A DNA stretch of 64,000 nucleotides from Escherichia coli (lineage in GTDB: Bacteria > Pseudomonadota > Gammaproteobacteria > Enterobacterales > Enterobacteriaceae), in assembly GCF_024298765.1 (NCBI RefSeq), contig NZ_CP101211.1; one strand, written 5' to 3'. A program made the position numbers and the translations under genes. Each line of letters opens with the position of its first letter. Positions within the stretch are counted from its first letter, which is position 1. The notes below the pieces were generated by a model, which was not told the DNA's origin, did not search any database, and saw only the letters and a list, made by a program, of their open reading frames with translations. Below are positions 1 to 64,000 of the stretch, in pieces.

Positions 1-421
1 ACGGACCTTACTCATATTCACAACATAACGACAAAGTACAAAGCCCCGATGAAATTCGAGCAACGAGTAACATACATTCTGCTCAACTTTATCCATTATC
101 TGTGGGCAAGTCTGTTCACTAAGCAGAAGCCTTAGCGCTCTATCATTGGTAAGGCTGTAAAATGTCTGCAAAAGGCCCCATCGGTAAATTGTTGGGGCTT
201 TTTCTTTGCGTAGTTCTGATACGGTTTATCCTGTGGAGCATTATGGCCACCAGCCAGCTGGTGACTGGCCAACGCTTTGTATGACGTAGCCTACTCAGGG
301 CAGGCTATTTTAGAGGGACCGATTTTTATCCGGGCTAATTTAGAAAGAGATAATTTGAACTTAGGCGGGCTGACCACCAGCAGAGAGGTAAATCACTAGC
401 CGGTGATATTGACAGAAGTCG

Positions 422-784
422 TCAGGGGTTTAACGCCGGAATATTTTGCCAGGCCTCCTGCAAGGTCTGCAAGACTTCTACAAGTGATAGTGACGGCCAC
501 AGGACTGTTTCCGTCATTATCACTCCAGGTGGCTCGCACTCTACTGGTACCAGAATTAAAACAACACGAGTTCCTTTTACCTGGTAGGCAAGGTTTACTG
601 CCGGTTGGCGGTAGGAGGCCAGTACACCCTCACCATATTGAGCAGGGTTACTTGCCCAGTTCCGCACCATTGCATACACCTGAGGCATATACCGACTATC
701 CAGATCCCCTTTGGGCCGTCTGAACGGCACGATTTCTTCTGAGCGGTAGGTGGTCGTTGTTGTATTGGTTGTCATCTTTGTCAC
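422..784 (-). CDS. hypothetical protein (120 aa)
   Basis: ORF on the same strand as neighbouring genes; no recognisable motif. Confidence 0.3.
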   Translation of the reverse strand: MTKMTTNTTTTTYRSEEIVPFRRPKGDLDSRYMPQVYAMVRNWASNPAQYGEGVLASYRQPAVNLAYQVKGTRVVLILVPVECEPPGVIMTETVLWPSLSLVEVLQTLQEAWQNIPALNP

Positions 785-840
785 CTCCCCTGTTCGTCCA
801 TTTAGAGTTTTAAGCTGCTTTACACATCACACTCAACTGA

Positions 841-1125
841 TTATTTAAGCTGGTCATCGTCTCTGGCCAGCATAGCCCAACCATTCGACTGGTTTTCGCG
901 GGAGTAAGGATTCATTTCAAAATAACTATCTACCGCGTCGCTGTCCGCAACAGAACTGTTGTTAGCTCTCTTTGAACCCTGAACCACTACAGCATCAACC
1001 TCTGCGGCTTTCCCGTTGCGCTGTACCAGGATTTTAACCGTCTTGGGCTTACGTCTTGCGAGCAGTTTGTTGGCGATAAAAAGCACAACAATCCAGGCCA
1101 AAAGCACGTATAAAAATTTATTCAT
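841..1125 (-). CDS. small membrane protein (94 aa, N-terminal TM helix)
   Basis: hydrophobic N-terminus YVLLAWIVVLFIA followed by a basic patch; palindrome motif at 1289 lies ~165 bp upstream. Confidence 0.5.
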   Translation of the reverse strand: MNKFLYVLLAWIVVLFIANKLLARRKPKTVKILVQRNGKAAEVDAVVVQGSKRANNSSVADSDAVDSYFEMNPYSRENQSNGWAMLARDDDQLK

Positions 1126-1288
1126 AATGCCCTCCTTTGTATGTGATTATTATACCTGCTTCCATTGCAGGCCAAACAGGTTCGGTGTATGAAAAATAGA
1201 CTTCTCTCCGGCGTATAGCAATCTACTTACTGATCTGTTTTCGTATCAAACTGTATGGCATAACCGAGGGGCGTACGTGGTGAGTCAG

Positions 1289-1300
1289 AAAGTTACTTTT
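1289..1300. promoter_or_regulatory. AAAGTTACTTTT palindrome copy (candidate operator)
   Basis: exact palindromic core flanked by GG..CC; upstream of 841..1125. Confidence 0.5.
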
Positions 1301-1481
1301 CCGTAATAGTTAATTTCAGATCCTTCTTCCAGTTACGCTTCAGTATAAAACCGATACCCTCTAATTCAGCATCCTTCACGTTTAATACGCTTCACTTTAA
1401 GGCAGGGCTTTTCGGTTGATATGAATTCTTTTTCCGGTTGCTGGACATGGGTTTCATCCTGATAGTTAAAATTGCAGGCTA

Positions 1482-1784
1482 TCAGTCACCACCACCACCT
1501 CCTCCTCCTCCTCCTCCACCGCCACCATCACAACCACCAGCTATGCTATTTTCACCATTACAATCACCTCCGAGGGGGTTCAAATGGCTGCTCCCCTGTA
1601 GATGGTGTCCTTGCCAGATCGAACCCGAACCAGCGCCTCCTGAGCGTCTTTGCTTGCCCTGAGGCAATTGTGCAGGCTCACCAGCACCGGCGGTCCCAAA
1701 AATGTCCCGGGCAATTTTATAAAGAAGGTAAAAAGGTACGCCCAGCATCATAAAAAAGATTACTGAAAATATTACACGTTCCAT
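1482..1784 (-). CDS. small membrane protein with C-terminal poly-Gly tract
   Basis: N-terminal TM segment; C-terminus GGCDGGGGGGGGGGGGGGD encoded by a (GGN)n trinucleotide repeat at about 1485-1540. Confidence 0.4.
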   Translation of the reverse strand: MERVIFSVIFFMMLGVPFYLLYKIARDIFGTAGAGEPAQLPQGKQRRSGGAGSGSIWQGHHLQGSSHLNPLGGDCNGENSIAGGCDGGGGGGGGGGGGGD

Positions 1785-2216
1785 TGATGATCTCCTGTCT
1801 TGTGAGAGACCAGTTATATCAGGGTGATTCAGTATTTCCGTTTAGAAAAGAGTACTAATTTGGCCCTGTTCGATCTTAATTTGCCATCCGGGAAAAAGTC
1901 ATAGGGATAGGCCTGCCAGAGTCAATAACTTCCAGTGATCTGGAGGAGACCCCGGCTCTCTGAGCCCTCATGGATGGTACGGCTTTACCCCCTGTAAACA
2001 GATTCACGTTCCGCAGGACAAACATCGACTACTGACGTCTCATATTTGCTGACGCTAATCCGACGTCTCATTGCCGTCTGCTTGTTTTCTTTAAAGGGTG
2101 TATTAGACGAATATCAAATCGGAATGGTAGGGGATGTGTGGGCACCATGCCCGGCCCTCTTTGAGCATCTGAGAGATTGGAGACCTAGCCGGGTAAGATA
2201 GCTACTTTCTTACGGG

Positions 2217-2585
2217 TTACCCTTCAAATCCAAAGACGAAACGGACGCTGCCGTTCTCCACGTGGAGACGCTTTACTTCTTCGACAAATTCCTGGATCAC
2301 CTCTCCGGCGTTATCGGGTGGTATGGCTGACAAAATTTCTTCCGAAGTCAGCCATGAGTATGAATGTTCACCGAATAAATCATCATCTTCGGACGGTATA
2401 TCATCAGGTAATCCGCGTAATGCGTGGATAAAAACTGCTGATGTGCTCGCCCTTTCACGATCTACATCAAATCCGAGCCAGGCAAAGTGGAGATATGATC
2501 GGTCCCCTTTATAATTGCTTGATAAATTAATCCATTTACCAGGCTTTTCTTCCCTTTGAAATCGCCAGCAGATATCAACGCCCAT
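2217..2585 (-). CDS. hypothetical protein (122 aa)
   Basis: ORF in co-directional gene string; acidic, no recognised domain. Confidence 0.45.
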   Translation of the reverse strand: MGVDICWRFQREEKPGKWINLSSNYKGDRSYLHFAWLGFDVDRERASTSAVFIHALRGLPDDIPSEDDDLFGEHSYSWLTSEEILSAIPPDNAGEVIQEFVEEVKRLHVENGSVRFVFGFEG

Positions 2586-2749
2586 TAAGAAACTCCATTA
2601 CTATCGTTCGTATGAGATAACTATCATTTCAGAATACTATGACTTCTTCCCGTATAGAACTAATCGCTCACGCCAACTGGGCGAAGCCAACCGGTTCCGC
2701 CACTTCGCTCATTGGTTTTTAGGCGTAAGCACTGAAGCCAGTCTCCATG

Positions 2750-3292
2750 CTAACTGGCGAGCCTGCGAAAGTCAGACTCGTTGTTATAAAGCGGCATATC
2801 GTAAGCGGTGTCTGAAATGAACATGCGGATCTGCTCAAGCGTCATGCCACAATGAAAACGGTTTACGCTCACATTGGCCCGGGGGAAGTCAGCACAAAAC
2901 GCATTCAAAACATTTTCATGGACAATGCCAATGTTGATCAACGCAGCTGGCCCGTTGTCACGGAAGGATACGACACGGAATCCCCCATACCAGCCTGAAT
3001 GGGAGAAAAATGAAAATGCGCCGGATGCCAGACCATTAGACAGGTCATAGCGCAATTTCCCGCACAGAGACTGGCTGTCTTTGCTGTACACGCGATTAAT
3101 GAAAATACCGGGACCAACTTCTACCGGCTGCTTGTTGCTTGCTAAACACGGAAAGCCCACCAGCGAAACCTCCCTTTCTCCTGACCAGTTTACCTGATAC
3201 CCGGCAGTGAGAAAGTCCGTCAGTTCTACGCCAGAAAGAGCATTAATGGCCGCGATATCGGTAGTCAAAATATTTACGTTTTTCATATTCAT
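2750..3292 (-). CDS. hypothetical protein (180 aa)
   Basis: ORF in co-directional operon. Confidence 0.5.
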   Translation of the reverse strand: MNMKNVNILTTDIAAINALSGVELTDFLTAGYQVNWSGEREVSLVGFPCLASNKQPVEVGPGIFINRVYSKDSQSLCGKLRYDLSNGLASGAFSFFSHSGWYGGFRVVSFRDNGPAALINIGIVHENVLNAFCADFPRANVSVNRFHCGMTLEQIRMFISDTAYDMPLYNNESDFRRLAS

Positions 3293-3353
3293 CTCATCTT
3301 TATTCTAAAGTGCGTTTTTTGTCTATCAGCCCGAGGATTGAAAATTTGAATAT

Positions 3354-3791
3354 TTAATGTGACAGATAAATACCTGTCACTTTTTCAAAAACAGCCTGTA
3401 ATTGAATATCGAGAGAGTTCATTTTAAAATCCACCAGCTCAGCTTTATTATCGCAAACCAAATAAAAATAGGAGTCAAATGCGTCTGTATCTTCATCTTT
3501 AAAAATACGGAAGGAATTAATTTTATCATGCCCTTCAAATTCGGCATGAATACCATAGCGAACCGAGCCGTCATCGAACTGAACAACCCGTCGTACAGAA
3601 TTAATCCGGACGTACTGTTTTAAGGCCCTCGCGAAATCGGCATTTAACGCCAACGCTCGTAAGATTGAATCAGCGGTTTCATTCTGCTTTTTACGATCGT
3701 ATTCAAATATCCCACAGCCGGTGTTACGAAAGACCGGCTGAAGAGCATTAACCAGGTTGAAGGAATCCACGTTTCTGTCGTTTCTGTACAT
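3354..3791 (-). CDS. hypothetical protein (145 aa)
   Basis: ORF in co-directional operon. Confidence 0.5.
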   Translation of the reverse strand: MYRNDRNVDSFNLVNALQPVFRNTGCGIFEYDRKKQNETADSILRALALNADFARALKQYVRINSVRRVVQFDDGSVRYGIHAEFEGHDKINSFRIFKDEDTDAFDSYFYLVCDNKAELVDFKMNSLDIQLQAVFEKVTGIYLSH

Positions 3792-3835
3792 GAGATATCT
3801 CCTGCCCCTCCGCTATACGAAGGGGCTTGATAGGG

Positions 3836-4132
3836 TTACTGCCAGGCTGCGATCACTTCTTCGCACTGGAAATGAGATAAGCACTGCTGGAGTAGAAGAG
3901 CCAGCACCGCTGTGTTAGGGACGCGATTGTTACACCACGCGTTGAAAAGCAGCTGCCATGGACCGGCATAATACCCGGCCAGTTTCTTTTTTTGTTTAGC
4001 TGTACGGCAGCGGGAAATGGCCTGCTGATAAAGGCTTTCATTCTCATCACCAGCCCGTTTTTGCAGAGTGCGATAAATATACGAATAAAGACTGTCAGAA
4101 CAGTTTGAAGCGTACGCCAGTTGTTTTTTCAT
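3836..4132 (-). CDS. hypothetical protein (98 aa)
   Basis: ORF with AGGAGG RBS; preceded by the TTATTAGCC-N16-TATAAT promoter-like element. Confidence 0.5.
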   Translation of the reverse strand: MKKQLAYASNCSDSLYSYIYRTLQKRAGDENESLYQQAISRCRTAKQKKKLAGYYAGPWQLLFNAWCNNRVPNTAVLALLLQQCLSHFQCEEVIAAWQ

Positions 4133-4175
4133 AATACCTCCTGTTTAGAAGTATTATATGTAAACAGCCTCAGCG

Positions 4176-4187
4176 GCTAATAACCCG
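4176..4187 (-). promoter_or_regulatory. conserved promoter-proximal element (GGTTATTAGCC on coding strand) with TATAAT 16 bp downstream
   Basis: read on minus strand: GGTTATTAGCC gctgaggctgtttaca TATAAT, then AGGAGG and ATG of 3836..4132. Confidence 0.5.
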
Positions 4188-4252
4188 TAGCAATATAATT
4201 TGCATTTTTTCTATTTCTGAAGACGCTTTTTAAATTAATATTTACTGAGTTA

Positions 4253-4531
4253 TCACAACTTATTATTCTTCCCGTCTGCTGTTTTATTAATCCCCCAGTT
4301 AGTAATCACGCCAAGTCGGCGCAATTTTTCACGTTGTTCATAAATAAAAAAATCGCCAAGGCAGTCTTTTAAAACTTCACTATCCTGATATTTTATTTTT
4401 TGAAGCATCCTCGCAACTATGGCGCGTTTCAGGAATATGGCTGCATCAGACTCAAGCATTTGTGAGGACTGTCTGACGGTCTCCTGCATGTCGACGATAC
4501 TGCTGAGCTTTCGTCTGACCACGCTTAGCAT
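4253..4531 (-). CDS. hypothetical protein (92 aa)
   Basis: ORF in operon. Confidence 0.4.
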   Translation of the reverse strand: MLSVVRRKLSSIVDMQETVRQSSQMLESDAAIFLKRAIVARMLQKIKYQDSEVLKDCLGDFFIYEQREKLRRLGVITNWGINKTADGKNNKL

Positions 4532-4715
4532 AGTGTCCGGGAACCGCTTAGCGGCTGAATGTAACCCGCAACAACGTTACGCATTGTTTTACTCACTGCA
4601 ATTTTCCATTTAAGTCTGTTTGTTCCACCAGCTGCTAACATCAGCGTTATTCATCCTGAGGTTTCGCCCGCGATTGACAGATCAGAGGCAGCATGGATGA
4701 AATTGCCAGAGTAGA

Positions 4716-4997
4716 TCACTGCATACGCGAATAGTGGTTTGTATTCAGTTCTGCGTTTGCCTGCTTTTCCAGTGCTGTCATAACCCGGCGGAGCATCGCC
4801 AGAGCCTGAACAGGCGAGCTCCCAAACTGCACTTTCACTTCAGCCGTATCATGATCCTGAATCAGGTCGAGTATATTCACTTCGATCCCTGCCCCGTTTT
4901 CATCTTTTGCCGTGCACTGAATACTTACCCGGGTCACCGAATCCGTCAGGACTGGCAGTGGGTTAGTTTTGTCTACGTTGATAACAGCCTTCTTCAT
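4716..4997 (-). CDS. hypothetical protein (93 aa)
   Basis: ORF immediately downstream of ParB-like gene. Confidence 0.45.
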   Translation of the reverse strand: MKKAVINVDKTNPLPVLTDSVTRVSIQCTAKDENGAGIEVNILDLIQDHDTAEVKVQFGSSPVQALAMLRRVMTALEKQANAELNTNHYSRMQ

Positions 4998-5062
4998 TGC
5001 CCTGTTTCCCCTTGTCCTGAAAAAGTTACCGACCCGTCCGGATGGAGGGGTCGGTCAGAAAA

Positions 5063-6247
5063 TCATGACTGTCCCTTGTTCATCTTATCAGCATGCTTAC
5101 GCAGGTACTCTTTCAGGTCAGCATGAGCGTTGATGATATCGTTCATTTCATCATTGGTCAGAACAAGCGTGTAAGTATCAGTACTGACAGATTCACCTTC
5201 TTTAAGCTTGGCTTCTTCAGCAATACGTTCAAAAATCGGGATCGCGGTGTCTGCAATGACGGTCACAGTCTTTTTGTTCAGAACGCTGGACATGGAAGGT
5301 GCTTTACCTGCCGGGTTCTGTTTAGGAGCGCTGTCCTTTGGAGCTGGAGCCGGTTCCTGTACCGGTGGCGTATCCAGCGTCTCCGTATTGCTTTCATCGT
5401 TCAGTTGATCCGGTACCGGGGTGTTATCGGTAGTATCATCTGCCGGTTGCTCAGCACCGATGTTTTCCGGAGTCTGCGGATCTGCCATGCGCTCTTCTAC
5501 CTTGGCAGCTTTGACGAATTTCAGCGTGTTTTTCGTCGCCTTGCCATAGATGGAGATCGCTTTGTTGATGTTATCTACCGCATCCTCACCGCTGTACATA
5601 TACTCGTCCAGTGCAACGTACATGCTCACCTGATCGCTCACAAGCATGGTCTGTAGTTCAGAAGGCAGGTCCAGTACGCGAACCATCTGGCGAAGATGCT
5701 GCTCTGATTTACCACGTTTTTTTGCCAGTTCCGCAAAGGTCTTAGGCTCTTCTTTATCTTCAACCAGACGCTTAATTGAAAGCGCTTCAGCTACGACAGA
5801 CAGCGCCAGGTTGGAGTTGCCGGTCAGGGTGAAGAGTTCTGCTTTTGAAGCGCTACCGCGAAACTCTTCGCAGCGAATACGAGTAATGCGTTCACGCCCT
5901 TCTGCTTCCAGCTGGCGGTTTGCAATAGCGATGGAACGGATACGGCAAGCCCCCTGACGCAGTACAGGTACGCCATTAACCATCTGAACAACGATAGGCG
6001 TCACGCTGAACGGGTCTTCCATGTAGGCATCGGCCAGGCTGTTCAGGTGTTCCACAACGTGAGGCATTGAATAGTAGAGCTCGCCCATACCGGCCGTGCG
6101 GGTGTTAAAGCCTTCCTGCTCTACAACAACCGAAGGGTCAATGATAAGGCCGTTGCCTTTACGGGCACCGTTACCAGTGCGTTCCAGGTAACCACGAAGG
6201 CTGATTTCGTTGCTGTTGTTTTTTACTTCAGTTTCGATTGCGGACAT
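5063..6247 (-). CDS. ParB-like nuclease domain protein (394 aa)
   Basis: ParB/Srx-type N-terminal box (GVPVLRQGACRIRS, compare paralog VRQGHCRLK at 58095..59258); Pro/Asp-rich acidic linker; two palindrome copies upstream. Confidence 0.75.
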   Translation of the reverse strand: MSAIETEVKNNSNEISLRGYLERTGNGARKGNGLIIDPSVVVEQEGFNTRTAGMGELYYSMPHVVEHLNSLADAYMEDPFSVTPIVVQMVNGVPVLRQGACRIRSIAIANRQLEAEGRERITRIRCEEFRGSASKAELFTLTGNSNLALSVVAEALSIKRLVEDKEEPKTFAELAKKRGKSEQHLRQMVRVLDLPSELQTMLVSDQVSMYVALDEYMYSGEDAVDNINKAISIYGKATKNTLKFVKAAKVEERMADPQTPENIGAEQPADDTTDNTPVPDQLNDESNTETLDTPPVQEPAPAPKDSAPKQNPAGKAPSMSSVLNKKTVTVIADTAIPIFERIAEEAKLKEGESVSTDTYTLVLTNDEMNDIINAHADLKEYLRKHADKMNKGQS

Positions 6248-6315
6248 TTTTGTTCTCTTTTTTGGTTGGTTGTTTAACTGCGCTACAACACAACAATACC
6301 AGGTTCGACATTTTT

Positions 6316-6326
6316 CCTAATAGGTT
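6316..6326 (-). promoter_or_regulatory. CCTATTAGG element adjacent to palindrome, candidate -35 region for ParB-like gene
   Basis: variant of the GGTTATTAGCC element; 16 bp upstream of a TATTGT -10-like hexamer on the minus strand. Confidence 0.35.
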
Positions 6327-6335
6327 GCGGAGAAG

Positions 6336-6350
6336 AAAAAGTAACTTTTT
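6336..6350. promoter_or_regulatory. AAAAAGTAACTTTTT palindrome copy
   Basis: exact palindrome ~90 bp upstream of ParB-like start. Confidence 0.5.
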
Positions 6351-6462
6351 TTAAAAATTTTCCTGAGGCAATACTACTCGATCCGTCCGTTTTAAATCTT
6401 CACAACAGTGGGCCGTTTTTACGTTTAAGCAAAATAACTGGTTCAGAAGGTGACTCAGAGAG

Positions 6463-6475
6463 AAAAGTTACTTTT
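6463..6475. promoter_or_regulatory. AAAAGTTACTTTT palindrome copy
   Basis: second copy ~215 bp upstream of ParB-like start, with the extended form ...AGAAAAGTTACTTTTCCGG. Confidence 0.5.
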
Positions 6476-6662
6476 CCGGTTGTCTGGGCCAGTGATGGGA
6501 GAGTGGCAGGACAGGAATGGCTAAACCGGTGCGGGTCTCTTGTAAGTCGCAGGGGATTCAGGAGATATAGAGGTAAACTGGTACGTTCAGTTTTTGGATT
6601 GAGCCGGGCTTTTGGCCCGGGCTTAAGGAAGCAGAAATTTGAACGAACTGGCAGGTAATGCT

Positions 6663-6839
6663 TTATGCCGCCGACAGCTGGCCGTCAGTGCTTTGCTGTT
6701 CTGGTTTGACAGTTGGGGGATAACCGGCAGTTAGCCGCTGGCATTCCGCATCACAGAAAGCCCTGAGGTTGCTGAAGACGGACTCCATGAAATCAGCATG
6801 AGCATACGAGTCTACAGGACGTGTCTTGTTATCTTTCAT
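6663..6839 (-). CDS. hypothetical small protein
   Basis: ORF (MKDNKTRPVDSYAHADF...); weak support. Confidence 0.3.
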   Translation of the reverse strand: MKDNKTRPVDSYAHADFMESVFSNLRAFCDAECQRLTAGYPPTVKPEQQSTDGQLSAA

Positions 6840-7348
6840 CTTGTTCTCCTCAATCATTATTAAAACCAGCGGATTTAGTTTCTGGCGCTCCATCTGCTGA
6901 CCGGCTTTCCCAGAGAGCAGCGATGTGTCGGGTTCTTTTTCTCATTTTATCGTTTTCATCGGGCCCATCCGGGCGTATAAGAGACCGATTTGGCATGTTT
7001 AGGAAACGTACTGGCGTAATTAAAAGCTGAGGTTGGATTTGGAATAAAAGGATGCTTTTCCCGTTTGTCGGGTCTTTCGCCACCGCTGCACGATGATTCT
7101 GTCAGGCATTCTGCGCCCTCCCAGGCTGCACATCTGGAAACAAGCGTTGGGATGTTCCCTTCCCCTGCTCACCGTAGAAAGATCGGCAAGTCCCGACGGT
7201 CGTTCCGTACGAGCCGGGTCCAAATAATGAATAAATAAAACGCCGCTTCAATTGTATTGACAATAGAAGTCAGGAGGATCATAGTGTCATTCATGGTGCG
7301 GCTTTCGCACCACCGCCCCGGCGGTACCGGGCAGAACTGGAGTACCTC

Positions 7349-8293
7349 ATGAAACTTTCCCGTCAGACGACTTCTGATACTTCTGTTGATGGCCGTTCAC
7401 GCGCATATGCCTGGGGCCGTGTCCATTATTTCATTATCGAACATGCACCAATGGCTGAGCTGGTCGCTATTGACGAGCTGCTGGAAAAAGCTGGCTGGAG
7501 CAATGACGGCTGTCCGAACTATGAGAAAGATGACGAGTTTGGTAATGCTGGTTACAGCTGTGGTTACTGGATCGATATTGACAGCGTGGGAAGCTTCAAG
7601 GCTGACTACAAACGTCTTAAGGGGGAGATTAGTGCGCATATCGCCTCAAAGGCGGCAGAGGTGGAGATCCGCGTACTGGACTCGATGTCCGACAAAGAAT
7701 GTAAAGATGTTGCCTCGGTGGCATCTACTGTTCGCCGTGACTTACGTACGCAGTCCGAATCGCTTCATTCACTGCGTACAATCGTAACGGTTGATCATTA
7801 CAATCCCTATGTGACCACCAGCCGCCCGCTGAGCATTTCCGCCTGGACACTTATCCACGACTGTCTGAAAACAGGCACCATCAATGACGTCTGTTCACGG
7901 TTGAGTTCATTAATCCTGCACTCTGAAGCCGCGATTGCCCGTTGTAAGGGAAGCTCCGACTACTCTTCGGAACACGCTCAGCTATCGTTTTTTGCTGGTA
8001 ACGACTATGTCACCAGACGCACCCTTGTTGATGCAGCTCACGAAGAGGCTCTGCGAATGAACCGCCGCTTTGATGAACGCATTGCAATGAACGCGGATTC
8101 TGATGCCAGAAGGCTCCAGTGCGAATTCAACCTTAGCAACCATGTCGTACAGCGTAGGACCGTTGAATCTGCTCATATCCAGGCACTCAATGAAGACGTC
8201 ACCCGTTCACAGGCGGAACCACGCTGCCCTGGAAAGCTTCTTCTGAATATGACCAGTCATGAGGAAGTGCGGGACTCACTGAGCGCCTGTTAG
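7349..8293 (+). CDS. hypothetical protein (314 aa)
   Basis: first gene of a plus-strand four-gene block; TTGACA-like hexamer upstream. Confidence 0.5.
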   Translation: MKLSRQTTSDTSVDGRSRAYAWGRVHYFIIEHAPMAELVAIDELLEKAGWSNDGCPNYEKDDEFGNAGYSCGYWIDIDSVGSFKADYKRLKGEISAHIASKAAEVEIRVLDSMSDKECKDVASVASTVRRDLRTQSESLHSLRTIVTVDHYNPYVTTSRPLSISAWTLIHDCLKTGTINDVCSRLSSLILHSEAAIARCKGSSDYSSEHAQLSFFAGNDYVTRRTLVDAAHEEALRMNRRFDERIAMNADSDARRLQCEFNLSNHVVQRRTVESAHIQALNEDVTRSQAEPRCPGKLLLNMTSHEEVRDSLSAC

Positions 8294-8389
8294 TCCAGCG
8301 ACACCCCCTGCGGCTCTACTACCGGGCCGCAGTCTGCTCCTGCCCAGATGGTGCCAGTGGTGTAATGAATTTGTTTAATAAGGCTAAGT

Positions 8390-8992
8390 ATGATGAATAA
8401 AGAACAACTAATCGACAAACTGGAACGCGTGGTATGTGGTCAGTACTCCTACGAAATGCAGGAGCTTGCGTATTCGGCCCTCTGCTGCATTAAAGGCACC
8501 CCGGACGACTGCGCTAAGTTCCCTGTTACGCGTCCGCTGCCTGACACCTTAGTGGACGTATGGGACGAAATCGGGCAATACCTTGGCACAGGCAAAGCCA
8601 TTGAAACTCGCAGTTGCGGCGTTTCGCTTCTGCTTCATGGACACTGCTACGATTCAAATCATGTGCTTTACTGGCGCAATGCTGGCGCACTTCCAGCAGC
8701 TTGCGATACGCCACTGGCTGGTGGGTCTCGCAAACTGTTCACCTGCTCAGCCTGTGGAGTGGACGGTCTGGATGAACCACCTGAAACCAGTTGCCACTGC
8801 TGCACAGAGGGGGCCCACTGGGTTGAGAGCAGGCTCTTCACCTCCGGGCAGGCAGACCCTGAAGAATTTAGACCCGTGGCGGTCGTGAAAGAGTGTGCAG
8901 GCTCAACGCCGGATGATCGGCTCATCTGGAGTGTGATTGAACAGCTCAACGGCGAACTGGCGGAAGGCGATAAACTATTTAAGCGACGCTGA
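8390..8992 (+). CDS. Cys-rich hypothetical protein (200 aa)
   Basis: multiple CxxC/CC pairs (CSACG, CHCC); candidate metal-binding protein. Confidence 0.5.
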   Translation: MMNKEQLIDKLERVVCGQYSYEMQELAYSALCCIKGTPDDCAKFPVTRPLPDTLVDVWDEIGQYLGTGKAIETRSCGVSLLLHGHCYDSNHVLYWRNAGALPAACDTPLAGGSRKLFTCSACGVDGLDEPPETSCHCCTEGAHWVESRLFTSGQADPEEFRPVAVVKECAGSTPDDRLIWSVIEQLNGELAEGDKLFKRR

Positions 8993-9045
8993 CAGATCAC
9001 GGCAGCATTTATAACAGACGAACTCCAGAATAATTTAAAGCAACC

Positions 9046-9402
9046 ATGAACATGAAAAAGCCCAAAGCTGCATTACAGAATGCCATGAAAGAAGATGTGC
9101 CAGCTGTGACACAGATTCAGATGCGATCTACGGTTTCCAGAAAGGTTCGCTATGTAAAACAGGCAAATCGAGAGGGTCTGAAATTATCTGAGTGGATGTC
9201 GCGGCATCTCGACGCTGTCTGTGATACCGCAGATGAGATTCATAAAGGCAAACGCTCAACTCCGGTTGCGCCTGGGAAGATTCCCCCAGAGGTATACCAG
9301 GTGATATACGATCAGTGCGGCGGGTTCGTGGAGTGTGATGCTAATGCCCAGGTTATCTGGGAAGCCTGCCGTAATGCCATTCTTAACGGAGACAAAGGGT
9401 AA
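9046..9402 (+). CDS. putative ribbon-helix-helix DNA-binding protein (118 aa)
   Basis: N-terminal strand-helix pattern QMRSTVSRKVRYVKQANREGLKLSEWM; paralog of 35810..36067. Confidence 0.4.
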   Translation: MNMKKPKAALQNAMKEDVPAVTQIQMRSTVSRKVRYVKQANREGLKLSEWMSRHLDAVCDTADEIHKGKRSTPVAPGKIPPEVYQVIYDQCGGFVECDANAQVIWEACRNAILNGDKG

Positions 9403-9432
9403 ACGGCAGGTATCGCCTGTCATTTTACCCTT

Positions 9433-9651
9433 GTGAGGACAATACTGATGAACCATGAGAGCCGAACTGTATACCTGAACACGGCCATTGAGGCCCTGCT
9501 GAAAGCTGAGGCGGCTCTGAACGATCTGGCATTAGCCTATGAGCTTAAACCTGATGAAAAGGCAAGCGCATGCCATCCCAGAACCGGCACACTTTCCACT
9601 GCGTCCCAGGTAAAAAAACTCCGCCGTGTCCTTGAGAAGCAGAAGGTATGA
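9433..9651 (+). CDS. hypothetical protein (72 aa)
   Basis: ORF following 9046..9402. Confidence 0.35.
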   Translation: MRTILMNHESRTVYLNTAIEALLKAEAALNDLALAYELKPDEKASACHPRTGTLSTASQVKKLRRVLEKQKV

Positions 9652-9660
9652 AGGGCTGCA

Positions 9661-9963
9661 TCAGCCAGGCCCGGATATAAATACATGCTCTGCCAGGTGA
9701 GTACCACTGCCCGGTAGCCGAATGATAAGTTTTGATTTCACGGTTGCAATTTCTCCCTCTGGCATCACTGCTCCACGATGCACCCCGATCAGCTTAGCGT
9801 CTGAAAATGAAGATGCACCGGACCTGCATGAAGCGGAACGGTGCCCAGCTGAGTGTTTGTGGGCACAATGAACCGCAATTTCATGATGGGAATGAAAGAT
9901 GGCTGGTGGCCCGCTGATATGAACGCTTACCCTGCATAACGTTACTAACCACAATCTTTTCAC
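9661..9963 (-). CDS. hypothetical protein (100 aa)
   Basis: ORF downstream of hok terminator; weak. Confidence 0.25.
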   Translation of the reverse strand: MKRLWLVTLCRVSVHISGPPAIFHSHHEIAVHCAHKHSAGHRSASCRSGASSFSDAKLIGVHRGAVMPEGEIATVKSKLIIRLPGSGTHLAEHVFISGPG

Positions 9964-9964
9964 T

Positions 9965-10003
9965 AAAAGAAAAAAGGGTTCCTCCGCTTTAGAGGAACCC
10001 TTT
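9965..10003 (-). terminator. intrinsic terminator
   Basis: minus-strand stem AAGGGTTCCTC/GAGGAACCCTT followed by TTTTCTTTT. Confidence 0.55.
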
Positions 10004-10039
10004 CAAAAGGTGCCGATGGCATACTAATCCACACCCTGA

Positions 10040-10063
10040 AAAGAGGGGGGTTGCCCCCCTCTT
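10040..10063 (-). terminator. hairpin at hok 3' end (terminator or fold-back element)
   Basis: stem AGAGGGGGG-ttg-CCCCCCTCT just 3' of the hok stop codon. Confidence 0.45.
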
Positions 10064-10069
10064 TGTCAG

Positions 10070-10228
10070 CTACTTACCGGATTCGTAGGCCAGGATAGCA
10101 AATACCTCCCTTGTTCCGTCTTTCATCCGCAACTCGCAAAGCGAGTTTCGTGTGAGCCAGGTGAATATCAACAGCGTTAAACAAACTATTAATATGCACA
10201 AAACAATGGGTTGGTTCGGCATTTTCAT
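10070..10228 (-). CDS. hok: Hok-family membrane toxin (52 aa)
   Basis: [52 protein letters not shown] closely matches plasmid Hok ([26 protein letters not shown]). Confidence 0.85.
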
Positions 10229-10285
10229 GGCCTTCTTCTCCTTGCATTTAAGCAGGCAAGAGGCTACGCTGTGTGTGACTAGCAT
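10070..10285 (-). CDS. mok: Mok, in-frame N-terminally extended reading frame overlapping hok
   Basis: 71-aa frame with ...KEKKAMK junction as in MokC/Mok. Confidence 0.65.
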
Positions 10286-10326
10286 ACAGGGGCCTCGGGT
10301 TGTACTGACCCCAGAAAGTTGGACAG

Positions 10327-11178
10327 TTAAACACGAGGCATATAGGTCTGATTCCGATATTCAATTGGAGTCAGACCTTTTAATTTCAGGCTAATTCTTC
10401 TGCTGTTGTAGTATTCAATATATTCCGTAACAGCATCCTTCAGCTCGCTTATATTACTGAACTCATCAAGATAAAAACACTCCGACTTTAAGGTTCCAAA
10501 GAAACACTCCACCACAGCATTATCCAGACAATTGCCTTTTCTGGACATGCTTTGTTTAATACCATGTTCTTTAAGGATATTTTGATATCTTCTCATACGA
10601 TACTGCCATCCCTGGTCAGAGTGCAGAACAGGATGCTCGTGAGGATTAAGCTTTTTGAATGCCTGATCGAGCATATTCTCGACCATGTTCATCACTGGTC
10701 TTTCCGAAAGGCTGTAAGAAATAACTTCGTTGTTGAAGAGATCTATTACTGGAGACAAATACAGCTTGCGCCCATTGACTGCAAATTCAGTAACATCGGT
10801 AACCCACTTCTCGTTTGGCCGCGTAGCCTTGAAATCTCTTTGGAGAACATTGGGGGCGGTTTGCCCTACCTCTCCTCTGTAAGAGCGGTATCGCTTGACC
10901 TTAATCGCTGCCTTCAGTGAGAGGATTCCCATCAGGCGCTGAACAGCTTTATGGTTAATCTGTTTCCCTTCTCGATGAAGAGACAGCGTTACCCTACGGT
11001 ATCCGTATCGGCCTCTATTCTCATGATAAATCTCACCAATACGCTTTTTAACGTCCGCATACTTGTCAGGCTTGCTGAGAGCCTTTAGATGGTAATAAAA
11101 CGTACTGCGCGGTATCTCCGCAGCCCTGAGAAGCTCATCAAGAGGATAAAACTGCCTTAGCTCGTTGAGTACTTTCAC
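10327..11178 (-). CDS. insK: IS150 transposase OrfB (InsK)
   Basis: 283-aa IS3-family DDE transposase matching IS150 InsK. Confidence 0.95.
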
Positions 11179-11696
11179 TTTTTCGTGGGATGAGCTAAGG
11201 CTTTCAGCTTTTTTAGATACACAAGCCGCGTTTCAAGAAATCGAACTTGCCTTTCAAGATCCTCAATGCGTCGGTCTTTTGACAGCTCCAATGCTGATGC
11301 CGCTTTTTCTGGATCAACTGATATTGCAATGTTTCTTTTGGTGCCAATCTTGAGCGCGCGTAAACCAGCTTCTCCGCGCTCTTCATAAACCTTCAGCCAC
11401 CTGGCTACAGAACCACTACCAGCAAGCATAAAGTGAGCAGCAGCCTGATTAAGGGACATGTGCTGCTCGATCACCGCTTTCACGACCTTAATACGCAACT
11501 CAGGATCAGCACTAACACCTTTAGGTTTGGGAATTAAACCTTTTTCTCCATGTTTTTCATAGAGGGCAACCCATGTCCTGACCTGGGTTCGGGGGACACC
11601 AAAACGTGCCGAGATGATCCTGTAACCATCATCAGTAGTGAAGTAGTGATTCACGACTTCAAGGCGCTTTTCAAAAGGGTATTTTGGCTTTGACAT
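11175..11696 (-). CDS. insJ: IS150 OrfA (InsJ)
   Basis: 173 aa beginning MSKPKYPFEKRLEVVNHYF, matching IS150 InsJ. Confidence 0.95.
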   Translation of the reverse strand: MSKPKYPFEKRLEVVNHYFTTDDGYRIISARFGVPRTQVRTWVALYEKHGEKGLIPKPKGVSADPELRIKVVKAVIEQHMSLNQAAAHFMLAGSGSVARWLKVYEERGEAGLRALKIGTKRNIAISVDPEKAASALELSKDRRIEDLERQVRFLETRLVYLKKLKALAHPTKK

Positions 11697-11836
11697 ATCA
11701 GGGGCTATTCCATTTCATCGTCCAACAAAATGGGTGCAGTACAGGTTAATTGAAAAATTACTCGGGGCTTTCTGCTTTTACCACAGTCAAACAGTGTTAC
11801 CGCTGGCTGGGGCAAAAGCCTCCAGCACCAGCGTCA

Positions 11837-11863
11837 TTATATCACTCTGCCCTGATCAGCCAA
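11837..11863 (-). promoter_or_regulatory. putative sigma70 promoter (original hok promoter, now separated from hok by IS150)
   Basis: minus strand TTGGCT-N16-TATAAT. Confidence 0.35.
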
Positions 11864-12028
11864 ACACCCTGCCTGCATAAATCATTGATTTATAATTTAT
11901 TTGACATGAGTCACTTCCGGTTGTCGGAGACAGTCTTTTTACACTAAAGAAAAGGGTAACGGGCAGCTGCTTGGTCGGAACATACAGTGCAGTTCCTGCC
12001 CGTTTAATTTCCGGATGCAATGGTAGGA

Positions 12029-12634
12029 TCAGGAGGCACTGGTTCCGTTGATTAGGGAAAGCTTATGTGCCTGAATACGGCTGTATTCGAGATGGGATGG
12101 AATATTACAGATGCGCTCCAGTCGATCATGCAGCCTCGTGTAGGTCAGTCGATGAATACCGGACATTTCATCAAGTAGCCAGCGCTTGATGTAAGGGTTA
12201 CAGGAAAGCCGGGCAAGATCGTCGTCATCCACTTCGTCAAAGAACCAGTACTGCTCCATCGGGACTACCTGAAATATCCACGGCCGGGGATAGTCCCCTG
12301 TGACAACCAAAAACCATGCGAGAAAGCATAGACACAGCTCAACGATCATCAGCATCGAAAATTGCGAATAACTTAGACCAGGCACATAGGGTGAACTATC
12401 CGCAACATACCCCCTGAACAATTCCGCCACAAGGTAGCCCAATAGCGACAAGGCCAGCATCAGGGTCAGGATTAATCCCCCATTAAACGCTACCGAAGCC
12501 TTTTGAACCCGATCAGGTGCTGTCCGGCTGCGATAGTTGGTCACTACTCTTTCTACAAGTGCCCTTATGGCAGCCTGTTCTTTACTGACATCAGCTCCGG
12601 AAAAACCGGACGGGCTTTTATTTAATTCAGTCAT
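12029..12634 (-). CDS. membrane protein (201 aa)
   Basis: two long hydrophobic segments; acidic DDDD motif. Confidence 0.5.
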   Translation of the reverse strand: MTELNKSPSGFSGADVSKEQAAIRALVERVVTNYRSRTAPDRVQKASVAFNGGLILTLMLALSLLGYLVAELFRGYVADSSPYVPGLSYSQFSMLMIVELCLCFLAWFLVVTGDYPRPWIFQVVPMEQYWFFDEVDDDDLARLSCNPYIKRWLLDEMSGIHRLTYTRLHDRLERICNIPSHLEYSRIQAHKLSLINGTSAS

Positions 12635-12849
12635 ACCCCACTCCTGTTATGTGCTCTACTGAACAAACACGTAGATCATACAGAGCTCACGGACGCACTC
12701 CTGCCAGATAAAGGAGGGAATTTGGCTGTAAGACGGTTAGCCAACAGTTCAGGTTATGCGTGGGATCCGGCCAGTCAGAAAGGATTCCGTTATTAACAGG
12801 CAAGGTTAAAGGCAGATGGACGTTGAAATTGTGGATGCTAAAAGGGGTA

Positions 12850-13131
12850 TTACTCTTTTTCCTGCATAGCGGCTTTTTCAGCCCGGGTGGCCAGGCGAGC
12901 ATTTCCGAAAGGTTCACGGACAAGCAGGGGCTTCTCCTTCTTCCAGCCCCTGATAGCCGTTTCTCCAAAACGACGTGGTGCATTGCCGTTCCAGCGAGCA
13001 ATCACATGATTATCATGAATTTCTATAATGACAACGGGGTGGACAATGACCGTTGTAATGGTGGTATTTCCCATTTTGGTACGGGTTACAGACCAAACCT
13101 GCATCCCGGATTCCAGCTGGCTGATTTTCAT
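12850..13131 (-). CDS. hypothetical protein (93 aa)
   Basis: ORF with AAGGA RBS; competing overlapping frames are less protein-like. Confidence 0.35.
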   Translation of the reverse strand: MKISQLESGMQVWSVTRTKMGNTTITTVIVHPVVIIEIHDNHVIARWNGNAPRRFGETAIRGWKKEKPLLVREPFGNARLATRAEKAAMQEKE

Positions 13132-13505
13132 ATTATATCCTTAAGCCAACACGAACTGCGCCACAAAAATTAATGTGGCGCAATTTACCATAAACAATAA
13201 ACATCAGATACCCGTGAAGAGATTTCCCTTTATTTTAAAATTCTTCTGGAGAAAAAATGATATTTCCAGAAGAAGTCAGCGAAATTCAGAAACGGCCATC
13301 ACAATGGTGCTGCGCTGACGCTGGCGTTCTGCCTTGCGCTGCCTGCGGCGATAGATCTATTTTGCGCTGACGTAAGGGCAGTCCTCACGGGTATACCAGC
13401 AGCAGCCGCAAGGTTCGGGCCGGGGTTTTCCGGCAAGTCCAAATGGTTTCATCAAGTCACCTTTTTAATATTTTTAATGGCAAGATACTTCCCTAACACA
13501 TTGTT

Positions 13506-13817
13506 TTATCGCATATAACGCTGTTGCATAAACAGATACAGATAACCCTCAGGAGAAAACATGCAAAGGTTATCAGTGATAACCGCATCCAGATACCGAG
13601 TGTCAGTCTGTAAACGTTTTATCACCAGAAAATGTGCTGCCGCAGCCTTAATGCCAGAACTACCGTTTACAACATTATGTATACCCGCTTCGAATAACGA
13701 ACGAGCATGAATTACCTTTTCCCGGGCCGCTTCGATCTCCGCATTAATAACGCATTGCCGCGCCTGGATGACTGCCTCTCCGGTTAAATCGCGGAAATTC
13801 ATTAGAGATGTGATCAT
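13506..13817 (-). CDS. hypothetical protein (103 aa)
   Basis: ORF in minus-strand operon. Confidence 0.4.
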   Translation of the reverse strand: MITSLMNFRDLTGEAVIQARQCVINAEIEAAREKVIHARSLFEAGIHNVVNGSSGIKAAAAHFLVIKRLQTDTRYLDAVITDNLCMFSPEGYLYLFMQQRYMR

Positions 13818-14039
13818 GATTAACTCTCCAGATTATGTGGAATCATTATAACAACTGGCATCCCGCCACAAATAACCTGAGAAAAATTCTTTGAAATATT
13901 CCTATATATAAGGAATTACAGTCGGAAAAGAAACGATGAAATAGCGCCGACCGCTTAAAATCGATAAATTAAAATGGACGGCACTGGAATGAAAAACTGA
14001 AAGTAGTAAGACCGTAATTATCCTTCACGGATGTAAGCT

Positions 14040-14240
14040 TTATAAGAGGAGTACTGGCAAAGCTTTGCCAAGTACTTCGGCGGTTGTGTCTACGATTTTA
14101 CGGATGTCATCGATCTGCGAAGGCTTATTCAACACCACCGTAAAAAGCTCTCCTTCGTTATCAGCCTGCTCGCAGTTTCCGTATCGGCTCCCGTCGTACA
14201 GCTGCACAATACGTGACATAGAAGACTTTGTTTGTTTCAT
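14040..14240 (-). CDS. small protein, distant member of the PMTLNDLS paralog family
   Basis: weak similarity to 14280..14504. Confidence 0.35.
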   Translation of the reverse strand: MKQTKSSMSRIVQLYDGSRYGNCEQADNEGELFTVVLNKPSQIDDIRKIVDTTAEVLGKALPVLLL

Positions 14241-14279
14241 GGCTTTGCACCTGCTTTTAGGCAGTTTGGTTACTGGTTA

Positions 14280-14504
14280 TCAGAAGCTGGTTTCATGCGC
14301 TTCCGGCTGGGACACGAACTGGTATTTGACGCCGCCAGGCACACCTACTGCTTCGGCAATAGAGTCGCAAAGCCGCGATAAATCATTTAGTGTCATCGGA
14401 TATTCAATATCTACAGAATATAAAGCACCTGCATTTTCAGCATCTTCGATGTTTTTATACTGGGCACTAAATATAGCAATGGTCTGAATTTCGTGGTTAT
14501 GCAT
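14280..14504 (-). CDS. small conserved protein (PMTLNDLS...AVGxPGGxKY family)
   Basis: clear paralog of 20246..20485. Confidence 0.5.
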   Translation of the reverse strand: MHNHEIQTIAIFSAQYKNIEDAENAGALYSVDIEYPMTLNDLSRLCDSIAEAVGVPGGVKYQFVSQPEAHETSF

Positions 14505-14558
14505 GAACCGGTCCTTATTAAATTATAAAAGCCACCCGAGAGTGGCCTGAGTTGAAAC

Positions 14559-14762
14559 TTAAATCTGTGAAGTATTTTTGAGAGATTTTTTGCGATCCAG
14601 ATGCCGGGCAACAATGGTTCCGATAACAAGTAGCATGATGACCGCACTGAAGAAGGTGCTGTCAGGGACGCCCTGGAAAAAATCACTGAAACTGTAAACA
14701 ATAAAAATCAATGCGCAAAAATAGAAAACGATACGAACATAAGGGGTAAAAAACATTTTCAT
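14559..14762 (-). CDS. small membrane protein (67 aa, two TM segments)
   Basis: hydrophobic; first gene after palindrome at 14904. Confidence 0.4.
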   Translation of the reverse strand: MKMFFTPYVRIVFYFCALIFIVYSFSDFFQGVPDSTFFSAVIMLLVIGTIVARHLDRKKSLKNTSQI

Positions 14763-14903
14763 CGGTTGCCTTCCATTCAGGGAGAATTCTCAGTAATTAC
14801 ATCACACCTGAAGAGAAACTATTTTCGTATAAATGAGCATTTTCGACATATCAGAGGGGGGGTTTACTCATAAATGAGGTAGTAAGGGTCACACTTGAGG
14901 TGA

Positions 14904-14914
14904 AAGTTACTTTC
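14904..14914. promoter_or_regulatory. AAAGTTACTTT palindrome copy
   Basis: ...GTGAAAGTTACTTTCCTGG...; ~145 bp upstream of 14559..14762. Confidence 0.5.
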
Positions 14915-14941
14915 CTGGCTGCGAACGAACTATCTCAAATG

Positions 14942-15235
14942 TTAGAGGTGTGCGTTCGCCTTGAGAGCCTCATGCCCTGAGGAGCTCAACTTGAGCCGAT
15001 AGTATAAACCTGGCTCCAGATGGCTTGCTGGCTGGCATAACTCCACGAGGCCGAGCCGGAACAGGACCGGAGAGCTCCTGCACGTCACATCATCAGGATT
15101 CCCCATAAACGTACGCCGTTCTCTGGCCCGTCTGAAATTGCCAGAGATATCATAGACCGTGCCGGATGCCATCCGTCGTAACACGTAAATCTGTGCCATT
15201 GTAAGCTTCTGGGCGGAACTGCTTAAACCTGACAT
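14942..15235 (-). CDS. hypothetical protein (97 aa)
   Basis: ORF. Confidence 0.4.
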   Translation of the reverse strand: MSGLSSSAQKLTMAQIYVLRRMASGTVYDISGNFRRARERRTFMGNPDDVTCRSSPVLFRLGLVELCQPASHLEPGLYYRLKLSSSGHEALKANAHL

Positions 15236-15314
15236 ACCTTCCCCTCCTTATATAAAACAATCCGCCAGCAGCTCGACTGGCGGACAATGTTTGACTGGCA
15301 ACAGCAAGGACATA

Positions 15315-15806
15315 CTATTTAGTGACAAGTTTGATCTTGGTTTCACTCATTCGAAGTCGAAACTCCTGAAAACCCTGCTCTACCGCTAACTCCAGCCACT
15401 CAACGGGAATGGTATAGCTACAATCAGACCCACCCAAAGCGGCATCACAAGCGTAATCCCAGTCCTCATCCAGTTTTGGATTCATCCCCTGGGCGTAAGC
15501 CACAGTATCGCGGGATGCGGGAGAGCCCTCAAGCTCAGCATTAGTGATCAGGTATACACCATGACTGTGCGCGAGAAGCACTTTTGGCACCAGATGTGTG
15601 CTGGCAATTTTTGAGGATGAGGGAAAGAAAACCCTACCAGCTTTACGCGCCTCTTCTTCAGTCTGTCCCTCAGCGTTAAGGAGGGCTCCCCCCGGATAGC
15701 ATGCCGGGTCATAGATCTGATCTGCGGTGACCGAAAACGTTTTTGCGGTGCGAATTTCTTCGATCAGTTTATTAATATCCGCCATTTCAAATACGAGAGT
15801 GGTCAC
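15315..15806 (-). CDS. hypothetical protein (163 aa)
   Basis: ORF. Confidence 0.5.
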   Translation of the reverse strand: MTTLVFEMADINKLIEEIRTAKTFSVTADQIYDPACYPGGALLNAEGQTEEEARKAGRVFFPSSSKIASTHLVPKVLLAHSHGVYLITNAELEGSPASRDTVAYAQGMNPKLDEDWDYACDAALGGSDCSYTIPVEWLELAVEQGFQEFRLRMSETKIKLVTK

Positions 15807-16003
15807 AGGCTTACTCTCCCTCTTCAGTGGACAACATCAGATACTTTGTTGCCAGCAGAAGCTCTCCCACATCCTTGAGGGACAATTCAGCTTTGCCTTC
15901 TACGGCAAGCTGCAAGCGCTGTCGAATTGCATGAACAGAATCTGAAGATAAAGATGCCATTTTGCGCAAAACGGCATTAGCCTTTTCTGGTAATGACTCC
16001 AAC

Positions 16004-16507
16004 TTATTGATAGTGTTTTATGTTCAGATAATGCCCGATGACTTTGTCATGCAGCTCCACCGATTTTGAGAACGACAGCGACTTCCGTCCCAGCCTTGCC
16101 AGATGTTGTCTCAGATTCAGATTATGTCGCTCAATGCGCTGAGTGTAACGCTTGCTGATAACGTGCAGCTTTCCCTTCAGGCGTGATTCATACAGCGGCC
16201 AGCCATCCGTCATCCATACCACGACCTCAAAGGCCGACAGCAGGCTCAGAAGACGCTCCAGTGTGGCCAGAGTGCGTTCACCGAAAACGTGCGCCACAAC
16301 TGTCCTCCGTATCCTGTCATACGCGTAAAACAGCCAGCGCTGACGTGATTTAGCACCGACGTAGCCCCACTGTTCGTCCATTTCAGCGCAGACAATCACA
16401 TCACTGCCCGGTTGTATGCGCGAGGTTACCGACTGCGGCCTGAGTTTTTTAAATGGCGGAAAATCGTGTTGAGGCCAACGCCCATAATGCGGGCTGTTGC
16501 CCGGCAT
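16004..16507 (-). CDS. insB: IS1 InsB
   Basis: matches IS1 InsB. Confidence 0.9.
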
Positions 16508-16701
16508 CCAACGCCATTCATGGCCATATCAATGATTTTCTGGTGCGTACCGGGTTGAGAAGCGGTGTAAGTGAACTGCAGTTGCCATGTTTTACGGCAG
16601 TGAGAGCAGAGATAGCGCTGATGTCCGGCGGTGCTTTTGCCGTTACGCACCACCCCGTCAGTAGCTGAACAGGAGGGACAGCTGATAGAAACAGAAGCCA
16701 C
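16426..16701 (-). CDS. insA: IS1 InsA
   Basis: [30 protein letters not shown]... matches IS1 InsA. Confidence 0.9.
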
Positions 16702-16948
16702 TGGAGCACCTCAAAAACACCATCATACACTAAATCAGTAAGTTGGCAGCATCACCGCCTTTTCTACAGCAGGATACAGAATTTCTGAGTTGGTATTATC
16801 TTCGTCATTATCAAAGATAATTTCAGAATCCATATTGATGTTATCTTCAAGCCAGCTTGAAAGCACTTCAAGTAATGACATCACCTTTTCAATTTGCATA
16901 TCGCCTCCTCTGTTAATGTGAAACAAATATAACAAAGTGGCTTACCCG

Positions 16949-16963
16949 GCTAATAACCTGAGC
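16949..16963 (-). promoter_or_regulatory. GGTTATTAGCC promoter-proximal element with TATATT 16 bp downstream
   Basis: also forms one arm of a long hairpin (TAACCTGAGCAGAAAGTT / AACTTTTCTGCTCAGGTTA). Confidence 0.45.
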
Positions 16964-17414
16964 AGAAAGTTTTCGCACTTTGTTTGAAAACAACTTTTCT
17001 GCTCAGGTTAATGTTAAAGTCGCTGTGTAAAAGATAAAGGGCACTAAAGATGATTTAAGCATCAAACAGACTAAATCGGATTCCGTCTTTTATATCGCTT
17101 TTAAAATAGAATGAATGAAATATAAATTTAGCGTTTATGATTGAACGCTGTAGAGGTTGATTTATCCAGTGATATTCAGTTTGGGGCCTTAAAAAGGTTT
17201 TATTTTGGATTCGAATTACAAAGGGAGCACCGACATTTTTCTGGGGGCTCCCGCAGAGAAAAAGCGGTGAGGCTATGAAGACGAAGAGGAGGTATTCGAC
17301 GAAATACTGTATGGCCACAGGAGAGCTTCAGCACCCATATCCTGCCGTCTCGCTCGCCTGTAATGATTTCAACATGTACAACGTCATACCACGTAGTTGT
17401 ATTTCTCACTTTGT

Positions 17415-17735
17415 TTATGCTTCCTGACACCGTGTGAACGCAATCTTCGTCTGGATGCGTTCATAGATGGAAAACTGCCTTTCAATGGAACCGGCATTAG
17501 ACAGTAATTCATGAAGCTCAGCAGAGTCTGTATCGGGAACGATAGCTACAGAAACTCCATATCTCCGTCCAATTTTGATTAGGTGCGCAAGCTGTTCTTT
17601 TTCGGATTCTGTGAGCATTGCCAGATCTCTTCCGGACACCTGCTCTATAAACGAACCAAGGTTTTTGGGAAAAAAGGGTTCGGCATCAGAGTTATGTGCT
17701 GGGCGCGTCTGCGGCTTATCGAAGCTATTGGGCAT
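17415..17735 (-). CDS. hypothetical protein (106 aa)
   Basis: ORF ~150 bp downstream of palindrome at 17887. Confidence 0.45.
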   Translation of the reverse strand: MPNSFDKPQTRPAHNSDAEPFFPKNLGSFIEQVSGRDLAMLTESEKEQLAHLIKIGRRYGVSVAIVPDTDSAELHELLSNAGSIERQFSIYERIQTKIAFTRCQEA

Positions 17736-17886
17736 GAATAGAACCTATACAGTTAGAGAACTGGAGAATGGATAAAGACTCTATGAAAATCAGTTGTGCT
17801 ACACTCGAATGCTAATCAAGCTTTATGATGGCTTTAGTAGGGATGGCCGTCAACTTAAACCGATAAGAAGGGAGCCATTTATCGTT

Positions 17887-17897
17887 AAAGTAACTTT
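17887..17897. promoter_or_regulatory. AAAGTAACTTT palindrome copy
   Basis: ...GTTAAAGTAACTTTCCCGG... Confidence 0.5.
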
Positions 17898-17914
17898 CCC
17901 GGATGATGCTCTTT

Positions 17915-18142
17915 TTACGAAATAAGTTTCTCACACTCCTGTATAAGAGTCGCCCTGGAACGAGATCGACTGGCTTTGCTTAATGAAGAGCGTAGTTGAT
18001 GTTCATCAACCCCATCAGCGATAAACTGACCGATTTTTGTTTCAAGCCGCTGCATTGCCTCGTAAAGCTTGGCATCCGCATTATTTTTAAGAAACCTCAG
18101 TATATAATCAGCAATAATTTGGACGGGAGTGAACTTATACAT
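17915..18142 (-). CDS. hypothetical protein (75 aa)
   Basis: ORF. Confidence 0.35.
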   Translation of the reverse strand: MYKFTPVQIIADYILRFLKNNADAKLYEAMQRLETKIGQFIADGVDEHQLRSSLSKASRSRSRATLIQECEKLIS

Positions 18143-18369
18143 TATGTATCCTTAAGACGTTGTGTTAAATGATTCAAAAAAATTTATAACCAGACGTAAA
18201 TTATTATACATAAGTAAGCACTTTAGCTAACAAGCTGGAGGAGTGAATTTCGGTTAGCAACTATATTTTAGAAGCTGATTGCTGAATAGACAAAGCCCGG
18301 CTTACCGGGCATTCATTTAATTAGATGCTAGAAATCTGACCCGTCGTCTGACTTTTATTCCAGGCAGAG

Positions 18370-18981
18370 TTAGGAACTAATAATGATGGCCTGGTCAGTT
18401 TGAGGAAGCCGGTTTCCTCTGATAAATGCAGGGTGGTTTAAACGAGAAGAAGAAATGGTCATCGCCAGAAATGTCTCTTCACGCGAACGCAGAAATTCCC
18501 CCCATGAATAGGTTTCCCATACGTCGTGAGAAAGGTCGGATTCCTTTATGTACCGGGATTGCATTGTTGGCTCAAAATCGACAGGGGCTAAACTGTCATA
18601 GGATGGATGAACACGGTACCCCAATCCCTCCTCCGTCTGATGGTATGCATGTGCCAAAAGGACATCGTGGGAGACCAGGTCATAGTCGTTGTCCTGAACG
18701 AGCGTTTTTACGGTATGACTAATTTCCCCAAAGCCGTCTATTTCCCAGAGCGTTATCATTGTGAACTCAGCTAAAGTTCGTGGGCTCTTTACCAGAAAGC
18801 CATTTAATGCTCGTCGCCCCTTCAGCATGCCAACGTGGTAGGTCTTGTTGGGATAGGGTTTCATTGCCACCAGCGAATCAGCTTTAAGCTCAAGTGACAA
18901 TTCAGGGACAGACACGGACATGAGAGTACACTTGTTTTTCATATGGTGAAGAATACGTGGCACAAGATGCAGATACATCAT
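18370..18981 (-). CDS. hypothetical protein (203 aa)
   Basis: ORF. Confidence 0.5.
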   Translation of the reverse strand: MMYLHLVPRILHHMKNKCTLMSVSVPELSLELKADSLVAMKPYPNKTYHVGMLKGRRALNGFLVKSPRTLAEFTMITLWEIDGFGEISHTVKTLVQDNDYDLVSHDVLLAHAYHQTEEGLGYRVHPSYDSLAPVDFEPTMQSRYIKESDLSHDVWETYSWGEFLRSREETFLAMTISSSRLNHPAFIRGNRLPQTDQAIIISS

Positions 18982-19092
18982 TTTCTCCTTTTATGGATAT
19001 AACTGGCAGATCCTCAGCAGCATCAAAATAGTTAATAGACTTTTTTAATTGGTTAACCACTGTTGATTGACTTGTTTTATGTCTCTGAGAAA

Positions 19093-19659
19093 TTATTCGT
19101 TTTGTTTCTGTTCGTTATACTGCTCAAACCAGAAGACGACCGGTTTTACTACAATATGAAGCAAACCAAAACGTTCTGCGGTACGGAAATTCACGCTATA
19201 TGCGCGAGCCCGTTCAACCTGTTTGGTAATTTCATTTCTCATTCCTTCAACACTAAAAGCTCCTTTAAAAAGGTTGCAGGGAGCGCATGATGGAAATAAG
19301 TTTTCTATTGCATGCAGTTCAGGGTGCATAACCTTACCCGTACTTCGGGCAACATGAGTTACGCCGCTGCCGACCGGGGCTCTCACCAGTTCAAAGTCGC
19401 GTCGAACAGGCTCAACATGATCGGCATGCCACCCTTTTTCAGGAAGCTTGCAACCACAATAGGCACAACGCCCCCCAAATTTCATTCGCAGCTCAGCTCG
19501 CTGTATTTTAGAGATCTTATTTTTAGGTTTTGAGAACCTACCATCAGGTGATTCCGCTTTGGATAACTTTGCTGAGGGCTCAGGTAACTCAACTAAATTC
19601 CCGTTGATATTTATCACCTTGACCATATCATTTTCCGCCTTTACTAATCTCACGGGCAC
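19093..19659 (-). CDS. HNH endonuclease family protein (188 aa)
   Basis: CAYCGC...WHADHVEP...H...CAPCN arrangement typical of the HNH zinc-finger nuclease motif. Confidence 0.6.
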   Translation of the reverse strand: MPVRLVKAENDMVKVININGNLVELPEPSAKLSKAESPDGRFSKPKNKISKIQRAELRMKFGGRCAYCGCKLPEKGWHADHVEPVRRDFELVRAPVGSGVTHVARSTGKVMHPELHAIENLFPSCAPCNLFKGAFSVEGMRNEITKQVERARAYSVNFRTAERFGLLHIVVKPVVFWFEQYNEQKQNE

Positions 19660-19871
19660 AGGAGCTGGCTTAAGTAACCGCTGAAGTTAACAGCCACTGA
19701 CTGCCTCTACCCAGACCTTCTGTTTATACTCAATAGGCCACCCCTCTTTATCTGCCCGGATGACGCAATCATTTACCGTGGTGCGTGACCGGATACGAAC
19801 ATCAAGCGGAAGCGAATCGTTATCCACACGAGCCTGTGCCTCATTTAAAATGCGTAAAAACATCTCTTTGG

Positions 19872-20183
19872 TCATTCAGATACCCCCTCAACTTTGCGAA
19901 TTTTGATCAGATGAGGGCGATTCAGTTTACAAAGTTGTTCTGTCGCTTCATCAATCGAATTGAACCGATGAGCCTCTTCGATATTTAAAGTCCAGTATTT
20001 CGCTTTCCCTTCTCCCAGATCGGACTCAAAATAATTTCGCTTTACATCCATTTTTTTAGGCCTGCCATTTATCTTGACGACATTATGTCTGTCATCAAAA
20101 AGAAATTCGTCCCCCTCAAAAGTGATTAATACAAATGGCCCCTCAGGCTTGGAAGTCCGGGGACTTCCCATTTTCAAAGTCAT
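19872..20183 (-). CDS. hypothetical protein (103 aa)
   Basis: ORF. Confidence 0.4.
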   Translation of the reverse strand: MTLKMGSPRTSKPEGPFVLITFEGDEFLFDDRHNVVKINGRPKKMDVKRNYFESDLGEGKAKYWTLNIEEAHRFNSIDEATEQLCKLNRPHLIKIRKVEGVSE

Positions 20184-20245
20184 ACTTCAGCCTCTCGATA
20201 GAACTCATGAAACCTCAAATTAAAATGGACTCACACCACACTGAT

Positions 20246-20485
20246 TCAGTATTCCTCCTGAACCCCATTAGGCTCTGTTGTGATTTCATATTTAATACCG
20301 CCAGGTGCTCCCACAGCGTCCGCGACCGACTCACACAGCAGCGAGAGATCGTTGAGGGTCATTGGGTGTTCAATGTCCAGCGTGAAGAGTTTCCCGGCTT
20401 GCTTGGCGGCTGTCTTGTCAGCATGTTCAGCATTAAAAAGGTATACGGTGTGTTTTTCCTGAGCGGGGGTATTTTGATTTTGCAT
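20246..20485 (-). CDS. small conserved protein (PMTLNDLS...AVGxPGGxKY family)
   Basis: paralog of 14280..14504. Confidence 0.5.
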   Translation of the reverse strand: MQNQNTPAQEKHTVYLFNAEHADKTAAKQAGKLFTLDIEHPMTLNDLSLLCESVADAVGAPGGIKYEITTEPNGVQEEY

Positions 20486-20617
20486 TGATGATCCTTTTGT
20501 TTAGTTCCCCGATTCCGGGGGTGAGTGAATTAATTTAAATTTATATTTGTCTGGTTTAATTAGAACGTTTCCAGGCTATGCGTAAACAGGTAATGCAAAG
20601 GCTGTATCAACAGGATT

Positions 20618-20629
20618 AAAGTTACTTTT
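20618..20629. promoter_or_regulatory. AAAGTTACTTTT palindrome copy
   Basis: ~135 bp upstream of 20246..20485. Confidence 0.5.
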
Positions 20630-20734
20630 CTGGATGCAGCAACGCTTGGACATGATGTCCACATTACATCACGATCAAAGCTAAGTTTTTTTTGTATAAC
20701 CCCTTCATTTTCGTGTGTTTCGCGTTTCAGACGC

Positions 20735-23119
20735 TTATACGACCTGCCTGACCATCCTCATCAGAAGGCGGTTTAACAGTCCTTTCGCTGTCGGGCGATT
20801 GCTATCGACATAGTAAAAACCTGTTTTGGTCGTACCGTGAGCACTGCTCAGCACCCTCAGTTCCCAGATAACGTCACGGATAACGCCGCCATTTTCTGGC
20901 TTAAGGCATTCAGATAAATGGCGCATGAAACGAGCTCTTACGGCACGGTAATAGCGGAACTCCTCTGGCTGGTTAGTATTTTCTTTCACCCGGAGTCGCT
21001 GGTTACACAGAGTTAGAACTGCATCCATCATTCCCGCCTTCAGCTTCGCCTGGATCGCACCTTGTTGCTGTTCCCTCTCACCTTCGAGTAACGTTAAGAT
21101 TCTTTCTCCGAGTGCCGTCTTGTTGTGTACGTGCAACTGTACACAGGCAGCTACGCATGCCCAGAATCTGAACTTTTTTATCTGTCCACGCAATTTCCGG
21201 GCTACAACCTGACGGTATGCAGTATCGCTGAGTATTTTAAAACGCCGACTGGCAACCAGCTCTGGAAGCGACACTCTTTCGCCTATCCCCAGGCGGGAAA
21301 AGGTTTGTCCCCGTTGTGCGAGACGATGATAGACAGCGCCCTTCCCTTTTGAAATTCGGACCGCGCCATAACGAAGAAGATACTGAGCAGCAGTCGTTGG
21401 AGTAAACTCACCGTCAGCGATGCTCTGGCGTAACCCGTCGTATTCATGCCAGATAATCCAGGACGCCGTATCTTCTTCAACAGTCAGCTCATCCTCTTCC
21501 TCGAATGCCACGACGACAGAACTGCTCTCTCCGGTCTTTAGGCTACGTGAAGCCCTGGGGTCAGCCTGCCCGTCAAAATAGGTCATCAGCGGCAACGTAT
21601 CAGTCAGTCCATCATAAGCTGTACCGAACCGGCCTCCGGGCAGTTTCATCCAGAGTGGAGCTGGCATTGGTGTACGGGCCACAGGCAGCATGTCAGGCTC
21701 ATCCTCAAGAAGGTCCAGATCGGCCTCTTCCCAGACTCTGCGATAGATCTCAATTGCCCGAAACGGGCGAGGGTTGAAACAGTGCAACGACCAGAGGAAA
21801 TCAACGTGGATCACGTTTGCTTCATGTACAAGCCGAAATTGTGGCTCAGCCATACGACGGTTATAAGCCGTATCGTCCACCTCGCCGGAAAGTAGCTTTC
21901 TGCGATGCTTTGCCGCACGTCTGGCTTCAACATAATCAAGGCTGCAACAGACATGAAAAAGACGTTCAGTCAGGGACGAAGAAAAGATATTGGGTTGAAG
22001 ACGCACATACCCGCCTTCGAACACTTTACGACCGATATAATCCCGCAGGCTCCAGTCGTACTGGATCTTAGAAAGAAATCGCTGAAGACGACTTAGGCCT
22101 GCCTGATAACCATATTTCTCAGGGTCAGTGCGAAGGAGCGTTTCCATTGAATGGTCAACCCCTACGGCTGTGCAAAGCGAGCACCCATATCTAGCCCCAC
22201 AAGCTGAGGTTCGCGTGGGTTTCTCCGGCGACCAGATACACTCTCCGGTGGCGTCTTTATAAAGCGTTGCCAGGCTGAAGTTATCCGGCATAAAGCTTGG
22301 TAAAGGGAAGCGGGATTCGGAACCACAGGCCATTAGAAAAGACCAGATGTCCTGAGTGCGCCACTCCTTTACTGGATAGAGTTCACCACCGTGCTCAGTC
22401 AGGGTTACTTTCCTCGCCTGCCCTCCCATTTTGAGGATATTTCCGGCCCTTCGGGCACTTTCATCATCCCTGGAGCCCAGCATCAGGCATACCCTGCTTC
22501 GTACGGATGCCGGGGCGTTTTTTAGATAACGAGCTTTGGCCTTGCGCAGGGGGGCGATTTTGTAGTCGGTTGAGCACTGACGGGTTGAAGAATTAGTCCA
22601 GGTCGGAAGTCCACGTCCAGTCAGAATGCGGCCTACCCAGCTCTGCGTAAGAGACGGTTGGGCGACAAGGACTGTGACCGGTAGCTGGTGTTCAGCAATG
22701 AACATTCTAAGCTGGTTGAGAACCTGTGAAGCCTGATAGTGCATCTCAGGGTTTTCGATCAGCGTATCGGACATCTGAATGAAATGATGTTCGCTGATAT
22801 TTGTGCCGTTACGTACTGCCCTGATCAATGCCATCAGAAATAGGTGAAGAAGAGAATGGGAGTCTTTACCGCCACTGTATCCCACGCACATCGTCCATCC
22901 GTCCGTAATAGCCTGATAAATAGCAGATGTGGCTGACGTGACCAGAGAAGAAAGACTCACAGTCTCCTTTTCATCGGTATAGTTCAGATCGGCATCGGTT
23001 GTCAGGGTCTCCCAAACATCAGCCCATTTATCATGTTTCAAAATGGCAGCATTAGCCGCCTCAGGAAAAATAACTTCTGAGGGTAATTCAAGGAATGAGT
23101 CACTTTTTTCAATAAACAT
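20735..23119 (-). CDS. PAPS reductase-like PP-loop protein with long C-terminal extension (IbrA/DndC-like, 794 aa)
   Basis: PP-loop motif GYSGGKDS near N-terminus; size and architecture like IbrA-type PAPS-reductase/DUF3440 proteins. Confidence 0.7.
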   Translation of the reverse strand: MFIEKSDSFLELPSEVIFPEAANAAILKHDKWADVWETLTTDADLNYTDEKETVSLSSLVTSATSAIYQAITDGWTMCVGYSGGKDSHSLLHLFLMALIRAVRNGTNISEHHFIQMSDTLIENPEMHYQASQVLNQLRMFIAEHQLPVTVLVAQPSLTQSWVGRILTGRGLPTWTNSSTRQCSTDYKIAPLRKAKARYLKNAPASVRSRVCLMLGSRDDESARRAGNILKMGGQARKVTLTEHGGELYPVKEWRTQDIWSFLMACGSESRFPLPSFMPDNFSLATLYKDATGECIWSPEKPTRTSACGARYGCSLCTAVGVDHSMETLLRTDPEKYGYQAGLSRLQRFLSKIQYDWSLRDYIGRKVFEGGYVRLQPNIFSSSLTERLFHVCCSLDYVEARRAAKHRRKLLSGEVDDTAYNRRMAEPQFRLVHEANVIHVDFLWSLHCFNPRPFRAIEIYRRVWEEADLDLLEDEPDMLPVARTPMPAPLWMKLPGGRFGTAYDGLTDTLPLMTYFDGQADPRASRSLKTGESSSVVVAFEEEDELTVEEDTASWIIWHEYDGLRQSIADGEFTPTTAAQYLLRYGAVRISKGKGAVYHRLAQRGQTFSRLGIGERVSLPELVASRRFKILSDTAYRQVVARKLRGQIKKFRFWACVAACVQLHVHNKTALGERILTLLEGEREQQQGAIQAKLKAGMMDAVLTLCNQRLRVKENTNQPEEFRYYRAVRARFMRHLSECLKPENGGVIRDVIWELRVLSSAHGTTKTGFYYVDSNRPTAKGLLNRLLMRMVRQVV

Positions 23120-23291
23120 ATATTTTCCTGAACCACGGCATATGCTGCATCACTGATATTTTTATTAGAACTTTAAAATAACTACAGCGCAACCATTTAG
23201 CGAAATTATATTAAATCAAAATCACGCAAATTTAATTCTTAAATAGATTTAAAATAAAAACCCATTGTAATTTAATCTCCCAGCACAGCTA

Positions 23292-23741
23292 TTAGATATA
23301 GGTTGGTGGTGTAATAAAAGCCGTGACATTTGTTTTCAACTCAGACAGCGGAATTGAAGGAGTGTTAAGAGTCATGTCATCACCACAATGGCGTGGTAGA
23401 GCAGAAAGCTGAAATGAATCTTTCATCACCCTAATAACCGGGCATTCCGTACGTGCTGATGGCATTACTTCCCGCAGCATCGCTTCCTGCCTTGTGCTAT
23501 CGCTATGCTTATATTCATCCTGGTCTGTTATTTCTTGAATTTCATCTTCACCACAAAATGACCAGTTAGCGTCATAGAAGTAAAACTCAGTTAACTGAAG
23601 ATCGTTTTTTTTCACGTATGTCGCCAATTTGCGGATACGCTGTTCAAGCATTGTATCTATCCGTAAGGAAACACTTTGCGGAACATCACTTGCAAAGTCA
23701 TTGATGCAAACAACGGTAGATACTATGAATTTATTGGTCAT
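23292..23741 (-). CDS. hypothetical protein (149 aa)
   Basis: ORF directly upstream of the PAPS-reductase-like gene. Confidence 0.45.
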   Translation of the reverse strand: MTNKFIVSTVVCINDFASDVPQSVSLRIDTMLEQRIRKLATYVKKNDLQLTEFYFYDANWSFCGEDEIQEITDQDEYKHSDSTRQEAMLREVMPSARTECPVIRVMKDSFQLSALPRHCGDDMTLNTPSIPLSELKTNVTAFITPPTYI

Positions 23742-23792
23742 GGCAGGCTCCAGGCCACCGGGGGAACCGGTGGCTACGGTTATCAGGCAGGC

Positions 23793-24584
23793 TTATGCGC
23801 CGCAAAGGGTGTCAAGGGAAGGAAGAAGCTTGCTCAGCTTGTCGTAATCGAGCGGAGACAGTTCTGTAACGAGTTCGACCGAAAGACTGGTGTTGTCTTC
23901 TTCACTCAGAATATAGATTCCGTCTTCTGGCTCTTTTCCGGCACATGCCTTCAGTCGTCTGTTAACGACCTCCTGGGCTGAATCCGCTACGTCGCAGCTC
24001 AGGACATAGCTTGCCACATAGCTGCTCTCACCGTGGTAATGCGTCACTTTACACAGAGCATACTGGATACCGGCTTTGTGAGCCTCATTCATGAGACGAG
24101 AAAACTGACAGCCATCCTGGTAATAGTGGGTATCCTTTGTGACCAGAATAGTCATACCCCCAAATTCATCTGTCCGGCTTTTACTGCATGTAAATGCAGC
24201 AGTAATTGTTACCATTTCCGGGAGGTCGAATACCGACAGCACGGCAGTTGTGAGGCAAATTGCATGGTCAAGATCAATAGTCTCTCCATGAAAAACTGAC
24301 AGCCCACTGCTGTTAACTTCTGTTGCGAACGACAGTTCATAATTACAGTCTGGGCAGGATGGTTGCCCAAAGCTCGGCTCTGAAGGGTCATACTCAGGGT
24401 GGTTCTCAATAATACTGAGAATCAGCTTCTCAGTCAGAGAACAATCTGCCAGTGGCTTATCAAGCAAACGCTCACCTTCTGCAATTTCTGCTTCGGTAAC
24501 GAATGTGATTGCTTCTTGTGCCATTTTAGCCTGCTCCTGAGTGCAGGGAATAATAAACGACGCCAGAGTATAATTATCTGCCAC
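23793..24584 (-). CDS. hypothetical protein (263 aa)
   Basis: ORF; promoter-proximal element at 24651. Confidence 0.5.
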   Translation of the reverse strand: MADNYTLASFIIPCTQEQAKMAQEAITFVTEAEIAEGERLLDKPLADCSLTEKLILSIIENHPEYDPSEPSFGQPSCPDCNYELSFATEVNSSGLSVFHGETIDLDHAICLTTAVLSVFDLPEMVTITAAFTCSKSRTDEFGGMTILVTKDTHYYQDGCQFSRLMNEAHKAGIQYALCKVTHYHGESSYVASYVLSCDVADSAQEVVNRRLKACAGKEPEDGIYILSEEDNTSLSVELVTELSPLDYDKLSKLLPSLDTLCGA

Positions 24585-24650
24585 AGTTGACTCCTTGATT
24601 ATTTAATTAATGTATTTGATGAGAAGATCATAACAAACACACTACTACCA

Positions 24651-24666
24651 ACTAATAACCTGAAGT
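24651..24666 (-). promoter_or_regulatory. GGTTATTAGTT promoter-proximal element with TATGAT 17 bp downstream
   Basis: minus strand CTTCAGGTTATTAGTT-N17-TATGAT. Confidence 0.45.
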
Positions 24667-24754
24667 CGTTTTTTTAGAAAAAATATTAAGAAGAATATGA
24701 ACACCACCTCATCTTAAATTAATATTGTTCAGGATTAATATTCATTTTTGCAAA

Positions 24755-24780
24755 TAAAAACCGCCAGACGGCGGCTTTTA
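24755..24780. terminator. bidirectional intrinsic terminator
   Basis: stem CCGCC-agac-GGCGG flanked by A-run and T-run. Confidence 0.5.
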
Positions 24781-24810
24781 TAAAGAGGGAAATATCATTG
24801 GAAGCTGAAA

Positions 24811-25068
24811 TTACTTCACGGCAGGCCGACAAATTACGCGACTGCTGTGAGCTGAAGCGAAACTTGTAGAGGAAACTATAATCACCTTTTCTAAGTCGTC
24901 GGCACTGTCGGCAATATGATGCCGAAAAGCCTCCTCTGCATCACCAGGGGAATCGGCTTCGACCGGGTAGGCCTGATCATCATCATCAAACATAATGCGC
25001 CCGGAAATGAGATAAAGTCGGTTCAAATCTGGCGTCGCTGCGCTCGTGCTTCGTTCGTTCAGATTCAT
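24811..25068 (-). CDS. hypothetical acidic protein (85 aa)
   Basis: ORF. Confidence 0.4.
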   Translation of the reverse strand: MNLNERSTSAATPDLNRLYLISGRIMFDDDDQAYPVEADSPGDAEEAFRHHIADSADDLEKVIIVSSTSFASAHSSRVICRPAVK

Positions 25069-25133
25069 TTTTTCTCCGTCTGTTGCTCGTAAAAAGAATG
25101 ACGCCGGTTTAAAAGGCGTCGCCAGGGTTCAGG

Positions 25134-25460
25134 CTAAAACGCAGGGTTGCCATCGAGGAAGCTCATTGGCTGGCCAATAGCGGATGCCACCCTGAGAATT
25201 TCACCTGGTGTGGCATAGCGCAGCATTTCTGAGCGTCCAAATTTCTGATACTCATCTACTGACATCTTTCTCCACTCGGGGTGAGGATCTTTTCCGCACA
25301 GTGACCAGTTGCTTTCAGAGGAATCACGACGGAGAACGTACACATCAAGCGAGGCTGTAAGCCCGCTTCCATATCCCCGCTGCGCTACAATACGAACCTG
25401 AGAACCATCGTCGCGTTGCAACGTCTGGGTTAATTTCGTGATAGGATCCTGAGAATGCAT
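25134..25460 (-). CDS. hypothetical protein (108 aa)
   Basis: ORF; promoter-proximal element at 25511 and palindrome at 25666 upstream. Confidence 0.45.
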   Translation of the reverse strand: MHSQDPITKLTQTLQRDDGSQVRIVAQRGYGSGLTASLDVYVLRRDSSESNWSLCGKDPHPEWRKMSVDEYQKFGRSEMLRYATPGEILRVASAIGQPMSFLDGNPAF

Positions 25461-25510
25461 GCCATTTACCTCGTTTTTAAAAGAATTACCGTAAGTAAAT
25501 GATACCGAAT

Positions 25511-25524
25511 CGAGAATTCTGGCT
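25511..25524 (-). promoter_or_regulatory. CCTATTAGCC promoter-proximal element with TATCAT 16 bp downstream
   Basis: variant of the GGTTATTAGCC element. Confidence 0.4.
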
Positions 25525-25665
25525 AATAGGTCAGAAGAAAAAATATTGCATATTTTTGAAGTGTAGGATAATGATTAGAATAAAATGGCCTGAATAAATC
25601 GTTAGCTTTAACTCTGCTTATTTCAGAAAAACTCTGAATTAGTAGTGATGGAAAACGACGCGGTG

Positions 25666-25678
25666 AAAAGTAACTTTT
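25666..25678. promoter_or_regulatory. AAAAGTAACTTTT palindrome copy
   Basis: exact 13-bp palindrome. Confidence 0.5.
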
Positions 25679-26302
25679 ACACCGCAATTCAGAAAAAAGT
25701 TTCAGTTAGTCACATTACGAATAACCCGGCTTACTTTCGCATGTGCGTTCCCCTGCATGTTAAAGTAAAGCCCTCCGGGCAGACTCGTCGCCCACTTAAC
25801 GCCTCGCTCAGCCATACGCTTCGGTGTTTCCAGCCAACCACGAGGAATATTGCCCGGAACGTTACCGATAACCCGTCAAATGCATGCTGCTACCCGGATG
25901 CCGCCGGGAATATCGCATTTGGATTCAACAATATGCATGACCTCAGATAAAGCACCATGCCGCTGGACATGATCGCCAATGTGCAACTCGATAGGAGAAG
26001 CCATTTCTGAATCTGACTTCATATCTGTCCACCTTTAATTTAGAAACCGTCTAAATTACCAAATTAGTTAATCCAACAACATCTGTATCACAACCATCAA
26101 TTTGTTTTTGTTGGGTCTATATCGTAGAAACAAGTGAATAATGAATACACTCGTTAATACAGACAACCGGAAATGAATGACTACCTGATTATCTCAGCGG
26201 TATATGCTAAGCCGTTAATATTGCCATTCTCTGGTGGAACCACTGCTAAATGAATAAACCGTTTGTCGCTTCAAACCACTTTATCAAAACCGTTAACTTG
26301 CA

Positions 26303-27553
26303 TTAAGTCCGATACAGTTCGGCGAGCTCATCCAGCATGGGGTTACTCTTATATCCCGGTGCGGCCGTAAAAAGGTTTCGGGAAATCGCCAGCCACTCCA
26401 TGATTTTGTCCGTCGCCAGCCAACGTCTGCCAAGTCGCTCGGCTGCGATGGGGACTTTATGCAAGCCAGCGAAGGGATCTACAACAAGATCTCCCGGCTC
26501 TGTCAAAAACTCAATCAGAAACGCTGCAAGCCTGGTAGGAGACGTTGCACCGTGCAGCGGAAAACCGAGCTCGCGGGCAATGGAATGGCAAAATCTCGTA
26601 TCAGCGCAGCTATTGCCGTAAAACAAAGTATTCTTGGGGATCGTTCCTTCTGTTTTATTTCCAAAGGAACCGCTTTTAAGCTGGTACGCCCCATCACCAT
26701 AAAAGGTCGTGCGATTTTCACCGCCTGCTGCCTGCAATTTTAGATGCTGGTCTGAATGCGGTTGTAGTACACGTAAGTTGTTTGAACGAACCTTACTCGC
26801 ATCATTGGTAAACCACAGCACAGGCTCATACGATGAGCAGAGCTGCACCCGTTGCTTACATGCCCAGTGCGTTGGCGATGGGGGCTTACTGCGATTCACC
26901 CACTGAAGCCTGTCCATGAGCTCAAGCCCCAGCTTGTCACATAATGCCAGTGTCAGACGCTCCAGATACAGAGAACGTGAAGGCCTACCCCTATTAAAGC
27001 TATCTTGAGTGATATTCAATGCCACACTTGCGCCCGGTACAAGCTGTTTCACGATCGGTTCGAGGATACGCAGAAGCCAGTCAATATAAGCCTGCTCGCC
27101 ACGCCCCCCTCCGTGCCCGTAGTCTCTTGAATTTCGAAGGAGGTAAGGTGGCGAGGTCAGGCAAAGATGAATTTGCTCGGTGATATTGCTGAAGAAGGCA
27201 TAGGCGTTTCCAAAAACCGATGCCCCAAGAGAAGTTGAGAAACCGACAACACAGAGCTTTTCCCATGACTCATGCAGGTTTGTTTTCGTCTTAGAGGCGT
27301 ATCTCCAGACGCCCCGTTTTTCTGGAACGCGTTCGATGACCCCGGCCTGACGGAGAGTCTGCTGAAACCAGCGAACCTTATGTTTGACGCCGCTGGTTCT
27401 GGTTTTATCTGACCCAAATTCTTTCAGTTCGTGCAATTCGGCATCCGACATGCCAGTTTTACGCTGCACTTCGCGATAAAGCTCGTCGTTGGTCAACGGC
27501 GATTCGGAGGCAGCGTAGATATGCGCAATTAAGTCCGTATTAATCGTACTCAT
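26303..27553 (-). CDS. orphan DNA methyltransferase, N4/N6 beta-class (416 aa)
   Basis: TSPPY catalytic motif and C-terminal DPFAG...ATD SAM-binding motif; no adjacent restriction endonuclease recognised. Confidence 0.8.
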   Translation of the reverse strand: MSTINTDLIAHIYAASESPLTNDELYREVQRKTGMSDAELHELKEFGSDKTRTSGVKHKVRWFQQTLRQAGVIERVPEKRGVWRYASKTKTNLHESWEKLCVVGFSTSLGASVFGNAYAFFSNITEQIHLCLTSPPYLLRNSRDYGHGGGRGEQAYIDWLLRILEPIVKQLVPGASVALNITQDSFNRGRPSRSLYLERLTLALCDKLGLELMDRLQWVNRSKPPSPTHWACKQRVQLCSSYEPVLWFTNDASKVRSNNLRVLQPHSDQHLKLQAAGGENRTTFYGDGAYQLKSGSFGNKTEGTIPKNTLFYGNSCADTRFCHSIARELGFPLHGATSPTRLAAFLIEFLTEPGDLVVDPFAGLHKVPIAAERLGRRWLATDKIMEWLAISRNLFTAAPGYKSNPMLDELAELYRT

Positions 27554-27721
27554 CAGCCATCCTAATGGGGATACAGTTATTATATCGGCCTGATGGTTGG
27601 AAGTGAGATTACTAAATCAGACCGATCTGGTTTGTTGAAGACTTTGCCAAATCATGCAGCACAGCTGGGCTTGCACAGAGCGAGCCGGGCTCCTTTAGCG
27701 GAGACACCTTCGCAAGTTGGA

Positions 27722-28342
27722 TTAATCAGCCTCAAGATTCTGGAACTCAATGAGCTTTTGCTCACACTCCTCCCTGCCCCACGATCCCTGCCAGTCACAG
27801 ATGTCCCGGTACTTACTTTCCAGCTTATCCATCTGTGCGAGATTAGCTGTTGCGAAGTCTGTCCATATGTCATGCCAGCAAGCGTTGTACGTAACGCCAG
27901 CTGGTGGACAATACTCCATTGCATCAGCATTAATAATTTCAACGCGAAGATCGGTTGCAAACGAGGCTGCAACGAGGTTAATAACATCCTGTTCTTTTTC
28001 GATTACCGTGACATGGGTTACATCGTCTTTCTGAAGAATGGCGTGGAGCACCATACCAAGACCAAGACCATTAATGAGCACCCGCCCGGTGGCTCGCTCT
28101 ATAAAATCCTGGCAGGTTCGGATCTCCATCGGGGTATTGGACATCACCACATCCCAGCCGTTGGACAAGCGGCGATATCTACCGGGCGGGATAAACTCAT
28201 CTGTATTACCAGTACACTCGGCACGAAGGGCGAGGGTCAGCGCCTTATCTGTGGTAATTTCGAAAGTGTCCAGTTTCCAAGTTCCGGACTTGCCGTCTTT
28301 AACGGGTAAATCAGAAAAGCAGCTCTTCATCGAGGCAACCAA
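27722..28342 (-). CDS. hypothetical protein, possible Rossmann-fold methyltransferase-like (206 aa)
   Basis: VLINGLGLGMV resembles SAM-binding motif I; otherwise unassigned. Confidence 0.4.
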   Translation of the reverse strand: MVASMKSCFSDLPVKDGKSGTWKLDTFEITTDKALTLALRAECTGNTDEFIPPGRYRRLSNGWDVVMSNTPMEIRTCQDFIERATGRVLINGLGLGMVLHAILQKDDVTHVTVIEKEQDVINLVAASFATDLRVEIINADAMEYCPPAGVTYNACWHDIWTDFATANLAQMDKLESKYRDICDWQGSWGREECEQKLIEFQNLEAD

Positions 28343-28485
28343 AATTCCAGTAGTTTTGTTACGCTGAACCTACCACAAACCCGCTCTTAATGAAGGCATC
28401 AGGAGCGATAGCGATCTTTGAGGCATCGTTTAAAACAGCGGCATCCTGTAACAGACACCCGATATTTTTTTTAATGCCGCAGGTG

Positions 28486-28743
28486 TTAAAGGTAGCGTTG
28501 CAAAGTTGCAACATCTTCAGGGGCAACCTCCACGCAGCTCCTGACACTGTAGTGATTTTCGCCGTTGTAGTCATAAACCCCACCGTCTTCAAAACTCAGC
28601 TGTTCAACCTCGCCAGCACACTCGGAAATCAGTGCCGTCTGGCAAGCATTTTTCTCACAATCGCTGACGAGTATACGAACATAGCTTTTCTCATGGTCGC
28701 CGTTACGGTTCTGGATCTTTACGATAAAGTGTTTTTCAGACAT
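28486..28743 (-). CDS. hypothetical protein (85 aa)
   Basis: ORF with GGAGG RBS. Confidence 0.4.
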   Translation of the reverse strand: MSEKHFIVKIQNRNGDHEKSYVRILVSDCEKNACQTALISECAGEVEQLSFEDGGVYDYNGENHYSVRSCVEVAPEDVATLQRYL

Positions 28744-28807
28744 TTGTGCCTCCAGCTCAGGTTGAGGTTAATTTAGCGTTGCCCCGGTTCACCGGGGCAA
28801 GAATAAA

Positions 28808-29236
28808 TCAACCCTTAATGAAATTGTGCCCCCAGGTGTTAGGCTTAAATGCCTGCTCTTTGATATATGTTTTCATTACCTTGCAGGTTTTTTTCAGGGC
28901 TTTGGTATTGGCATCGGTTACTGGGATAAAATGGCGAGAATGACGGTTTTCCCGGTACTGCTTATCAGCGTTTGGGTCAATTGCTTCGCTTTGCAGGAGC
29001 CCTTCGTGCCTGCCAATTACTATTACGTAGTTCATTTCACCTGAAACACGATCCGTGAGTAATTGAAGGGAAATATCAGCTGCTCGCGTGGCCTGGCTTG
29101 CAGATATTTTTGCATGCAAGAAAGCCCCCTTTCTGAATTTGGCCGGAGTTAGCCCTGTAATATCCTCAACACTAAAATTAAGTGAGGAAAGAATTGAAAA
29201 TAAGTCGCAGCTAATGACTTCAGTATTATTAGGCAT
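28808..29236 (-). CDS. hypothetical protein (142 aa)
   Basis: ORF; inverted repeat operator-like element upstream. Confidence 0.45.
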   Translation of the reverse strand: MPNNTEVISCDLFSILSSLNFSVEDITGLTPAKFRKGAFLHAKISASQATRAADISLQLLTDRVSGEMNYVIVIGRHEGLLQSEAIDPNADKQYRENRHSRHFIPVTDANTKALKKTCKVMKTYIKEQAFKPNTWGHNFIKG

Positions 29237-29266
29237 TTTACCCGTCCCCGTCCATATTCATGATAC

Positions 29267-29295
29267 GGTAATGATACCAGGTCGATATCATTACC
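29267..29295. promoter_or_regulatory. inverted repeat GGTAATGATA-N9-TATCATTACC
   Basis: perfect 10-bp arms overlapping the putative promoter of 28808..29236. Confidence 0.4.
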
Positions 29296-29330
29296 TAATA
29301 ACTTGGTGAAAGAAAATCTGTAATTTTTAG

Positions 29331-29708
29331 TTAACTAAAATTAATAGTCTCAATACTGCTCAAGAATTCTTTTTTTACGTCCGGTGTAAAAGGTATACGT
29401 TCAATGTATTTATAAAGTGTCGCAAATGTTTTGGGTTCAATGTTTCGGGAGATAATGTCATCAATCGGATCTTCGAACATATTGATAAAGATATCGACAT
29501 GCTGCTCTCCGCTTTCTGATGCCTTTGAAAGAAGACTGACCACTTCAATGTAGCGATTATCCTGCTCTGCAATGAACAACCAGTGCCCTTCGTTAAAGGC
29601 GGGTGCAGCGCTGTAGCGTTTAACAACAATTTCTGAAAGATTATATCCTGCCTGATTCAGCAGATTATTAAAGTTGAGTTGAGTTGAAATCACGTCTAAC
29701 GTTTTCAT
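29331..29708 (-). CDS. hypothetical protein (125 aa)
   Basis: ORF with AAAGGAGG RBS. Confidence 0.45.
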   Translation of the reverse strand: MKTLDVISTQLNFNNLLNQAGYNLSEIVVKRYSAAPAFNEGHWLFIAEQDNRYIEVVSLLSKASESGEQHVDIFINMFEDPIDDIISRNIEPKTFATLYKYIERIPFTPDVKKEFLSSIETINFS

Positions 29709-29755
29709 AAAACCTCCTTTTCATCTGTACTTATTATACTGTTACCCAACCCCCA

Positions 29756-29770
29756 GCTAATAACCTCCCA
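29756..29770 (-). promoter_or_regulatory. GGTTATTAGCT promoter-proximal element with TATAAT downstream
   Basis: minus strand GGGAGGTTATTAGCT ... TATAAT ... AAAGGAGG ATG. Confidence 0.45.
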
Positions 29771-29877
29771 GCAAATTTTCAGAAAAAAAACACCGCCTTT
29801 TATTTAAGATTGAACACATCCTTTTTAAATACCAACAATGATTATGAAACCACAATGTAAGTGAAGCGCCATTATGG

Positions 29878-29890
29878 AAAAGTAACTTTT
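29878..29890. promoter_or_regulatory. AAAAGTAACTTTT palindrome copy
   Basis: exact palindrome ~170 bp upstream of 29331..29708. Confidence 0.5.
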
Positions 29891-30115
29891 GTGCAGCTCA
29901 TAAATTTTATTTATTAGTTACGTTCCTTTGTCTTGTGGTCGAAGTTCATCAGGCGAGGCCTAAGAAGAATATGTGTGGTTTCAGCCAATGCGGTGATCGG
30001 GCATTATAATTTGGTCGGGCTATTATACGTGGGTAAAGGTAGTGGTAGGGAGAGGATCAGGTTAAATTGCATTTTCCCGGTTGCCTTCCCTGGCCTACCG
30101 GTTTCAGGTCAGACG

Positions 30116-31297
30116 CTAAGACCAGCGGTAATACTTAAAGTAGTCCTCATTTACAGCCAAAAACTCCCTTAAACCGTTCATTAATCCCTTTTCAAACGCT
30201 GTAACGATAAACCGGTATCCGTCCAGTGTTTCAATGTAGTAGATCCCGCCCGGTGTTATTCCAACATGCAACACCTCGGCTGTCATCATAAACTGGCCTT
30301 CCGGAAAATCATGCGACAGGTATATAAAACCCGTCGTGGCCGGTGCGGGTGTGGCATTCACTAAGACACCGTTAAACTGCTGCCCGTGCCTCGCCGGTAC
30401 AAGCTCACTTCCCCTGGTTGACTTATCGAGCAGCCCCTTAACATCTTTTTGCTCTTTAGATGAGGTATAGCCCCGCACATCACTCCCATCACCTGGGCGA
30501 GAGCCGGTGCCGACATGTGCAAGACGACGGTAAGCGCTGCGCATATTGATGTGGCAGGATGCCCCGGCTCTACCCTGAAGCCTTACGCCAAAATCTTCGC
30601 AAAGTAATAAAATCTGACGTAGCTGGTGTTCATACACGGACGCAGAAAGTGAAAGGTTGAAACTGGAAAAGGTCAGTTCTAAAACCTTTTCCCGTTTGTC
30701 ATTGAAATGTGCTTCCAGCCTGATGATTGGCTTTTCCGACATTGCAAAAGCTTTGTCCGTTGCTCTGTACCGGCATTCATCTCCGAAACATTCTTCAACA
30801 ACGCTGGCTATAACCGTGTCGTGATCGCCATCTTCCGGAGCTGGCACAAAGATTTCAAATTGTGCCGGTGTCTCCGGCTCCAGCAGAACGGGATATAAAC
30901 GCGGAGAATTAAGCAATGCGCATTCAGAATTAATGAGCTTAACCCAGGCGCTTTTGTCGTCCGGATCCTTAAGCTGCTGTCCAAGGTTATCGCAAAAGTC
31001 TACTATCTGACGGGTATGCTCATCCGTGACTGCACAGATCAGGTTAAGACCATGCGTGGCCATACTCAATTCCCGGGTTCGGGACTGGGAATTGATCGAC
31101 CAGGGGTTAAGTGAAAGCGAAATAGGGCTTATGGAAGGGACGACCGTCTCATTCTGCAAATCTGTAAGCTGGCAGTTCGCAGTAGGCTTCGGGGAAAGGG
31201 TACTAAATATGTAACTTGCCTGTTGTTTAGTACTGGCCTGGATATAAAACATCGCGTCCATGCTTGTATCCCGGGATGAAATTGAAAATAGCTTCAT
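30116..31297 (-). CDS. hypothetical protein (393 aa) immediately downstream of HigB-like gene
   Basis: starts 9 bp after the higB-like stop; no HTH recognised. Confidence 0.5.
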   Translation of the reverse strand: MKLFSISSRDTSMDAMFYIQASTKQQASYIFSTLSPKPTANCQLTDLQNETVVPSISPISLSLNPWSINSQSRTRELSMATHGLNLICAVTDEHTRQIVDFCDNLGQQLKDPDDKSAWVKLINSECALLNSPRLYPVLLEPETPAQFEIFVPAPEDGDHDTVIASVVEECFGDECRYRATDKAFAMSEKPIIRLEAHFNDKREKVLELTFSSFNLSLSASVYEHQLRQILLLCEDFGVRLQGRAGASCHINMRSAYRRLAHVGTGSRPGDGSDVRGYTSSKEQKDVKGLLDKSTRGSELVPARHGQQFNGVLVNATPAPATTGFIYLSHDFPEGQFMMTAEVLHVGITPGGIYYIETLDGYRFIVTAFEKGLMNGLREFLAVNEDYFKYYRWS

Positions 31298-31305
31298 TTT
31301 TAACC

Positions 31306-31602
31306 TTAATGGATGAGCGATTTATAGTCATGTGCTGACAAATGGACATTATGTGCGCCATCATTCCATTCAAAGAATAATCGATACTTAGAGTTTACTC
31401 GAATGGAGGAATAACGGTTTGACGTCATTCTTAAGCGTTCATAACGCAAGCTGTTGGATAATAACTCCCGCTCACTCTGGACATTATCCAGCGTTTCGAG
31501 TCGACACAGAATCGCGTTAATAATTTCAGAAGGAATACCTGCCGTTGTTTTTCCATTACGGAAGAACTTTTCAAGCCGTCTGTCTTTAAATGAATGGATC
31601 AT
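31306..31602 (-). CDS. HigB-family (plasmid killer) toxin-like protein (98 aa)
   Basis: FKDRRLEKFF...IPSEI...SIRVNSKYRLFFEW.DG aligns with Rts1 HigB (FKDKWLEQFY...SIRVNKQYRLIFKW.DG). Confidence 0.7.
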   Translation of the reverse strand: MIHSFKDRRLEKFFRNGKTTAGIPSEIINAILCRLETLDNVQSERELLSNSLRYERLRMTSNRYSSIRVNSKYRLFFEWNDGAHNVHLSAHDYKSLIH

Positions 31603-31651
31603 AGTTCCTCCGTAATAATTGACCTTAAAATTAAATTAAAAGGGCTTTGAA

Positions 31652-32122
31652 TTAATGAATCCCTAAAATGCGGGCGGCGACTGCCAGCTGCTTATCACTT
31701 AACTGACGCTGGTGGGTTAAAGAAGACTTAAGGCTTTCCAGAAAATTATTACTGCTGGATTGCTGGGTGATTGCATCAACCATTTTTTGATGAGATCTGC
31801 ACCATGCATTGAACGCAGAGTTGTGGGCGTTTTCAGTCCTCAAACGCTCGTTTTGCAAGGATGCTGACACTTTGCGGGCAGCTTGAGCATTAATGCGGTA
31901 CAGCGCATTCAGCGTGTAAGCAGTGCGGGTCGTTTCGAGGCTGTAACCCGTGGCTTTACAAGCCATACAGCGACTTCTATAAAAATGCTTACGCTCTCCC
32001 CGACCATTGCATTTATCGCAAAGAATACGAAAAGTATATTCCGCAGTACCTTTTACAGAATCAACACAGCGGATTTTTGCGCTGGAGATTTCAATTCCAC
32101 TGCGATCATAATATTTGGTCAT
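31652..32122 (-). CDS. zinc-ribbon protein (156 aa)
   Basis: CDKC...CMAC cysteine pairs. Confidence 0.45.
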   Translation of the reverse strand: MTKYYDRSGIEISSAKIRCVDSVKGTAEYTFRILCDKCNGRGERKHFYRSRCMACKATGYSLETTRTAYTLNALYRINAQAARKVSASLQNERLRTENAHNSAFNAWCRSHQKMVDAITQQSSSNNFLESLKSSLTHQRQLSDKQLAVAARILGIH

Positions 32123-32174
32123 AATGTGATTCCTCCGGTTAGTTCTGGAGTAATCATGACAGAATGAATCTACT

Positions 32175-32189
32175 GGCTAATAACCTGAG
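32175..32189 (-). promoter_or_regulatory. GGTTATTAGCC promoter-proximal element
   Basis: minus strand CTCAGGTTATTAGCC ~60 bp upstream of 31652..32122 start. Confidence 0.45.
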
Positions 32190-32556
32190 AGTAAATATTT
32201 TAAAAAAACATTGAGAGAGGGTCTGCAAATTTATACACGAAGGATTCAAATATAATTTTGTTTAAAAAATTAAGAGCATTCTGAAGTAAAAGTGCATCAA
32301 AAAGCATTCATGGATAAATCATGTACTGGTGCCAGCCATTTAAACGCGGGCATTGTTCCGGAGTGATTAAACGGTTTAGCATCATAGATTAAAACCAAAA
32401 GGAAGGCGTCCTTCCCGTCTCGGGAATATTACTTTCCCGTTTGCAATTTAAGAGCCACTTAATGAGAAAGTAATAATTAAGTCATGCTCAACTCTACATA
32501 TTACATTGAGGATGGCGTAACAGGGTACGGCATACTACCGCACCCTTCTGAAGAGC

Positions 32557-34947
32557 TTATGTTTGAGGGAATTCTATAGCAAATGTGGCCGTGCCAGATT
32601 GACCACTTACAGCGGGAGTAACGGGATACGTGCGCTCTTCACCATTACCAAGATCCAGTGACAGCGATTTAGTTTCACCAGGCTGGACCGTAACTCCGGC
32701 AACCGTAACGCCGAACTGGGCATTTTTCTGAACAGTCAGGGTTCCGTTTAACTGTCCGGTAATGATAGAACCGTCCTGACGCCGCAACACACTGGTTCGG
32801 ATGATGGCCAGCGGCGTGTTGTCCGTTGCTTTCAGTGCTACGGCTGTGGCCAGCGTCTTGAGATTATCCAGCATAATCAGATTCGCAGGCTGGTAGGTAA
32901 AATTAAGCGTTTTAGTGGTCCGGTTACCTGATTCGTCAATAGCCAGTGCCTCCAGATGATACATCTGTCCCGATTCGTCAGTGTTGGGGAAGATTCTGGG
33001 GTATTCCGGAATAAAGACATCCTTGGATAACGGCGTGAATGCCAGGGTGACCTTTTCAGAGTTAGGTCCACCAGCGAGCTGAAGCGATGTCAGGGAAGCA
33101 TCCCCAGAGGCATCAGTAACGCTTATGCGAAGGTTCTCAAGCCCTTTAACCAGTTTTCCTTCTGCGTCTGCGCCATTAAAACTGAACGCGATAACCGGAA
33201 GCGTTGAGTCAATTTTCAGCGGTGCATTAAGCGTTTTGGTTCCGGTGTTTCCAACAAGATCCGTGGCAGAGACGCTAACCACCGTATAATCCCCGTCCGG
33301 TAGACCAGCGTATGAGAAGGTGGCGTTTTTGGTTTTATAATCGCTTTCACTGACGGTCACAGGCTTCAGCGTGAAAGGTTCCCCCCGGGCATTTTTAAGG
33401 GTGGCTTCGAAAACTTTGGTATCCCAGTAGCTGATGTTCCAGGCGTTGACGCGATCATTATCGGTGGCCGTCATAGTGATTGTCTTGGAGGCCTTGTTTA
33501 CCTGAGCGACATTAACCACCGGTGGGTTGTTATCCCAGATAACCGTAAAATTACCAGCAAGCGCATCGAATATGCTGTCACCATCTTTTCCCGAGTAAAG
33601 GTGCAGATACTCAAATCCTTTGTCACTGGTGTAGTTGAAGTTAACCGTCATCTCGCATGAACTTTGTCCGATAGGTATAGTGCAGAACCAGGCTGCATTT
33701 TTTACCGTTCTGAACTTTTGCACGTATGGTCGGGGTTCAGCGGTTACCTTTATGCGGCTAATGGTGGCGGTTTTAACGCTGATTGAGGCCTGAGTTAACC
33801 ACTCACTGGTATCACTCCGGTACATCTCTTTAGCCACTATCTTCGGGGCTATTTCCATCGCCGGGGCTGGAGTGAAGTTGAGGGAGTTATGATGAATTCG
33901 TCTTACTCCTCCTGCCAGAGTCTGGAATTCATGATAAGTATCCCCCACATTGGGATATATGTATTTGAAAGTATAAATATTATAAGTGCTATCGGACGTC
34001 TGGAAATTCGAGTCCGCCCAGCCATATTTGGAACCGTTAACAGCAGTAAAGTCACTTTTTTTCCTTAATACCCGTACGGAAATAGGGTTCTGGAAGACGG
34101 TCATGCCAGACTGATAAGTGACCCATGATCCGGTAGTGGCGTCCTGCACCTGGATGATATCGTCAGGCTTAACCCGATCAATTACGCTTCGGCGGCTTAG
34201 TTCGATCCTGTTTCCCGCTTTGTCATAAAGGTAGATCCCCACTTTATATTCAGAGCGGTTTTCCGGTGCCAGGGCATTGCTGCTTGCGTCGGCGACTTGA
34301 ACGGTTACGCTACCTTCCACTGTATTAATTTCCGCTGGCTTTTTACGCTCCACTCCAGCGGCATCGGTTATGAAATATTCAGCATTAGCAAGCCCGGAAC
34401 CTTTATCACTCAGTCCATTAAAGACCAGTGCCTGGACGCTGGCGTACTGCATACCGGCTGGTACTGAAGTGAAGATCGCTTCGCTGCCAAAGTTCCACCC
34501 GTTTCTCGTATAACTTATGGTACCCGTTGCCGGAGGCGTTCGGTCAATTGCAAGCGGGTAATCCTGCCGGGAGACCTCCTTCCCTTGCAAGTCGGTAATC
34601 ACCTCTCTGAGGGTGAAGCTATCTTCTCCCATCGCTGGTACGGTCAGAGTCTTGCCGTAATAATCAAAGCCTGTCGAAGATGTGGTACGGTCATCTACGG
34701 TAACCAGGCTGCTTTTCGTGCTCCAGATGAGGCTCCCGTCACTTTTCAGCAGACTGAGCGTAATATAACGGTCCAGACCGGAAATAACGGCAACGTCAAA
34801 GCTCGTTACCGGATTAATCCATACGGATGCAGGCGATACGGTCTTTTTAACGTTCAGGGTATCTTTAAAGCTGAATTCTGCGATTTCAGCGGAAGCTCCT
34901 GCGCTGAAACCTGCAAATGCAATAAGCAGGGCTAGTTTGATTTTCAT
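32557..34947 (-). CDS. secreted Ig-like repeat protein, paralog 1 (~796 aa)
   Basis: Sec signal peptide MKIKLALLIAFAGFSAGASA; repeated D-x-T-P-P domain starts; paralog of 40500..42920 and 48582..51038; start chosen at the internal Met with AGGAGA RBS. Confidence 0.7.
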   Translation of the reverse strand: MKIKLALLIAFAGFSAGASAEIAEFSFKDTLNVKKTVSPASVWINPVTSFDVAVISGLDRYITLSLLKSDGSLIWSTKSSLVTVDDRTTSSTGFDYYGKTLTVPAMGEDSFTLREVITDLQGKEVSRQDYPLAIDRTPPATGTISYTRNGWNFGSEAIFTSVPAGMQYASVQALVFNGLSDKGSGLANAEYFITDAAGVERKKPAEINTVEGSVTVQVADASSNALAPENRSEYKVGIYLYDKAGNRIELSRRSVIDRVKPDDIIQVQDATTGSWVTYQSGMTVFQNPISVRVLRKKSDFTAVNGSKYGWADSNFQTSDSTYNIYTFKYIYPNVGDTYHEFQTLAGGVRRIHHNSLNFTPAPAMEIAPKIVAKEMYRSDTSEWLTQASISVKTATISRIKVTAEPRPYVQKFRTVKNAAWFCTIPIGQSSCEMTVNFNYTSDKGFEYLHLYSGKDGDSIFDALAGNFTVIWDNNPPVVNVAQVNKASKTITMTATDNDRVNAWNISYWDTKVFEATLKNARGEPFTLKPVTVSESDYKTKNATFSYAGLPDGDYTVVSVSATDLVGNTGTKTLNAPLKIDSTLPVIAFSFNGADAEGKLVKGLENLRISVTDASGDASLTSLQLAGGPNSEKVTLAFTPLSKDVFIPEYPRIFPNTDESGQMYHLEALAIDESGNRTTKTLNFTYQPANLIMLDNLKTLATAVALKATDNTPLAIIRTSVLRRQDGSIITGQLNGTLTVQKNAQFGVTVAGVTVQPGETKSLSLDLGNGEERTYPVTPAVSGQSGTATFAIEFPQT

Positions 34948-35081
34948 GGGTTGTCTCCTGATCAGGTTCCCCATGATACTTTTTCAGTGTTCGAGATCTT
35001 TTCGGGAAAATAGCTAATTTTAATGTTTTTCTTTTCTGCCCGGCGGGACTTGTTTTGTTTACGTAAATGCAAAAATACAAG

Positions 35082-35095
35082 AAAAGTTACTTTTT
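35082..35095. promoter_or_regulatory. AAAAGTTACTTTTT palindrome copy followed by TGATAG
   Basis: ~110 bp upstream of paralog 1; extended match to the copy at 51259. Confidence 0.5.
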
Positions 35096-35350
35096 GATAG
35101 GGTTAAAATTAGGTTTTCCCAATTTCCAGAAGCAAGCGAAAGCAGAACTAGCTTAATAGCCATTAAAAACGCCATGCCTATTGATAAATAAAGCTCATTA
35201 CATTTAATGATTAGAGCATTTAAAACTGAATTAGCGAAAGAATTTCGGTTAGCTTTTTATTGCATGAGTGAAACAGTATTAATAATCCGGAGCCATCAGA
35301 ACGTACTCTAAAGACTCCGGTATACAGATATCTTGCCAGTAAAAATGGCC

Positions 35351-35602
35351 TTACTCCTCATCATCCCCCAGCGCTTTTTTGATGGCGCGGCGGCGGGCTG
35401 CATCACCTACACGATATCCGACTGAATATACGTCATTCAACCGGCGCAGAATAAGATTTATTTCCTCATCCTGAATGTAGGCAGGTAAACACAGAACTAC
35501 GTCGCCATCTTCATCATAGACTCGAACAACTTCCTTCTGCCCATCTCGCTCGCGAATAATCTGGACATGCTGAACCCTGGTGTAATCTGGGATTACGCTC
35601 AT
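35351..35602 (-). CDS. hypothetical protein (83 aa)
   Basis: ORF. Confidence 0.4.
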   Translation of the reverse strand: MSVIPDYTRVQHVQIIRERDGQKEVVRVYDEDGDVVLCLPAYIQDEEINLILRRLNDVYSVGYRVGDAARRRAIKKALGDDEE

Positions 35603-35809
35603 TTTAAATATCTCTCTTTAATTGTTGTTACCAGTTAGCTATAAGCCGGTTTATTCAGGTACTCAGTGTTCTGCACAGCAATCGCCTGTTCGTGGATCAT
35701 TAACACTGCTGGGCGGGCTTTAAGGCGCTTGCTGGTGAGAAAACGCTTCACTTCTTTAAGTTCGCTGCCAGCCGACAGCATATTGAAGACATGCTGTTTG
35801 AGACTGTTG

Positions 35810-36067
35810 TTATTTTTGGCCACTTGTTTCTCCATCATCTTTGTACATGGTTGTGTCGGGCTGGCCTGCCAGATCACACACGTTATCCATATGCTTTTGG
35901 ACCCAGTCTGTTAGACCCAGGCCTTCGGCCTTTGCCTGATTGACGTAACGCAGTTTCCGATCAGGGGTAACCCGCATCTGTAGTTGTGCCGTCGCTGGAA
36001 CCGCCTCTTTCAGGGCGTTAAGGCCCCTCTGATCACGGGCCTGATTTGATGGTTTACCGTTTGGCAT
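35810..36067 (-). CDS. putative ribbon-helix-helix DNA-binding protein (85 aa)
   Basis: paralog of 9046..9402 (QLQMRVTPDRKLRYVNQAKAEGLGLTDWV). Confidence 0.4.
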   Translation of the reverse strand: MPNGKPSNQARDQRGLNALKEAVPATAQLQMRVTPDRKLRYVNQAKAEGLGLTDWVQKHMDNVCDLAGQPDTTMYKDDGETSGQK

Positions 36068-36491
36068 CTGAGGTATCGCTCTCCCGGCGAGCGGTGGACG
36101 ACTCTAATTCTTTTGCGATTGCTTTATCTACGGCATCCAGCTGCATAGCAAACTTGATTTCAAGCGAACAGCGTAATGCCTTCAGGGCGCGTTCTTTGGT
36201 GCTGTATTGTGGTATGCCGTTCTGGCTACCATTCATGCCTCGCATGCGGCGGGAGGTTGCATCGACAACCTCTCCCTCTTCCCGTGTGCCGTGAACCGTA
36301 GTTCCGCTCCATGTCGGATAAACAGTGCCAGTGGCGGTGTTGAAGCTCCAGCCGTTTTGGTATTCCCCCGAGACCTCTGGTACGGGCATATCGCGTTCAA
36401 CGCTATAGTCAGACCAGCGTAAAGCGCGGTTTATTCTGGCCTGTGCCACCAGCTCATCATAGGCGGCTTGTTCTTTTTTATTCATCGCCAT
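36054..36491 (-). CDS. hypothetical protein (145 aa)
   Basis: ORF. Confidence 0.45.
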   Translation of the reverse strand: MAMNKKEQAAYDELVAQARINRALRWSDYSVERDMPVPEVSGEYQNGWSFNTATGTVYPTWSGTTVHGTREEGEVVDATSRRMRGMNGSQNGIPQYSTKERALKALRCSLEIKFAMQLDAVDKAIAKELESSTARRESDTSDAKR

Positions 36492-36594
36492 TTAGGGCAA
36501 TCTCCTTAAAGGGGAATTAGGTGTTATATCGGTACGTAAGTGCTTTTCAGGCCTAATCTCTGACAAGGCCTGATGTGCCAGACTGCCGTTGCAT

Positions 36595-37119
36595 TCACCG
36601 TTTTATGGCGGTTGACTGAGCCTCATTAAGAGCCGCAATTAGTTCAGGCGAAGTCGGCTCCAGATTTTTGGAAGCGTTCAGCAGCTCCTTAAGTGAAGAG
36701 ATTTCCTTTGGCTCTACCTGGTTTGCTTCAGGAGCCGTTTTTTGAACTTCATCCAGAGTACGCTGTGCACCGTTATCCAGCACCAGCACACCCCCAGCAC
36801 GAATTTCTGAAATGGTGCGCACCGTATACATCATTTTATCCCAGACACGGCTACCAACCTCGATCCCGGAATCAGCTACTTTTTTTTCATTATGCTTTTG
36901 AAAAATTTCTTCTAACCATGTGGTGAAGCGCTTTCCAAAAGTATTGGCGGCTAAAGAAGTGCAGGAATAAACCTGTTCGACCTGTTTTGTTCCATTTTTA
37001 TCAGTGAATGTAATGAGACCGATTCGTCCACTGTTAACAGTGTAAAAGCGAGGTTGAAAGCCAGCTTTGAGAAGGTTTTCAATAGCTGAAAAAAAATCTT
37101 TTTTGAGCATCGGTTTCAA
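36595..37119 (-). CDS. hypothetical protein (174 aa)
   Basis: ORF. Confidence 0.5.
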   Translation of the reverse strand: MKPMLKKDFFSAIENLLKAGFQPRFYTVNSGRIGLITFTDKNGTKQVEQVYSCTSLAANTFGKRFTTWLEEIFQKHNEKKVADSGIEVGSRVWDKMMYTVRTISEIRAGGVLVLDNGAQRTLDEVQKTAPEANQVEPKEISSLKELLNASKNLEPTSPELIAALNEAQSTAIKR

Positions 37120-37439
37120 GATGGTTTTCCTTTTATGCCCGGTGCCGCCGGGACGGTGGCATTAAATATACGCCATGTAAGTAAATTAATTTTTACCCAT
37201 TTGATTGTCAATACAAACAAAAAATAAACCATGTTTATTATTTTACCAGCGATGCTATTTTAAAGTCCGTCTAAAATAAAAAACCAAAAAGTTAAATTTG
37301 AAGCCATCCTTCCTAAATTCATTTCTTGCGCATATTAGCCCCTGCTTTAAGTATATAATTTTTGAAAAAGTTGTCTGGAGGTTATTAGCTCGTGCATCTG
37401 GATTGTTAATATAAAGCCAACACAGAAAAGGAAAACAAA

Positions 37440-38204
37440 ATGTATAAATTAGTATCTCCTCGTGAACTGACTGAGATTATTACCGGTTTACTGCTTAAAC
37501 CTGAACTCCTTGGTGAGCTGGACTCACCAGAAAAGCATCGGATGTTTATGGCAGATTTAGGCCGGGTGGTGGCAGAACATTGTGGAGGTCTGGTAAACAG
37601 CGTCGTCTTGCCAGGAGCTGAAGTTACAGTGCCGGATGGGTTACCGCTTAACGGCCAGCCAGTACGTTATCTCGGAATCAAAGAGAGCATCCCTCACCTC
37701 CTTGTAGAGCCTGATGCTTCCTTACCTTCGCTCGCTAAAAACGTCTGGATGTATGCAGATCCTGAAGGCTGGAAAGAACATTTTGGAGCTGAGGAAGACT
37801 GCCTTACTCATGAAATGATGCAGCTGTTCCGTAAAGGTATCCAGGCTCTTCAGAAGGAGCATGATACCCCTGAAATTAGCCTCACACTTCAGGACTGGCG
37901 CCTGGAGGAGGAAACACTGAGAGAAGAGGACAGTCAGGCCTATCAGGTCAGCGTTACCGGCCAACATAACATCCACTGTGAAGTTGTTAACAAGGAAGGT
38001 AACCCCTGTTTTGGTGTCATGTTCGAAATCGATCAGGGTGTGCCTGCCTTACACATCAACACCGGCGGGGATATGTTGCTCCACATTCATTGCGCCCATA
38101 ACGGACTCGTTCTGACCCCTGATGCAAGCGGTCAGCGATTTGAGAAGGCTCCCGTTGACCGCTTCGCTTATAACAGCCCATCCCTGCTGTTGTCTGCCGA
38201 CTAA
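37440..38204 (+). CDS. hypothetical protein (254 aa)
   Basis: first gene of plus-strand block. Confidence 0.5.
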   Translation: MYKLVSPRELTEIITGLLLKPELLGELDSPEKHRMFMADLGRVVAEHCGGLVNSVVLPGAEVTVPDGLPLNGQPVRYLGIKESIPHLLVEPDASLPSLAKNVWMYADPEGWKEHFGAEEDCLTHEMMQLFRKGIQALQKEHDTPEISLTLQDWRLEEETLREEDSQAYQVSVTGQHNIHCEVVNKEGNPCFGVMFEIDQGVPALHINTGGDMLLHIHCAHNGLVLTPDASGQRFEKAPVDRFAYNSPSLLLSAD

Positions 38205-38284
38205 CCAAGGCCAAATCTGAATTGTCCTGTTTAAGTAACCAACCCGCTGCCGCCAGGCGGGTAAATCCTCTTAATGGAGTTTTA

Positions 38285-39046
38285 ATGCAAATCTCAACTG
38301 AAGTTCTGAACGTCTTATCTCGCTGCCGTGCTGAAGGGAACTTTCTTTTCCTGGCCGACCAGCTCGACCGCAGCATTTATGTTAAGACAAACAAAGTGCT
38401 GGAAGCTGCCGGTGGCAAATGGAACCGAAAAGAGCAGGCACATATTTTTACGGCGGATGCAGCTGAGCGTATCGAGCAAATCATTCTGACAGGTTCGGTC
38501 GACATCCCACGTGATTTGTTCAATTTCTTCCCTACCCCTGAGAATTTAGTCACAGATATGGTTCTACGCGCTGAACCAGCTGCCGGGGAACGTGTTCTGG
38601 AGCCTGAGTTTGGTGATGGCCGCATTCTGAAAGCCTTAAAACTGGCGGCTCCGGATGCATTGATTACCGGGATCGAATTGAACGATGAGCGATTCCTTGC
38701 AGTGAAGAACGATAGTGTCCTTAGCACAGGGGCCGAGCTGGTGCATACCGACTTTCTTGGGTACCAGCCCGATGAAACTTTTGATGTTATCGTTATGAAT
38801 CCACCATTCCTTAAACGCTCTGACGTTAAACATGTCATGCATGCCATCGCAATGCTCGCTAAGCGAGGTCGCTTACAGGCCATTCTGTCAGCTGGGGTAT
38901 TGTTCCGGGAAGACACACTGACAAAAGCGCTCAGGGAGCGAGTCAAACAACTTGGCGGACAAATTTCGCCTCTTCCGGATGATACATTTAGGGAGTCCGG
39001 AACAAAGGTCAAAACAGCCCGCCTTGAAATTGATCTTCGCCGCTAA
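38285..39046 (+). CDS. orphan DNA methyltransferase (NPPF motif, likely N6-adenine)
   Basis: VIVMNPPF catalytic motif; start taken at the internal ATG with GGAG RBS. Confidence 0.7.
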   Translation: MQISTEVLNVLSRCRAEGNFLFLADQLDRSIYVKTNKVLEAAGGKWNRKEQAHIFTADAAERIEQIILTGSVDIPRDLFNFFPTPENLVTDMVLRAEPAAGERVLEPEFGDGRILKALKLAAPDALITGIELNDERFLAVKNDSVLSTGAELVHTDFLGYQPDETFDVIVMNPPFLKRSDVKHVMHAIAMLAKRGRLQAILSAGVLFREDTLTKALRERVKQLGGQISPLPDDTFRESGTKVKTARLEIDLRR

Positions 39047-39139
39047 CTGACAAGCAACCGGAAAGAAATCTTAATACGAGTAGCCGGTTAAAGTTACCTG
39101 ACCGGCTTAACTGACTAAATCAATAAAGAGTGAACAGAA

Positions 39140-39403
39140 ATGACGCATACTGCCGTTTCTCAGGCTAATAGTGCTTTGCAGCTACCCACGCTGGAGCATG
39201 TCTACGCACTTCTGAAAGCAAATTGTAAACCTGACCGCTTTGACGGGCGTGACGGCCCCGTGTGGGGCCAGGAATACTCGTGGAATCTGGCAAAAGATCG
39301 CTTACAGGATCTGGAGAAATACGGTAAGGCATATGTCTCCCGTCATGAAGACCGTATGGGGGAAGGATTTAGTTTTGGTCCTGACCTGTTAATTATTCGC
39401 TAA
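39140..39403 (+). CDS. hypothetical protein (87 aa)
   Basis: ORF. Confidence 0.4.
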   Translation: MTHTAVSQANSALQLPTLEHVYALLKANCKPDRFDGRDGPVWGQEYSWNLAKDRLQDLEKYGKAYVSRHEDRMGEGFSFGPDLLIIR

Positions 39404-39423
39404 CGCTCTTAAGGCCTGATGAT

Positions 39424-40035
39424 ATGGTAAGCACAACTGGAAAAAATATGTTTTCAAAGCCTATGACCACTTTCACACCAGAACGTATTGAACAAATTTT
39501 GGAATTTTCCGAGGGTAGTAACCCAAGCGAAGCAATGAGTCTTAGAGCTGACGAAGTTGCTGTACTGGCACGTATTGGAAAGGCAGTTATGTCGATTGCG
39601 CCTGTTTATCAGTGCGAGTTTTGCCACCATGACGCAACCGGGCAACTTCAGTGGCACTGGGAAGATGTGAACAAAGCTTTTTATGATAAATACGATCCAG
39701 ACAGACGCGGAAGACGTCGAATCCTCTATACCGCCCCGCCGATGCCTTTAGTTTCGGCTGACCTGCTTAACATGGCTTCATCTGCTATTGAAGACTTGCT
39801 CACTAACAAAGACAGAAGTGGTGCGGGAATGTGGAATGACATTCCAGAACAGCTACGACGCGCAGCAGAACTGGTAATGGATAATAGCCGGGCCGCTGAA
39901 ATAGAAGCGATGCTGATGCGTCTTTATGTAGAATGTGACACCGGTGAGCGCAGAGGCAACGGCAGTCAATCTGGCGTAGCAATGCCTTCGTGGCAAACCG
40001 TTGAAGAGGCACGTGTGTTGCTGGGGGTGAAATGA
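39424..40035 (+). CDS. hypothetical protein (203 aa)
   Basis: ORF. Confidence 0.5.
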   Translation: MVSTTGKNMFSKPMTTFTPERIEQILEFSEGSNPSEAMSLRADEVAVLARIGKAVMSIAPVYQCEFCHHDATGQLQWHWEDVNKAFYDKYDPDRRGRRRILYTAPPMPLVSADLLNMASSAIEDLLTNKDRSGAGMWNDIPEQLRRAAELVMDNSRAAEIEAMLMRLYVECDTGERRGNGSQSGVAMPSWQTVEEARVLLGVK

Positions 40036-40499
40036 TGCAGTTCTCGCCAGGGCAGTTTGTAATTCACAACAAGAAGCGCCTTGCGGAACGAAGGTAGACG
40101 TACTGACTGAGGTTCACTCCCCTCTCGACTGGTGGCGTAATACCGCCAGGTTTTGATTCATATATGCCGTCCGTTAACGCATTTATATCTGTCATACCTA
40201 ATTTATCCTGATTCTTTTTTACACAAAGTAAAAGCATCACTTAATGCGATATGTGGATGCCGATAGTTTCAGGCTAATGTTATAAGTTTTGCAATCGTTG
40301 CCAGTTTGGATACCACAGCAATGTCAGATGTAATTCCAAAAAGAAAGATTTACGTCCTGAACGCACAATAAGGTTTGTCGAAAGGCAAATTATAGATTTG
40401 TAATTTCGAGCACCATATGGAGAAGTTTTTTATACTTTTACGAACATAGTGACCTTTAGGAAAAGCTTAAAATAACACCAAACCTAAAGGGGAATAAGA

Positions 40500-42920
40500 A
40501 TGAAACATCTCGCTTTTATTACTGCTGTAGCCGGACTCGGTATGTCTGTTCAGGCCCCAGCTCAGATATATGAATCGGCCTTTAAGGACACGAACGGTAT
40601 TGAGATCCACGCCCCGTCTTCTCGTCTTATGCTTAATCCGGCATCACCGGTAACTTTGACACTTATTTCAGGTCTTGATCGTTTCGTTAATGTCAAAGTC
40701 ACGAAAGACACTGGAACTGTCATTCTTAATACTACGACTACACGGACGGGTGTATCAGACCGACTAACAGCTGCTGACGGTAGTGAGTTCTACGGCAAAA
40801 AAGTAACTTTGCCTGCTTTGGGTGAAGGCAAATTTGTCGTTCAGATAAACGTGTTAGATCTCAATCAGAAGCCTGTAGCGACCTATAACTATAACTGGCT
40901 AATTGATGTCACCCCTCCAGCGGCAAATGCTCTTACCGCTAATACTGGTTCTGGCTCTACCGCTGGTGACGTGTGGAAGCTTGGATTAGAGGCAACGGGG
41001 CAGTATGACTTCACCTCTTCGGGCGTAAGTGATGCAAATGGTATTGATAAGGGCCTAATATATATTTACAGGCAGGACGGTAGCCTCTACAGCACTACAC
41101 AGATGCAGTATGACGTATCCGGCCAAAAGATGTACCACACTTACTCTAAGAATTCAGTTAAGGGAACCGGAATACCAGACAGCAACCTGGATGAAGACTT
41201 TACTGCAAAAGTTGTTATCTTCGATAACGCAGGTAATAGCCGAACGCTGCCAACTCAAAAATTTCGCTACGACAACACGCTGGGTGAGATGACACTGTGG
41301 GCCGTTCATGATCCAAATACGTCTTCCAGCGTCGTACCCGGGGTTTCTAATTATCCGGCTTACAAAGCCGGTATGGTCGTTAACGAAAACCCTATTCGAT
41401 TAGTCTACCGGATCCCAAAATCTAACTACCGTGCTTATTCAGAAGGTGGGCTTCAGTTCATCAATCAATATTCCGCCCCCAAAGAGATAGCTGTAGACAG
41501 CACTTATGCTTATGTTGAAATGACTCTTCCCTATGGCTCAATTAATGGGGATATGGCTCGTATGGCGAACTTTGGCCAGTGGGGAGGGTATTATCCGTCA
41601 TACAGCCTCGTTCTAAACCCATCTGCAAACCAAACGCCTGCATTTGCGGGTACCTGGGTAGATTTCCTCGATGATAAGGGGAACTGGGTTAAGTGGAAGG
41701 ATTTTGAGAGTGTGGCTTCATCACGACTGCCAATTAAAATTTCCCGACTTCGTTTTAACGTTGAAGCCCGGCCCTTTGCACAGGAGATCGGCGGTAAGGC
41801 GACCTGCACCATTCCGGCAGGAAAAACCTCGTGTGAAGCGCCTGAGACGTTTGATATGGCCTTGGGTACCCAGGGCTACAATAGAATCCTTTACTTCGTT
41901 CGCAGCATCAGCAATCCCATTTTGCGGTCTGAGCAATGGATTATGACACGCTGGAACAATAAACAACTGCCGGTAATAAACTCGATATCATATGACGAGA
42001 CTAACAAGCAGCTGGATGTACTGGCGTCACTTGAAGGCGATGGTAACTGGTTCGACTCGGTCTCATTGAGGGAATTTTATCTTTCCGATAAGAACACCGG
42101 TACCCGGATGTCACCAACAGGCGTAATCAAATCTCGTATCTCAGGTAACTACACGATTGCTTATGATTTATCCCGTCAGTCTGAAGGAAAATACAACGTT
42201 GAGGTCAACATCAGGGACTTCTTCCAGAACCAGACCAATAAAACTTTCGGAGAAATTGCTCTGGATAACACTCCTCCGACAGTGGCCATAACATTCGACG
42301 GAAAGCCGGTAAAAGACGATACGGTAGTGTACGGCCTGGAGAACCTCAGGATCGCTCTGGCAGATAATCTGACAACCCCGAGGATAACCCGTCTTCAGCT
42401 CGTAGGTGGCCCCACAGCTGATAACGTTGAGCTTACGTGGTCACCGGCAGGCAAAGATACATACATGCCTGAGTATCCGAGGCTGTTCCCAAATTTCGAA
42501 CCATCTGAAAATTATTCAATTAGCGTAACAGTTGCCGATAGTCAGTCGAATACCAAAACCTATACTCAGAAGTTCAGTTATCTACCGAATAACCTTGTGC
42601 AGTTACATAATCTACGCACATTGTCGGTCAGTTCACCTCTCAAAACGACAGATGGCGTACCACTTGCGTACCTGTCCACTAACGTTCTGCGTAAGACAAA
42701 TGGAGAAATTGCTAAAGGGGTCCAGAACGCAACGCTGACTGTGCGGAAGGATGCAGCCTTCGGTATTAAATTTAATGGGGCACAGGCGGCTCCAGGCGAG
42801 TCAGTTGAGGTGCAAATAGATATGGGCCAGGGGGATAATCTTCTGTTACCCGTTTATCCTTCCGAAAATGGGAAAGTTGGCACCTCAGAATTCATGATTC
42901 AGATCGACGAGTTGAAGTAA
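40500..42920 (+). CDS. secreted Ig-like repeat protein, paralog 2 (806 aa)
   Basis: signal peptide MKHLAFITAVAGLGMSVQA; D-x-T-P-P domain starts; C-terminus ~55% identical to paralog 3 by eye. Confidence 0.7.
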   Translation: MKHLAFITAVAGLGMSVQAPAQIYESAFKDTNGIEIHAPSSRLMLNPASPVTLTLISGLDRFVNVKVTKDTGTVILNTTTTRTGVSDRLTAADGSEFYGKKVTLPALGEGKFVVQINVLDLNQKPVATYNYNWLIDVTPPAANALTANTGSGSTAGDVWKLGLEATGQYDFTSSGVSDANGIDKGLIYIYRQDGSLYSTTQMQYDVSGQKMYHTYSKNSVKGTGIPDSNLDEDFTAKVVIFDNAGNSRTLPTQKFRYDNTLGEMTLWAVHDPNTSSSVVPGVSNYPAYKAGMVVNENPIRLVYRIPKSNYRAYSEGGLQFINQYSAPKEIAVDSTYAYVEMTLPYGSINGDMARMANFGQWGGYYPSYSLVLNPSANQTPAFAGTWVDFLDDKGNWVKWKDFESVASSRLPIKISRLRFNVEARPFAQEIGGKATCTIPAGKTSCEAPETFDMALGTQGYNRILYFVRSISNPILRSEQWIMTRWNNKQLPVINSISYDETNKQLDVLASLEGDGNWFDSVSLREFYLSDKNTGTRMSPTGVIKSRISGNYTIAYDLSRQSEGKYNVEVNIRDFFQNQTNKTFGEIALDNTPPTVAITFDGKPVKDDTVVYGLENLRIALADNLTTPRITRLQLVGGPTADNVELTWSPAGKDTYMPEYPRLFPNFEPSENYSISVTVADSQSNTKTYTQKFSYLPNNLVQLHNLRTLSVSSPLKTTDGVPLAYLSTNVLRKTNGEIAKGVQNATLTVRKDAAFGIKFNGAQAAPGESVEVQIDMGQGDNLLLPVYPSENGKVGTSEFMIQIDELK

Positions 42921-43022
42921 CTACCCGGAGCCGACAGTAAAACTGACGGCTTCAATTTTACTGCCCTCCTCGACTCCGATCAGCCAGTACGTCTTCAGAG
43001 ATTCGCAAGGAAGAACCGAAAG

Positions 43023-43034
43023 AAAAGTTACTTT
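43023..43034. promoter_or_regulatory. AAAAGTTACTTT palindrome copy (not upstream of a minus-strand gene start)
   Basis: lies 3' of paralog 2 and next to the iteron-like array. Confidence 0.4.
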
Positions 43035-43074
43035 AATCGTACGTTTCCAGCGATGCTTTCAAAAGACAATGCAT

Positions 43075-43377
43075 ACTCGTTGATTACGACAATGGGAGTG
43101 AGTGTCGAACCCCTTGAGTAAGGATACTTGGTAAATATACAGCCCCGGGGATTCTCTTCCTTCAACCGGGGATGACAACGGGAGTGAGTCCGGCAACTCA
43201 CACCTGTTGTCACTTCTCTGACATATCGTCATACGAGCTTACTCAAGCGCATCCACAAAGATGGGATCGTTTTGAATCTAAACTGGTACTGGTTAGCCAG
43301 TCACTTGCATCTACTCCCCCGTCGATATTTAAGTGACAATTGTAGTGATCTGCAATACTGGTGTCTCAGAAACACTG
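43075..43377. repeat. iteron-like palindrome repeats (left part of array split by IS)
   Basis: units such as ATGACAACGGGAGTGAGT...ACTCACACCTGTTGTCAC. Confidence 0.6.
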
Positions 43378-43421
43378 TGTTGTGGTCAAGTTTTTTTGGA
43401 CACGCCGATCAGATGGTAGGG

Positions 43422-44662
<1,241 letters not shown>

Positions 44663-44680
44663 TTAAATTTGACCACAACA

Positions 44681-46312
44681 CTGACGACGGTAGAGACTCA
44701 ATACCCTAACCCCTGACAACAGAAGTGAGCTTAGAGGTGTTACGCTGCTGTCACCTAATGCTTGGGAATTGCCTGACTCACAACCATTGTCATCCGGAGC
44801 TACTGATTAACGTTGAACCGCTGGACTTTAATGACAGTGGTAGTGATGGATAGGCTCATTTCCATTGTCGTCATTTTATCGGACAAGCCTCTTCGTCCTA
44901 CAGGTTTAAGCTGACAATGGTAGTGATTGGATGATCTCACTACTGTTGTCACTCAGTTCTTTGAGCGGACCCTTCCCTCGGTTGGTCGGCATTAACAACG
45001 GTAGTGACTCGATTGGCTCACTGCCATTGTCATCGTGTAAATGACGTACCTTATCAGCTCAGCTGAAAGCAATGACAACGGTAGTGACTCTAATTGCTCA
45101 CTGCCATTGTCGTCGTGTCTATTGAGAGCCTTATCAGTGCACCTGAAAAGCAATGACAACGGTAGTGACTCTAATTGCTCACTGCCATTGTCGTCGTGTC
45201 TATTGAGAGCCTTATCAGTGCACCTGAAAAGCAATGACAACGGTAGTGATTCTAATGGCTCACTACCGTTGTCACCGTGTGTATTGAGAGGATGGTCCAC
45301 TTAACTGGACGTATATGACAATGGTAGTGACTTTAATAGCTCACTACCATTGTCGGTGTGTGAATTGAGAGGATGAGCAGCTCAGCTGTACGTCCATGAC
45401 AATGGTAATGACTTAATGAGCTCACTACCGTTGTCACCCTGTTAATTAAGAGGCTCATCTGCTCTTCTGGAAGGCTATGACAACGGAAGTGACTTGCTGG
45501 GCTCACTGCCATTGTCGCCGTATGAATTGAGAGGATCATCCGCTCTTCTGGATGGCAATGACAACGGTAATGACTTAATAGGCTCACTACCATTGTCACC
45601 CTGTGAATTGAGAGGATGATCTGCTTAACCAGACGGCCATGACAACGGTAGTGACTTTCTGGGCTCAATACCGTTGTCACCCTGTGAGTTAAGAGGTTGA
45701 CCCGCTCTACTGGACGGCCATGACAACGGTAGTCACTTTCTGGGCTCACTACCGTTGTCACCCTGTGAGTTAAGAGGTTGACCCGCTCTACTGGACGGCC
45801 ATGACAACGGTAGTCACTTTCTGGGCTCACTACCGTTGTCGCCATATAGAATGAGAGGAGCATCAGCTCAACTGAACGGCAATGACTACAGTAATGAGCT
45901 GGATGAAGCATAACCATTGACATCTGGCCCAACCGGAAGCCGTATTCGCCAATCCAATCGAGATTCACAATGGCCGTGACTCGCCGCATTAAGTTCCGGT
46001 GTCCTCCCAAAGCTGAACGCACACTCGGAGGACAATGACAATGCCAGTAAGGTACACATCATTACCATTGTCACTATAGCTACCAGAGAAGCCGGGATTT
46101 GAATGTCGATGGTAGTGAGTGGGTCAACTCACTGCCATTGTCACCCCGTTACGATATTTTCCGTTGGATGTACTGGCCAATGAAGTAAAGCGTAGAAACC
46201 GGGTGTTAACAGGTGACTCAGGAGAAAGCGTTGAATTTCGCAATCTCGATCTACATAGGGTGGTAGAGAACAATGACAACGGTAATGACTTTTGACTCAT
46301 TACCGTTGACGT
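44681..46312. repeat. tandem array of about 20 x 81-bp repeats, each with an inverted pair of iteron-like 15-mers (TGACAACGGTAGTGA / TCACTACCGTTGTCA)
   Basis: exact 81-bp periodicity visible (e.g. 45069, 45150, 45231); adjacent units identical or near-identical. Confidence 0.85.
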
Positions 46313-46385
46313 GAAAGAGCGGGCTGGGACTAACGAAAATCGAAGAAGTAATTTAGCACCCGGAGCCTAAACCGCCGGGTTAACT

Positions 46386-47474
46386 TTAGCTGGCGTTGCT
46401 GTTCTTTTTCTGGCTTCGAAGACTACGAATATAGCGCAGTTCTTCAGCGGTTAAATCATGGACGGTAAGAACATCATCGCCGTCAATCGGGTCAGCTGGT
46501 GGGCATAACTCACCTTCTAAAACAGAAGACCCTGAGTTCTCTTCTTCATCTTCAACCACTTCTAAAGGAGGCTGAGTATTGTTCAAATTCAGATCGGGAT
46601 CCCGCTTATGAATCTGGAAGTATACTTTTCCGTCTTTCTTAATTTCGGTGTACTTGAGGTATCCTATCGATGCCAACTCTTCAAGAGCCTTTCTCACGGT
46701 AGCATTCTGACTATTTGCTCGTGTTTTGAGGTTCAGACGATTTTTCAGCCGAGTAAGGGATATCGGTATAGGATTTGGCGGTAATGACTCTATGAACGTA
46801 TAGAGAGCCTGGGCGCTTTCCTTCTTGGCCAACTCCTTAATTGCCTTCAGCTGCATCAAAACCTTATGATCGTATTGATAGAGCTCGAAAATCTTAGGAT
46901 CAACCTGAAGGACAACCTGATCTGATTCCGGGTCTAACAGGGCAGACTGTACCAGATGCGTTGTATAGACTTTGGACGAGTTATTACTGGTGAACGACAA
47001 GGTAACGGATGCTAACCTGCGTAAGGAGGCGTCTATACGTTTTCTGGACGCTGTAGATGAGCGATAATTTTCAGGCGTACATAGCTTGAGGAATTCAGTG
47101 AATTTTAAGCTTATCGTGTCATTGTTAATCGGATGATTGGCATAGGTTCGAATGATGCCCATCCACGTCTTAAAATCTACTGACATATTAAGACGCTCAC
47201 CGACAATTGAAATATTGGTGAACCCCTCGCTCTCCATTAAAGAGAGCGTCTGTAACTCTTTCGTTGCGTCAAAGCCAACCGTTTTATATTCCCGATTTTG
47301 ACGCCCCACACTCTTTGGTGATGGGACGAACAGCCCGAGCCGCATCAAAGCAATAGACTGCACCGTACGGTTGCTGTTAGGACGCAAAATGATGTCTTTA
47401 CCTGATTCTTTCTCTCTAACAGAGAAAGCCCTGGTGACCAGGTCCTGCTGCTCAGTATCTTTCTCTTTAGTCAT
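46386..47474 (-). CDS. repA: RepFIB-family replication initiator RepA (362 aa)
   Basis: ESAQALYTFIESLP.P.PISL.RL..RLNLK and N-terminal NTVQ..ALMRLG.FVP match RepFIB/P1-type RepA; flanked by iterons. Confidence 0.85.
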   Translation of the reverse strand: MTKEKDTEQQDLVTRAFSVREKESGKDIILRPNSNRTVQSIALMRLGLFVPSPKSVGRQNREYKTVGFDATKELQTLSLMESEGFTNISIVGERLNMSVDFKTWMGIIRTYANHPINNDTISLKFTEFLKLCTPENYRSSTASRKRIDASLRRLASVTLSFTSNNSSKVYTTHLVQSALLDPESDQVVLQVDPKIFELYQYDHKVLMQLKAIKELAKKESAQALYTFIESLPPNPIPISLTRLKNRLNLKTRANSQNATVRKALEELASIGYLKYTEIKKDGKVYFQIHKRDPDLNLNNTQPPLEVVEDEEENSGSSVLEGELCPPADPIDGDDVLTVHDLTAEELRYIRSLRSQKKNSNAS

Positions 47475-47599
47475 AATAAGTTATCACTGAATGTGTAAAC
47501 AGATTGGTGAATAGTAAGCCCCAGCGAACTCTATGTCACTGGATGGATCATTGTGATGATCCATATCTGTGCATAAGTTCTACCTAAAAAAACGACTCC

Positions 47600-48250
47600 A
47601 CTCATTAAAACTTGGCAAAAACTCTTTGCATACAATGACCTGCAACTCTTATCAACAACGGATCAGATCAAGTTAAAAAGATCTAATGAAAAGTCACTAC
47701 TATTGTCGCTCTGATCACTACTGATGTCAAAAAACTCATTACCAACGTTATAATAATCACTACTAATGTCAAAATAATCACTACTGTTGTCACTGATCAC
47801 GTCTCAGGCCTTGTGCCGTCTGGCCTGGAGGCAGCGGGGATCTCTTTTGATCTATCAGGAACACTAAGGTACTAATTATTGGAACTACCTTGTGGAAAAT
47901 GGGGATAAATAAATGCTTAGTTCTTATACAGGTCTCAACTTGCCTCCCTGATAAAAACTGTCGTCAAAGCTAAATCACAGCCACAGGCATTTTCGGTGGA
48001 TAAATTTTTGAGAAATAGAAGCATACATGCAGACTCGTGTCGCAAGTAATTGAAAGTAATGATTTATTTAAATAATGCGAGTCACCTTACCTCACAGTGG
48101 AAGTTTAAGTCTAACCTCACTACCATTGTCACTTAAAATCATTACCAACGTCGAAATAGTCTCTACCATTGTCTTTTAAGTCACTCCCGTTGTCACTTAT
48201 GTCGCTACTGTTGTCAGTGACAATGCTCCAGCCCAGTAACCATGCGGCCT
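47600..48250. other. putative iteron-type replication origin
   Basis: two sets of ~5 direct iterons (TCACTACYRTTGTCA, ~21-23 bp spacing) at 47693-47800 and 48116-48228; GATC cluster at 47661-47690; AT-rich spacer. Confidence 0.6.
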
Positions 48251-48452
48251 ACAGCGTACCGGGATCTTCTTTGTACTCTCTGGCACCTTTGGGATCATTT
48301 ATTGGATCTACATGAGGGATAAAATCTTTTGACGATTTCGTAGTGCAGTTATACCAGCGACTTAGCAAGACAAAAGCTGCAATTTAGTGACGAGTTACTA
48401 GTCTGCCCAACAAGAGCAATGCAGAGAAGATATGTGGTGAAATGACCATGGT

Positions 48453-48486
48453 AGTGAGTCTAATCACTACCATGGTCCGCAGTAAG
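48453..48486. promoter_or_regulatory. perfect inverted repeat GACCATGGTAGTGA-N6-TCACTACCATGGTC (iteron-like palindrome)
   Basis: 14-bp arms; sequence related to iterons. Confidence 0.45.
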
Positions 48487-48581
48487 CGTTACTTACGCAA
48501 TGAACGTCGGACTGATTTGCAACAACATGGGCTACGGCGCATCAGAAGGCGGCCGTTGTGCTTCAGCAAAACAGCCCTGCT

Positions 48582-51038
48582 TTATTTTAATTCTTCAATG
48601 TTAATCATGAACTCAGATCTGCCAGTAAGGCCGGATACAGCAGGGAAAATAGGAAAGCTACGGCTGTCCCCGAGCCCCAAATCCAGTTGAAGCTCTTTGC
48701 TTTCACCTGGCATCGCAGAAACGCCATTTACAGTCACGCCGAATGCAGCGTCCTTACGGACAGTAAGCACTGCGTCCTGAAGCCCTGTAGCGATTGAACC
48801 ATCCTTTTTACGCAGCTGGCTGGCATACAGAACAGCCAGAGCAGTATTGTCAGATGTTTTGAGAGAAGCATTGACAGCTAAGGTTTTCAGATTCTCTAGC
48901 CTGACGAGATTGTTTGGAAGGTAGTTAAATTCGACTGAGCTTTCTTTAACGTTGTTCATCTCATCTTTGGCCTGAACTGTGAGAGTGTATGTTTCGCCTT
49001 CATTAAGAGACGGAAAGATCTTGGGATAATTAGGTGCATACAGGTTGTTTCCCAGATTCACCCAAGACAATTCCACCGCATCAGAAACAGGGCCACCGCG
49101 AAGAGTCATACGGCTTAAGGATGGTTTAGTTAGAGCATCGGTGAGCTGTATACGGACGTTCTCCAGCCCATATACTGTTACGTTTTTGCTGATCGGTTTT
49201 CCTTCGTAGCTAATACTTACAGATGGTGCTGTATTATCAACGACAACTGTTTGATAAGGGAGGTTACCGGTATTGTTGAATGTATCTTGGGCATTAATCA
49301 CCACGTTATAACTGCCTTCTGGTACCTCTTTCATGTTGAACTCATACGTGTAGTTCCCAGACGCCATATTTCTACCTGTTTGTTTGCCGGTTACGCTTAT
49401 TTCTGCGTTGTTACGGTTTTTATCTGACAACCAAACTCGATTTACATAAACATGGTCGAAATATGAACCATCTCCAGGTTGATTCACGTAAACCTGGAGA
49501 ATGTTGGTGGTTTCATTGTAATCAAATCCAGTGACGGAGGGACCCAGTGTATGCCAGGCTATATTCTCCCATATAGGGGCAAAGAAGGTTGCTTCGGTGG
49601 TTGACCTTACTTCATAGCCACTATGAAGATAACCGGTAGTGCCATTTATAATATCCTGGGGCAAAGAGACGGTACAGGTTGTTGAGCCAGCTGGAATACT
49701 GCATGTTGCTCCGCCAGTGATTTTTTGATCATATGGCCTGGCCTGTACATTGAATCGGATATTAGTAAGTTTTATAGGCATATCAGATGCCTTGAACAGG
49801 TTCCAGTTTACGCTGTTGAACCATGTTCCATCAGCCTTTTGTCGTTCTATGGGTGAACTTCCCCAAGCCGGACTCTTTACAGAGGCAGGATCCCAGTTGA
49901 GCCAGCTGGCATACTGACCAAGATCTCCTCCAGACCATTGATATGTATTCACAGGTCTATAGTAGTTTCCATCTAAGGCACCCTGTGGCAGCTTAACTTC
50001 CACGTAGACATAGGTGGCATCTTCGGAAAGGACCTGTACTCCGCCATAGTTATTGGTAATGCTCATGCCACCATTTCGATATGGCTTCCAGTTAGTTCTT
50101 GGGATACGTATAACCAACTTGTAGGGGTTTTCCAGCACTGTAAGGCCTCGTTTAAACGGGACGTATCCCGAAGAAATGCCGGGTACAACACTGGTGCTTA
50201 CACGTGAGTCATGAACTGCAAATGGCGTAAATTCTCCCATTTGATCGTCATATAAAAACCGCTGGGGAGGAATGTTAAGCGTATTTCCTGCCAGGTCCGT
50301 AACGATGAAATTGAAGGTGAATTCTTCATCAAGATCACTTGAGGGCATGCCAGCCTGGGTGTTCATATCTTTAATCCACGGATAGAACGCACGTTTATTG
50401 GCTGTGTCATAACTCAGGTTATTGTCGGAGACCACAGAACCATTACTTCGTTTAATGACAAGACGGATCTTGTCAATTCCACTAGCATCCTCAATACCGT
50501 CTGCAAATATAGAAAACTGGCCACTACCGCCTCGGCCCAACTCCCAAAGTGGCCCAGAAAGTACCATGTCGTAACCTGCGTTTTGACTCGGATAAATACT
50601 CTTATAGCGTGGAGGAGTTGTATCAACGATGAAATGATAAGTAGATGTGCTCACTACAGTCTGGCGAATATCCAGAGTTTCATTGACTACAGTAAAGGTC
50701 CCTTCTCCGAGCGCCGGTAGAACCATATCCTTTCCATAGTATTCTGTTCCATCGGCAGCAACGATACGATCTGCAACGCTCGTTTTGGTCGAGACGGAGG
50801 AATACATAACCTTTTTATCGCTGTCTCGTGTGACCGTCACTCGCTCGTACCGATCAAGACCCGATATCAAGTTCAGAGTCAAAACACCAGCGGGATTAAG
50901 ATATGTTTGTGTTGCAGGTTTGATATTCCGAACAGCCTTATTGGTATCTGTAAATGAGTAGCTAAATACCTGAGCATGTGCCGAAGATACAGTAGCAAGG
51001 GCAGTTGCAACCATGCAGCCAATTAGAGTTTTACGCAT
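48582..51038 (-). CDS. secreted Ig-like repeat protein, paralog 3 (818 aa)
   Basis: signal peptide MRKTLIGCMVATALATVSSAHA; D-x-T-P-P domain starts; two palindrome copies upstream. Confidence 0.7.
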   Translation of the reverse strand: MRKTLIGCMVATALATVSSAHAQVFSYSFTDTNKAVRNIKPATQTYLNPAGVLTLNLISGLDRYERVTVTRDSDKKVMYSSVSTKTSVADRIVAADGTEYYGKDMVLPALGEGTFTVVNETLDIRQTVVSTSTYHFIVDTTPPRYKSIYPSQNAGYDMVLSGPLWELGRGGSGQFSIFADGIEDASGIDKIRLVIKRSNGSVVSDNNLSYDTANKRAFYPWIKDMNTQAGMPSSDLDEEFTFNFIVTDLAGNTLNIPPQRFLYDDQMGEFTPFAVHDSRVSTSVVPGISSGYVPFKRGLTVLENPYKLVIRIPRTNWKPYRNGGMSITNNYGGVQVLSEDATYVYVEVKLPQGALDGNYYRPVNTYQWSGGDLGQYASWLNWDPASVKSPAWGSSPIERQKADGTWFNSVNWNLFKASDMPIKLTNIRFNVQARPYDQKITGGATCSIPAGSTTCTVSLPQDIINGTTGYLHSGYEVRSTTEATFFAPIWENIAWHTLGPSVTGFDYNETTNILQVYVNQPGDGSYFDHVYVNRVWLSDKNRNNAEISVTGKQTGRNMASGNYTYEFNMKEVPEGSYNVVINAQDTFNNTGNLPYQTVVVDNTAPSVSISYEGKPISKNVTVYGLENVRIQLTDALTKPSLSRMTLRGGPVSDAVELSWVNLGNNLYAPNYPKIFPSLNEGETYTLTVQAKDEMNNVKESSVEFNYLPNNLVRLENLKTLAVNASLKTSDNTALAVLYASQLRKKDGSIATGLQDAVLTVRKDAAFGVTVNGVSAMPGESKELQLDLGLGDSRSFPIFPAVSGLTGRSEFMINIEELK

Positions 51039-51193
51039 ATGATGCTCCGGGAATAGGTTATAGCCTTATTCTACGGATTCAGCCTACAAGGTCCGGTCGG
51101 ATAAAGTGATAATTTGCCTGTTAAAAGAGACATCAAGTGAGAAAGCAACCAACGTACAGAATGCAAAATGGCGGCAGTGCATCTGGATGACGC

Positions 51194-51207
51194 AAAAGTA
51201 ACTTTTT
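51194..51207. promoter_or_regulatory. AAAAGTAACTTTTT palindrome copy
   Basis: ~155 bp upstream of paralog 3. Confidence 0.5.
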
Positions 51208-51258
51208 GTATCCACTTTTTTGGATTTTAGCCTTCAAAATGAGTATTCAACCAATCAT

Positions 51259-51271
51259 AAAAGTAACTTTT
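51259..51271. promoter_or_regulatory. AAAAGTAACTTTT palindrome copy followed by TGATAG
   Basis: ~220 bp upstream of paralog 3. Confidence 0.5.
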
Positions 51272-51410
51272 GATAGACGCTGCTCCTTTATGTTTGCCAA
51301 TTGTGCTGATATGTTTGTAAATTCAAGGAAGCGAGATTTTAAAAGCATCTGTTGAGTCAAATTTATGTAAAATAACAGGGAAACCATCACTTCTAGGTTG
51401 AGGAAACCCA

Positions 51411-52037
51411 ATGTTATACATGCTCTTATGCTGTTTTCTGATGCTCAACAGTACATTCGTTATGTTCAGAGCAATGTCTGCAATAAGTAAAGGATCCGCT
51501 AAAGAAAACCGGTCTGAAATATCGCTGATAGTCCTAGCAACACTTGGAATCGCATCACCATTCATTGTCGCAATGATTACTATTAATGAAAGTATGACAT
51601 CTAAAACAGTAACAGATTTTTCTTTGGGTGCTCAGTGGTACGGAATGGTTTCAGCGGTAGCGCTAATGGGGTTATATGCTCGACGCGTTTGGAAAGAGAA
51701 GAAGTCCTTATTTACTGGCGCTTTCCTGGCCTCTTCCTTAATGGCCTTTATTTTTACTGACAGCCTTGTTTTCGTATCCCAGAAGGACACCGGCGTTCTG
51801 GCTACTTTCGTACTCGATAAAAACGCTGGAGATATTGATTGTAGTCGCCCGGCTATGATTGTCCATTACAGTAAAGGTGTTCCAACGGACTGGCGTTGCC
51901 CAACCAGTATCATGTTGATGGCGTATTCTTCATATCCTTTTTTACCCTGGCCTGAGTATAGCCATGGTACCAGCCAGTCTCTTACGGTTGTTATTGATAC
52001 ATTTATGGAAAACGCTGTTAATCTCAGCCAAAAATAA
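51411..52037 (+). CDS. integral membrane protein (208 aa)
   Basis: multiple hydrophobic segments; followed by terminator. Confidence 0.5.
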   Translation: MLYMLLCCFLMLNSTFVMFRAMSAISKGSAKENRSEISLIVLATLGIASPFIVAMITINESMTSKTVTDFSLGAQWYGMVSAVALMGLYARRVWKEKKSLFTGAFLASSLMAFIFTDSLVFVSQKDTGVLATFVLDKNAGDIDCSRPAMIVHYSKGVPTDWRCPTSIMLMAYSSYPFLPWPEYSHGTSQSLTVVIDTFMENAVNLSQK

Positions 52038-52043
52038 AAAATA

Positions 52044-52068
52044 AACCTCACTAGTGAGAGGTTTTATA
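52044..52068 (+). terminator. intrinsic terminator
   Basis: stem AACCTCACTAGTGAGAGGTT followed by TTAT. Confidence 0.5.
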
Positions 52069-52130
52069 AACCTGAGCCACCAATCTAATTAACTCTATAT
52101 TTTTGTTTTAGCTTTTTTAAAGATAGACTT

Positions 52131-53186
52131 GGCTTTGTTGAATAAATCGAACTTTTGCTGAGTTGAAGGATCAGATCACGCATCTTCCCGACAACGCAGA
52201 CCGTTCCGTGGCAAAGCAAAAGTTCAAAATCACCAACTGGCCCACCTACAATAAAGCCCTCATCAACCGTGGCTCCATAACTTTCTGGCTGGATGATGAA
52301 GCTATTCAGGCCTGGTATGAGTCGACAACGCCTTCATCACGGGGAAGACCTCAGCGCTATTCTGATCTCGCCATCACCACCGTTCTGGTCATTAAACGCG
52401 TGTTCAGGTTGACCCTGCGGGCTGCACAGGGTTTTATTGATTCCATTTTTACACTGATGAATGTTCCGTTGCGCTGCCCGGATTACACCAGTGTCAGCAA
52501 GCGCGCAAAGTCGGTTAATGTCAGTTTCAAAACGTTCACCCGGGGTGAAATCGCGCATCTGGTGATTGATTCCACCGGGCTGAAGGTCTTTGGTGAAGGC
52601 GAATGGAAAGTCAAAAAACACGGCAAAGAACGCCGTCGTATATGGCGAAAGTTGCATCTGGCAGTTGACAGCAACACACATGAAATCATCTGTGCAGACC
52701 TGTCGCTGAACAATGTGACGGACTCAGAAGCCTTCCCGGGCCTTATCCGGCAGACTCACAGAAAAATCAGGGCAGCCGCGGCAGACGGGGCTTACGATAC
52801 CCGGCTCTGTCACGATGAACTGCGCCGCAAAAAAATCAGCGCGCTTATTCCTCCCCGAAAAGGAGCAGGTTACTGGCCCGGTGAGTACGCAGACCGCAAC
52901 CGTGCCGTTGCTAATCAGCGGCTGAGCGGAAGCAATGCACGGTGGAAATGGACAACGGAATATAACCGTCGCTCGATAGCGGAAACGGCAATGTACAGAA
53001 TGAAGCAGTTGTTGGGAGATTCACTGACGCTGCGTGACTACGATGGTCAGGTAGCGGAAGCTATGGCCATGGTGCGTGCGTTGAACAGGATGACAAAGGC
53101 TGGGATGCCAGAAAGCGTGCGTATTGCCTGAAAATCCAGCCAGCTCCAGGGTCGTTCGCACGAAATCTTATTTATTCAACAAAGCC
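52131..53186 (+). mobile_element. IS903/IS102-like element (IS5 family), no target duplication detected
   Basis: 18-bp terminal repeats GGCTTTGTTGAATAAATC; flanking 9-mers GATAGACTT and CATCTCATC differ. Confidence 0.85.
52163..53131 (+). CDS. IS903-type transposase
   Basis: near-identical over long stretches to IS903/IS102 transposase as recalled. Confidence 0.9.
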   Translation: MKDQITHLPDNADRSVAKQKFKITNWPTYNKALINRGSITFWLDDEAIQAWYESTTPSSRGRPQRYSDLAITTVLVIKRVFRLTLRAAQGFIDSIFTLMNVPLRCPDYTSVSKRAKSVNVSFKTFTRGEIAHLVIDSTGLKVFGEGEWKVKKHGKERRRIWRKLHLAVDSNTHEIICADLSLNNVTDSEAFPGLIRQTHRKIRAAAADGAYDTRLCHDELRRKKISALIPPRKGAGYWPGEYADRNRAVANQRLSGSNARWKWTTEYNRRSIAETAMYRMKQLLGDSLTLRDYDGQVAEAMAMVRALNRMTKAGMPESVRIA

Positions 53187-53447
53187 CATCTCATCTTCTA
53201 ACACGCTTCGGTAAATGGTCTTGGCCGAGAGTGTGCCCGGTAACGAGTACTCAACATAATTGTTTGAAACTCTTACCGATTTAGGGATTTTACCACTGAG
53301 CTGGGTTTCATTCGTTGAAGGCATTACAGTTACTTTAATCACAGTTGCCGGTGACCAGAAATCCTGATAACGCACTTTATGAATTTTATCAGCTCTAAGG
53401 CCTAACGTAAGCGTGCAGTGAGAACCGTATTGACGAAGTGAAGCTGG

Positions 53448-54983
53448 TCAGGCAGGCAGAGTAACCCGCCACGGGAGCAGAGCACCCACCCGGTTCACAG
53501 GCCAGTCGGCGATGACATCAAGTACATGATGCAGATAGCGTTCCGGATCCACGCCGTTTAATTTGCACGTCCCGATAAGACTGTACAGTGACGCACCGCG
53601 CTCACCACCATGATCCGAGCCGAAGAACAGCCAGTTTTTTCTCCCCAGACTGACCAGTCGTAGGGCGTTTTCGGCAATGTTATTATCCACCTCCACCCAG
53701 CCATCTTCTGCATAGCGGGTCAGCGCCGGCCACTGGTTCAGCGCATACCCGAACGCCTTCGCCAGTTCTGAGTGCCTTGAGAGGGTTTTCTGTTTCTCCC
53801 GCAGCCACCCCTCCAGTGACGCCAGCAGCGGCAGCACTTTTTGGTGCCGGACTGCCTGCCGTTCCTCTGCTCTTTTACCTCTGAGCTCCGACTCGATGGC
53901 ATACAGCTCGCCGATCCGTTTCAGCGCCTCCTCCGTCAGGGCTGACGGGGTACGGACGTGAACATCGTGGATTTTTCGGCGGGCATGGGCCCAGCACGCG
54001 GCTTCCTTTATATGGCCGTCGCGGTAGAGCTCGTTGAACCCGGCGTAGGCATCAGCCTGCAGTACGCCACTGAAGCCTGCAAGATGGGTCTGAGGGTGGA
54101 TACCTTTTCTGTCCGGGCTGTAAGCGAACCACACTGCGGGGGCCAGCGCTGATCCGGCGTTGCGGTCGTCTCGAACGTACGTCCATAAGCGCCCGGTCTT
54201 CGTCTTCTTATTGCCTGGCAACAGCACCGGGACAGGCGTATCGTCAGCATGGAGTTTGCCGTCGGTCAGGACATAGTGCTGAAGGGCTTCATCCAGCGGT
54301 GCCAGCAGACGACAACACGCATCCACCCAGCCCGACAGTACAGAACGACTCAACACTACACCCTGGCGGGCATAGATCTCCGACTGGCGATACAGCGGTG
54401 TGTGCTCTGCATACTTTGAGGTCAGCACTCGGGCCAGCAGCCCCGGTCCGGCGATCCCCCGTTCGATGGGGCGCGAAGGAGCCGGGGCCTGAACGATGCG
54501 ATCGCACCGACGGCAGGCATGCTTTTCACGGACTGTCCGGATAACCCGGAAGGCGCTGCGCATCAGCTCCAGCTGTTCGGCGGCATCCTCACCCAGGTAA
54601 CTCAGCGAACCACCGCACTCCGGGCAACACGGCTCAGTCGGCAGCAGCCGCTTCTCATCCCGTGGGAGTGACTCAGGGAACGGTTTGCGGGTGCGGGTCT
54701 GACGCAGCGGGCGCTGCACTGCCGGGTCATCCACCCGGCCGGTCAGCGTATCGCTTTCCTGCTGCAGCAGGTTCAGGTCAGCTTCCATTTGCGCGATACG
54801 GCGGGATACCTTTTCGGAACGACTGCCGAAGTTCATCCGGCGCAGCTTATCCAGTTGCGCCTGCAGATGGTCTATTTCGCGTTCCCGGTTGCTCAGCTTT
54901 TCCTGCAGGGCGTGGATCAACGCTTCCTGTTCGGCCAGGCGCTGTTTCAGCAGAAGGATGTCGTCAGAAGAGGTGTCGTTCAT
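53448..54983 (-). CDS. IS66-family transposase TnpC
   Basis: 511 aa with zinc-finger CPECG...CRRC and leucine-zipper N-terminus typical of IS66 TnpC. Confidence 0.9.
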   Translation of the reverse strand: MNDTSSDDILLLKQRLAEQEALIHALQEKLSNREREIDHLQAQLDKLRRMNFGSRSEKVSRRIAQMEADLNLLQQESDTLTGRVDDPAVQRPLRQTRTRKPFPESLPRDEKRLLPTEPCCPECGGSLSYLGEDAAEQLELMRSAFRVIRTVREKHACRRCDRIVQAPAPSRPIERGIAGPGLLARVLTSKYAEHTPLYRQSEIYARQGVVLSRSVLSGWVDACCRLLAPLDEALQHYVLTDGKLHADDTPVPVLLPGNKKTKTGRLWTYVRDDRNAGSALAPAVWFAYSPDRKGIHPQTHLAGFSGVLQADAYAGFNELYRDGHIKEAACWAHARRKIHDVHVRTPSALTEEALKRIGELYAIESELRGKRAEERQAVRHQKVLPLLASLEGWLREKQKTLSRHSELAKAFGYALNQWPALTRYAEDGWVEVDNNIAENALRLVSLGRKNWLFFGSDHGGERGASLYSLIGTCKLNGVDPERYLHHVLDVIADWPVNRVGALLPWRVTLPA

Positions 54984-55032
54984 AAGCCTGTATTTTACCA
55001 GGCTTATTCTGCGACAACCAGGATAAAGAGCG

Positions 55033-55380
55033 CTACAACATGGTCAGGGATGTCAGTAACCGCTTTGGCTGTCGCCAGTCGATACCTTCCATCAGCATCG
55101 CCAGTTGCGCCGGCGTCAGGAACACTTTGCCATCGCGGGCTGAGGGCCAGGCGAAGCGACCACGTTCCAGTCGCTTTGTCAGCAGGCACAGACCATCGCC
55201 GGTGGACCAGAGCAGTTTTACCTGACTGCCGCTGCGTCCCCGGAAGATGAAGACGTGGCCGGACATCGGGTCATCTTTCAGCGCGGTCTGCACCTTTGCG
55301 GCGAGGCCATTGAAGCCGTTGCGCATATCGGTGATACCGGCAACCAGCCAGATTTTTGTGCCTGCGGGAAGATTTATCAT
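55033..55380 (-). CDS. IS66-family Orf2 (TnpB)
   Basis: 115 aa, typical IS66 Orf2. Confidence 0.85.
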   Translation of the reverse strand: MINLPAGTKIWLVAGITDMRNGFNGLAAKVQTALKDDPMSGHVFIFRGRSGSQVKLLWSTGDGLCLLTKRLERGRFAWPSARDGKVFLTPAQLAMLMEGIDWRQPKRLLTSLTML

Positions 55381-55760
55381 ACAGGCCCCCGCATCAGTTC
55401 GCGCAGGACAGTGCTCATGAGTTCAGCAGAGGGATGAGTCAGTGTTATTTCTCCTCCCCGACATTTTATGTGGCAGGTAGCGGGAGGAGAGCAGGATGGT
55501 AGTTCGAAGGTTGGGAGAGAAGAGCCCGCCTGAAGCTGCACGGGTATCAGGGCAGGAAGCGACGATGAGTTTTTTCGGGGCCGACAGACCCGCCCTTCAC
55601 GCTGCCAGAGCCTTATCCATTTAAAGAGCAGGTTATCATTGACGTCATGTTTCCGGGCCAGTGCGGCAATACTGCCTTCTTCTTCAAGAGCCAGCCTGAC
55701 CAGTTCCATTTTGAATTCAGGGGAATAGTGTTTCCGGGGAAGTCTTTCTTTAGCGCGCAT
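55377..55760 (-). CDS. IS66-family Orf1 (TnpA)
   Basis: 127 aa HTH protein overlapping Orf2 by 4 nt. Confidence 0.8.
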   Translation of the reverse strand: MRAKERLPRKHYSPEFKMELVRLALEEEGSIAALARKHDVNDNLLFKWIRLWQREGRVCRPRKNSSSLPALIPVQLQAGSSLPTFELPSCSPPATCHIKCRGGEITLTHPSAELMSTVLRELMRGPV

Positions 55761-56155
55761 GAGGTGTCCACCTGCAAAATAAGTGGGTGCTTAAGTTACA
55801 GGATCCTGGATTCGGGACCAGACGGTACTCAGACGACGCTTACGGCCTAACCACACATTTCCGGCGATAAGAACAATAAGCAATCCATAAACTGATCGTC
55901 GAATGTTACGCCTTTTAATCACAATGTCCCCCATCCCTCAAATATCATTCTAAATAACTGCACCAGGATATCATGAGCGTAATTAATAGAATTCTTCATA
56001 ACCGGGGTTTTCAGTTGAGTTTGCGGACTCTTTACTTTGCGGTTTCTCACCCTCTAGTTGAGTATCCCTGACAGGCTTGGATTTACCCATGCTCCTCTGA
56101 AAGGTATCCATAACAAACTCAATATCTTCTTCTGGCAGGCTGGTGGGTTGGTTGC

Positions 56156-57847
56156 TCATAGGACTTCCTCTTGTTGAATACGTTCGGCGTACAGGATGCG
56201 AACCGAAACGGTCGTGTTTTCAAACTCGTTCTCAAAAACGTCCATCCATTCCGTCCGGAATTCTTCCCCCAAAAGGTTATCGAGCCCCTGAAGAGATAAT
56301 GGAAGAACGGCTGCTAGAGATCCCCCGGCTGCGAGATGAGATGCAGCTGCCTGGAGATGCAGCCTGGCCCGGTTATCGGCAAAAGGTGGGTTCATCACGA
56401 CATAATCAAACTTCTTCTGTTGATTAGACTTAGACCATGTGAGGAAGTCAGCTTCTGTCGTATCGTATCCCTTAGCCCGGGAGATAAGGCAATTCAAAGT
56501 ATCAAGCTCGATGCCAGTAACGATCACACCGGCAGGGAATGATTTAAGCAAATCCGCATGGCCAATATTAGGCTCCAGGAGGGTATCCCCTTCCCCTGCA
56601 CCAAGCAGGGAAGATACATATTCGCTGATTCGGCAAGATGAAGGGTAAAACTGATGCGATACAATATCAGGCATCTCCCCTATCTGGCCGATGTAACGAA
56701 TAACCTCACACGGATCATAGGAAAATGTCACATCGTATTTTGTTACTGTTGCCCCTAAGAACCGAAGGGTGTCAGCGGCAACACTCGAAGATTTGCGTTC
56801 GGCGAGAGACCCTAAAGATGTCCAGCAACTCCATTTATTGTCCCCGTCATTTTTAAACATCAGTTCAGAAAGCTGCATCCGGGTATCAAAGTCGATGCAC
56901 TGCTTAAGTACAGGGAATGCCTCCAAAGATTTCTTGCTATGAGCCATACGGTCGGCAGGTAATGCCAGCGGTACGATAGCTGATAAAATATTGTTAAGCC
57001 GCTCGGCGATATCAGGGTGGACGTCAATATGCATTGATCCATTTTTGTAAACCCTGAAACGAATACTGTTGCCATCGATGCAGATCCATTTTCTGAACCC
57101 CTCATGTTCGACCAACGCCTCAACCAATGATTTGGTGTTATGGATCGCCTTCACCTGTTCGCCACGGAAGAATGCGCATATAACGCGGAGCTCGCTCAGC
57201 GGTGAAATGCCAGACTCTTTAAAATCCACCCTTAATTTCTGCCAGGGGTATTTAGACGGCTCGCAAACTCCGGTAGTGATCATGCGGGTGGAGAACCCAA
57301 AAGCTTTGTTTGTCTTGTGACTGCGGCTCAGAGACTGGAAGACGTCGTAAACCCTTTCTTTAATAAATTGATTGCGGTCATTAAGCAAAGCAACGACTGT
57401 GCCCACTACAGCGTCAGCTGTGAAATCAGGGATCACCTGAGGCGGCATAATATAACGGTCGGCCGTAAACTGCTTATCCCATTCGTTACGTTTGGCATCC
57501 GACATGATAGGCAAAACATCAGTGAGTGCCATAACGCGTTTCCAGTATTCTGATCTCAGAGCGTTTTCTGCGAACAAAGCATCCGCTTCTGAGATGCTGT
57601 GGTTGTAGCCTGAGAGATAAGAATAAAGTTTCTGGTGATTGTGGGTTTTGAACTGGACAGCCATGAGTTTCAACAAGCAGAGTTCATCATTATAGGACTC
57701 AACAAGATCCGCGATAATGCCGAGCTCTTTGCGCATATCTGGAAGAAATGTTTCAGGAGAGCTAACCACCAGGCTATGAGAGGTTGTTAAAGCCAGTACG
57801 CTGTGACCTGCATTATCGGGTTTAGCTTCAGAATCAAGAGATGACAT
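56156..57847 (-). CDS. orphan DNA methyltransferase with large N-terminal domain (563 aa, NPPF motif)
   Basis: C-terminal VVMNPPF catalytic motif; N-terminal ~400 aa unassigned. Confidence 0.65.
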   Translation of the reverse strand: MSSLDSEAKPDNAGHSVLALTTSHSLVVSSPETFLPDMRKELGIIADLVESYNDELCLLKLMAVQFKTHNHQKLYSYLSGYNHSISEADALFAENALRSEYWKRVMALTDVLPIMSDAKRNEWDKQFTADRYIMPPQVIPDFTADAVVGTVVALLNDRNQFIKERVYDVFQSLSRSHKTNKAFGFSTRMITTGVCEPSKYPWQKLRVDFKESGISPLSELRVICAFFRGEQVKAIHNTKSLVEALVEHEGFRKWICIDGNSIRFRVYKNGSMHIDVHPDIAERLNNILSAIVPLALPADRMAHSKKSLEAFPVLKQCIDFDTRMQLSELMFKNDGDNKWSCWTSLGSLAERKSSSVAADTLRFLGATVTKYDVTFSYDPCEVIRYIGQIGEMPDIVSHQFYPSSCRISEYVSSLLGAGEGDTLLEPNIGHADLLKSFPAGVIVTGIELDTLNCLISRAKGYDTTEADFLTWSKSNQQKKFDYVVMNPPFADNRARLHLQAAASHLAAGGSLAAVLPLSLQGLDNLLGEEFRTEWMDVFENEFENTTVSVRILYAERIQQEEVL

Positions 57848-57978
57848 TTTACCGGTCCTTTAGAAAAAACTTTTACCAGGATAGCAACGTCGCTCAGTAA
57901 CCTAATAGGTTCAGTGACACGAAAAAGTTTTTTATGTCTCTGAATAAAACTTAAAGATGTCAACTCATAGAAAGAAGC

Positions 57979-58005
57979 AAAAAAAAAGCCCCGCATAAAC
58001 GGGGC
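57979..58005 (-). terminator. intrinsic terminator downstream of ParB-like gene
   Basis: minus-strand stem GCCCCG-tttatg-CGGGGC followed by T9. Confidence 0.6.
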
Positions 58006-58094
58006 AAGAACGATACATGGAGGTTTAAAAAAGGCGGGCAAAAAGCCTGAATCCTTAATGACTCTGACAAAACCAGCACTTTGCCAAAAGTAAA

Positions 58095-59258
58095 TTATTC
58101 TGCGTCCGGCTGTGGGTCAGTATCCTGATCGGTCTCTTCCCCTGCCTTCTTAGCATTTTTTTTACGTGGGTATTTTGGCTTCTCACCATTAAGTTTTGCC
58201 TGACGATTCTCCGCACGGCGAAGCTGCTTGTTCTCTGATTCTGTGATCTCTTTTGAAAGATTTCTCAACATCTCCAGAGTACTGCGGTTCAACGTAATGT
58301 TGATTTCTTCGTCAGCACTTGAATCTGTCAGCTCCGGCAATTCAATATCCCCCAGTTTCTGTAATAAGCTGGTGGTGATGAGTTTGACGCCTTCTACGGC
58401 TTTTGTGGCAATAACCGGCGGAATCCGTGCTGGCTTGAAGTCTGAAGGTCTGACTCGTACCTGACCATGTTGGGTTTTTTTCACCGTGATGCCATTCGCA
58501 TCGGCCTGCTCAAGTTCTGCGATCATCTTCTTGATACGTGAAATTGCTTCTGTTTCGCCGAGCTCATCGATCAGTGAAAGCACGTTAACATACGAAATAG
58601 CGTCAGCATGAATCCATTTCTTGATAACAACAGAACAGGTTGTCAGGCGGATAAGAGAACTGATGGTCGTCGGGCTTTTATTTTCACGTTGAGCAATTCG
58701 TTCGAGTGACCAGCCAGCAAGAGAATGTAGGCGACGATAGGACTCGCCAAGCGCAACAGGAGAAAGCGCAAGACCACGGTTACCATCAATGGTCGCGAGC
58801 TCACAGCCAATTTCATCTTCTTTAATCTCAACGCAAAGGATTGTGATGTCATGATCTTCATCACATGCCATCATTGCGGCTTTTAAACGGCAGTGCCCCT
58901 GGCGAACAAAAGGTACCCCATCAATGACACGTACTCGGATAGGGTCTACATAGTCACCTCGAATGTAGGCATTCTTGATGTTGTAGATGTGTTCTTCAAC
59001 CTCAGGGAGCTTATAGTAATCGTCACCCATTCCCATTTCGCGGGAGTTGAAGCCTGGCGTGACCTGAATTACTGAAGGGTGGATAGCCCATGCTTTCTGG
59101 TCACTTACTTCAGTACAAAGTTCAGGGTTTGCATCACGGAACTGTTTAAGCCCAGTGACGTAACGGCCTGTGCCAGTAACTACTGAAAAGGCAACATGGG
59201 CCGTTTTAAAGACCTTGTCATTAGCTTGCTGTGTAGGTTCTGTCAGTAAAACACTCAT
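58095..59258 (-). CDS. ParB-like nuclease domain protein (387 aa)
   Basis: GVPFVRQGHCRLKAA ParB box; paralog of 5063..6247. Confidence 0.75.
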   Translation of the reverse strand: MSVLLTEPTQQANDKVFKTAHVAFSVVTGTGRYVTGLKQFRDANPELCTEVSDQKAWAIHPSVIQVTPGFNSREMGMGDDYYKLPEVEEHIYNIKNAYIRGDYVDPIRVRVIDGVPFVRQGHCRLKAAMMACDEDHDITILCVEIKEDEIGCELATIDGNRGLALSPVALGESYRRLHSLAGWSLERIAQRENKSPTTISSLIRLTTCSVVIKKWIHADAISYVNVLSLIDELGETEAISRIKKMIAELEQADANGITVKKTQHGQVRVRPSDFKPARIPPVIATKAVEGVKLITTSLLQKLGDIELPELTDSSADEEINITLNRSTLEMLRNLSKEITESENKQLRRAENRQAKLNGEKPKYPRKKNAKKAGEETDQDTDPQPDAE

Positions 59259-59334
59259 AGGGGCTCCGTTACATTTTTCTGCTTACTTTCTGCGTAGCGG
59301 GGATACTACCGAAAAAAAAATTCATAATTTTTCG

Positions 59335-59350
59335 CAAAAAAGGTACTTTT
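59335..59350. promoter_or_regulatory. degenerate palindrome variant AAAAAGGTACTTTTT
   Basis: one extra G relative to the core; ~80 bp upstream of ParB-like start. Confidence 0.3.
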
Positions 59351-59606
59351 TGAGCCTATTCTGATTTTTTACAAAAAAAGGTGGCTCCCCATTACTTGTG
59401 ATGGCATAAAAATCGCTTCATAAACAAATACATAAATCCAAAACATAAAGTTCAGGTATAAGTGAGGAAAAATCTTATAAATCCGAAATGCTGAAAGTCA
59501 AAACTGTGCGTCTTAAACAACTTTTTTTTGCTCCCTAAGTTATTAGTTAAAGCCCGTGGTTAGGTACGATACCAGCACCTAAATTTCTCTCTCAGGTATA
59601 GACACT

Positions 59607-60440
59607 TTGACTCGACATCTCAGACACATGCCGATAATCAAATGGGCTGGTGGAAAAACGAAACTGATGCCTTTCATCAGCCATCACTACCCACACGATC
59701 ATAGTTGCCGGTGGGTAGAACCCTTTATAGGCGGTGGTGCCGTTTTTCTGAACATGTTTGCACAAAATGCATTGCTTGCAGATAGCAATCCAGACTTGAT
59801 CAACCTATACAGGACTATTCAAAGACAGAAAACTAACTTTATAAATCAGGTCCAAAACTTGGCGGATAAAACCTTTGTCGAAAAGGACTACTATGAGATG
59901 AGGGACCGTTTCAACAAAACCTGTATTTCTGGTCAATCGCTTCAAAGAGCGGCTTTGTTTTACTCCCTGAATCGCCTGGGCTATAACGGTATGTGCCGCT
60001 ATAACTCAGAAAGAATCTATTCAGTGCCGTGGGGGAAACATACAGAACTGAAGCTTGACCTCAATAAAATAGACTACCTTTCATTTCGTCTTTCAGGTAT
60101 TGAACTGATCACCGCTGGTTTTGAGGAGACTCTGGCCGCAACCGGTGAAGGAGATCAGATTTACTGTGATCCGCCATATGACAAAACAAGCAAAACTAGT
60201 TTTGTCAGTTACGATGGTAAACCGTTCAGCCAAAGCGACCACGTGCTGTTAGCAAATATGCTCGTTGACGCTCACAGAAAAGGCGCTGCTGTTGCGATAT
60301 CAAATAGCCTGACATCATTCACTTTGGGCCTCTATGAAGAGCGTGGATTCGTCATACACAGACTCAGCGCTTACCGATCCGTAGGAAGTAAGCCGAATAC
60401 ACGGAAAACGGAAACAGAAATACTGGCCGTGCTGAAATAG
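59607..60440 (+). CDS. Dam-family N6-adenine DNA methyltransferase (orphan)
   Basis: IKWAGGK N-terminal motif, EPF.GGGAVFLN, NRLGYNGMCRYN and DPPY catalytic motif as in E. coli Dam; true start may be the ATG at 59628. Confidence 0.85.
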   Translation: MTRHLRHMPIIKWAGGKTKLMPFISHHYPHDHSCRWVEPFIGGGAVFLNMFAQNALLADSNPDLINLYRTIQRQKTNFINQVQNLADKTFVEKDYYEMRDRFNKTCISGQSLQRAALFYSLNRLGYNGMCRYNSERIYSVPWGKHTELKLDLNKIDYLSFRLSGIELITAGFEETLAATGEGDQIYCDPPYDKTSKTSFVSYDGKPFSQSDHVLLANMLVDAHRKGAAVAISNSLTSFTLGLYEERGFVIHRLSAYRSVGSKPNTRKTETEILAVLK

Positions 60441-60448
60441 AGTAAATT

Positions 60449-61114
60449 CTAATCAACTGGGCTAATCCATTCCTCAAAAGTTAATACCTCAGGGTAAGTT
60501 CGTTGAACATAAGGTATAAACTGAAGCTCTTCTATTCTCCGGTCGCCCCTCTTTCCTTCGCAAATAAATGAAATGAGTCCTTGCTGAGAAAGGCCAGTAA
60601 GGACGCTCATAAGTCTTATATTTAGACTTTTAAGCTGTAAGTCGTTATTAATGTCCTCCACTTTATGAGAGCTCTGGCCTGAACGTTTAAGATACTCGTA
60701 AACCATGAAATTCGAATTTCGTCGTTTTAACAATTTTTCGGTTATGCATTCCTGAATGAAGTCGCCAAGAGCATCTAAAAGCGGACTGAGAACTACCGGG
60801 AAAGTTAATGTGTAACTTTGAGAAGTTTTAGACAAAGTGAATGAGTTTAGAAAGCTAAAGTTTAGTCTCTTTTTTGAATATGGAACATAAGCGACAAGAG
60901 TAGTCGACATAACAGTAAGTAAAGCTTCAAGATGGTTCACTGTTATTAAAGTGGCTTTATCTGTATTTCTAAGATTATGGAAATCAATAAACGCTACTCT
61001 TGAACGGCTAAGCCAATCTTGTACTTTAATGTCGATAGAAAATTGCGAGATATGATTTGAACATTCATTTTGGGTGATAGGGCATGCAGACGAAAGATGG
61101 TTATGGATTATCAT
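60449..61114 (-). CDS. hypothetical protein (start placed at internal Met so that the palindrome is upstream)
   Basis: long ORF 60449..61306; upstream palindrome at 61202 suggests the shorter start; start uncertain. Confidence 0.35.
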   Translation of the reverse strand: MIIHNHLSSACPITQNECSNHISQFSIDIKVQDWLSRSRVAFIDFHNLRNTDKATLITVNHLEALLTVMSTTLVAYVPYSKKRLNFSFLNSFTLSKTSQSYTLTFPVVLSPLLDALGDFIQECITEKLLKRRNSNFMVYEYLKRSGQSSHKVEDINNDLQLKSLNIRLMSVLTGLSQQGLISFICEGKRGDRRIEELQFIPYVQRTYPEVLTFEEWISPVD

Positions 61115-61201
61115 GCATAGCACAAAAAAAGGAAAACGGCAGGCTGTGGGGCATTGAAAACCGGTTAAAGAAAGCTTAGACGTTTCATATGCGCTTACCG
61201 G

Positions 61202-61214
61202 AAAAGTAACTTTT
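61202..61214. promoter_or_regulatory. AAAAGTAACTTTT palindrome copy
   Basis: CCGGAAAAGTAACTTTTC. Confidence 0.45.
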
Positions 61215-61537
61215 CTTAACGTTGGCTTTGACGATGTTCTTGCATTTTTACAAATGAAACCGAGACCCAGATCATTGTGCATTTTAAAGTCCATCTCCAT
61301 CATCACCTTTTAGCCTTAACTGTATGGTATTGGTATACAAAAAATTAAAATTATAATTAATAAGATTATCATTTTTTTACAATAGAAAAGGTTCTGATAG
61401 AGGAGAATTTAAATGTAAAAGATTTATACTCGCAGATCTTTATGAGGGATAAAACCCATTGCGTAAGCAACAATATTACGTGAGTGAGTCCTAACGACAG
61501 TTAAAGTCTTGGCTCTATATTTAAGCAGCAAAAACAT

Positions 61538-62254
61538 TTAACTGTCTTGGAGTTTATTTAACTTAAAAACTGTTATTGCAGCATAATTTTTCGAATCAAA
61601 TTCATAGAATTTTCTGACTTTTCCAGTCAAATGATAACGTTCACCCAATAAAATGTGATCCTGTTTATCGGCCGTTAAAGCGATCCCGTCATTTCTAACT
61701 TTACCAGTAAATGTAAAAAAATAACTCCCTTTACTTTTTGCGTACGCGGCCCTGACTTCAGTAAATGTTAGTTCAATGCTTATGACCTGGCCGATATTGT
61801 AGCTATGTTTTAAAATTTCTTGTTCATTTTCCGGAGTTTCAGACAACATCACATCAAAAGTTGTAAAGAAACAATCCAGCTGGCGTTCTGTCAAGAAACG
61901 GTTATTGTCTAATTGCGCCAATATACTATTAGAAAACTTAGTGTTAGCCTTTTTTGCTTTCTCAATAAGGACGTGGTTTCTGGATTTCCATGCTTCGAGT
62001 GTTGGGTTAACACGCAGTTCCGGAATGTTATCGAGAAAGGTAATTGGCTCTAGTGCCACTAATTTTTCAATAATGGGTCCAACTGTTTGTACCCCATGAC
62101 ACTTTTCACATAAATCAGCCCCTTTGTGGCCTGTGCCCGCACATTCGTTACATTCTCTTTCGATAGGTGCATAATAATTTCCATCTCCGTTAAGTGATAC
62201 ATTCACTGAGGCTGGTACCATATGACCATCAAGAGTAAAGAAAAGAGATTTCAT
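61538..62254 (-). CDS. zinc-ribbon protein (238 aa)
   Basis: CNECAGTGHKGADLCEKCHG (CxxC...CxxC). Confidence 0.5.
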   Translation of the reverse strand: MKSLFFTLDGHMVPASVNVSLNGDGNYYAPIERECNECAGTGHKGADLCEKCHGVQTVGPIIEKLVALEPITFLDNIPELRVNPTLEAWKSRNHVLIEKAKKANTKFSNSILAQLDNNRFLTERQLDCFFTTFDVMLSETPENEQEILKHSYNIGQVISIELTFTEVRAAYAKSKGSYFFTFTGKVRNDGIALTADKQDHILLGERYHLTGKVRKFYEFDSKNYAAITVFKLNKLQDS

Positions 62255-62451
62255 TTTCGAAACACCTCCAAACGTGCCTCTACGATTGCTACAGCTTCTT
62301 TCACAGTTTTTTCATAGTGGTCATGCCCTTCAGGAAATTGATCAAAACGTTTACCGTGTTCTAACTCTTCCATGTTGCGTTTAAGGACTTCATGAGTTAG
62401 AAGCAAATCACTATAATTATCGATAAGAGTCAGCTTTATAGGTTTAATCAC
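62251..62451 (-). CDS. hypothetical protein (66 aa)
   Basis: ORF overlapping the downstream gene by 4 nt. Confidence 0.35.
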   Translation of the reverse strand: MIKPIKLTLIDNYSDLLLTHEVLKRNMEELEHGKRFDQFPEGHDHYEKTVKEAVAIVEARLEVFRK

Positions 62452-62468
62452 TCAACTAATCCTCGTTT

Positions 62469-63524
62469 TTAATATTCCTTAAGGAGATCTCGAATTTCCA
62501 GAAGCTCTTCTAATTTTGGTTTAGAAACAATGATTGCTGTATTTTCGTCGTTAAGTAAAGACAATAAAATATTTAGCTTTTCATCATTCAAGATTATTTG
62601 AACACCATCATTGGAAAATATTACATTATTACTATTAACATTTTTGAACAAGTGTGCACTATCTCTACCAAATTTTAGTTCTGTTTGAGTATTCGTTATA
62701 GATTCCGTATGTGTACTTTCCACAAGCTCAAGAAATTCAGATTTTAGCCGTTCTGTTTTCTTATGCGAGAGGCGCTTAATACCCAAAGTCTTACGAGTGA
62801 CTGCCGAATTTTTCTTTTCTGGTCCGCCTTTATTTAAGGTGTCTGGTCCTGCTCCAGCTGCATTGTGTTCAGGTATGCCTACAATTTTGCTCGTTGTAGT
62901 CTCAATATTCTTAACGCCAGGTAAGAAACCTTCTATATGTTTTAAAACCATTTTGTGATCGTTGGAATATTTTAACATTATTTCAATGGCGAGCGTTTTT
63001 TTGATTAGATTTAGGCTAATCAAATGTTGAAGCTCTAATGGCATATCAAGGATTTTTAGCATATTACGAATTGCGGTAGTTGATCGTTGATATCGCATTG
63101 CTAGTTCTTCAACCGAATACCCGAGACTAACAGCATGAGCTAATGCATGAGCTTGCCCAACCGGATTTAGCCCATTGCTTCTGTTACCATCGAGGTTCTC
63201 AAGGTATTCTTCAATTTCGTTTTTATAATCGATTAGGATAACAGATAATTTTGGAATATTAGCACCTTCAGAAATTGCTAATTTTAAGCCATGAAAACGA
63301 GTATGACCTTGACGAACTAAATATTTACCTTTTCTTTTTACGACCTTGATCATATCAACCTGCCTTCCTTCCTTAAAGGCTTGTTTGATTGACACAATCA
63401 TCGACTTGACAGGTTCTTGTTCGTAACACAAATCTCCGATTACCGCCTCTCGGGGATTAAATCCCTTTTCAATTTCAACTAGATTAGTATCCACTTCAAT
63501 GACTGTATGTTTGCTGTTGTTCAT
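62469..63524 (-). CDS. ParB-like nuclease domain protein (351 aa)
   Basis: GFNPRE and YLVRQGHTRFHG ParB-box signatures. Confidence 0.75.
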   Translation of the reverse strand: MNNSKHTVIEVDTNLVEIEKGFNPREAVIGDLCYEQEPVKSMIVSIKQAFKEGRQVDMIKVVKRKGKYLVRQGHTRFHGLKLAISEGANIPKLSVILIDYKNEIEEYLENLDGNRSNGLNPVGQAHALAHAVSLGYSVEELAMRYQRSTTAIRNMLKILDMPLELQHLISLNLIKKTLAIEIMLKYSNDHKMVLKHIEGFLPGVKNIETTTSKIVGIPEHNAAGAGPDTLNKGGPEKKNSAVTRKTLGIKRLSHKKTERLKSEFLELVESTHTESITNTQTELKFGRDSAHLFKNVNSNNVIFSNDGVQIILNDEKLNILLSLLNDENTAIIVSKPKLEELLEIRDLLKEY

Positions 63525-63729
63525 ATCTTCCTCCTGTTTACTACATGATACATGAACCTCAAATTTGCCAAATAGGGCTGATACATCTAAAAGGTAAACT
63601 CAAAAAATTTGCTTAATAAAATTAAAATAAAAACTGTCTTGAATAAAACAATGATAGTAGACCCTCGTTCATTTCCGTTTGCGATCTGTAGATATTGTTA
63701 AAGGAGCGCTATTCCTTGTTTTATATGGA

Positions 63730-63960
63730 CTTATCATTGTTTTCAACAGGATAGATCAATTCTTTAGATCACTAAAGATCAATAGAGTTCAAGTAAAGAT
63801 CACGGCATCTTTAACTCATTGATTATAGTGACTTTATGAAAGGATCCGGCATTCGGATGCATGCGAAAAGCATTTGAATGAATAAGGAAGGCATTTACTG
63901 GAATGCTTATGGCATTTAGGTTAATGCGTAAAAAGCATTTGCAAGAATATGTTATAAACA
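63730..63960. repeat. GATC-rich (AGATCA x4) and GCATTT-repeat region
   Basis: four AGATCA within ~60 bp, then five GCATTT in ~90 bp; upstream of ParB-like gene. Confidence 0.4.
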
Positions 63961-64000
63961 GTTTGCCAAATGAAAATCTTATCACCGACGAGTTAAGTTA

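Follow-up and report, generated by a model that had tools for sequence, protein, structure and literature searches.

A conserved IncHI2 plasmid backbone region carrying orphan DNA methylases with a plausible role in restriction evasion

A 64,000-nucleotide stretch of Escherichia coli DNA (contig NZ_CP101211.1; the window) was analysed. Judged by sequence identity, the window is conserved, previously sequenced backbone of IncHI2 multidrug-resistance plasmids. Its orphan methylases are probably best read as conjugation-coupled genes for restriction evasion, and an anti-defence role of the methylase modules is plausible. Hundreds of IncHI2 (MOBH) plasmids were 100% identical to the window. With window positions 20–44 kb as query, 1326 PLSDB records matched; 904 covered at least 80%, 791 were at least 99% identical, and the majority were conjugative. 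A phage match was sought for the window DNA, and none was found. The order on the reference plasmid pG17-1 was Tra1, oriT, mobI, the MobH relaxase gene and traD, the window, a RepB-family rep gene, and Tra2. The backbone is that of an R478-type, MOBH, MPF-F conjugative resistance plasmid. The conjugative setting of the original prediction was confirmed, with transfer functions on both flanks.

The window begins in the 3' end of the relaxase operon and reaches the border of the second replicon and Tra2. Rather than the single island first proposed, it is a mosaic: the RepHI2 replicon, three Ig-like proteins (putative surface proteins) and five IS elements lie inside it, together with hok, a HigB-like toxin gene and leftward small-ORF operons (Table 1). 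An 81-bp tandem array is a putative control array of the RepHI2 replicon. The expected co-directionality was observed, with 58 of the 70 annotated CDS on the minus strand, as was the concentration of methylases, ParB-like genes, toxin-antitoxin genes and many small uncharacterised ORFs. Fifty proteins (the unknowns, the PAPS-reductase-like protein and the three ParB-like proteins) were scanned with Pfam, and 46 had no match at E ≤ 0.001.

Table 1. Features of the window.
Feature	Position	Strand	Remarks
NERD-domain gene, 3' end	1-135	+	Last gene of relaxase (H) operon; R27 R0115 marked '(H)'
ParB-like1-headed leftward operon	422-6247	-	ParB-like1, then nine small uncharacterised ORFs
ParB-like1	5063-6247	-	phrog_1033, TIGR00180, Pfam HTH_ParB
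Two AAAGTWACTTT palindromes	6338-6474		96 and 222 bp upstream of ParB-like1
DUF5417 and small ORFs	7349-9651	+	IncHI2-specific block
hok	10070-10228	-	Hok-family toxin, 52 aa; PF01848
IS150 transposase genes	10327-11696	-
IS1 insertion	15989-16756	-	9-bp target duplication; splits DUF957 gene; absent from pG17-1
HNH endonuclease	19093-19626	-	IncHI2-specific; phrog_2118, E 2e-55
DndC-like PAPS-reductase-family protein	20735-23119	-	794 aa; DndC-like over residues 60-364
Two acidic uncharacterised proteins	23292-24584	-	149 and 263 aa; conserved upstream of PAPS-reductase gene
Beta-class N6A/N4C DNA methyltransferase	26303-27553	-	TSPPY residue 133, DPFAG 359; Pfam N6_N4_Mtase; IncHI2-specific
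Methyltransferase-like protein	27722-28330	-	202 aa; phrog_15480 'methyltransferase', E 4.6e-34
HigB-like toxin and, 9 bp later, conserved 393-aa protein	30116-31602	-	Toxin 31306-31602, PF05015
Ig-like protein 1	32557-34947	-	DUF4165 + Big_3
NPPF (gamma-like) DNA methyltransferase	38285-39046	+	NPPF; MTS/N6_Mtase matches
Ig-like protein 2	40500-42920	+
ISKpn18 (IS3 family)	43422-44662	-	Inverted repeat present
81-bp tandem array	44995-45897		11.2 copies; each unit contains a 40-bp palindrome of two iteron-like half-sites
repHI2 replication initiator	46386-47474	-
Iterons	47669-48221		Two sets, 21 bp spacing, upstream of repHI2
Ig-like protein 3	48582-51038	-	Two AAAGTAACTTT sites upstream (51195, 51260)
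IS5 and IS66 elements	52163-55760
DUF4942 NPPF DNA methyltransferase	56156-57847	-	NPPF; DUF4942 + MTS; phrog_6263 'DNA methyltransferase', E 1.6e-112
ParB-like2	58095-59258	-	First gene of operon with DUF4942 methylase; phrog_1033, TIGR00180, Pfam HTH_ParB
Dam-family adenine methyltransferase	59628-60440	+	TIGR00571 E 6e-59, above curated cut-off; EPFIGGG, DPPY
Tandem winged-helix protein	60449-61303	-	284 aa, convergent with Dam; winged-helix fold, not nuclease fold; R27 orthologue R0040
ParB-like3, 66-aa ORF and zinc-finger-like protein	61538-63524	-	ParB-like3 62469-63524

The four predicted methylases were confirmed by motif positions and by Pfam, phrog and TIGR matches, and the 202-aa methylase-like gene was added to them. 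In the beta-class protein TSPPY precedes DPFAG, which is the beta-class motif order. The Dam gene was first given as starting at 59607; the preferred start codon is the ATG at 59628, with which the KWAGGK motif is regained. The DUF4942 methylase was 70% identical to R27 R0043. Beyond the window, the plasmid carries a Dcm gene and a second DUF4942 gene (reference plasmid, 126–132 kb). Methylase activity and specificity are predicted properties of the window genes. The HNH, hok and HigB-like assignments also held. An Rfam search for Mok/Sok gave no match, and no HTH was detectable in the 393-aa protein after the HigB-like toxin. The PAPS-reductase-like protein was likewise recovered (PADLOC DndC, E 4e-38; TIGR03183, E 6e-34, below cut-off), and its C-terminal extension past residue 364 had no Pfam or NCBIfam match. 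The original prediction of three ParB-like nuclease-domain proteins was correct as to family (phrog_1033, E 1e-21 to 3e-28; HTH_ParB in all three; TIGR00180 below cut-off) and unsupported as to nuclease, as the Pfam 'ParB-like nuclease' model matched none of them. These paralogues exist beside the true partition ParB of the plasmid.

Homologues of 43 of the 70 window CDS were found in R27 (IncHI1) in the same order, with 29–90% amino-acid identity. The orthologous R27 segment, R0037–R0115, lies between RepHIA/Tra2 and the H operon. The common order is ParB-like3, Znf, R0040, Dam, ParB-like2, DUF4942 methylase, Ig-like and rep, and then Ig-like, HigB, PAPS reductase, DUF957/DUF3085, hok, ParB-like1 and NERD. 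Homologues were found for seven of the nine small ORFs of the ParB-like1 operon, and ParB-like1 itself showed 65% identity. Acquisitions of IncHI2 relative to R27 comprise the beta-class methylase block (25.9–29.7 kb), the HNH and DUF5417 blocks and the NPPF methylase. The IS elements also differ, with Tn10 and other insertions in R27.

The R27 orthologues of window genes were derepressed together with tra genes in an htdA mutant. In R27, the htdA mutation derepressed 139 of 181 expressed genes at 25 °C. The H operon rose 5–11 fold. The fold changes were 4.2 for ParB-like3, 7.0 for R0038, 5.0 for Znf, 18.6 for R0040, 7.8 for Dam, 3.4 for ParB-like2, 8.4 for Ig-like, 5.9 for hok and 2.6 for ParB-like1. 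R0043, the DUF4942 methylase orthologue, was barely derepressed (1.5-fold). Several non-tra genes in the same data were higher at 37 °C.

An 11-bp palindrome, AAAGTNACTTT, occurs in about 50 copies per IncHI backbone and is promoter-proximal. It is shared by tra promoters, oriT and the window operons, is present in R27 as in the window, and is clustered upstream of ParB-like1. The layout there is the same in R27, and an IncHI1B-type plasmid has six sites. This distribution suggests a KorB/VirB-like regulon. The regulator that recognises the palindrome could be a ParB-like protein, and equally TrhR/TrhY or HtdA. RK2 (IncP-1) offers a parallel in its kil-kor system, in which a ParB-family HTH protein, KorB, has a short palindromic operator dispersed in backbone promoter regions and operons of small uncharacterised genes are co-regulated with transfer. 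KorB has about 12 sites on RK2. The operator sequences are unrelated; the palindrome here is a candidate operator, and there are three paralogues beside the partition ParB.

These observations also fit a second explanation, in which the genes are housekeeping or regulatory modules and not anti-defence genes. In that case an H-NS-silenced plasmid would have the ParB-like paralogues as its KorB/VirB/BisD-like regulators, tuning of replication or transcription would fall to Dam and the other methylases, and the small ORFs would have roles in maintenance or conjugation. Each ParB-like gene heads one operon and has an HTH domain; KorB, VirB and BisD are established ParB-fold regulators; and IncHI plasmids have H-NS and Hha genes of their own. 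R0042, the ParB-like2 orthologue, was very highly expressed, with the top microarray signal among the R27 rows examined. However, regulation would hardly seem to call for as many as five to seven methylase-like genes in four classes; two of these genes were gained recently and in this lineage, as expected of an arms race; and IncC orphan dcm methylases reportedly ease passage across restriction barriers (Roy et al. 2020, PMC7498323). A purely regulatory role is possible and rather doubtful; it overlaps with restriction evasion and does not exclude it.

The position relative to oriT did not support the suggested leading region. Directly upstream lies the MobH relaxase operon (mobI, traI, traD, DUF4400, S49 peptidase, NERD), which ends at window position 135, and a putative oriT is about 10.4 kb upstream, with the window on its relaxase side. 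By convention, the leading region is the oriT side away from the relaxase (Samuel et al. 2024, PMC11541004; one preprint). Under this convention, from which polarity is assumed, the window is on the last-transferred side and would be among the last DNA to enter. The T-strand would be the sense strand of the minus-strand genes, which would rule out their transcription from the single strand as it enters. On the canonical leading side, umuDC marks the end, at a distance of 15 kb; leading-region islands are often bounded by umuDC (PMC11541004). The flanks supplied a relaxase and a putative oriT, and not the expected ssb, psiB and ardA: ssb, psiB, ardA and klcA had no Pfam match in the window and no annotation elsewhere on the plasmid, and no tblastn match was obtained with E. 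coli or IncC SSB. Orphan methylases, toxin-antitoxin genes, small co-directional ORFs and a conjugative plasmid are shared with the islands of Samuel et al. (PMC11541004), whereas the window contains a replicon, and no acr or Frpo-like element was found in it.

A true leading region would require that, in IncHI (MOBH) plasmids, T-strand transfer proceeds from oriT in the direction of the relaxase operon. Entry of the window would in that case fall within the first 10–74 kb, with the incoming strand as template for 58 of 70 genes, matching the orientation rule of Samuel et al. (PMC11541004). No experimental determination of IncHI transfer polarity was found in the literature, and the nick site and polarity of the related IncA/C oriT were not determined despite attempts. 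One preprint doubts the F-plasmid model for MOB-H plasmid groups, and these lack an anti-defence peak on the conventional leading side (preprint). However, the first 10 kb to enter would be the plus-strand relaxase operon, against the usual relaxase-last layout (PMC11541004), and umuDC lies across oriT from the window, pointing towards oriT. Together with the missing ssb, psiB and ardA, the vegetative replicon inside the window and the lack of long inverted repeats (Frpo-like promoter candidates) in the window outside the iteron array and IS ends, this makes a leading region unlikely.

A defence or addiction island, in which nucleases (HNH, a Dnd-like DndC module or an unrecognised restriction enzyme) would act with the methylases against incoming phages, rival plasmids or cells losing the plasmid, is very improbable. 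In its favour, the DndC-like domain and the HNH nuclease share a gene array, Dam converges with an uncharacterised gene at 9 bp and a NERD gene lies at the window edge. Against it, no dndA, B, D, E or dptFGH was found, PADLOC matched no restriction enzyme or complete system, the Dam neighbour is a winged-helix protein, and the HNH gene, absent from R27, is separated by 7 kb from the closest methylase.

Orphan methylases also occur on other plasmids. The pESBL methylases of M.EcoGIX type are plasmid-borne orphans and are ParB-methylase fusions; in the window, ParB-like proteins and methylases have separate genes, which do not occupy a leading position. Samuel et al. (2024, PMC11541004) cite the pESBL methylases for methylation of single-stranded DNA as it enters at an early stage of conjugation. 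IncC, which is MOBH like IncHI2, has a host-defence-evasion region (hde operon and orphan dcm; PMC7498323). A PAPS-reductase homologue lies there in a co-directional array of hde and dcm, about 15 kb from the hde anti-restriction operon, and is 47% identical to the window protein, compared with 75% in R27. The IncC anti-defence genes are 50–100 ORFs from oriT by the count of one preprint, which gives a MOBH precedent for anti-defence genes at a distance from oriT. Unlike IncC, IncHI2 lacks ssb, bet and exo, and its only hde-like gene is an AAA ATPase (27% identity) with DUF3150 and VWA genes at 41–46 kb, outside the window.

Against restriction evasion, the weak derepression of R27 R0043 and the higher expression of several non-tra genes at 37 °C do not fit well, and the beta-class and NPPF methylases are IncHI2-specific and not core to IncHI biology. 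The Dam-type methylase could serve replication or gene regulation instead, and the ParB-like proteins may be unconnected with defence. In the favoured reading of conjugation-coupled self-methylation, the orphan methylases would modify the DNA of the plasmid that encodes them. Restriction systems of new hosts would then find poor substrates both in the transferred strand and in the hemimethylated duplex built on it. Methylase expression would be tied to the conjugation regulon, activated by TrhR/TrhY and opposed by HtdA; the co-derepression of the R27 orthologues and the palindrome shared with tra promoters speak for this reading. The methylases would be on in transfer-competent donors, and transient derepression may occur in a recipient without HtdA. 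Such protection would require neither first entry nor single-strand promoters.

The middle part of the window (20–44 kb) was used as a megablast query against PLSDB. It matched 1326 plasmid records, with at least 80% query coverage in 904 and at least 99% identity in 791. The hosts were Escherichia, Salmonella, Enterobacter, Klebsiella, and Citrobacter, and the majority of the records were typed as conjugative. The flanking thirds of the window gave the same pattern. A prophage origin was ruled out by the lack of any match among 50,697 phage records. The Enterobacter hormaechei plasmid pG17-1 (NZ_CP079936.1, 264,084 bp; typed IncHI2A, MOBH, and MPF_F) was taken as the reference. Positions 200862–216849 and 216841–264084 of pG17-1 correspond to window 1–15988 and 16757–64000, respectively. 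The window was 100% identical to plasmids typed IncHI2A/MOBH/MPF_F, and the RepHI2 initiator and its iterons were present. The sole difference from pG17-1 was a 768-bp IS1 with a 9-bp target duplication. Therefore, the window is an already known IncHI2 (R478-type) backbone, and the element itself is already known. The predicted assignment to a conjugative plasmid was supported.

The IS1 interrupts a DUF957 gene. Since it is missing from pG17-1 and most relatives, it marks the lineage of the source plasmid. The proteins of this IncHI2 backbone were also encoded on a 4.94-Mb chromosome-sized record (GCA_002119485.1, CP015574.1), which points to chromosomal integration of an IncHI2 plasmid or to a mis-joined assembly. 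A 93-aa hypothetical protein carries the PLSDB/RGI label "Brucella suis mprF, defensin resistance" at 100% identity, which looks like a spurious resistance-gene call. The coordinates of the features are collected in the table.

Features of the window and of the reference plasmids, with the expression of R27 (IncHI1) orthologues in an htdA mutant. Coordinates are those of the window unless pG17-1 or R27 is named.
Feature	Coordinates	Strand	R27 orthologue	Fold in R27 htdA mutant
ParB-like1	5063–6247	minus	R0104	2.6
93-aa hypothetical protein	12850–13131	minus		
IS1	15989–16756			
Beta-class methylase	26303–27553	minus		
Fifth methylase-like gene	27722–28330	minus		
NPPF methylase	38285–39046	plus		
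81-bp tandem array	44995–45897			
Iterons upstream of repHI2	47669–48221			
DUF4942 NPPF methylase	56156–57847	minus	R0043	1.5
ParB-like2	58095–59258	minus	R0042	3.4
Dam methylase	59628–60440	plus	R0041	7.8
284-aa protein convergent with Dam			R0040	18.6
Znf-like			R0039	5.0
66-aa ORF			R0038	7.0
ParB-like3	62469–63524	minus	R0037	4.2
Ig-like protein			R0045	8.4
Conserved small ORF			R0092	12.3
Conserved small ORF			R0093	14.4
Conserved small ORF			R0100	17.5
hok			R0101	5.9
AAAGTWACTTT sites	1289, 6338, 6464, 14903, 17887, 20618, 25667, 29879, 35083, 40800, 43024, 51195, 51260, 61203			
AAA ATPase, DUF3150, VWA, and toprim genes	pG17-1 41.6–47.9 kb			
Second backbone islet	pG17-1 121–133 kb			
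Tra1 mating-pair genes (trhG, trhH, others)	pG17-1 181.8–190.1 kb	minus		
Putative oriT, 760-bp intergenic region with three consecutive 14-bp-arm hairpins	pG17-1, between Tra1 and mobI; hairpins at about 190.43–190.58 kb			
mobI, ORF, MobH relaxase, traD, two ORFs, S49 peptidase, NERD	pG17-1 190.9–201.0 kb	plus		
Window	pG17-1 200862–264084, starting within NERD			
RepB-family rep gene, then Tra2 (trhA, L, E, K, B, V, C, parAB, parM, htdA, rsp, trhF, W, U, N, trhI)	pG17-1, after the window			
"Partition protein"	R27 139–145 kb		R0153	15.6
Cytosine methylase	R27 139–145 kb		R0154	11

The four methylases of the original prediction were genuine, with family support and intact motifs: TSPPY/DPFAG in the beta-class enzyme, NPPF in two genes, and EPFIGGG/DPPY in Dam. 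A fifth methylase-like gene encodes 202 aa and matched phrog_15480 (E 4.6e-34); its Pfam match was a weak RrnaAD-type one. This gene lies directly upstream of the beta-class methylase, is IncHI2-specific, and is labelled "hypothetical" in RefSeq. For the Dam gene (59607–60440, plus), the RefSeq start at 59667 cuts off the conserved N-terminal KWAGGK motif, which is included in the 270-aa protein read from the ATG at 59628. No restriction-enzyme model matched among the methylase neighbours, with neighbours of no assigned family as possible exceptions. Dam and the convergent 284-aa gene were considered as a restriction-modification pair and rejected, as the latter matched no nuclease model; its predicted fold is a tandem winged helix. 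Judged from the sequence, the window methylases appear to be orphans, with no cognate endonuclease recognised adjacent to them. The idea that all methylases of the plasmid lie within the window was dropped on reading pG17-1 100–150 kb, where 126–132 kb holds Dcm and a second DUF4942 gene. The second backbone islet there encodes a thermonuclease, the Dcm cytosine methylase (with a AAAGTAACTTT site about 240 bp upstream), DUF1173, and a short DUF4942 protein.

R27 carries this region too, with its order unchanged, between RepHIA/Tra2 and the relaxase (H) operon. Amino acid identity was 29–90% for the 43 of 70 window CDS conserved there. The core kept in both plasmids consists of ParB-like3, Znf, R0040, Dam, and ParB-like2 with the DUF4942 methylase, together with the PAPS-reductase gene and its two acidic upstream genes, HigB and a 393-aa protein, hok, and the ParB-like1 operon. 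Compared with R27, the IncHI2-specific gains are the beta-class methylase block, the HNH block, and the NPPF methylase. IncC plasmids also carry a PAPS-reductase-like gene, 47% identical to that of the window, in the same co-directional array as the dcm methylase and the hde operon, an experimentally defined anti-restriction and anti-CRISPR operon (PMC7498323). What the IncHI2 plasmid has of hde is limited to a weak AAA-ATPase homologue, accompanied by DUF3150 and VWA genes, downstream of Tra2 and outside the window. This ATPase is 27% identical to IncC Vcrx089. Its locus, which also includes a toprim gene, shows partial synteny with the hde anti-restriction region of IncC; ssb, bet, and exo are missing from the IncHI2 locus.

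Expression data were available for R27, in which loss of HtdA, which opposes TrhR/TrhY activation of conjugation, derepressed 139 of 181 expressed genes at 25 °C, 106 of them non-tra. The H operon rose 5–11 fold. Orthologues of window genes were derepressed with it (table), and the region is therefore co-regulated with conjugation. The ParB-like2 orthologue had the highest signal within the examined rows of the R27 table. The "partition protein" and cytosine methylase genes R0153 and R0154 were derepressed as well.

Conjugation-coupled pre-methylation for restriction evasion is the best-supported reading of these results. The orphan methylases would pre-methylate plasmid DNA once the transfer regulon is on, and a recipient without HtdA could also allow their renewed expression. 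Such pre-methylation would blunt restriction, and first entry of the genes would not be needed. A precedent among MOBH plasmids is IncC, in which functional anti-defence genes are kept far from oriT (2025 preprint; PMC7498323). Purely regulatory or housekeeping roles were considered rather unlikely. Restriction-evasion content in the window is plausible. Overall, the predicted gene content was confirmed, and its interpretation as a leading region or anti-defence island was partly supported.

The position of the window was determined by reading the whole of pG17-1. By this gene order, the window begins within the last gene of the relaxase operon, and R27 R0115 is marked as an H operon member in the published R27 table. 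Counted from the putative oriT towards the relaxase, the window starts at about 10.4 kb, directly downstream of mobI-traI-traD...NERD. The leading region is the side of oriT opposite the relaxase, according to both large surveys (Samuel 2024, PMC11541004; 2025 preprint). In IncHI2, this opposite side holds the Tra1 F operon, a lytic transglycosylase, HAD and dsb genes, and then umuDC, which in pG17-1 lies 15 kb out from oriT and is oriented towards it. umuCD is a frequent outer boundary of leading islands (Samuel et al., PMC11541004). The check for flanking oriT, relaxase, ssb, psiB, and ardA located the relaxase and a putative oriT and found none of the last three. Neither ssb, psiB/psiA, ardA/klcA/ardC, nor anti-CRISPR genes had Pfam matches in the window, and none was annotated on the rest of the plasmid. 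Escherichia coli SSB and IncC ssb, bet, and exo had no tblastn match anywhere on the plasmid. The longest inverted repeats listed, considered as possible Frpo/ssi single-strand promoters, all belonged to the iteron array or to IS ends. Enrichment of methylases and toxin-antitoxin genes was found, with five methylase-like genes, hok, and a HigB-like gene. The leading-region reading fails on position, strand, and hallmark genes.

As to strand, a relaxase operon on the plus strand makes the minus strand the conventional T-strand, and T-strand-templated genes would then be on the plus strand. The predicted co-directionality held, with 58 of the 70 window CDS on the minus strand, and these would be templated by the T-strand only under reversed polarity. 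Under conventional polarity, the window would be the last to enter. The arms of the putative oriT hairpins (AAAGTGACCCTATG ... CATAGGGTCACTT, 14 bp) enclose loops of 9 nt, and the hairpins sit between the trhR-side and mobI-side promoters. Since they are symmetric, the nicked strand is not readable from them. No experimental transfer polarity for IncHI was found in the literature, the reviews giving none; nick mapping on the related IncA/C oriT failed. Reversed polarity, with the window as the true leading region, would fit the strand of its genes and not the placement of umuDC, and is improbable.

The predicted small unknown ORFs were also borne out, as 46 of 50 scanned proteins had no Pfam domain at E <= 0.001. 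ArdA, KlcA, ArdC, PsiB, and SSB had no match among the 50. Hidden known anti-defence domains in the 46 proteins were considered and rejected; Pfam gave none, and the PHROG matches carry no functional annotation. The window did not form a single island. It is a mosaic that includes a replicon, three Ig-like proteins of about 800 aa each, and the elements IS150, IS1, ISKpn18, IS5, and IS66. The repHI2 gene has iterons at 21-bp spacing upstream and an 81-bp tandem array downstream. The array has 11.2 copies of a unit with the 40-bp palindrome TGACAACGGTAGTGA-N10-TCACTACCGTTGTCA, whose half-site matches the 21-bp-spaced iterons, and is probably a copy-control or incompatibility array.

The PAPS-reductase-like protein (794 aa), the HNH nuclease, and the HigB-like toxin (PF05015) were confirmed. 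The N-terminal part of the PAPS-reductase-family protein is DndC-like, below the NCBIfam cut-off, and the rest had no match in Pfam or NCBIfam. None of DndA/IscS, DndB, DndD, and DndE was found among the neighbours of its gene; of the Dnd system only the DndC-like domain matched, and a complete Dnd or BREX system around the gene was ruled out. The protein downstream of HigB-like has 393 aa and no significant HTH match when a HigA Xre-type HTH was sought. For the predicted hok/mok, the Hok peptide was present, but Sok and mok were not confirmed; the Rfam scan gave neither sok nor any other RNA family at gathering score. An IS150 element sits upstream of hok, at a distance of about 100 bp. The reading as a defence or addiction island, for which the DndC-like domain and the HNH nuclease might speak and against which the missing Dnd partners do, is very improbable.

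The three proteins predicted as ParB-like nuclease-domain proteins are ParB-family paralogues (pairwise identity 22–28%), but the Pfam nuclease-named model was not matched. All three matched phrog_1033, TIGR00180 (below cut-off), and Pfam HTH_ParB, with the phrog_1033 and TIGR00180 alignments covering the N-terminal domain and the HTH. "RQG-x-x-R", aligned with the ParB GxxR P-motif, was invariant in all seven aligned sequences. Each of the three thus has the N-terminal ParB fold with P-motif and the central HTH seen in ParB-CTPase-fold regulators of the KorB, VirB, and BisD type. Each gene is the first of a leftward operon. Unlike paralogues 2 and 3, ParB-like1 orthologues retain an S-x-x-H-x-R recognition-helix pattern.

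In the window, the sequence AAAGTWACTTT occurred 14 times, where 0.06 occurrences were expected. An unbiased census of every 10-, 11-, and 12-mer palindrome was made for each sequence. The 11-bp palindrome AAAGTNACTTT was found 15 times in the window (next-best palindrome, 3), 40 times in R27 1–150 kb (next-best, 3), 17 times in the 23-kb backbone of a Klebsiella IncHI1B-type plasmid (next-best, 2), and not at all in the 42-kb IncC locus. Whole pG17-1 had 50 sites, with none in its accessory resistance-gene segments (about 94–121 kb and 134–172 kb). The sites are promoter-proximal; two flank the oriT hairpins, and more lie upstream of Tra2 genes. Clusters of 2, 2, and 6 sites stand upstream of ParB-like1 in three IncHI lineages. 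The dispersed sites resemble KorB operators on RK2, or VirB/BisD sites. A literature search gave no relevant paper on AAAGTNACTTT in an IncHI context. The palindrome is a candidate for the operator of a regulon that spans the plasmid, and TrhR/TrhY or HtdA could equally be its binder. It is tentatively proposed, as possible rather than probable, that IncHI establishment and anti-restriction are organised unlike the F paradigm. The genes would lie at the conventionally last-transferred end and be wired into a plasmid-wide regulon with about 50 copies of the strictly conserved AAAGTNACTTT, which one of the three ParB-CTPase-like paralogues (ParB-like1 being the best candidate) would bind as a KorB/VirB-like clamp coupling these operons to conjugation.

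Gene content alone is insufficient for calling a "leading region". In recent surveys, MOB-H plasmids had no leading-region anti-defence peak; IncHI1 had no known anti-defence system, and IncHI2 was dropped as having no known oriT. Concrete candidates from the window are its five methylase-like genes, the DndC-like protein, which is conserved in both IncHI and IncC, and some 45 small ORFs. The window also offers a testable link in regulation to the TrhR/TrhY–HtdA conjugation circuit. In Salmonella, E. coli, Enterobacter, and Klebsiella, mcr-1, ESBL, and other resistance genes have IncHI2 plasmids as major vehicles, and the function of the window bears on how MOBH plasmids cope with recipient defences.

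Follow-up and report, generated by a model that had tools for sequence, protein, structure and literature searches.

The window, that is, the whole 64,000-nucleotide stretch analysed here, is part of an IncHI2 plasmid backbone, with a coding fraction of 0.736 when the RefSeq gene table is mapped onto it. It encodes three orphan ParB-like paralogues (P1, P2 and P3) and includes Ig-like genes, a PAPS-reductase-family gene and operons of small genes, among which copies of a 13-base palindrome, AAAAGTWACTTTT, are dispersed. These features are as follows, in window coordinates.

1288..1300, GAAAGTTACTTTT, one mismatch; intergenic, centre 169 bp upstream of the minus-strand gene 841-1125
5063..6247, minus strand, P1, orphan ParB-like protein of 394 aa (WP_001272970.1) with an HTH_ParB domain and a box, G99-A-C-R102-I-R-S, matching GxxRxxA
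6337..6349, exact copy, proximal; centre 96 bp upstream of P1, conserved in the IncHI1 and Yersinia upstream regions
6463..6475, exact copy, distal; centre 222 bp upstream of P1
14902..14914, GAAAGTTACTTTC, two outer mismatches, core kept; centre 146 bp upstream of gene 14559-14762, with an exact copy as its positional counterpart in IncHI1
17886..17898, TAAAGTAACTTTC, two outer mismatches; centre 157 bp upstream of gene 17415-17735
20617..20629, TAAAGTTACTTTT, one mismatch; between the PAPS-reductase-family gene and gene 20246-20485, with an exact copy in the matching IncHI1 gap
25666..25678, exact copy; centre 212 bp upstream of gene 25134-25460
29878..29890, exact copy; upstream of gene 29331-29708, its centre 176 bp away, and ~124 bp ahead of the best -35 prediction
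34047..34059, TAAAGTCACTTTT, two mismatches, centre C, weak; within the Ig-like gene 32557-34947
35082..35094, exact copy; centre 141 bp upstream of the Ig-like gene 32557-34947
40799..40811, AAAAGTAACTTTG, one mismatch; within the plus-strand Ig-like gene 40500-42920, conserved in IncHI1
43023..43035, AAAAGTTACTTTA, one mismatch; intergenic, ~100 bp downstream of the plus-strand Ig-like gene
51194..51206, exact copy; divergent gap between the Ig-like gene 48582-51038 (minus strand) and gene 51411-52037 (plus strand)
51259..51271, exact copy; 65 bp from the preceding site, with a predicted promoter between the two
58095..59258, minus strand, P2, ParB-like paralogue of 387 aa, alternative candidate binder
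59338..59350, variant AAAAGGTACTTTT, one mismatch; centre 86 bp upstream of P2, with the identical variant at the matching place in IncHI1
61202..61214, exact copy; within the CDS 60449-61303, encoding RKVTFP, conserved in IncHI1
62469..63524, minus strand, P3, ParB-like paralogue of 351 aa, alternative candidate binder

The palindrome in the window

A pattern search of the window found eight exact copies of the palindrome and 13 with at most one mismatch, whereas dinucleotide shuffles of the window gave 0.00 and 0.10 copies, respectively, with a maximum of 2 in the latter case. The preliminary description of this DNA was right that the motif recurs beyond chance in 64 kb, and it placed the sites correctly to within 1–3 bases, but its list was incomplete, the intragenic copies at 40799 and 34047 having been missed. 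The sequence AAAGTNACTTT is both the commonest palindrome and the commonest 11-mer of the window, outranking the RepHI2 iterons. The motif is built from a core, AAAGTWACTTT, and an outer base that is A and sometimes G; in the two-mismatch copies at 14902 and 17886, both mismatches fall in the outermost bases and the core is unbroken.

Just outside the 13-mer, there is a weak G/C preference and no longer shared repeat, and the symmetric CCGG flank described earlier did not hold up. When 240-bp contexts of the copies were aligned, conservation spanned only ~17 bp, and none of the copies falls within an IS element of the window or at its ends, so an IS end, MITE or REP-like repeat was rejected. 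The odds that chance, a coding artefact (KKLLL or KVTF peptides) or a mobile repeat accounts for the motif are negligible. Some intragenic copies (trhH, trhU) do encode a signal-peptide-like KKLLL, but the shuffles contain no exact copy, the copies occur in all reading frames and mainly in non-coding DNA, and no extended homology surrounds these lone short elements; together with the conservation in IncHI1, this refutes such readings.

Across the copies, the G, T, A and C of the core are invariant and the 6-1-6 symmetry is strict, which points to recognition by a dimer with base specificity, beyond shape alone. It is accordingly improbable that A-tract/T-tract bending simply nucleates or bridges a host protein such as H-NS/Hha, with no dedicated plasmid protein involved, and we know of no enterobacterial factor that has such a site. 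What speaks for DNA shape is the AT-richness of the motif, which contains one A4 and one T4 tract, together with the presence of H-NS and Hha genes on the plasmids themselves and the known targeting of IncHI genes by H-NS/Hha (PMC7366339).

Eleven of the 13 copies at up to one mismatch are intergenic (binomial P=1.9e-5), and the density between genes is several-fold higher than in coding DNA, although intragenic copies are still far too many to ignore. The even spread over coding and non-coding DNA that the preliminary description would have accepted as a refutation was therefore not seen. All 13 sites listed previously had been called intergenic, which is true of most of them but not of 61202, situated within a CDS and not upstream of a gene; this CDS is real, as its N-terminus is conserved between IncHI1 and IncHI2. 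Similarly, most sites do lie upstream of minus-strand genes, with 86–227 bp from site centre to start codon, but the count is 11 of 13, or 12 of 14 with 59338, rather than 12 of 13, and the site at 43023 is downstream of a plus-strand Ig-like gene. The same distribution bears on whether the palindrome might be the target or self-mark of an orphan DNA methyltransferase, or serve a restriction-like or anti-defence function. Orphan methyltransferases are encoded in the window (26303-27553, 38285-39046, the Dam-like 59667-60440 and the DUF4942 gene 56156-57847), but 13 conserved bases far exceed the specificity needs of such an enzyme, and neither the intergenic bias towards operon heads nor the clusters upstream of particular genes would be expected, making this explanation highly improbable.

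Distribution over the whole plasmid and relation to promoters

The complete 264-kb plasmid contains 50 core copies, against ~0.4 expected, and 20 exact copies. They are confined to backbone DNA, and none was found in the ~60 kb of resistance and IS DNA. About half of the core copies are intragenic, for example, in traD, trhH, trhI, a tus-like gene and a ter gene, and some lie in the oriT region. The palindrome is therefore a feature of the whole plasmid backbone and not, as had been envisaged, a regulon of minus-strand operons in the window.

Exact copies are located 76 bp upstream of the gene at the trhR position and in the mobI/oriT gap; further copies are found ahead of the trhA operon and of htdT, as well as directly behind the Tra2 'transcriptional regulator' gene. 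These positions would suit an operator of another plasmid regulator, whether TrhR/TrhY, HtdA, the Tra2 'transcriptional regulator' or an unrecognized small protein, with the ParB-like genes, nearness to which is non-exclusive evidence, as mere members of its regulon. The IncHI tra operons are controlled by TrhR/TrhY/HtdA, for which one study of them (PMC7366339) reports no binding site. We consider this alternative unlikely, though deserving of attention, since most copies stand beside non-tra genes or are intragenic, far past the tra regulon, and no copy was found upstream of htdA itself. Moreover, the small proteins tested showed no detected DNA-binding domain, and the largest clusters, one of six copies ahead of P1 in Klebsiella and one beside the replication gene, are not at tra promoters. 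The RHH-like paralogues, which had been put forward as binders, also have no detectable DNA-binding domain.

No overlap between palindrome sites and predicted promoters was found, nor any fixed geometry in their spacing; from a site to the best -35 candidate downstream, the distance is 40–125 bp. The promoter-distal and intragenic classes of copies are clear, promoter positions being predictions only. A classical promoter-occluding operator is unlikely, and action at a distance fits the sites better than occlusion of RNA polymerase because they are either intragenic or separated from the likely promoters downstream by 40–125 bp or more. The operator for a dimeric protein proposed earlier is partly supported, by the look of a conserved stand-alone palindrome but not by promoter overlap or fixed spacing.

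In the middle of genes such as traD, trhI, the tus-like gene and the ter gene, promoter control is not obvious, and the sites could instead load a ParB-like binder for a physical purpose, organizing, condensing, segregating or protecting a large plasmid, for example, after its entry into a new cell, with secondary effects on expression. The clusters beside the replication gene and upstream of P1 are centromere-like, and the scattered parS sites of IncC serve partition (PMC10954446). We find this rather unlikely, given that no ParA was found adjacent to P1, P2 or P3, that the plasmid already carries two partition modules and that the window sites strongly favour the intergenic gaps preceding transcription units (P=2e-5). 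One of these modules, the IncHI2 Par1 (parA/parB), has a repeat array of its own in front of it, 3.5 kb long and made up of 14 copies of a ~250-bp unit with the core ATTTAACCCCCTTAATCGCCAAACTGG. The palindrome was rejected as the Par1 centromere, as no palindrome cluster is present there.

Conservation in related plasmids

The motif is also widespread in related plasmids, with 22 core copies in 72.6 kb of the IncHI1 plasmid pHCM1 and 49 copies in the 140 kb of a Klebsiella MOBH plasmid, whose accessory region (90–127 kb) contains none. Yersinia and Leclercia plasmids carry the identical motif too, and its positions in these plasmids are often orthologous. Every one of the nine sites that could be aligned between IncHI2 and IncHI1 is conserved, with a motif identity of 0.97 vs 0.70 for the flanks, and in the intragenic copies in traD and trhH, the synonymous positions are all kept, whereas third-position identity overall is 42%. 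Because orthologous sites are conserved between plasmid families whose flanking DNA is just 70% identical, the palindrome has the look of a binding site for a dimeric protein. Judged from these alignments, it is a short stand-alone element under strong DNA-level selection.

In unrelated plasmids, including those of Prevotella and Halothece, an identical 13-mer forms the core of tandem iterons of 19–22 bp, and the Halothece iterons adjoin a RepE/RepM-like gene. The IncHI copies differ from these in being single and dispersed. A replication iteron was rejected, as those of RepHI2 (81-bp and 21-bp units, core ACAACGGTAGTGACT), the RepB family (CATTCATNNAAATGCTTTTG) and the Klebsiella replicon (AAACATTAACCGTCGTACGTTC) all differ from the motif.

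ParB-like proteins as candidate binders

P1 matches the Pfam HTH_ParB profile, and its GACRIRS aligns by profile with the ParB GERRxRA box (GERRLRA). Its AlphaFold model has a pLDDT >90 for most of residues 21–250, and the best PDB match of the model is KorB of RK2 (8qa9, E=2.6e-8), with ParB-CTPgammaS and Noc ranking next. P1–P3 are genuine ParB-family proteins, and the one conserved box suggests that P1 may bind CTP.

Copies of the palindrome lie upstream of P1 orthologues in five of five lineages (two in IncHI2, two in IncHI1, six in Klebsiella, one in Yersinia and two in Leclercia), the six of Klebsiella falling within 870 bp. The palindrome is also present upstream of P2-type and more distant homologues on other plasmids, but not in the 476 bp upstream of P3 inside the window or near the His-type homologue P0046 (locus L037). 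As copies precede both P1-type and P2-type genes, autoregulation is unable to single out one paralogue, and because many other genes also have upstream copies, proximity to ParB-like genes is weak evidence. A point against P1 is that the recognition helix differs somewhat, reading KSEQHLRQ in the IncHI2 P1 and VSVTHVRK in the Klebsiella P1, whereas the motif is identical. We treat P1 as the first-choice candidate binder and P2 and P3 as alternatives, with AAAAGTAACTTTT as the form of the palindrome taken as their candidate target.

The idea of a ParB-like binder by analogy with KorB, already advanced in the preliminary description, gains from the membership of the ParB family and the position of the motif upstream of the proteins' own genes, while binding itself is suggested by proximity, family resemblance and analogy. 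The KorB analogy is the best-supported reading of the palindrome, because an HTH_ParB domain, a GxxRxxA box, KorB as the top structural match and a motif upstream of its own genes in every lineage are found together. We hold it about evenly balanced whether AAAAGTWACTTTT is the conserved site of an orphan ParB/KorB-like candidate binder that acts as a plasmid-wide regulator in the IncHI/MOBH-MPF_F superfamily. A plasmid-encoded orphan protein of this kind would recognize, as a dimer and via its ParB-type helix-turn-helix, palindromes scattered ~50 times over the backbone and would act at a distance instead of occluding RNA polymerase. It might repress in a KorB-like manner, a CTP-dependent clamp loading at the sites and sliding to promoters, or it might relieve H-NS silencing, as VirB does. 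In this way, the expression of many backbone transcription units could be coordinated, from the small-gene operons of the window and the Ig-like genes to the tra operons and the oriT region, as well as the genes of the ParB-like proteins. CTP use, sliding and the direction of regulation are attributed here by analogy.

Comparison with known systems

The KorB operator OB, TTTAGCSGCTAAA, is a 13-bp 6-1-6 perfect palindrome, and OB sites are promoter-adjacent, 80–190 bp away, or far from any promoter or intragenic. KorB is a ParB-family protein whose palindromic sites are scattered on RK2/RP4 (IncP-1) (PMC11790492), with 12 palindromic 13-bp operators (PMC10954446). The IncHI palindrome shares with OB the 13-bp 6-1-6 structure, the dispersal over the backbone, a binder, here a candidate, of the ParB family with an N-terminal CTPase fold and HTH (P1 matching KorB best in structure) and a location at the regulator's own operon. 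However, the sequences differ, the IncHI sites number ~50 rather than 12, and the IncHI candidates are three orphan paralogues, whereas KorB belongs, as the ParB partner, to a ParA/ParB (IncC/KorB) operon. Among the small proteins encoded nearby, none was recognized as a KorA-like partner that would lock the clamp, and since there is no adjacent ParA either, P1–P3 were rejected as the ParB of a parA(incC)-parB(korB) operon with a KorA co-repressor.

In the IncC/IncA plasmids, which are related MOBH conjugative plasmids, 14 palindromic parS sites are scattered in the conserved backbone, mostly intergenic and some by regulated promoters; they are bound, as shown by EMSA, by a partition ParB with a KorB domain, that of parAB053 (PMC10954446). 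The IncC motif (CTTTCACATGTGAAAG, with four copies in 24.6 kb of an IncC plasmid) is unlike that of IncHI, and whereas the IncC binder is a partition ParB, the IncHI Par1 ParB has a distinct repeat array and the candidates are separate orphan genes.

Among orphan ParB regulators are VirB and BisD (PMC12704722), encoded by the Shigella virulence plasmid and ICEclc, respectively, and CTP-dependent (PMC10770331, PMC12409273). They resemble the IncHI candidates as orphan ParB-family proteins on mobile elements, with palindromic sites upstream of promoters without overlap and action at a distance, and orphan candidates and upstream-distal sites are indeed seen in IncHI. VirB counteracts H-NS, which silences IncHI genes too (PMC7366339). 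In contrast to the dozens of IncHI sites, intragenic ones included, the sites of VirB and BisD are few, and both proteins activate a specific regulon. A search of the literature found no plasmid-wide palindrome regulator described for IncHI-type plasmids. The closest analogues of the palindrome system are KorB-OB of RK2, the scattered parS of IncC and VirB.

The window and its plasmid context

The window begins directly after the Tra1 relaxase operon and corresponds to the last 63.2 kb of the Enterobacter hormaechei plasmid pG17-1 (NZ_CP079936.1; 264,084 bp; IncHI2A, MOBH relaxase, MPF_F), with aligned blocks that are 99.996–100% identical, and many IncHI2 plasmids match 20 kb of it at 100% identity (megablast). 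The sole structural difference from pG17-1 is an IS1 insertion that breaks a DUF957 gene and is flanked by a 9-bp target duplication. Apart from repHI2, the window contains three large paralogous Ig-like genes (29–41% identity), several orphan methyltransferase genes and, on the minus strand, a long series of small genes with no known function. One methyltransferase (38285–39046) and a DUF4942 protein (56156–57847) have in common a 27%-identical domain.

Features of the window
15989–16756, IS1 insertion (768 bp)
32557–34947, minus strand, Ig-like gene (~800 aa)
40500–42920, plus strand, Ig-like gene (~800 aa)
46386–47474, repHI2
48582–51038, minus strand, Ig-like gene (~800 aa)

A recurrent palindrome

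The motif, a 6-1-6 palindrome of 13 bp (AAAAGT-W-ACTTTT), has the 13-mer form AAAAGTAACTTTT. The recurrence noted in the preliminary description is confirmed, and the interpretation attached to it is partly supported. Exact AAAAGTWACTTTT occurs 8 times in the window compared with 0.00 in 100 shuffles, and 13 times at ≤1 mismatch against 0.10 expected and a shuffle maximum of 2; at sites 14902 and 17886, the mismatches are confined to the two outermost bases. The core AAAGTNACTTT is both the top palindrome and the top 11-mer of the window by count, exceeding the RepHI2 iterons. A second palindrome, GTTATC-N3-GATAAC, is present in three copies (13569, 33529 and 41214), two of them within Ig-like paralogs, so shared ancestry may be the cause.

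After RefSeq genes were mapped onto the window (coding fraction 0.736), 11 of the 13 sites proved intergenic (P=1.9e-5 against that fraction), the intergenic ones being centred 86–227 bp ahead of a start codon on the minus strand. The placement first described, between genes and upstream of minus-strand starts, holds in large part but not throughout, as site 61202 is within a genuine gene and 43023 comes after a gene on the plus strand. The original list of sites was also incomplete, having missed intragenic copies at 40799 and 34047, and the flanks described as symmetric (CCGG) were found not to be so. These two intragenic copies fall inside two of the three Ig-like genes, and two of the three carry the motif upstream (35082; 51194 and 51259). 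Related Ig-like proteins of R27 are reported to be necessary for conjugation (PMC6764697).

Distribution in the plasmid backbone and beyond

Searches of the whole replicon and of related plasmids found the motif throughout the backbone and across the plasmid family, a scope much wider than the operons of the window to which it had been assigned. In the whole of pG17-1 there are 20 exact matches and 43 at ≤1 mismatch, and the 11-bp core occurs 50 times (~0.4 expected). Every one of them is in the backbone, and the ~60 kb made up of resistance genes and IS elements has none. Sorted by hand with the annotation as guide, about half of the pG17-1 copies at ≤1 mismatch are intragenic.

Copies of the motif in pG17-1
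Intragenic copies include: start of htdO, htdF, rsp, start of trhU, trhI (two), VWA gene, tus-like gene, two ter-region genes, start of trhH, trhR, traD (two)
Further copies: trhR–mobI (oriT) gap; after the RepB-family rep gene; upstream of the trhA operon

The core is also found 22 times in 72.6 kb of the IncHI1 plasmid pHCM1 and 49 times in 140 kb of a Klebsiella MOBH/MPF_F plasmid (L008), from whose accessory region the motif is absent, and it occurs in a Yersinia intermedia plasmid and in Leclercia-type plasmids. The motif is densely clustered at two places in the Klebsiella plasmid (L008:17999–18760 and L008:1161–2430): six exact copies upstream of the ortholog of P1, a ParB-like protein of the window, and, just downstream of a RepB-family replication gene, one exact and four one-mismatch copies that alternate with iterons of different sequence. 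The motif can also serve as a simple sequence marker for the backbone of this plasmid superfamily.

Scanning species-representative genomes for two copies 23–53 bp apart returned four IncHI2-bearing Enterobacteriaceae and 14 contigs from other phyla, in which AAAAGTWACTTTT is the core of tandem 19–22-bp or 52-bp repeats (within loci L018–L034, e.g. L023:2942–2998, L024:6546–6602, L031:1049–1124, L018:1–1100, L022:3109–3340 and L034:2679–2770). The shorter period was found in Brachyspira, in Methanosarcina, in Prevotella (8 contigs, arrays adjoining a primase-helicase gene) and in Halothece, where a RepE/RepM-like initiator and a pair of RelE and antitoxin are the neighbours; the 52-bp period was found in one Lachnospiraceae contig with ~14 copies. 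These arrays look like unrelated plasmid iterons with the same 13-mer, and the sequence alone does not, therefore, name the binder.

Conservation between IncHI2 and IncHI1

All nine nucleotide-alignable sites are kept between IncHI2 and IncHI1, with an identity of 0.97 inside the motif compared with 0.70 in the 300-bp flanks. Within traD and trhH, every synonymous position under the motif is kept, while third-position identity overall is 42%; the sole change seen there turns the central W from A to T and leaves the consensus intact. Where intergenic DNA is too diverged to align, a copy is still present in the same gap: by the PAPS-reductase-family gene, upstream of an Ig-like gene and of htdT, and following the rep gene, among others. 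Retention of the motif while its flanks diverge indicates that selection acts on the DNA itself. Rivals to a plasmid-encoded binding protein as explanation of the sites, both unlikely, are a host factor or DNA shape, and a methylation target.

Variants are conserved as well. The centre-G form AAAAGTGACTTTT upstream of trhA is kept in IncHI2 and IncHI1, and AAAAGGTACTTTT, upstream of P2, another ParB-like protein, is identical in IncHI2 (window 59338–59350) and IncHI1 (L016:35398–35410), which suggests a site of deliberately different affinity or one specific to a paralog.

Repeats, centromere, iterons and promoters

The copies belong neither to a longer repeat nor to an IS end, since their 240-bp contexts share nothing past ~17 bp. 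The motif is not the centromere of Par1, a ParA/ParB partition module of the plasmid, whose parA is preceded by a separate 3.5-kb array of ~250-bp repeats. This non-coding array, located outside the window between trhC and parA (L003:12060–15540, in pG17-1), comprises ~14 copies with the conserved core ATTTAACCCCCTTAATCGCCAAACTGG and probably serves as the centromere or incompatibility region of Par1.

A Rep iteron or Rep-dimer operator was considered because the 13-mer occurs in tandem iterons of unrelated plasmids from other phyla; it is ruled out in IncHI, as all three replicons examined (RepHI2, the RepB-family replicon and the Klebsiella replicon) have iterons unlike the motif. RepHI2 has repeats on both sides, an 81-bp unit present 11 times on one and iteron-like units of 21 bp on the other (window 44995–45897, 47714–47792 and 48158–48216), with the common core ACAACGGTAGTGACT and its complement.

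A simple sigma-70 scan gave no fixed spacing between sites and predicted promoters, and a predicted promoter lies between two copies only at 51194/51259. The best −35 candidates lie 40–125 bp downstream of the site. These results make a promoter-occluding operator unlikely and leave a classical promoter-overlapping one unsupported.

Candidate binding proteins

The motif is very likely the binding site of a dimeric protein, as had been proposed, and a ParB/KorB-like protein is a plausible candidate binder. The window encodes three orphan ParB-like paralogs, with 26–32% pairwise identity, that match PHROG 1033 ('ParB-like partition protein'); none has a ParA neighbour.

Candidate binders and small paralogs
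5063–6247, P1, orphan ParB-like protein
58095–59258, P2, orphan ParB-like protein
62469–63524, P3, orphan ParB-like protein
14040–14240, 14280–14504 and 20246–20485, small paralog family (66–79 aa), no detectable domain

P1 carries Pfam HTH_ParB and matches the DNA-binding domain of Caulobacter ParB, and in the family profile its G99-A-C-R102-I-R-S aligns to the GERRLRA box of H. pylori ParB/Spo0J, the GxxRxxA phosphate-binding motif. Its AlphaFold model, confident over most of residues 21–250, has KorB of RK2 as best PDB match (8qa9, E=2.6e-8, TM 0.66 on target); the next matches are ParB-CTPgammaS, Noc and Spo0J. In every lineage the P1 ortholog has the motif upstream, with two copies each in IncHI2, IncHI1 and Leclercia, six in Klebsiella, all within 870 bp, and a single one in Yersinia, where it is the only aligning block of the upstream region. 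Covariation between recognition helix and motif in distant homologs was partly informative: P0036 (34% identity over a whole-protein alignment) is accompanied by an exact copy close by and a degenerate one 111 bp upstream, and P0046 has none. A protein pattern from the P1 alignment, too narrow for the purpose, had no match in species-representative genomes. P2-type homologs in other MOBH/MPF_F plasmids have a copy 0–130 bp upstream; with both types of gene accompanied by the motif, the ParB-like class is tied to it, and P1 and P2 cannot be told apart as binders. In R27, two ORFs that carry the annotation 'partition protein' and lie apart from the par modules, R0042 and R0153, are induced 2.7–2.9-fold at 25 °C (PMC7366339, Table 1, microarray), and they may be counterparts of the ParB-like paralogs.

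The small RHH-like paralogs (14040, 14280 and 20246), also put forward initially, drop out as binders, having no Pfam or PHROG DNA-binding match; the genes that come first downstream of the sites likewise lack such a match, and this family and those genes are not paralogous to each other. A rival is that another plasmid regulator binds the motif, such as TrhR/TrhY or HtdA.

Possible function and comparison with known systems

A ParB-like dimer, with P1 as first choice, would bind the palindrome and probably act at a distance, because the sites are promoter-distal or intragenic. As a CTP-dependent clamp it could slide and either repress, like KorB, or counter H-NS/Hha silencing, like VirB; binding, sliding and regulation are all suggested by analogy with the family (PMC11790492, PMC10770331, PMC12704722), and IncHI genes are H-NS/Hha targets (PMC7366339). 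We regard as a tentative possibility, with the odds rather against it, that one or more such orphan clamps load at ~50 dispersed sites, including tra genes and oriT, and slide over much of the backbone to silence the plasmid or relieve H-NS/Hha silencing, forming an undescribed IncHI-type layer of global control. Such a layer would link the genes for establishment with Ig-like surface proteins and with thermoregulated conjugation, and the three paralogs might split the labour, for instance via the variant upstream of P2. Alternatively, the same ParB-like binding could have a structural or segregational role.

IncHI1, IncHI2 and the Klebsiella megaplasmids related to them are major vehicles of resistance to multiple drugs, to colistin (mcr) and to carbapenems, and their regulation is only partly known (H-NS/Hha, HtdA, TrhR/TrhY). 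The motif system may be a master regulatory or organizing system of these plasmids, and a 13-bp site at ~50 conserved positions offers a concrete, cheap experimental handle, with one probe and three candidate proteins. Regulation by a ParB-like clamp would add a large natural example to the few ParB-family distance regulators (KorB, VirB and BisD). The literature searched, mostly outside subscription journals, yielded no paper on the motif or on an IncHI ParB-like regulator.

The nearest analogue is KorB-OB of RK2, in which a ParB-family regulator binds 12 dispersed sites, each a 6-1-6 palindrome of 13 bp. Within MOBH plasmids, the ParB of IncC has been proven by EMSA to have 14 dispersed parS sites (PMC10954446); these are represented by CTTTCACATGTGAAAG, found four times in 24.6 kb of an IncC plasmid (L010:1647, 4983, 16027 and 19442), one copy being just upstream of parA. 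The IncHI motif differs from both in its sequence and its ~50 sites, and its candidate binders are three paralogous orphans that stand apart from both partition systems.

What the first reader, a model, noticed from the sequence alone, without database searches (positions are those of the whole stretch)
1482..1784. Trinucleotide (GGN)n repeat encoding a poly-glycine tail in a small membrane protein
The C-terminal ~19 codons are almost pure Gly, encoded by a run of GGT/GGA/GGC triplets (plus strand CACCACCACCACCTCCTCCTCC...). Such simple-sequence repeats are prone to slippage, which could vary tail length in frame. The N-terminus is a TM helix, reminiscent of glycine-rich membrane-active peptides.
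Basis: seen in the sequence. Interest (0 to 1): 0.35.

Follow-up and report, generated by a model that had tools for sequence, protein, structure and literature searches.

The report
Plasmid membrane protein's variable glycine tail
A small, dispensable membrane-anchored protein of unknown role on IncHI2 resistance plasmids ends in a glycine run encoded by a slippery three-base repeat, so its length differs between isolates; sister plasmids keep a short, fixed version of the same cysteine-glycine-aspartate tail, so the tail is a real conserved feature while the length variation looks like mutational noise.

Summary
Window 1482-1784 (-) is a 100-aa ORF with an ATG start, an AGGAG Shine-Dalgarno site 7 nt upstream, an N-terminal hydrophobic helix and a disordered Gly/Ser-rich remainder. 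It ends in G13-D, encoded by GGT GGC GGT (GGA)6 (GGT)4 GAC.

The window is an IncHI2 conjugative plasmid. The gene is RefSeq "hypothetical protein" WP_000442694.1, found in about 977 PLSDB plasmids and 241 of 5,426 complete E. coli genomes.

The tract is a mutational hot spot. I verified ten intact DNA alleles with Gly runs of 3 to 14, all in frame, on backgrounds with 0-2 differences per kb elsewhere. The interrupted allele G6-D-G5-D was uniform in length in every sampled row.

There is no sequence homolog outside IncH plasmids and no hit in Pfam, NCBIfam, PHROGs, PADLOC or PDB. At the same syntenic position, IncHI1 and two further IncH-like groups carry a mostly unannotated 77-88-aa ORF of the same build. 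It has a transmembrane helix, a basic flank, a Gly-rich linker, C-X9-C and a terminal GGGGD, encoded by mixed Gly codons.

R478 carries Tn10 inside the gene, so it is dispensable. The microcin-like reading finds no support. This is an ordinary but previously undescribed small-protein family, of low to moderate interest.

The parts
1482..1784 (-). Complete ORF of 100 aa plus stop. It is RefSeq WP_000442694.1, annotated 'hypothetical protein'.
1792..1796 (-). Shine-Dalgarno site AGGAG, 7 nt upstream of the ATG at 1784-1782. The same motif and spacing are found in the IncHI1 and third-group counterparts.
1698..1781 (-). N-terminal hydrophobic helix, residues 2-29. The hydrophobic core is residues 4-22 (1719-1775). 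It is followed by K23 and R26 and is the likely membrane anchor.
   Evidence: helix 2-29, pLDDT about 77; KD19 maximum 2.24
1563..1697 (-). Gly/Ser/Gln-rich linker, residues 30-74, predicted disordered.
   Evidence: pLDDT below 50; composition
1530..1562 (-). C75-X9-C85 motif (CNGENSIAGGC). Both Cys are invariant in the nine aligned IncHI2 sequences of A1 (one further allele, L025, has lost Cys85). The C-X9-C spacing recurs in the counterparts of other IncH groups.
1485..1529 (-). C-terminal tail D86-G13-D100, encoded as GAT GGT GGC GGT (GGA)6 (GGT)4 GAC.
1500..1517 (-). Perfect (GGA)6 sub-tract. Copy number ranges from 2 to 6 among verified alleles.
1488..1499 (-). Perfect (GGT)4 sub-tract. 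Copy number ranges from 4 to 6 among verified alleles.
1785..2216 (-). 432-nt upstream intergenic region, 94.7% conserved against the divergent plasmid L012. No promoter reached the consensus threshold. A weak sub-threshold Rfam hit lies at 1782-1824.

Best explanation
The ORF is a genuine but weakly constrained and dispensable backbone gene of IncHI2 plasmids.

It encodes a small single-pass inner-membrane protein. An N-terminal helix anchors it in the membrane. The remaining 70 or so residues form a flexible, disordered Gly/Ser-rich chain carrying a conserved C-X9-C motif and a Gly-run-Asp C-terminus. This chain most likely faces the cytoplasm (N-out/C-in).

It belongs to a previously unnamed, IncH-restricted family found at one fixed position, between the ParB-like gene block and the TraI/TraD/TraJ/S49-peptidase/NERD operon. 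In that family the ancestral tail is short and encoded by mixed Gly codons (...GGGCGGGGD).

In IncHI2 the tail became G6-D-G5/6-D. In the window's lineage the interrupting GGT GAC was replaced by GGA codons, creating perfect (GGA)6(GGT)4.

That pure trinucleotide repeat now mutates by replication slippage and produces in-frame alleles with 3 to 14 Gly. The protein tolerates these changes, so the variation is mutational noise in a spacer-like tail, not a switch.

Inferred, not shown: the protein acts as a membrane-tethered flexible adaptor, with its thiol-bearing acidic tip contacting a partner or a metal near the membrane. It is not required for plasmid maintenance or transfer.
For: Shown here:
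- The window is an IncHI2 plasmid and the gene is widespread. It occurs in 977 PLSDB plasmids and 241 of 5,426 complete E. coli genomes, 243 places on plasmids and 2 on chromosomes.
- The start context is conserved. ATG plus AGGAG with 7-nt spacing is seen in IncHI2 lineages and in the IncHI1 and third-group counterparts.
- The architecture is a helix at residues 2-29 followed by disorder.
- Ten intact tract alleles were verified at the DNA level:
  - (GGA)6(GGT)4
  - (GGA)5(GGT)4
  - (GGA)5(GGT)5
  - (GGA)5(GGT)6
  - (GGA)4(GGT)5
  - (GGA)4(GGT)6
  - (GGA)2(GGT)4
  - GGT GGT GGT
  - G6-D-G5-D
  - G6-D-G6-D
- All ten are in frame and keep the same GAC TGA end.
- Differences concentrate in the tract.
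- All 24 sampled rows of the interrupted type had the same 598-bp span. The mixed-codon IncHI1 locus was full-length in 31 of 40 sampled rows at 99.6% identity or more. This is the behaviour expected if mutability comes from repeat purity.
- A syntenic counterpart with the same build exists in IncHI1 (L028 8828-9061, minus strand), in a third group (P0057-P0060, L030-L032) and in a fourth (P0063). Each has a TM helix, an R/K flank, a Gly-rich linker and a terminal GGGGD. Most also have C-X9-C. Flanking genes are homologous at 53-77% identity.
- In those counterparts no K or R precedes the TM and 3-4 follow it. By the positive-inside rule this gives N-out/C-in.
- dN/dS over codons 1-86 is 0.19-0.78, within the range of neighbouring genes at 0.10-0.97.
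- The gene is dispensable. IS10/Tn10 is inserted after codon 49 on 460 contigs, in 25 PLSDB plasmids and in R478 itself, NC_005211.1.
Against: - There is no expression, localisation or phenotype data of any kind.
- Homology between the IncHI2 protein and the IncHI1-type proteins cannot be shown by sequence statistics. hhalign gives probability 15% over 16 tail columns. Unfiltered BLASTP gives 25-37% identity with composition-inflated E-values. The case rests on synteny, architecture and motif.
- For the IncHI2 protein itself the charge balance around the TM is ambiguous (R3 against K23 and R26), so the topology is inferred from relatives.
- Three equal-length alleles with a shifted GGA/GGT boundary, (6,4), (5,5) and (4,6), could hint at a length preference. 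That would argue against pure neutrality.
- dN/dS rests on 5-14 substitutions per comparison.
- Allele L025 has lost Cys85, so the C-X9-C motif is not absolutely required for persistence.
Confidence: 0.6

Rival explanations
1. Protein-level contingency locus. Tail-length variation is adaptive, and slippage tunes the reach or activity of the tail. It might, for example, modulate interaction with a host or plasmid partner, or help escape recognition.
For: There is high allele diversity on near-identical backgrounds. The lineage has evolved a purer, more mutable repeat from an interrupted one. The equal-length alleles (6,4), (5,5) and (4,6) suggest some length preference.
Against: - The repeat unit is 3 nt, so there is no on/off switching.
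- Alleles from G3 to G14 and complete Tn10 knock-outs all persist in circulating plasmids.
- 44 of 60 sampled E. coli plasmids carry one and the same allele.
- Sister lineages keep a fixed tail.
Confidence: 0.1
2. Exported glycine-rich antimicrobial peptide, microcin-like or microcin-B17-like. The N-terminal hydrophobic segment would act as a signal peptide and the two Cys would form a disulfide loop.
For: Composition only. The protein is 29% Gly, about 100 aa and plasmid-borne, with two Cys separated by 9 residues near the C-terminus. From memory, MccV has a C-terminal Cys pair and McbA has a G10 run. A possible AGA|G small-residue site lies at residues 32-35.
Against: - There is no double-glycine leader. 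The first GG is at residues 49-50.
- The hydrophobic stretch is 19 or more residues long and is followed by charged residues, which fits an anchor rather than a signal peptide.
- No ABC exporter, C39 peptidase, YcaO or McbBCD gene is annotated in the 50 kb checked.
- No bacteriocin model matches in Pfam or NCBIfam.
- The relatives have 3-4 K/R directly after the TM and none before it, which indicates a cytoplasmic tail.
Confidence: 0.04
3. Not a protein-coding gene on this strand. Either the G-rich tract acts at the DNA or RNA level (G-quadruplex or H-DNA, or SD-like GGAGG repeats), or the real product is the opposite-strand poly-proline ORF at 1438-1662 (+).
For: - The opposite-strand frames stay open in all lineages.
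- The poly-Pro frame shares wobble positions with the Gly frame, so dN/dS cannot separate the two.
- The tract is the only place in the window with 8 or more GG runs with 1-2-nt loops.
- Short-read contigs end inside it.
Against: - The plus-strand ORFs start at TTG and I saw no SD-like motif upstream of them in the sequence.
- The minus ORF has ATG plus a consensus SD conserved across three plasmid groups.
- The minus ORF has a coherent TM-anchor architecture.
- The counterpart in IncHI1 keeps the same protein build and the same C-terminal residues with non-repetitive codons and synonymous differences. Only protein-level selection explains this.
Confidence: 0.06
4. Membrane-damaging toxin of an addiction or abortive module, type-I-toxin-like.
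For: It is a small protein with one very hydrophobic helix, and Hok-family toxins occur elsewhere on these plasmids.
Against: - It is 100 aa with a long hydrophilic tail, against fewer than 60 aa for type I toxins.
- No toxin family matches.
- No antisense promoter-like site overlaps it.
- The Tn10-truncated form keeps the helix and is stably carried.
Confidence: 0.04

Closest known systems
Syntenic small ORF of IncHI1 plasmids (pHCM1/R27-type; L028 8828-9061, proteins P0050-P0052) and of two further IncH-like groups (P0057-P0060, P0063)
   Same: - It occupies the same position between the 178/181-aa gene and the 94/104-aa gene, next to the NERD/S49/TraJ/TraD/TraI operon.
- It has the same AGGAG-7nt-ATG start context.
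- It has the same build: an N-terminal TM, a basic flank, a Gly/Ser linker, C-X9-C in most members, and a terminal Gly4-6-Asp.
   Different: - Overall sequence similarity is only 25-37% (compositionally biased BLASTP), and hhalign probability is 15%.
- The counterparts are shorter, at 77-88 aa.
- Their tail is encoded by mixed Gly codons and was not seen to vary in most sampled plasmids.
- The gene is mostly unannotated in IncHI1 records.
Bacterial small single-pass membrane proteins in general (the class reviewed in PMC12648545 and PMC7549839; examples such as AcrZ and MgrB are recalled from memory)
   Same: The protein is small, has one TM helix, has no enzymatic domain, is often missed by annotation, and is likely to act by binding a larger membrane partner.
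   Different: At 100 aa it is much longer than those examples, with a disordered tail of about 70 residues. There is no homology to any of them, and a partner is unknown.
In-frame trinucleotide simple-sequence repeats in bacterial coding regions (the contingency-locus concept; established knowledge, recalled)
   Same: A perfect short tandem repeat changes copy number among close relatives, and interruptions stabilise it.
   Different: The unit is 3 nt and lies at the extreme C-terminus, so it changes tail length only. No on/off switching and no phenotype is linked to it.
Class IIa microcins (MccV) and the microcin B17 precursor McbA (sequences recalled from memory, not tested by alignment)
   Same: They are Gly-rich, about 70-100 aa and plasmid-encoded. 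MccV has a Cys pair near the C-terminus, and McbA has a poly-Gly run with Cys and Ser.
   Different: Here there is no leader peptide, no exporter, no immunity gene and no modification genes. The N-terminus is a membrane anchor and the tail is probably cytoplasmic.
SSB-type architecture: a Gly-rich disordered linker ending in an acidic tip (analogy from established knowledge)
   Same: A flexible Gly-rich chain ends in an acidic residue and could serve as a docking tip.
   Different: There is no OB fold. The protein is membrane-anchored, its acidic tip is a single Asp, and no partner is known.

Membership tests
IncH 'TM anchor + Cys/Gly/Asp tail' small-protein family (defined here) | Fixed syntenic position between the ParB-like gene block and the convergent TraI-TraD-TraJ-S49-NERD operon | tested here: met
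IncH 'TM anchor + Cys/Gly/Asp tail' small-protein family (defined here) | N-terminal hydrophobic helix followed by K/R residues, then a Gly/Ser-rich disordered linker | tested here: met
IncH 'TM anchor + Cys/Gly/Asp tail' small-protein family (defined here) | C-X9-C followed by a Gly run and a C-terminal Asp | tested here: met
   The window protein has C75-X9-C85-D-G13-D. P0052 and P0058-P0060 have C-X9-C-GGGGD, as does P0063. The R27/pHCM1-type P0050 has only the second Cys.
IncH 'TM anchor + Cys/Gly/Asp tail' small-protein family (defined here) | Statistically significant sequence or profile similarity between the IncHI2 and IncHI1-type members | tested here: inconclusive
   hhalign gives probability 15% and E 0.0018 over 16 columns. 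Default BLASTP gives E 2.9. Unfiltered BLASTP gives 25-37% identity.
Class IIa microcin / double-glycine-leader bacteriocin | N-terminal leader of about 15-25 aa ending in GG, GA or GS | tested here: not met
   The N-terminus is a 28-residue hydrophobic helix and the first GG is at residues 49-50.
Class IIa microcin / double-glycine-leader bacteriocin | Dedicated ABC exporter with a C39 peptidase domain, plus an accessory protein and an immunity gene nearby | tested here: not met
   None is annotated among the 66 features in the 50 kb checked. Neighbouring proteins have no such Pfam or NCBIfam hits.
Class IIa microcin / double-glycine-leader bacteriocin | Antibacterial activity of the secreted peptide | not testable with these tools
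   This needs a wet-lab assay.
Microcin B17 / linear azole peptide precursor | Adjacent cyclodehydratase/dehydrogenase genes (McbBCD, YcaO) | tested here: not met
   No such product appears in the annotated 50 kb.
Type I toxin (Hok, Ldr, TisB-like) | Hydrophobic peptide under about 60 aa that matches a toxin family model and has an overlapping antisense RNA | tested here: not met
   The protein is 100 aa. There are no Pfam, NCBIfam or PADLOC hits. No promoter-like site lies on the opposite strand over the gene.
Phase-variable simple-sequence contingency locus | Repeat copy number differs among close relatives | tested here: met
Phase-variable simple-sequence contingency locus | Copy-number change switches expression on or off, by frameshift or promoter spacing | tested here: not met
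   The unit is 3 nt. All ten verified intact alleles keep the frame and the same stop codon.
Conjugative pilin (TrhA/TrbC/VirB2 type) | Cleaved signal peptide followed by two hydrophobic helices; in TrhA, cyclisation after removal of 5 C-terminal residues (PMC12667790) | tested here: not met
   There is only one hydrophobic segment, and Asp is the last residue with nothing after it to cleave.

The most novel reading that the evidence does not exclude
The conserved C-terminal module, one or two copies of roughly G-G-C-G4-D on a flexible cytoplasmic tether, is a functional thiol- or metal-binding or partner-docking element specific to IncH plasmids. It might, for example, act at the inner-membrane face near the coupling protein and relaxosome encoded next door. 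In the dominant IncHI2 lineage its Gly spacer has been converted into a hypermutable repeat that tunes the reach of the tip, which would make it a protein-level contingency device.
Probability: 0.1. Interest if true: 0.55.

Novelty: new member of a known kind. Interest (0 to 1): 0.3.

Why it matters
IncHI2 and IncHI1 plasmids are major carriers of mcr, ESBL, carbapenemase and metal-resistance genes. More than half of their backbone is annotated as 'hypothetical'.

This work defines one such gene as part of a conserved IncH-specific small-membrane-protein family that is mostly unannotated in IncHI1 records. It also shows which parts are constrained (the anchor, the C-X9-C motif and the Gly-run-Asp end) and which are free (the Gly-run length).

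There are two practical consequences. First, the tract is a fast-evolving in-frame marker that could help discriminate very closely related IncHI2 plasmids in outbreak tracing. Second, it is a recurrent breakpoint of short-read assemblies, so draft assemblies truncate this gene and misreport it as 'partial'.

The biological stakes are modest, because the gene is dispensable in R478.

Tried and rejected
- **Homology searches with the IncHI2 protein.** I searched 5.8 billion proteins, 1.84 billion cluster representatives exhaustively and plasmids by tblastn. Only IncHI2 variants were found. The sole outside hit, P0049, is a 515-aa low-complexity match.
- **Family and structure libraries.** Pfam, NCBIfam, PHROGs, PADLOC and PDB sequences gave nothing.
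- **Apparent distant tblastn hit H150.** It turned out to be an ordinary IncHI2 plasmid with an error-laden copy.
- **IncHI1B/Klebsiella group (L029).** No TM-plus-Gly-tail ORF occurs at the syntenic gap.
- **Rfam.** Only a sub-threshold Mu-gpT-DE hit was found, at 24 bits against a gathering score of 49, over the 5' UTR and start. I treat it as chance.
- **Promoter and terminator scan.** No consensus sigma-70 site lies in the 432-nt upstream spacer and no terminator follows the gene. The number of sites in the region is no higher than in shuffles.
- **Opposite-strand ORFs as a test.** Their openness cannot be used as evidence, because G/C-rich repeats lack stops in all frames and the wobble positions coincide.
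- **Literature.** IncHI2 evolution and annotation papers mention only 'hypothetical protein regions'. Nothing on the oriT or leading region was usable for IncHI2. The idea that the Gly...Asp termini relate to TrhA pilin cyclisation was rejected on architecture.
- **Fold search.** It was not run, because the model is a single helix plus disorder (pTM 0.24).

Full report
**What is there.** Window 1482-1784 on the minus strand is a 100-codon ORF. It encodes MERVIFSVIFFMMLGVPFYLLYKIARDIFGTAGAGEPAQLPQGKQRRSGGAGSGSIWQGHHLQGSSHLNPLGGDCNGENSIAGGCDGGGGGGGGGGGGGD.

- The ATG is preceded by AGGAG at a 7-nt spacing (1792-1796).
- The last codons are GGT GGC GGT (GGA)6 (GGT)4 GAC TGA.
- Tandem Repeats Finder calls a period-3 array at 1487-1539, the only one in the 64 kb.
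- The only amino-acid homopolymers of 6 or more in any open frame of the window are G13, P13, L6 and S6. The first three come from this tract read in different frames, and the S6 appears to as well.
- Residues 4-22 give a Kyte-Doolittle 19-mer mean of 2.24.
- AlphaFold predicts a helix at residues 2-29 with pLDDT about 77, and only low-confidence coil after it.

**Where it comes from.** The 601 bp around the ORF match 977 PLSDB plasmids at 95-100%. Nearly all are 200-400-kb conjugative IncHI2/IncHI2A, MOBH, MPF_F plasmids of Escherichia, Salmonella, Enterobacter and Klebsiella, and the match to pSTM6-275 is exact. The tract-centred 256 bp (1385-1640) is also found in 241 of 5,426 complete E. 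coli genomes, almost always on plasmids.

RefSeq annotates the ORF as hypothetical protein WP_000442694.1. It lies in a long run of small minus-strand hypothetical genes. That run starts with a ParB-like protein and converges on the TraI(MobH)-TraD-TraJ-S49 peptidase-NERD operon.

**Does the repeat vary?** Yes. Sequences fetched from plasmids and contigs gave ten intact alleles.

| Allele (after GGT GGC GGT) | Tail | Length | Source |
|---|---|---|---|
| (GGA)6(GGT)4 | G13-D | 100 aa | window, L001 |
| (GGA)5(GGT)4 | G12-D | 99 aa | L003 |
| (GGA)4(GGT)5 | G12-D | 99 aa | L004 |
| (GGA)5(GGT)5 | G13-D | 100 aa | L026 |
| (GGA)4(GGT)6 | G13-D | 100 aa | L007, L027 |
| (GGA)5(GGT)6 | G14-D | 101 aa | L023, L024 |
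| (GGA)2(GGT)4 | G9-D | 96 aa | L017 |
| GGT GGT GGT only (tract deleted) | G3-D | 90 aa | L016 |
| GGA GGA GGT GAC GGA (GGT)4 | G6-D-G5-D | 99 aa | L002, L006 |
| GGA GGA GGT GAC GGA (GGT)5 | G6-D-G6-D | 100 aa | L012, L014 |

- All alleles keep the frame and the GAC TGA end.
- In near-identical plasmids the 56-bp tract carries 2-30 differences, while the other 945 bp carry 0-2.
- In an evenly spaced sample of E. coli records, 44 of 60 have exactly the window's sequence. The rest include -6, -3 and +3 bp forms and same-length boundary shifts.
- All 24 sampled plasmids of the interrupted type have the same 598-bp span.
- Frameshifted versions are mostly singletons, plausibly sequencing errors.
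- Pure repeats being unstable and interrupted ones stable is the classic signature of replication slippage. That attribution is an inference from established knowledge.

**Is it a gene, and how constrained is it?**

- Against a plasmid about 4% divergent (L012), the ORF has 8 synonymous and 8 non-synonymous changes.
- Nei-Gojobori dN/dS over codons 1-86 is 0.19-0.78 across four lineages. Neighbouring genes range from 0.10 to 0.97.
- The numbers are small. They indicate weak purifying selection, no better and no worse than the rest of this accessory block.
- The opposite-strand ORFs, including a poly-proline one, stay open too and share wobble positions. Openness and dN/dS therefore cannot choose the strand.
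- The conserved ATG/SD, the coherent anchor-plus-tail architecture and the comparative evidence below do choose the minus strand.

**Dispensability.** A 64-aa variant, P0013, is seen on 460 contigs. It is identical for 49 residues and then reads into the end of an IS10-type element, followed by the jemA-like, ABM and ArsR-type genes. I read this arrangement as Tn10. The same junction is present in 25 PLSDB plasmids. The first listed is NC_005211.1, the 274,762-bp Serratia marcescens plasmid R478, which is the IncHI2 reference. The full-length protein is therefore not needed for maintenance or spread of these plasmids.

**Relatives.** Sequence searches found nothing outside IncHI2. No family library or PDB sequence matched.

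Synteny was more informative. In an IncHI1 plasmid the flanking genes are 53-77% identical to the window's. The equivalent gap holds an unannotated ORF (L028 8828-9061, minus strand) preceded by AGGAG-7nt-ATG. It encodes MLLNIALILYVAVCLYLCLRNKKALYRFQGGGRQFTQSSKSGANTGESGFFLISGYSDTGVGGDSGDAGGGCGGGGD.

- This locus occurs in 273 PLSDB plasmids, including pHCM1, and is mostly unannotated.
- Protein searches from it recovered two more lineages. P0057-P0060 come from a group at about 75% DNA identity with identical synteny (L030-L032). P0063 comes from a metagenome. They end in ...GDAGCGAGGDAGGGCGGGGD or ...GGCGGGGDAGGGCGGGGD.
- All share an N-terminal TM helix, 3-4 K/R residues immediately after it and none before, a Gly/Ser-rich linker and a terminal Gly4-Asp. 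In most, two Cys are spaced by exactly nine residues, as in the window protein (C75-X9-C85).
- Their tails use mixed Gly codons (GGT GGC GGA TGT GGG GGC GGT GGT GAT) with synonymous differences between lineages. The Gly-run-Asp end is therefore conserved at the protein level and is not a by-product of a DNA repeat.
- Formal homology is not demonstrable. hhalign gives 15%, default BLASTP gives E 2.9, and unfiltered BLASTP gives 25-37% identity.
- I regard these as positional orthologues that have diverged much faster than their neighbours, as disordered proteins do. This is inference.
- No counterpart was seen in the IncHI1B/Klebsiella group.

**How it most likely works.**

- Shown: the architecture, the conservation of the anchor and of the Cys/Gly/Asp end, the hypermutable tract, and dispensability.
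- Inferred: by the positive-inside rule the relatives are N-out/C-in, so the tail is cytoplasmic and its cysteines are reduced.
- Inferred: the protein is best seen as a membrane-tethered flexible chain whose tip, two thiols and an acidic end, contacts a partner or a metal at the inner face of the membrane.
- Inferred: the Gly run is a spacer with loose length requirements.
- Inferred: in the ancestor of the window's lineage, GGT GAC within G6-D-G5/6-D was overwritten by GGA codons. This created a perfect repeat that now slips freely.

I put about 0.6 on this overall picture. I put much less, about 0.1, on any specific partner or metal function.

**Rivals.**

- Adaptive tail-length tuning is not excluded. 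The equal-length alleles (6,4), (5,5) and (4,6) are curious. However, alleles from G3 to G14 and knock-outs all circulate.
- The microcin-like reading fails on the leader, the exporter, the modification genes and the probable topology.
- A non-coding or other-strand reading is contradicted by the protein-level conservation in IncHI1-type plasmids.
- A type-I-toxin reading fails on size and on family models.

**Technical note.** Hundreds of draft-assembly contigs end inside the tract. 'Partial' proteins of 86-94 aa occur on 205, 136, 127, 84, 38, 38 and 23 contigs. Four independent Logan contigs stop at the identical base...GGAGGAGGAGG. I cannot tell whether this reflects within-culture heterogeneity or a sequencing or assembly artefact of G-rich low-complexity DNA. 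Either way, allele surveys should use long-read or finished assemblies.

**Verdict.**

- The slippage interpretation is supported.
- The membrane-active-peptide interpretation is not supported.
- The gene is an uncharacterised, dispensable member of a small IncH-specific family that has not been described, as far as the libraries and papers I could search show.
- It is a modest finding: useful for annotation and plasmid typing, but not surprising to a specialist.

Noticed in passing
L028 8828-9061 (-) (IncHI1 plasmid NZ_OQ658823.1); also pHCM1 NC_003384.1 around 212.4-212.9 kb: A 77-aa ORF with a consensus SD, an N-terminal TM and a ...GGGCGGGGD end is left unannotated in most IncHI1 records. 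'None' is listed under the match in most of the rows shown. It is the positional counterpart of the window ORF.
   Followed up: yes
window 1488-1526; loci L019-L022: Short-read assemblies (NCBI drafts and Logan) very often break inside the (GGA)n(GGT)n tract. Hundreds of 'partial' proteins of 86-94 aa result, and four independent contigs end at the identical base ...GGAGGAGGAGG. The cause, whether read heterogeneity or a G-rich sequencing or assembly artefact, is unresolved.
   Followed up: partly
window codon 49/50 of the ORF (about 1636-1638); L008 4001-5463; R478 NC_005211.1 211807-212057: In R478 and 24 other PLSDB plasmids, and on 460 contigs overall, an IS10-type element that I read as the end of Tn10 is inserted in this gene. 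This leaves a 64-aa product that keeps the TM helix.
   Followed up: yes
window 44995-45897, 47714-47792, 48158-48216: An 81-bp tandem array of 11.2 copies (also scored as period 243) and two sets of 21-bp repeats flank a 362-aa ORF (46386-47474, minus strand) that has no Pfam hit. This looks like a replicon or iteron region. The window differs here from pSTM6-275, which has an IS1 at these coordinates.
   Followed up: partly
window 841-1125 (-): The next gene downstream (94 aa) has the same general build: an N-terminal TM, an ARRKPK flank and a hydrophilic tail. It also evolves faster than its neighbours, at 55% identity to its IncHI1 counterpart over 60 residues, against 53-77% over full length for the others. 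The two may work as a pair.
   Followed up: partly
window 2217-2585 (-): The 122-aa gene upstream is a presence/absence polymorphism. It is missing, as a roughly 530-bp indel, in the divergent IncHI2-like contig L012. IncHI1 has a DUF905 gene and the third group has a 64-aa ORF near this position. It gives weak PHROG hits to families of unknown function.
   Followed up: partly
window 1782-1824 (-): A sub-threshold Rfam match to the Mu-gpT-DE RNA (24.4 bits against a gathering score of 49, E 0.035) covers the 5' UTR, the SD and the start codon of the ORF. It is probably chance.
   Followed up: no
window 1438-1662 (+): The opposite strand carries a 74-codon ORF with a 13-proline run (TTG start, no SD motif seen by eye). 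It stays open in all lineages simply because the tract lacks stop codons in every frame.
   Followed up: yes
L025 (NZ_CP097364.1), tail of the ORF: One complete E. coli plasmid has GGT TTT GAT in place of GGT GGT TGT GAT. This removes Gly84 and changes Cys85 to Phe, so the second Cys of the C-X9-C motif can be lost in a circulating plasmid.
   Followed up: no
window 422-35760 (-), by annotation of pSTM6-275: There is a very long one-directional block of small hypothetical genes. It includes a ParB-like protein, an orphan DNA methyltransferase, a PAPS-reductase-family protein, an HNH endonuclease and an Ig-like protein. It resembles the anti-defence or 'leading-region' islands described for other plasmids. 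The position of the IncHI2 oriT relative to it was not established.
   Followed up: partly
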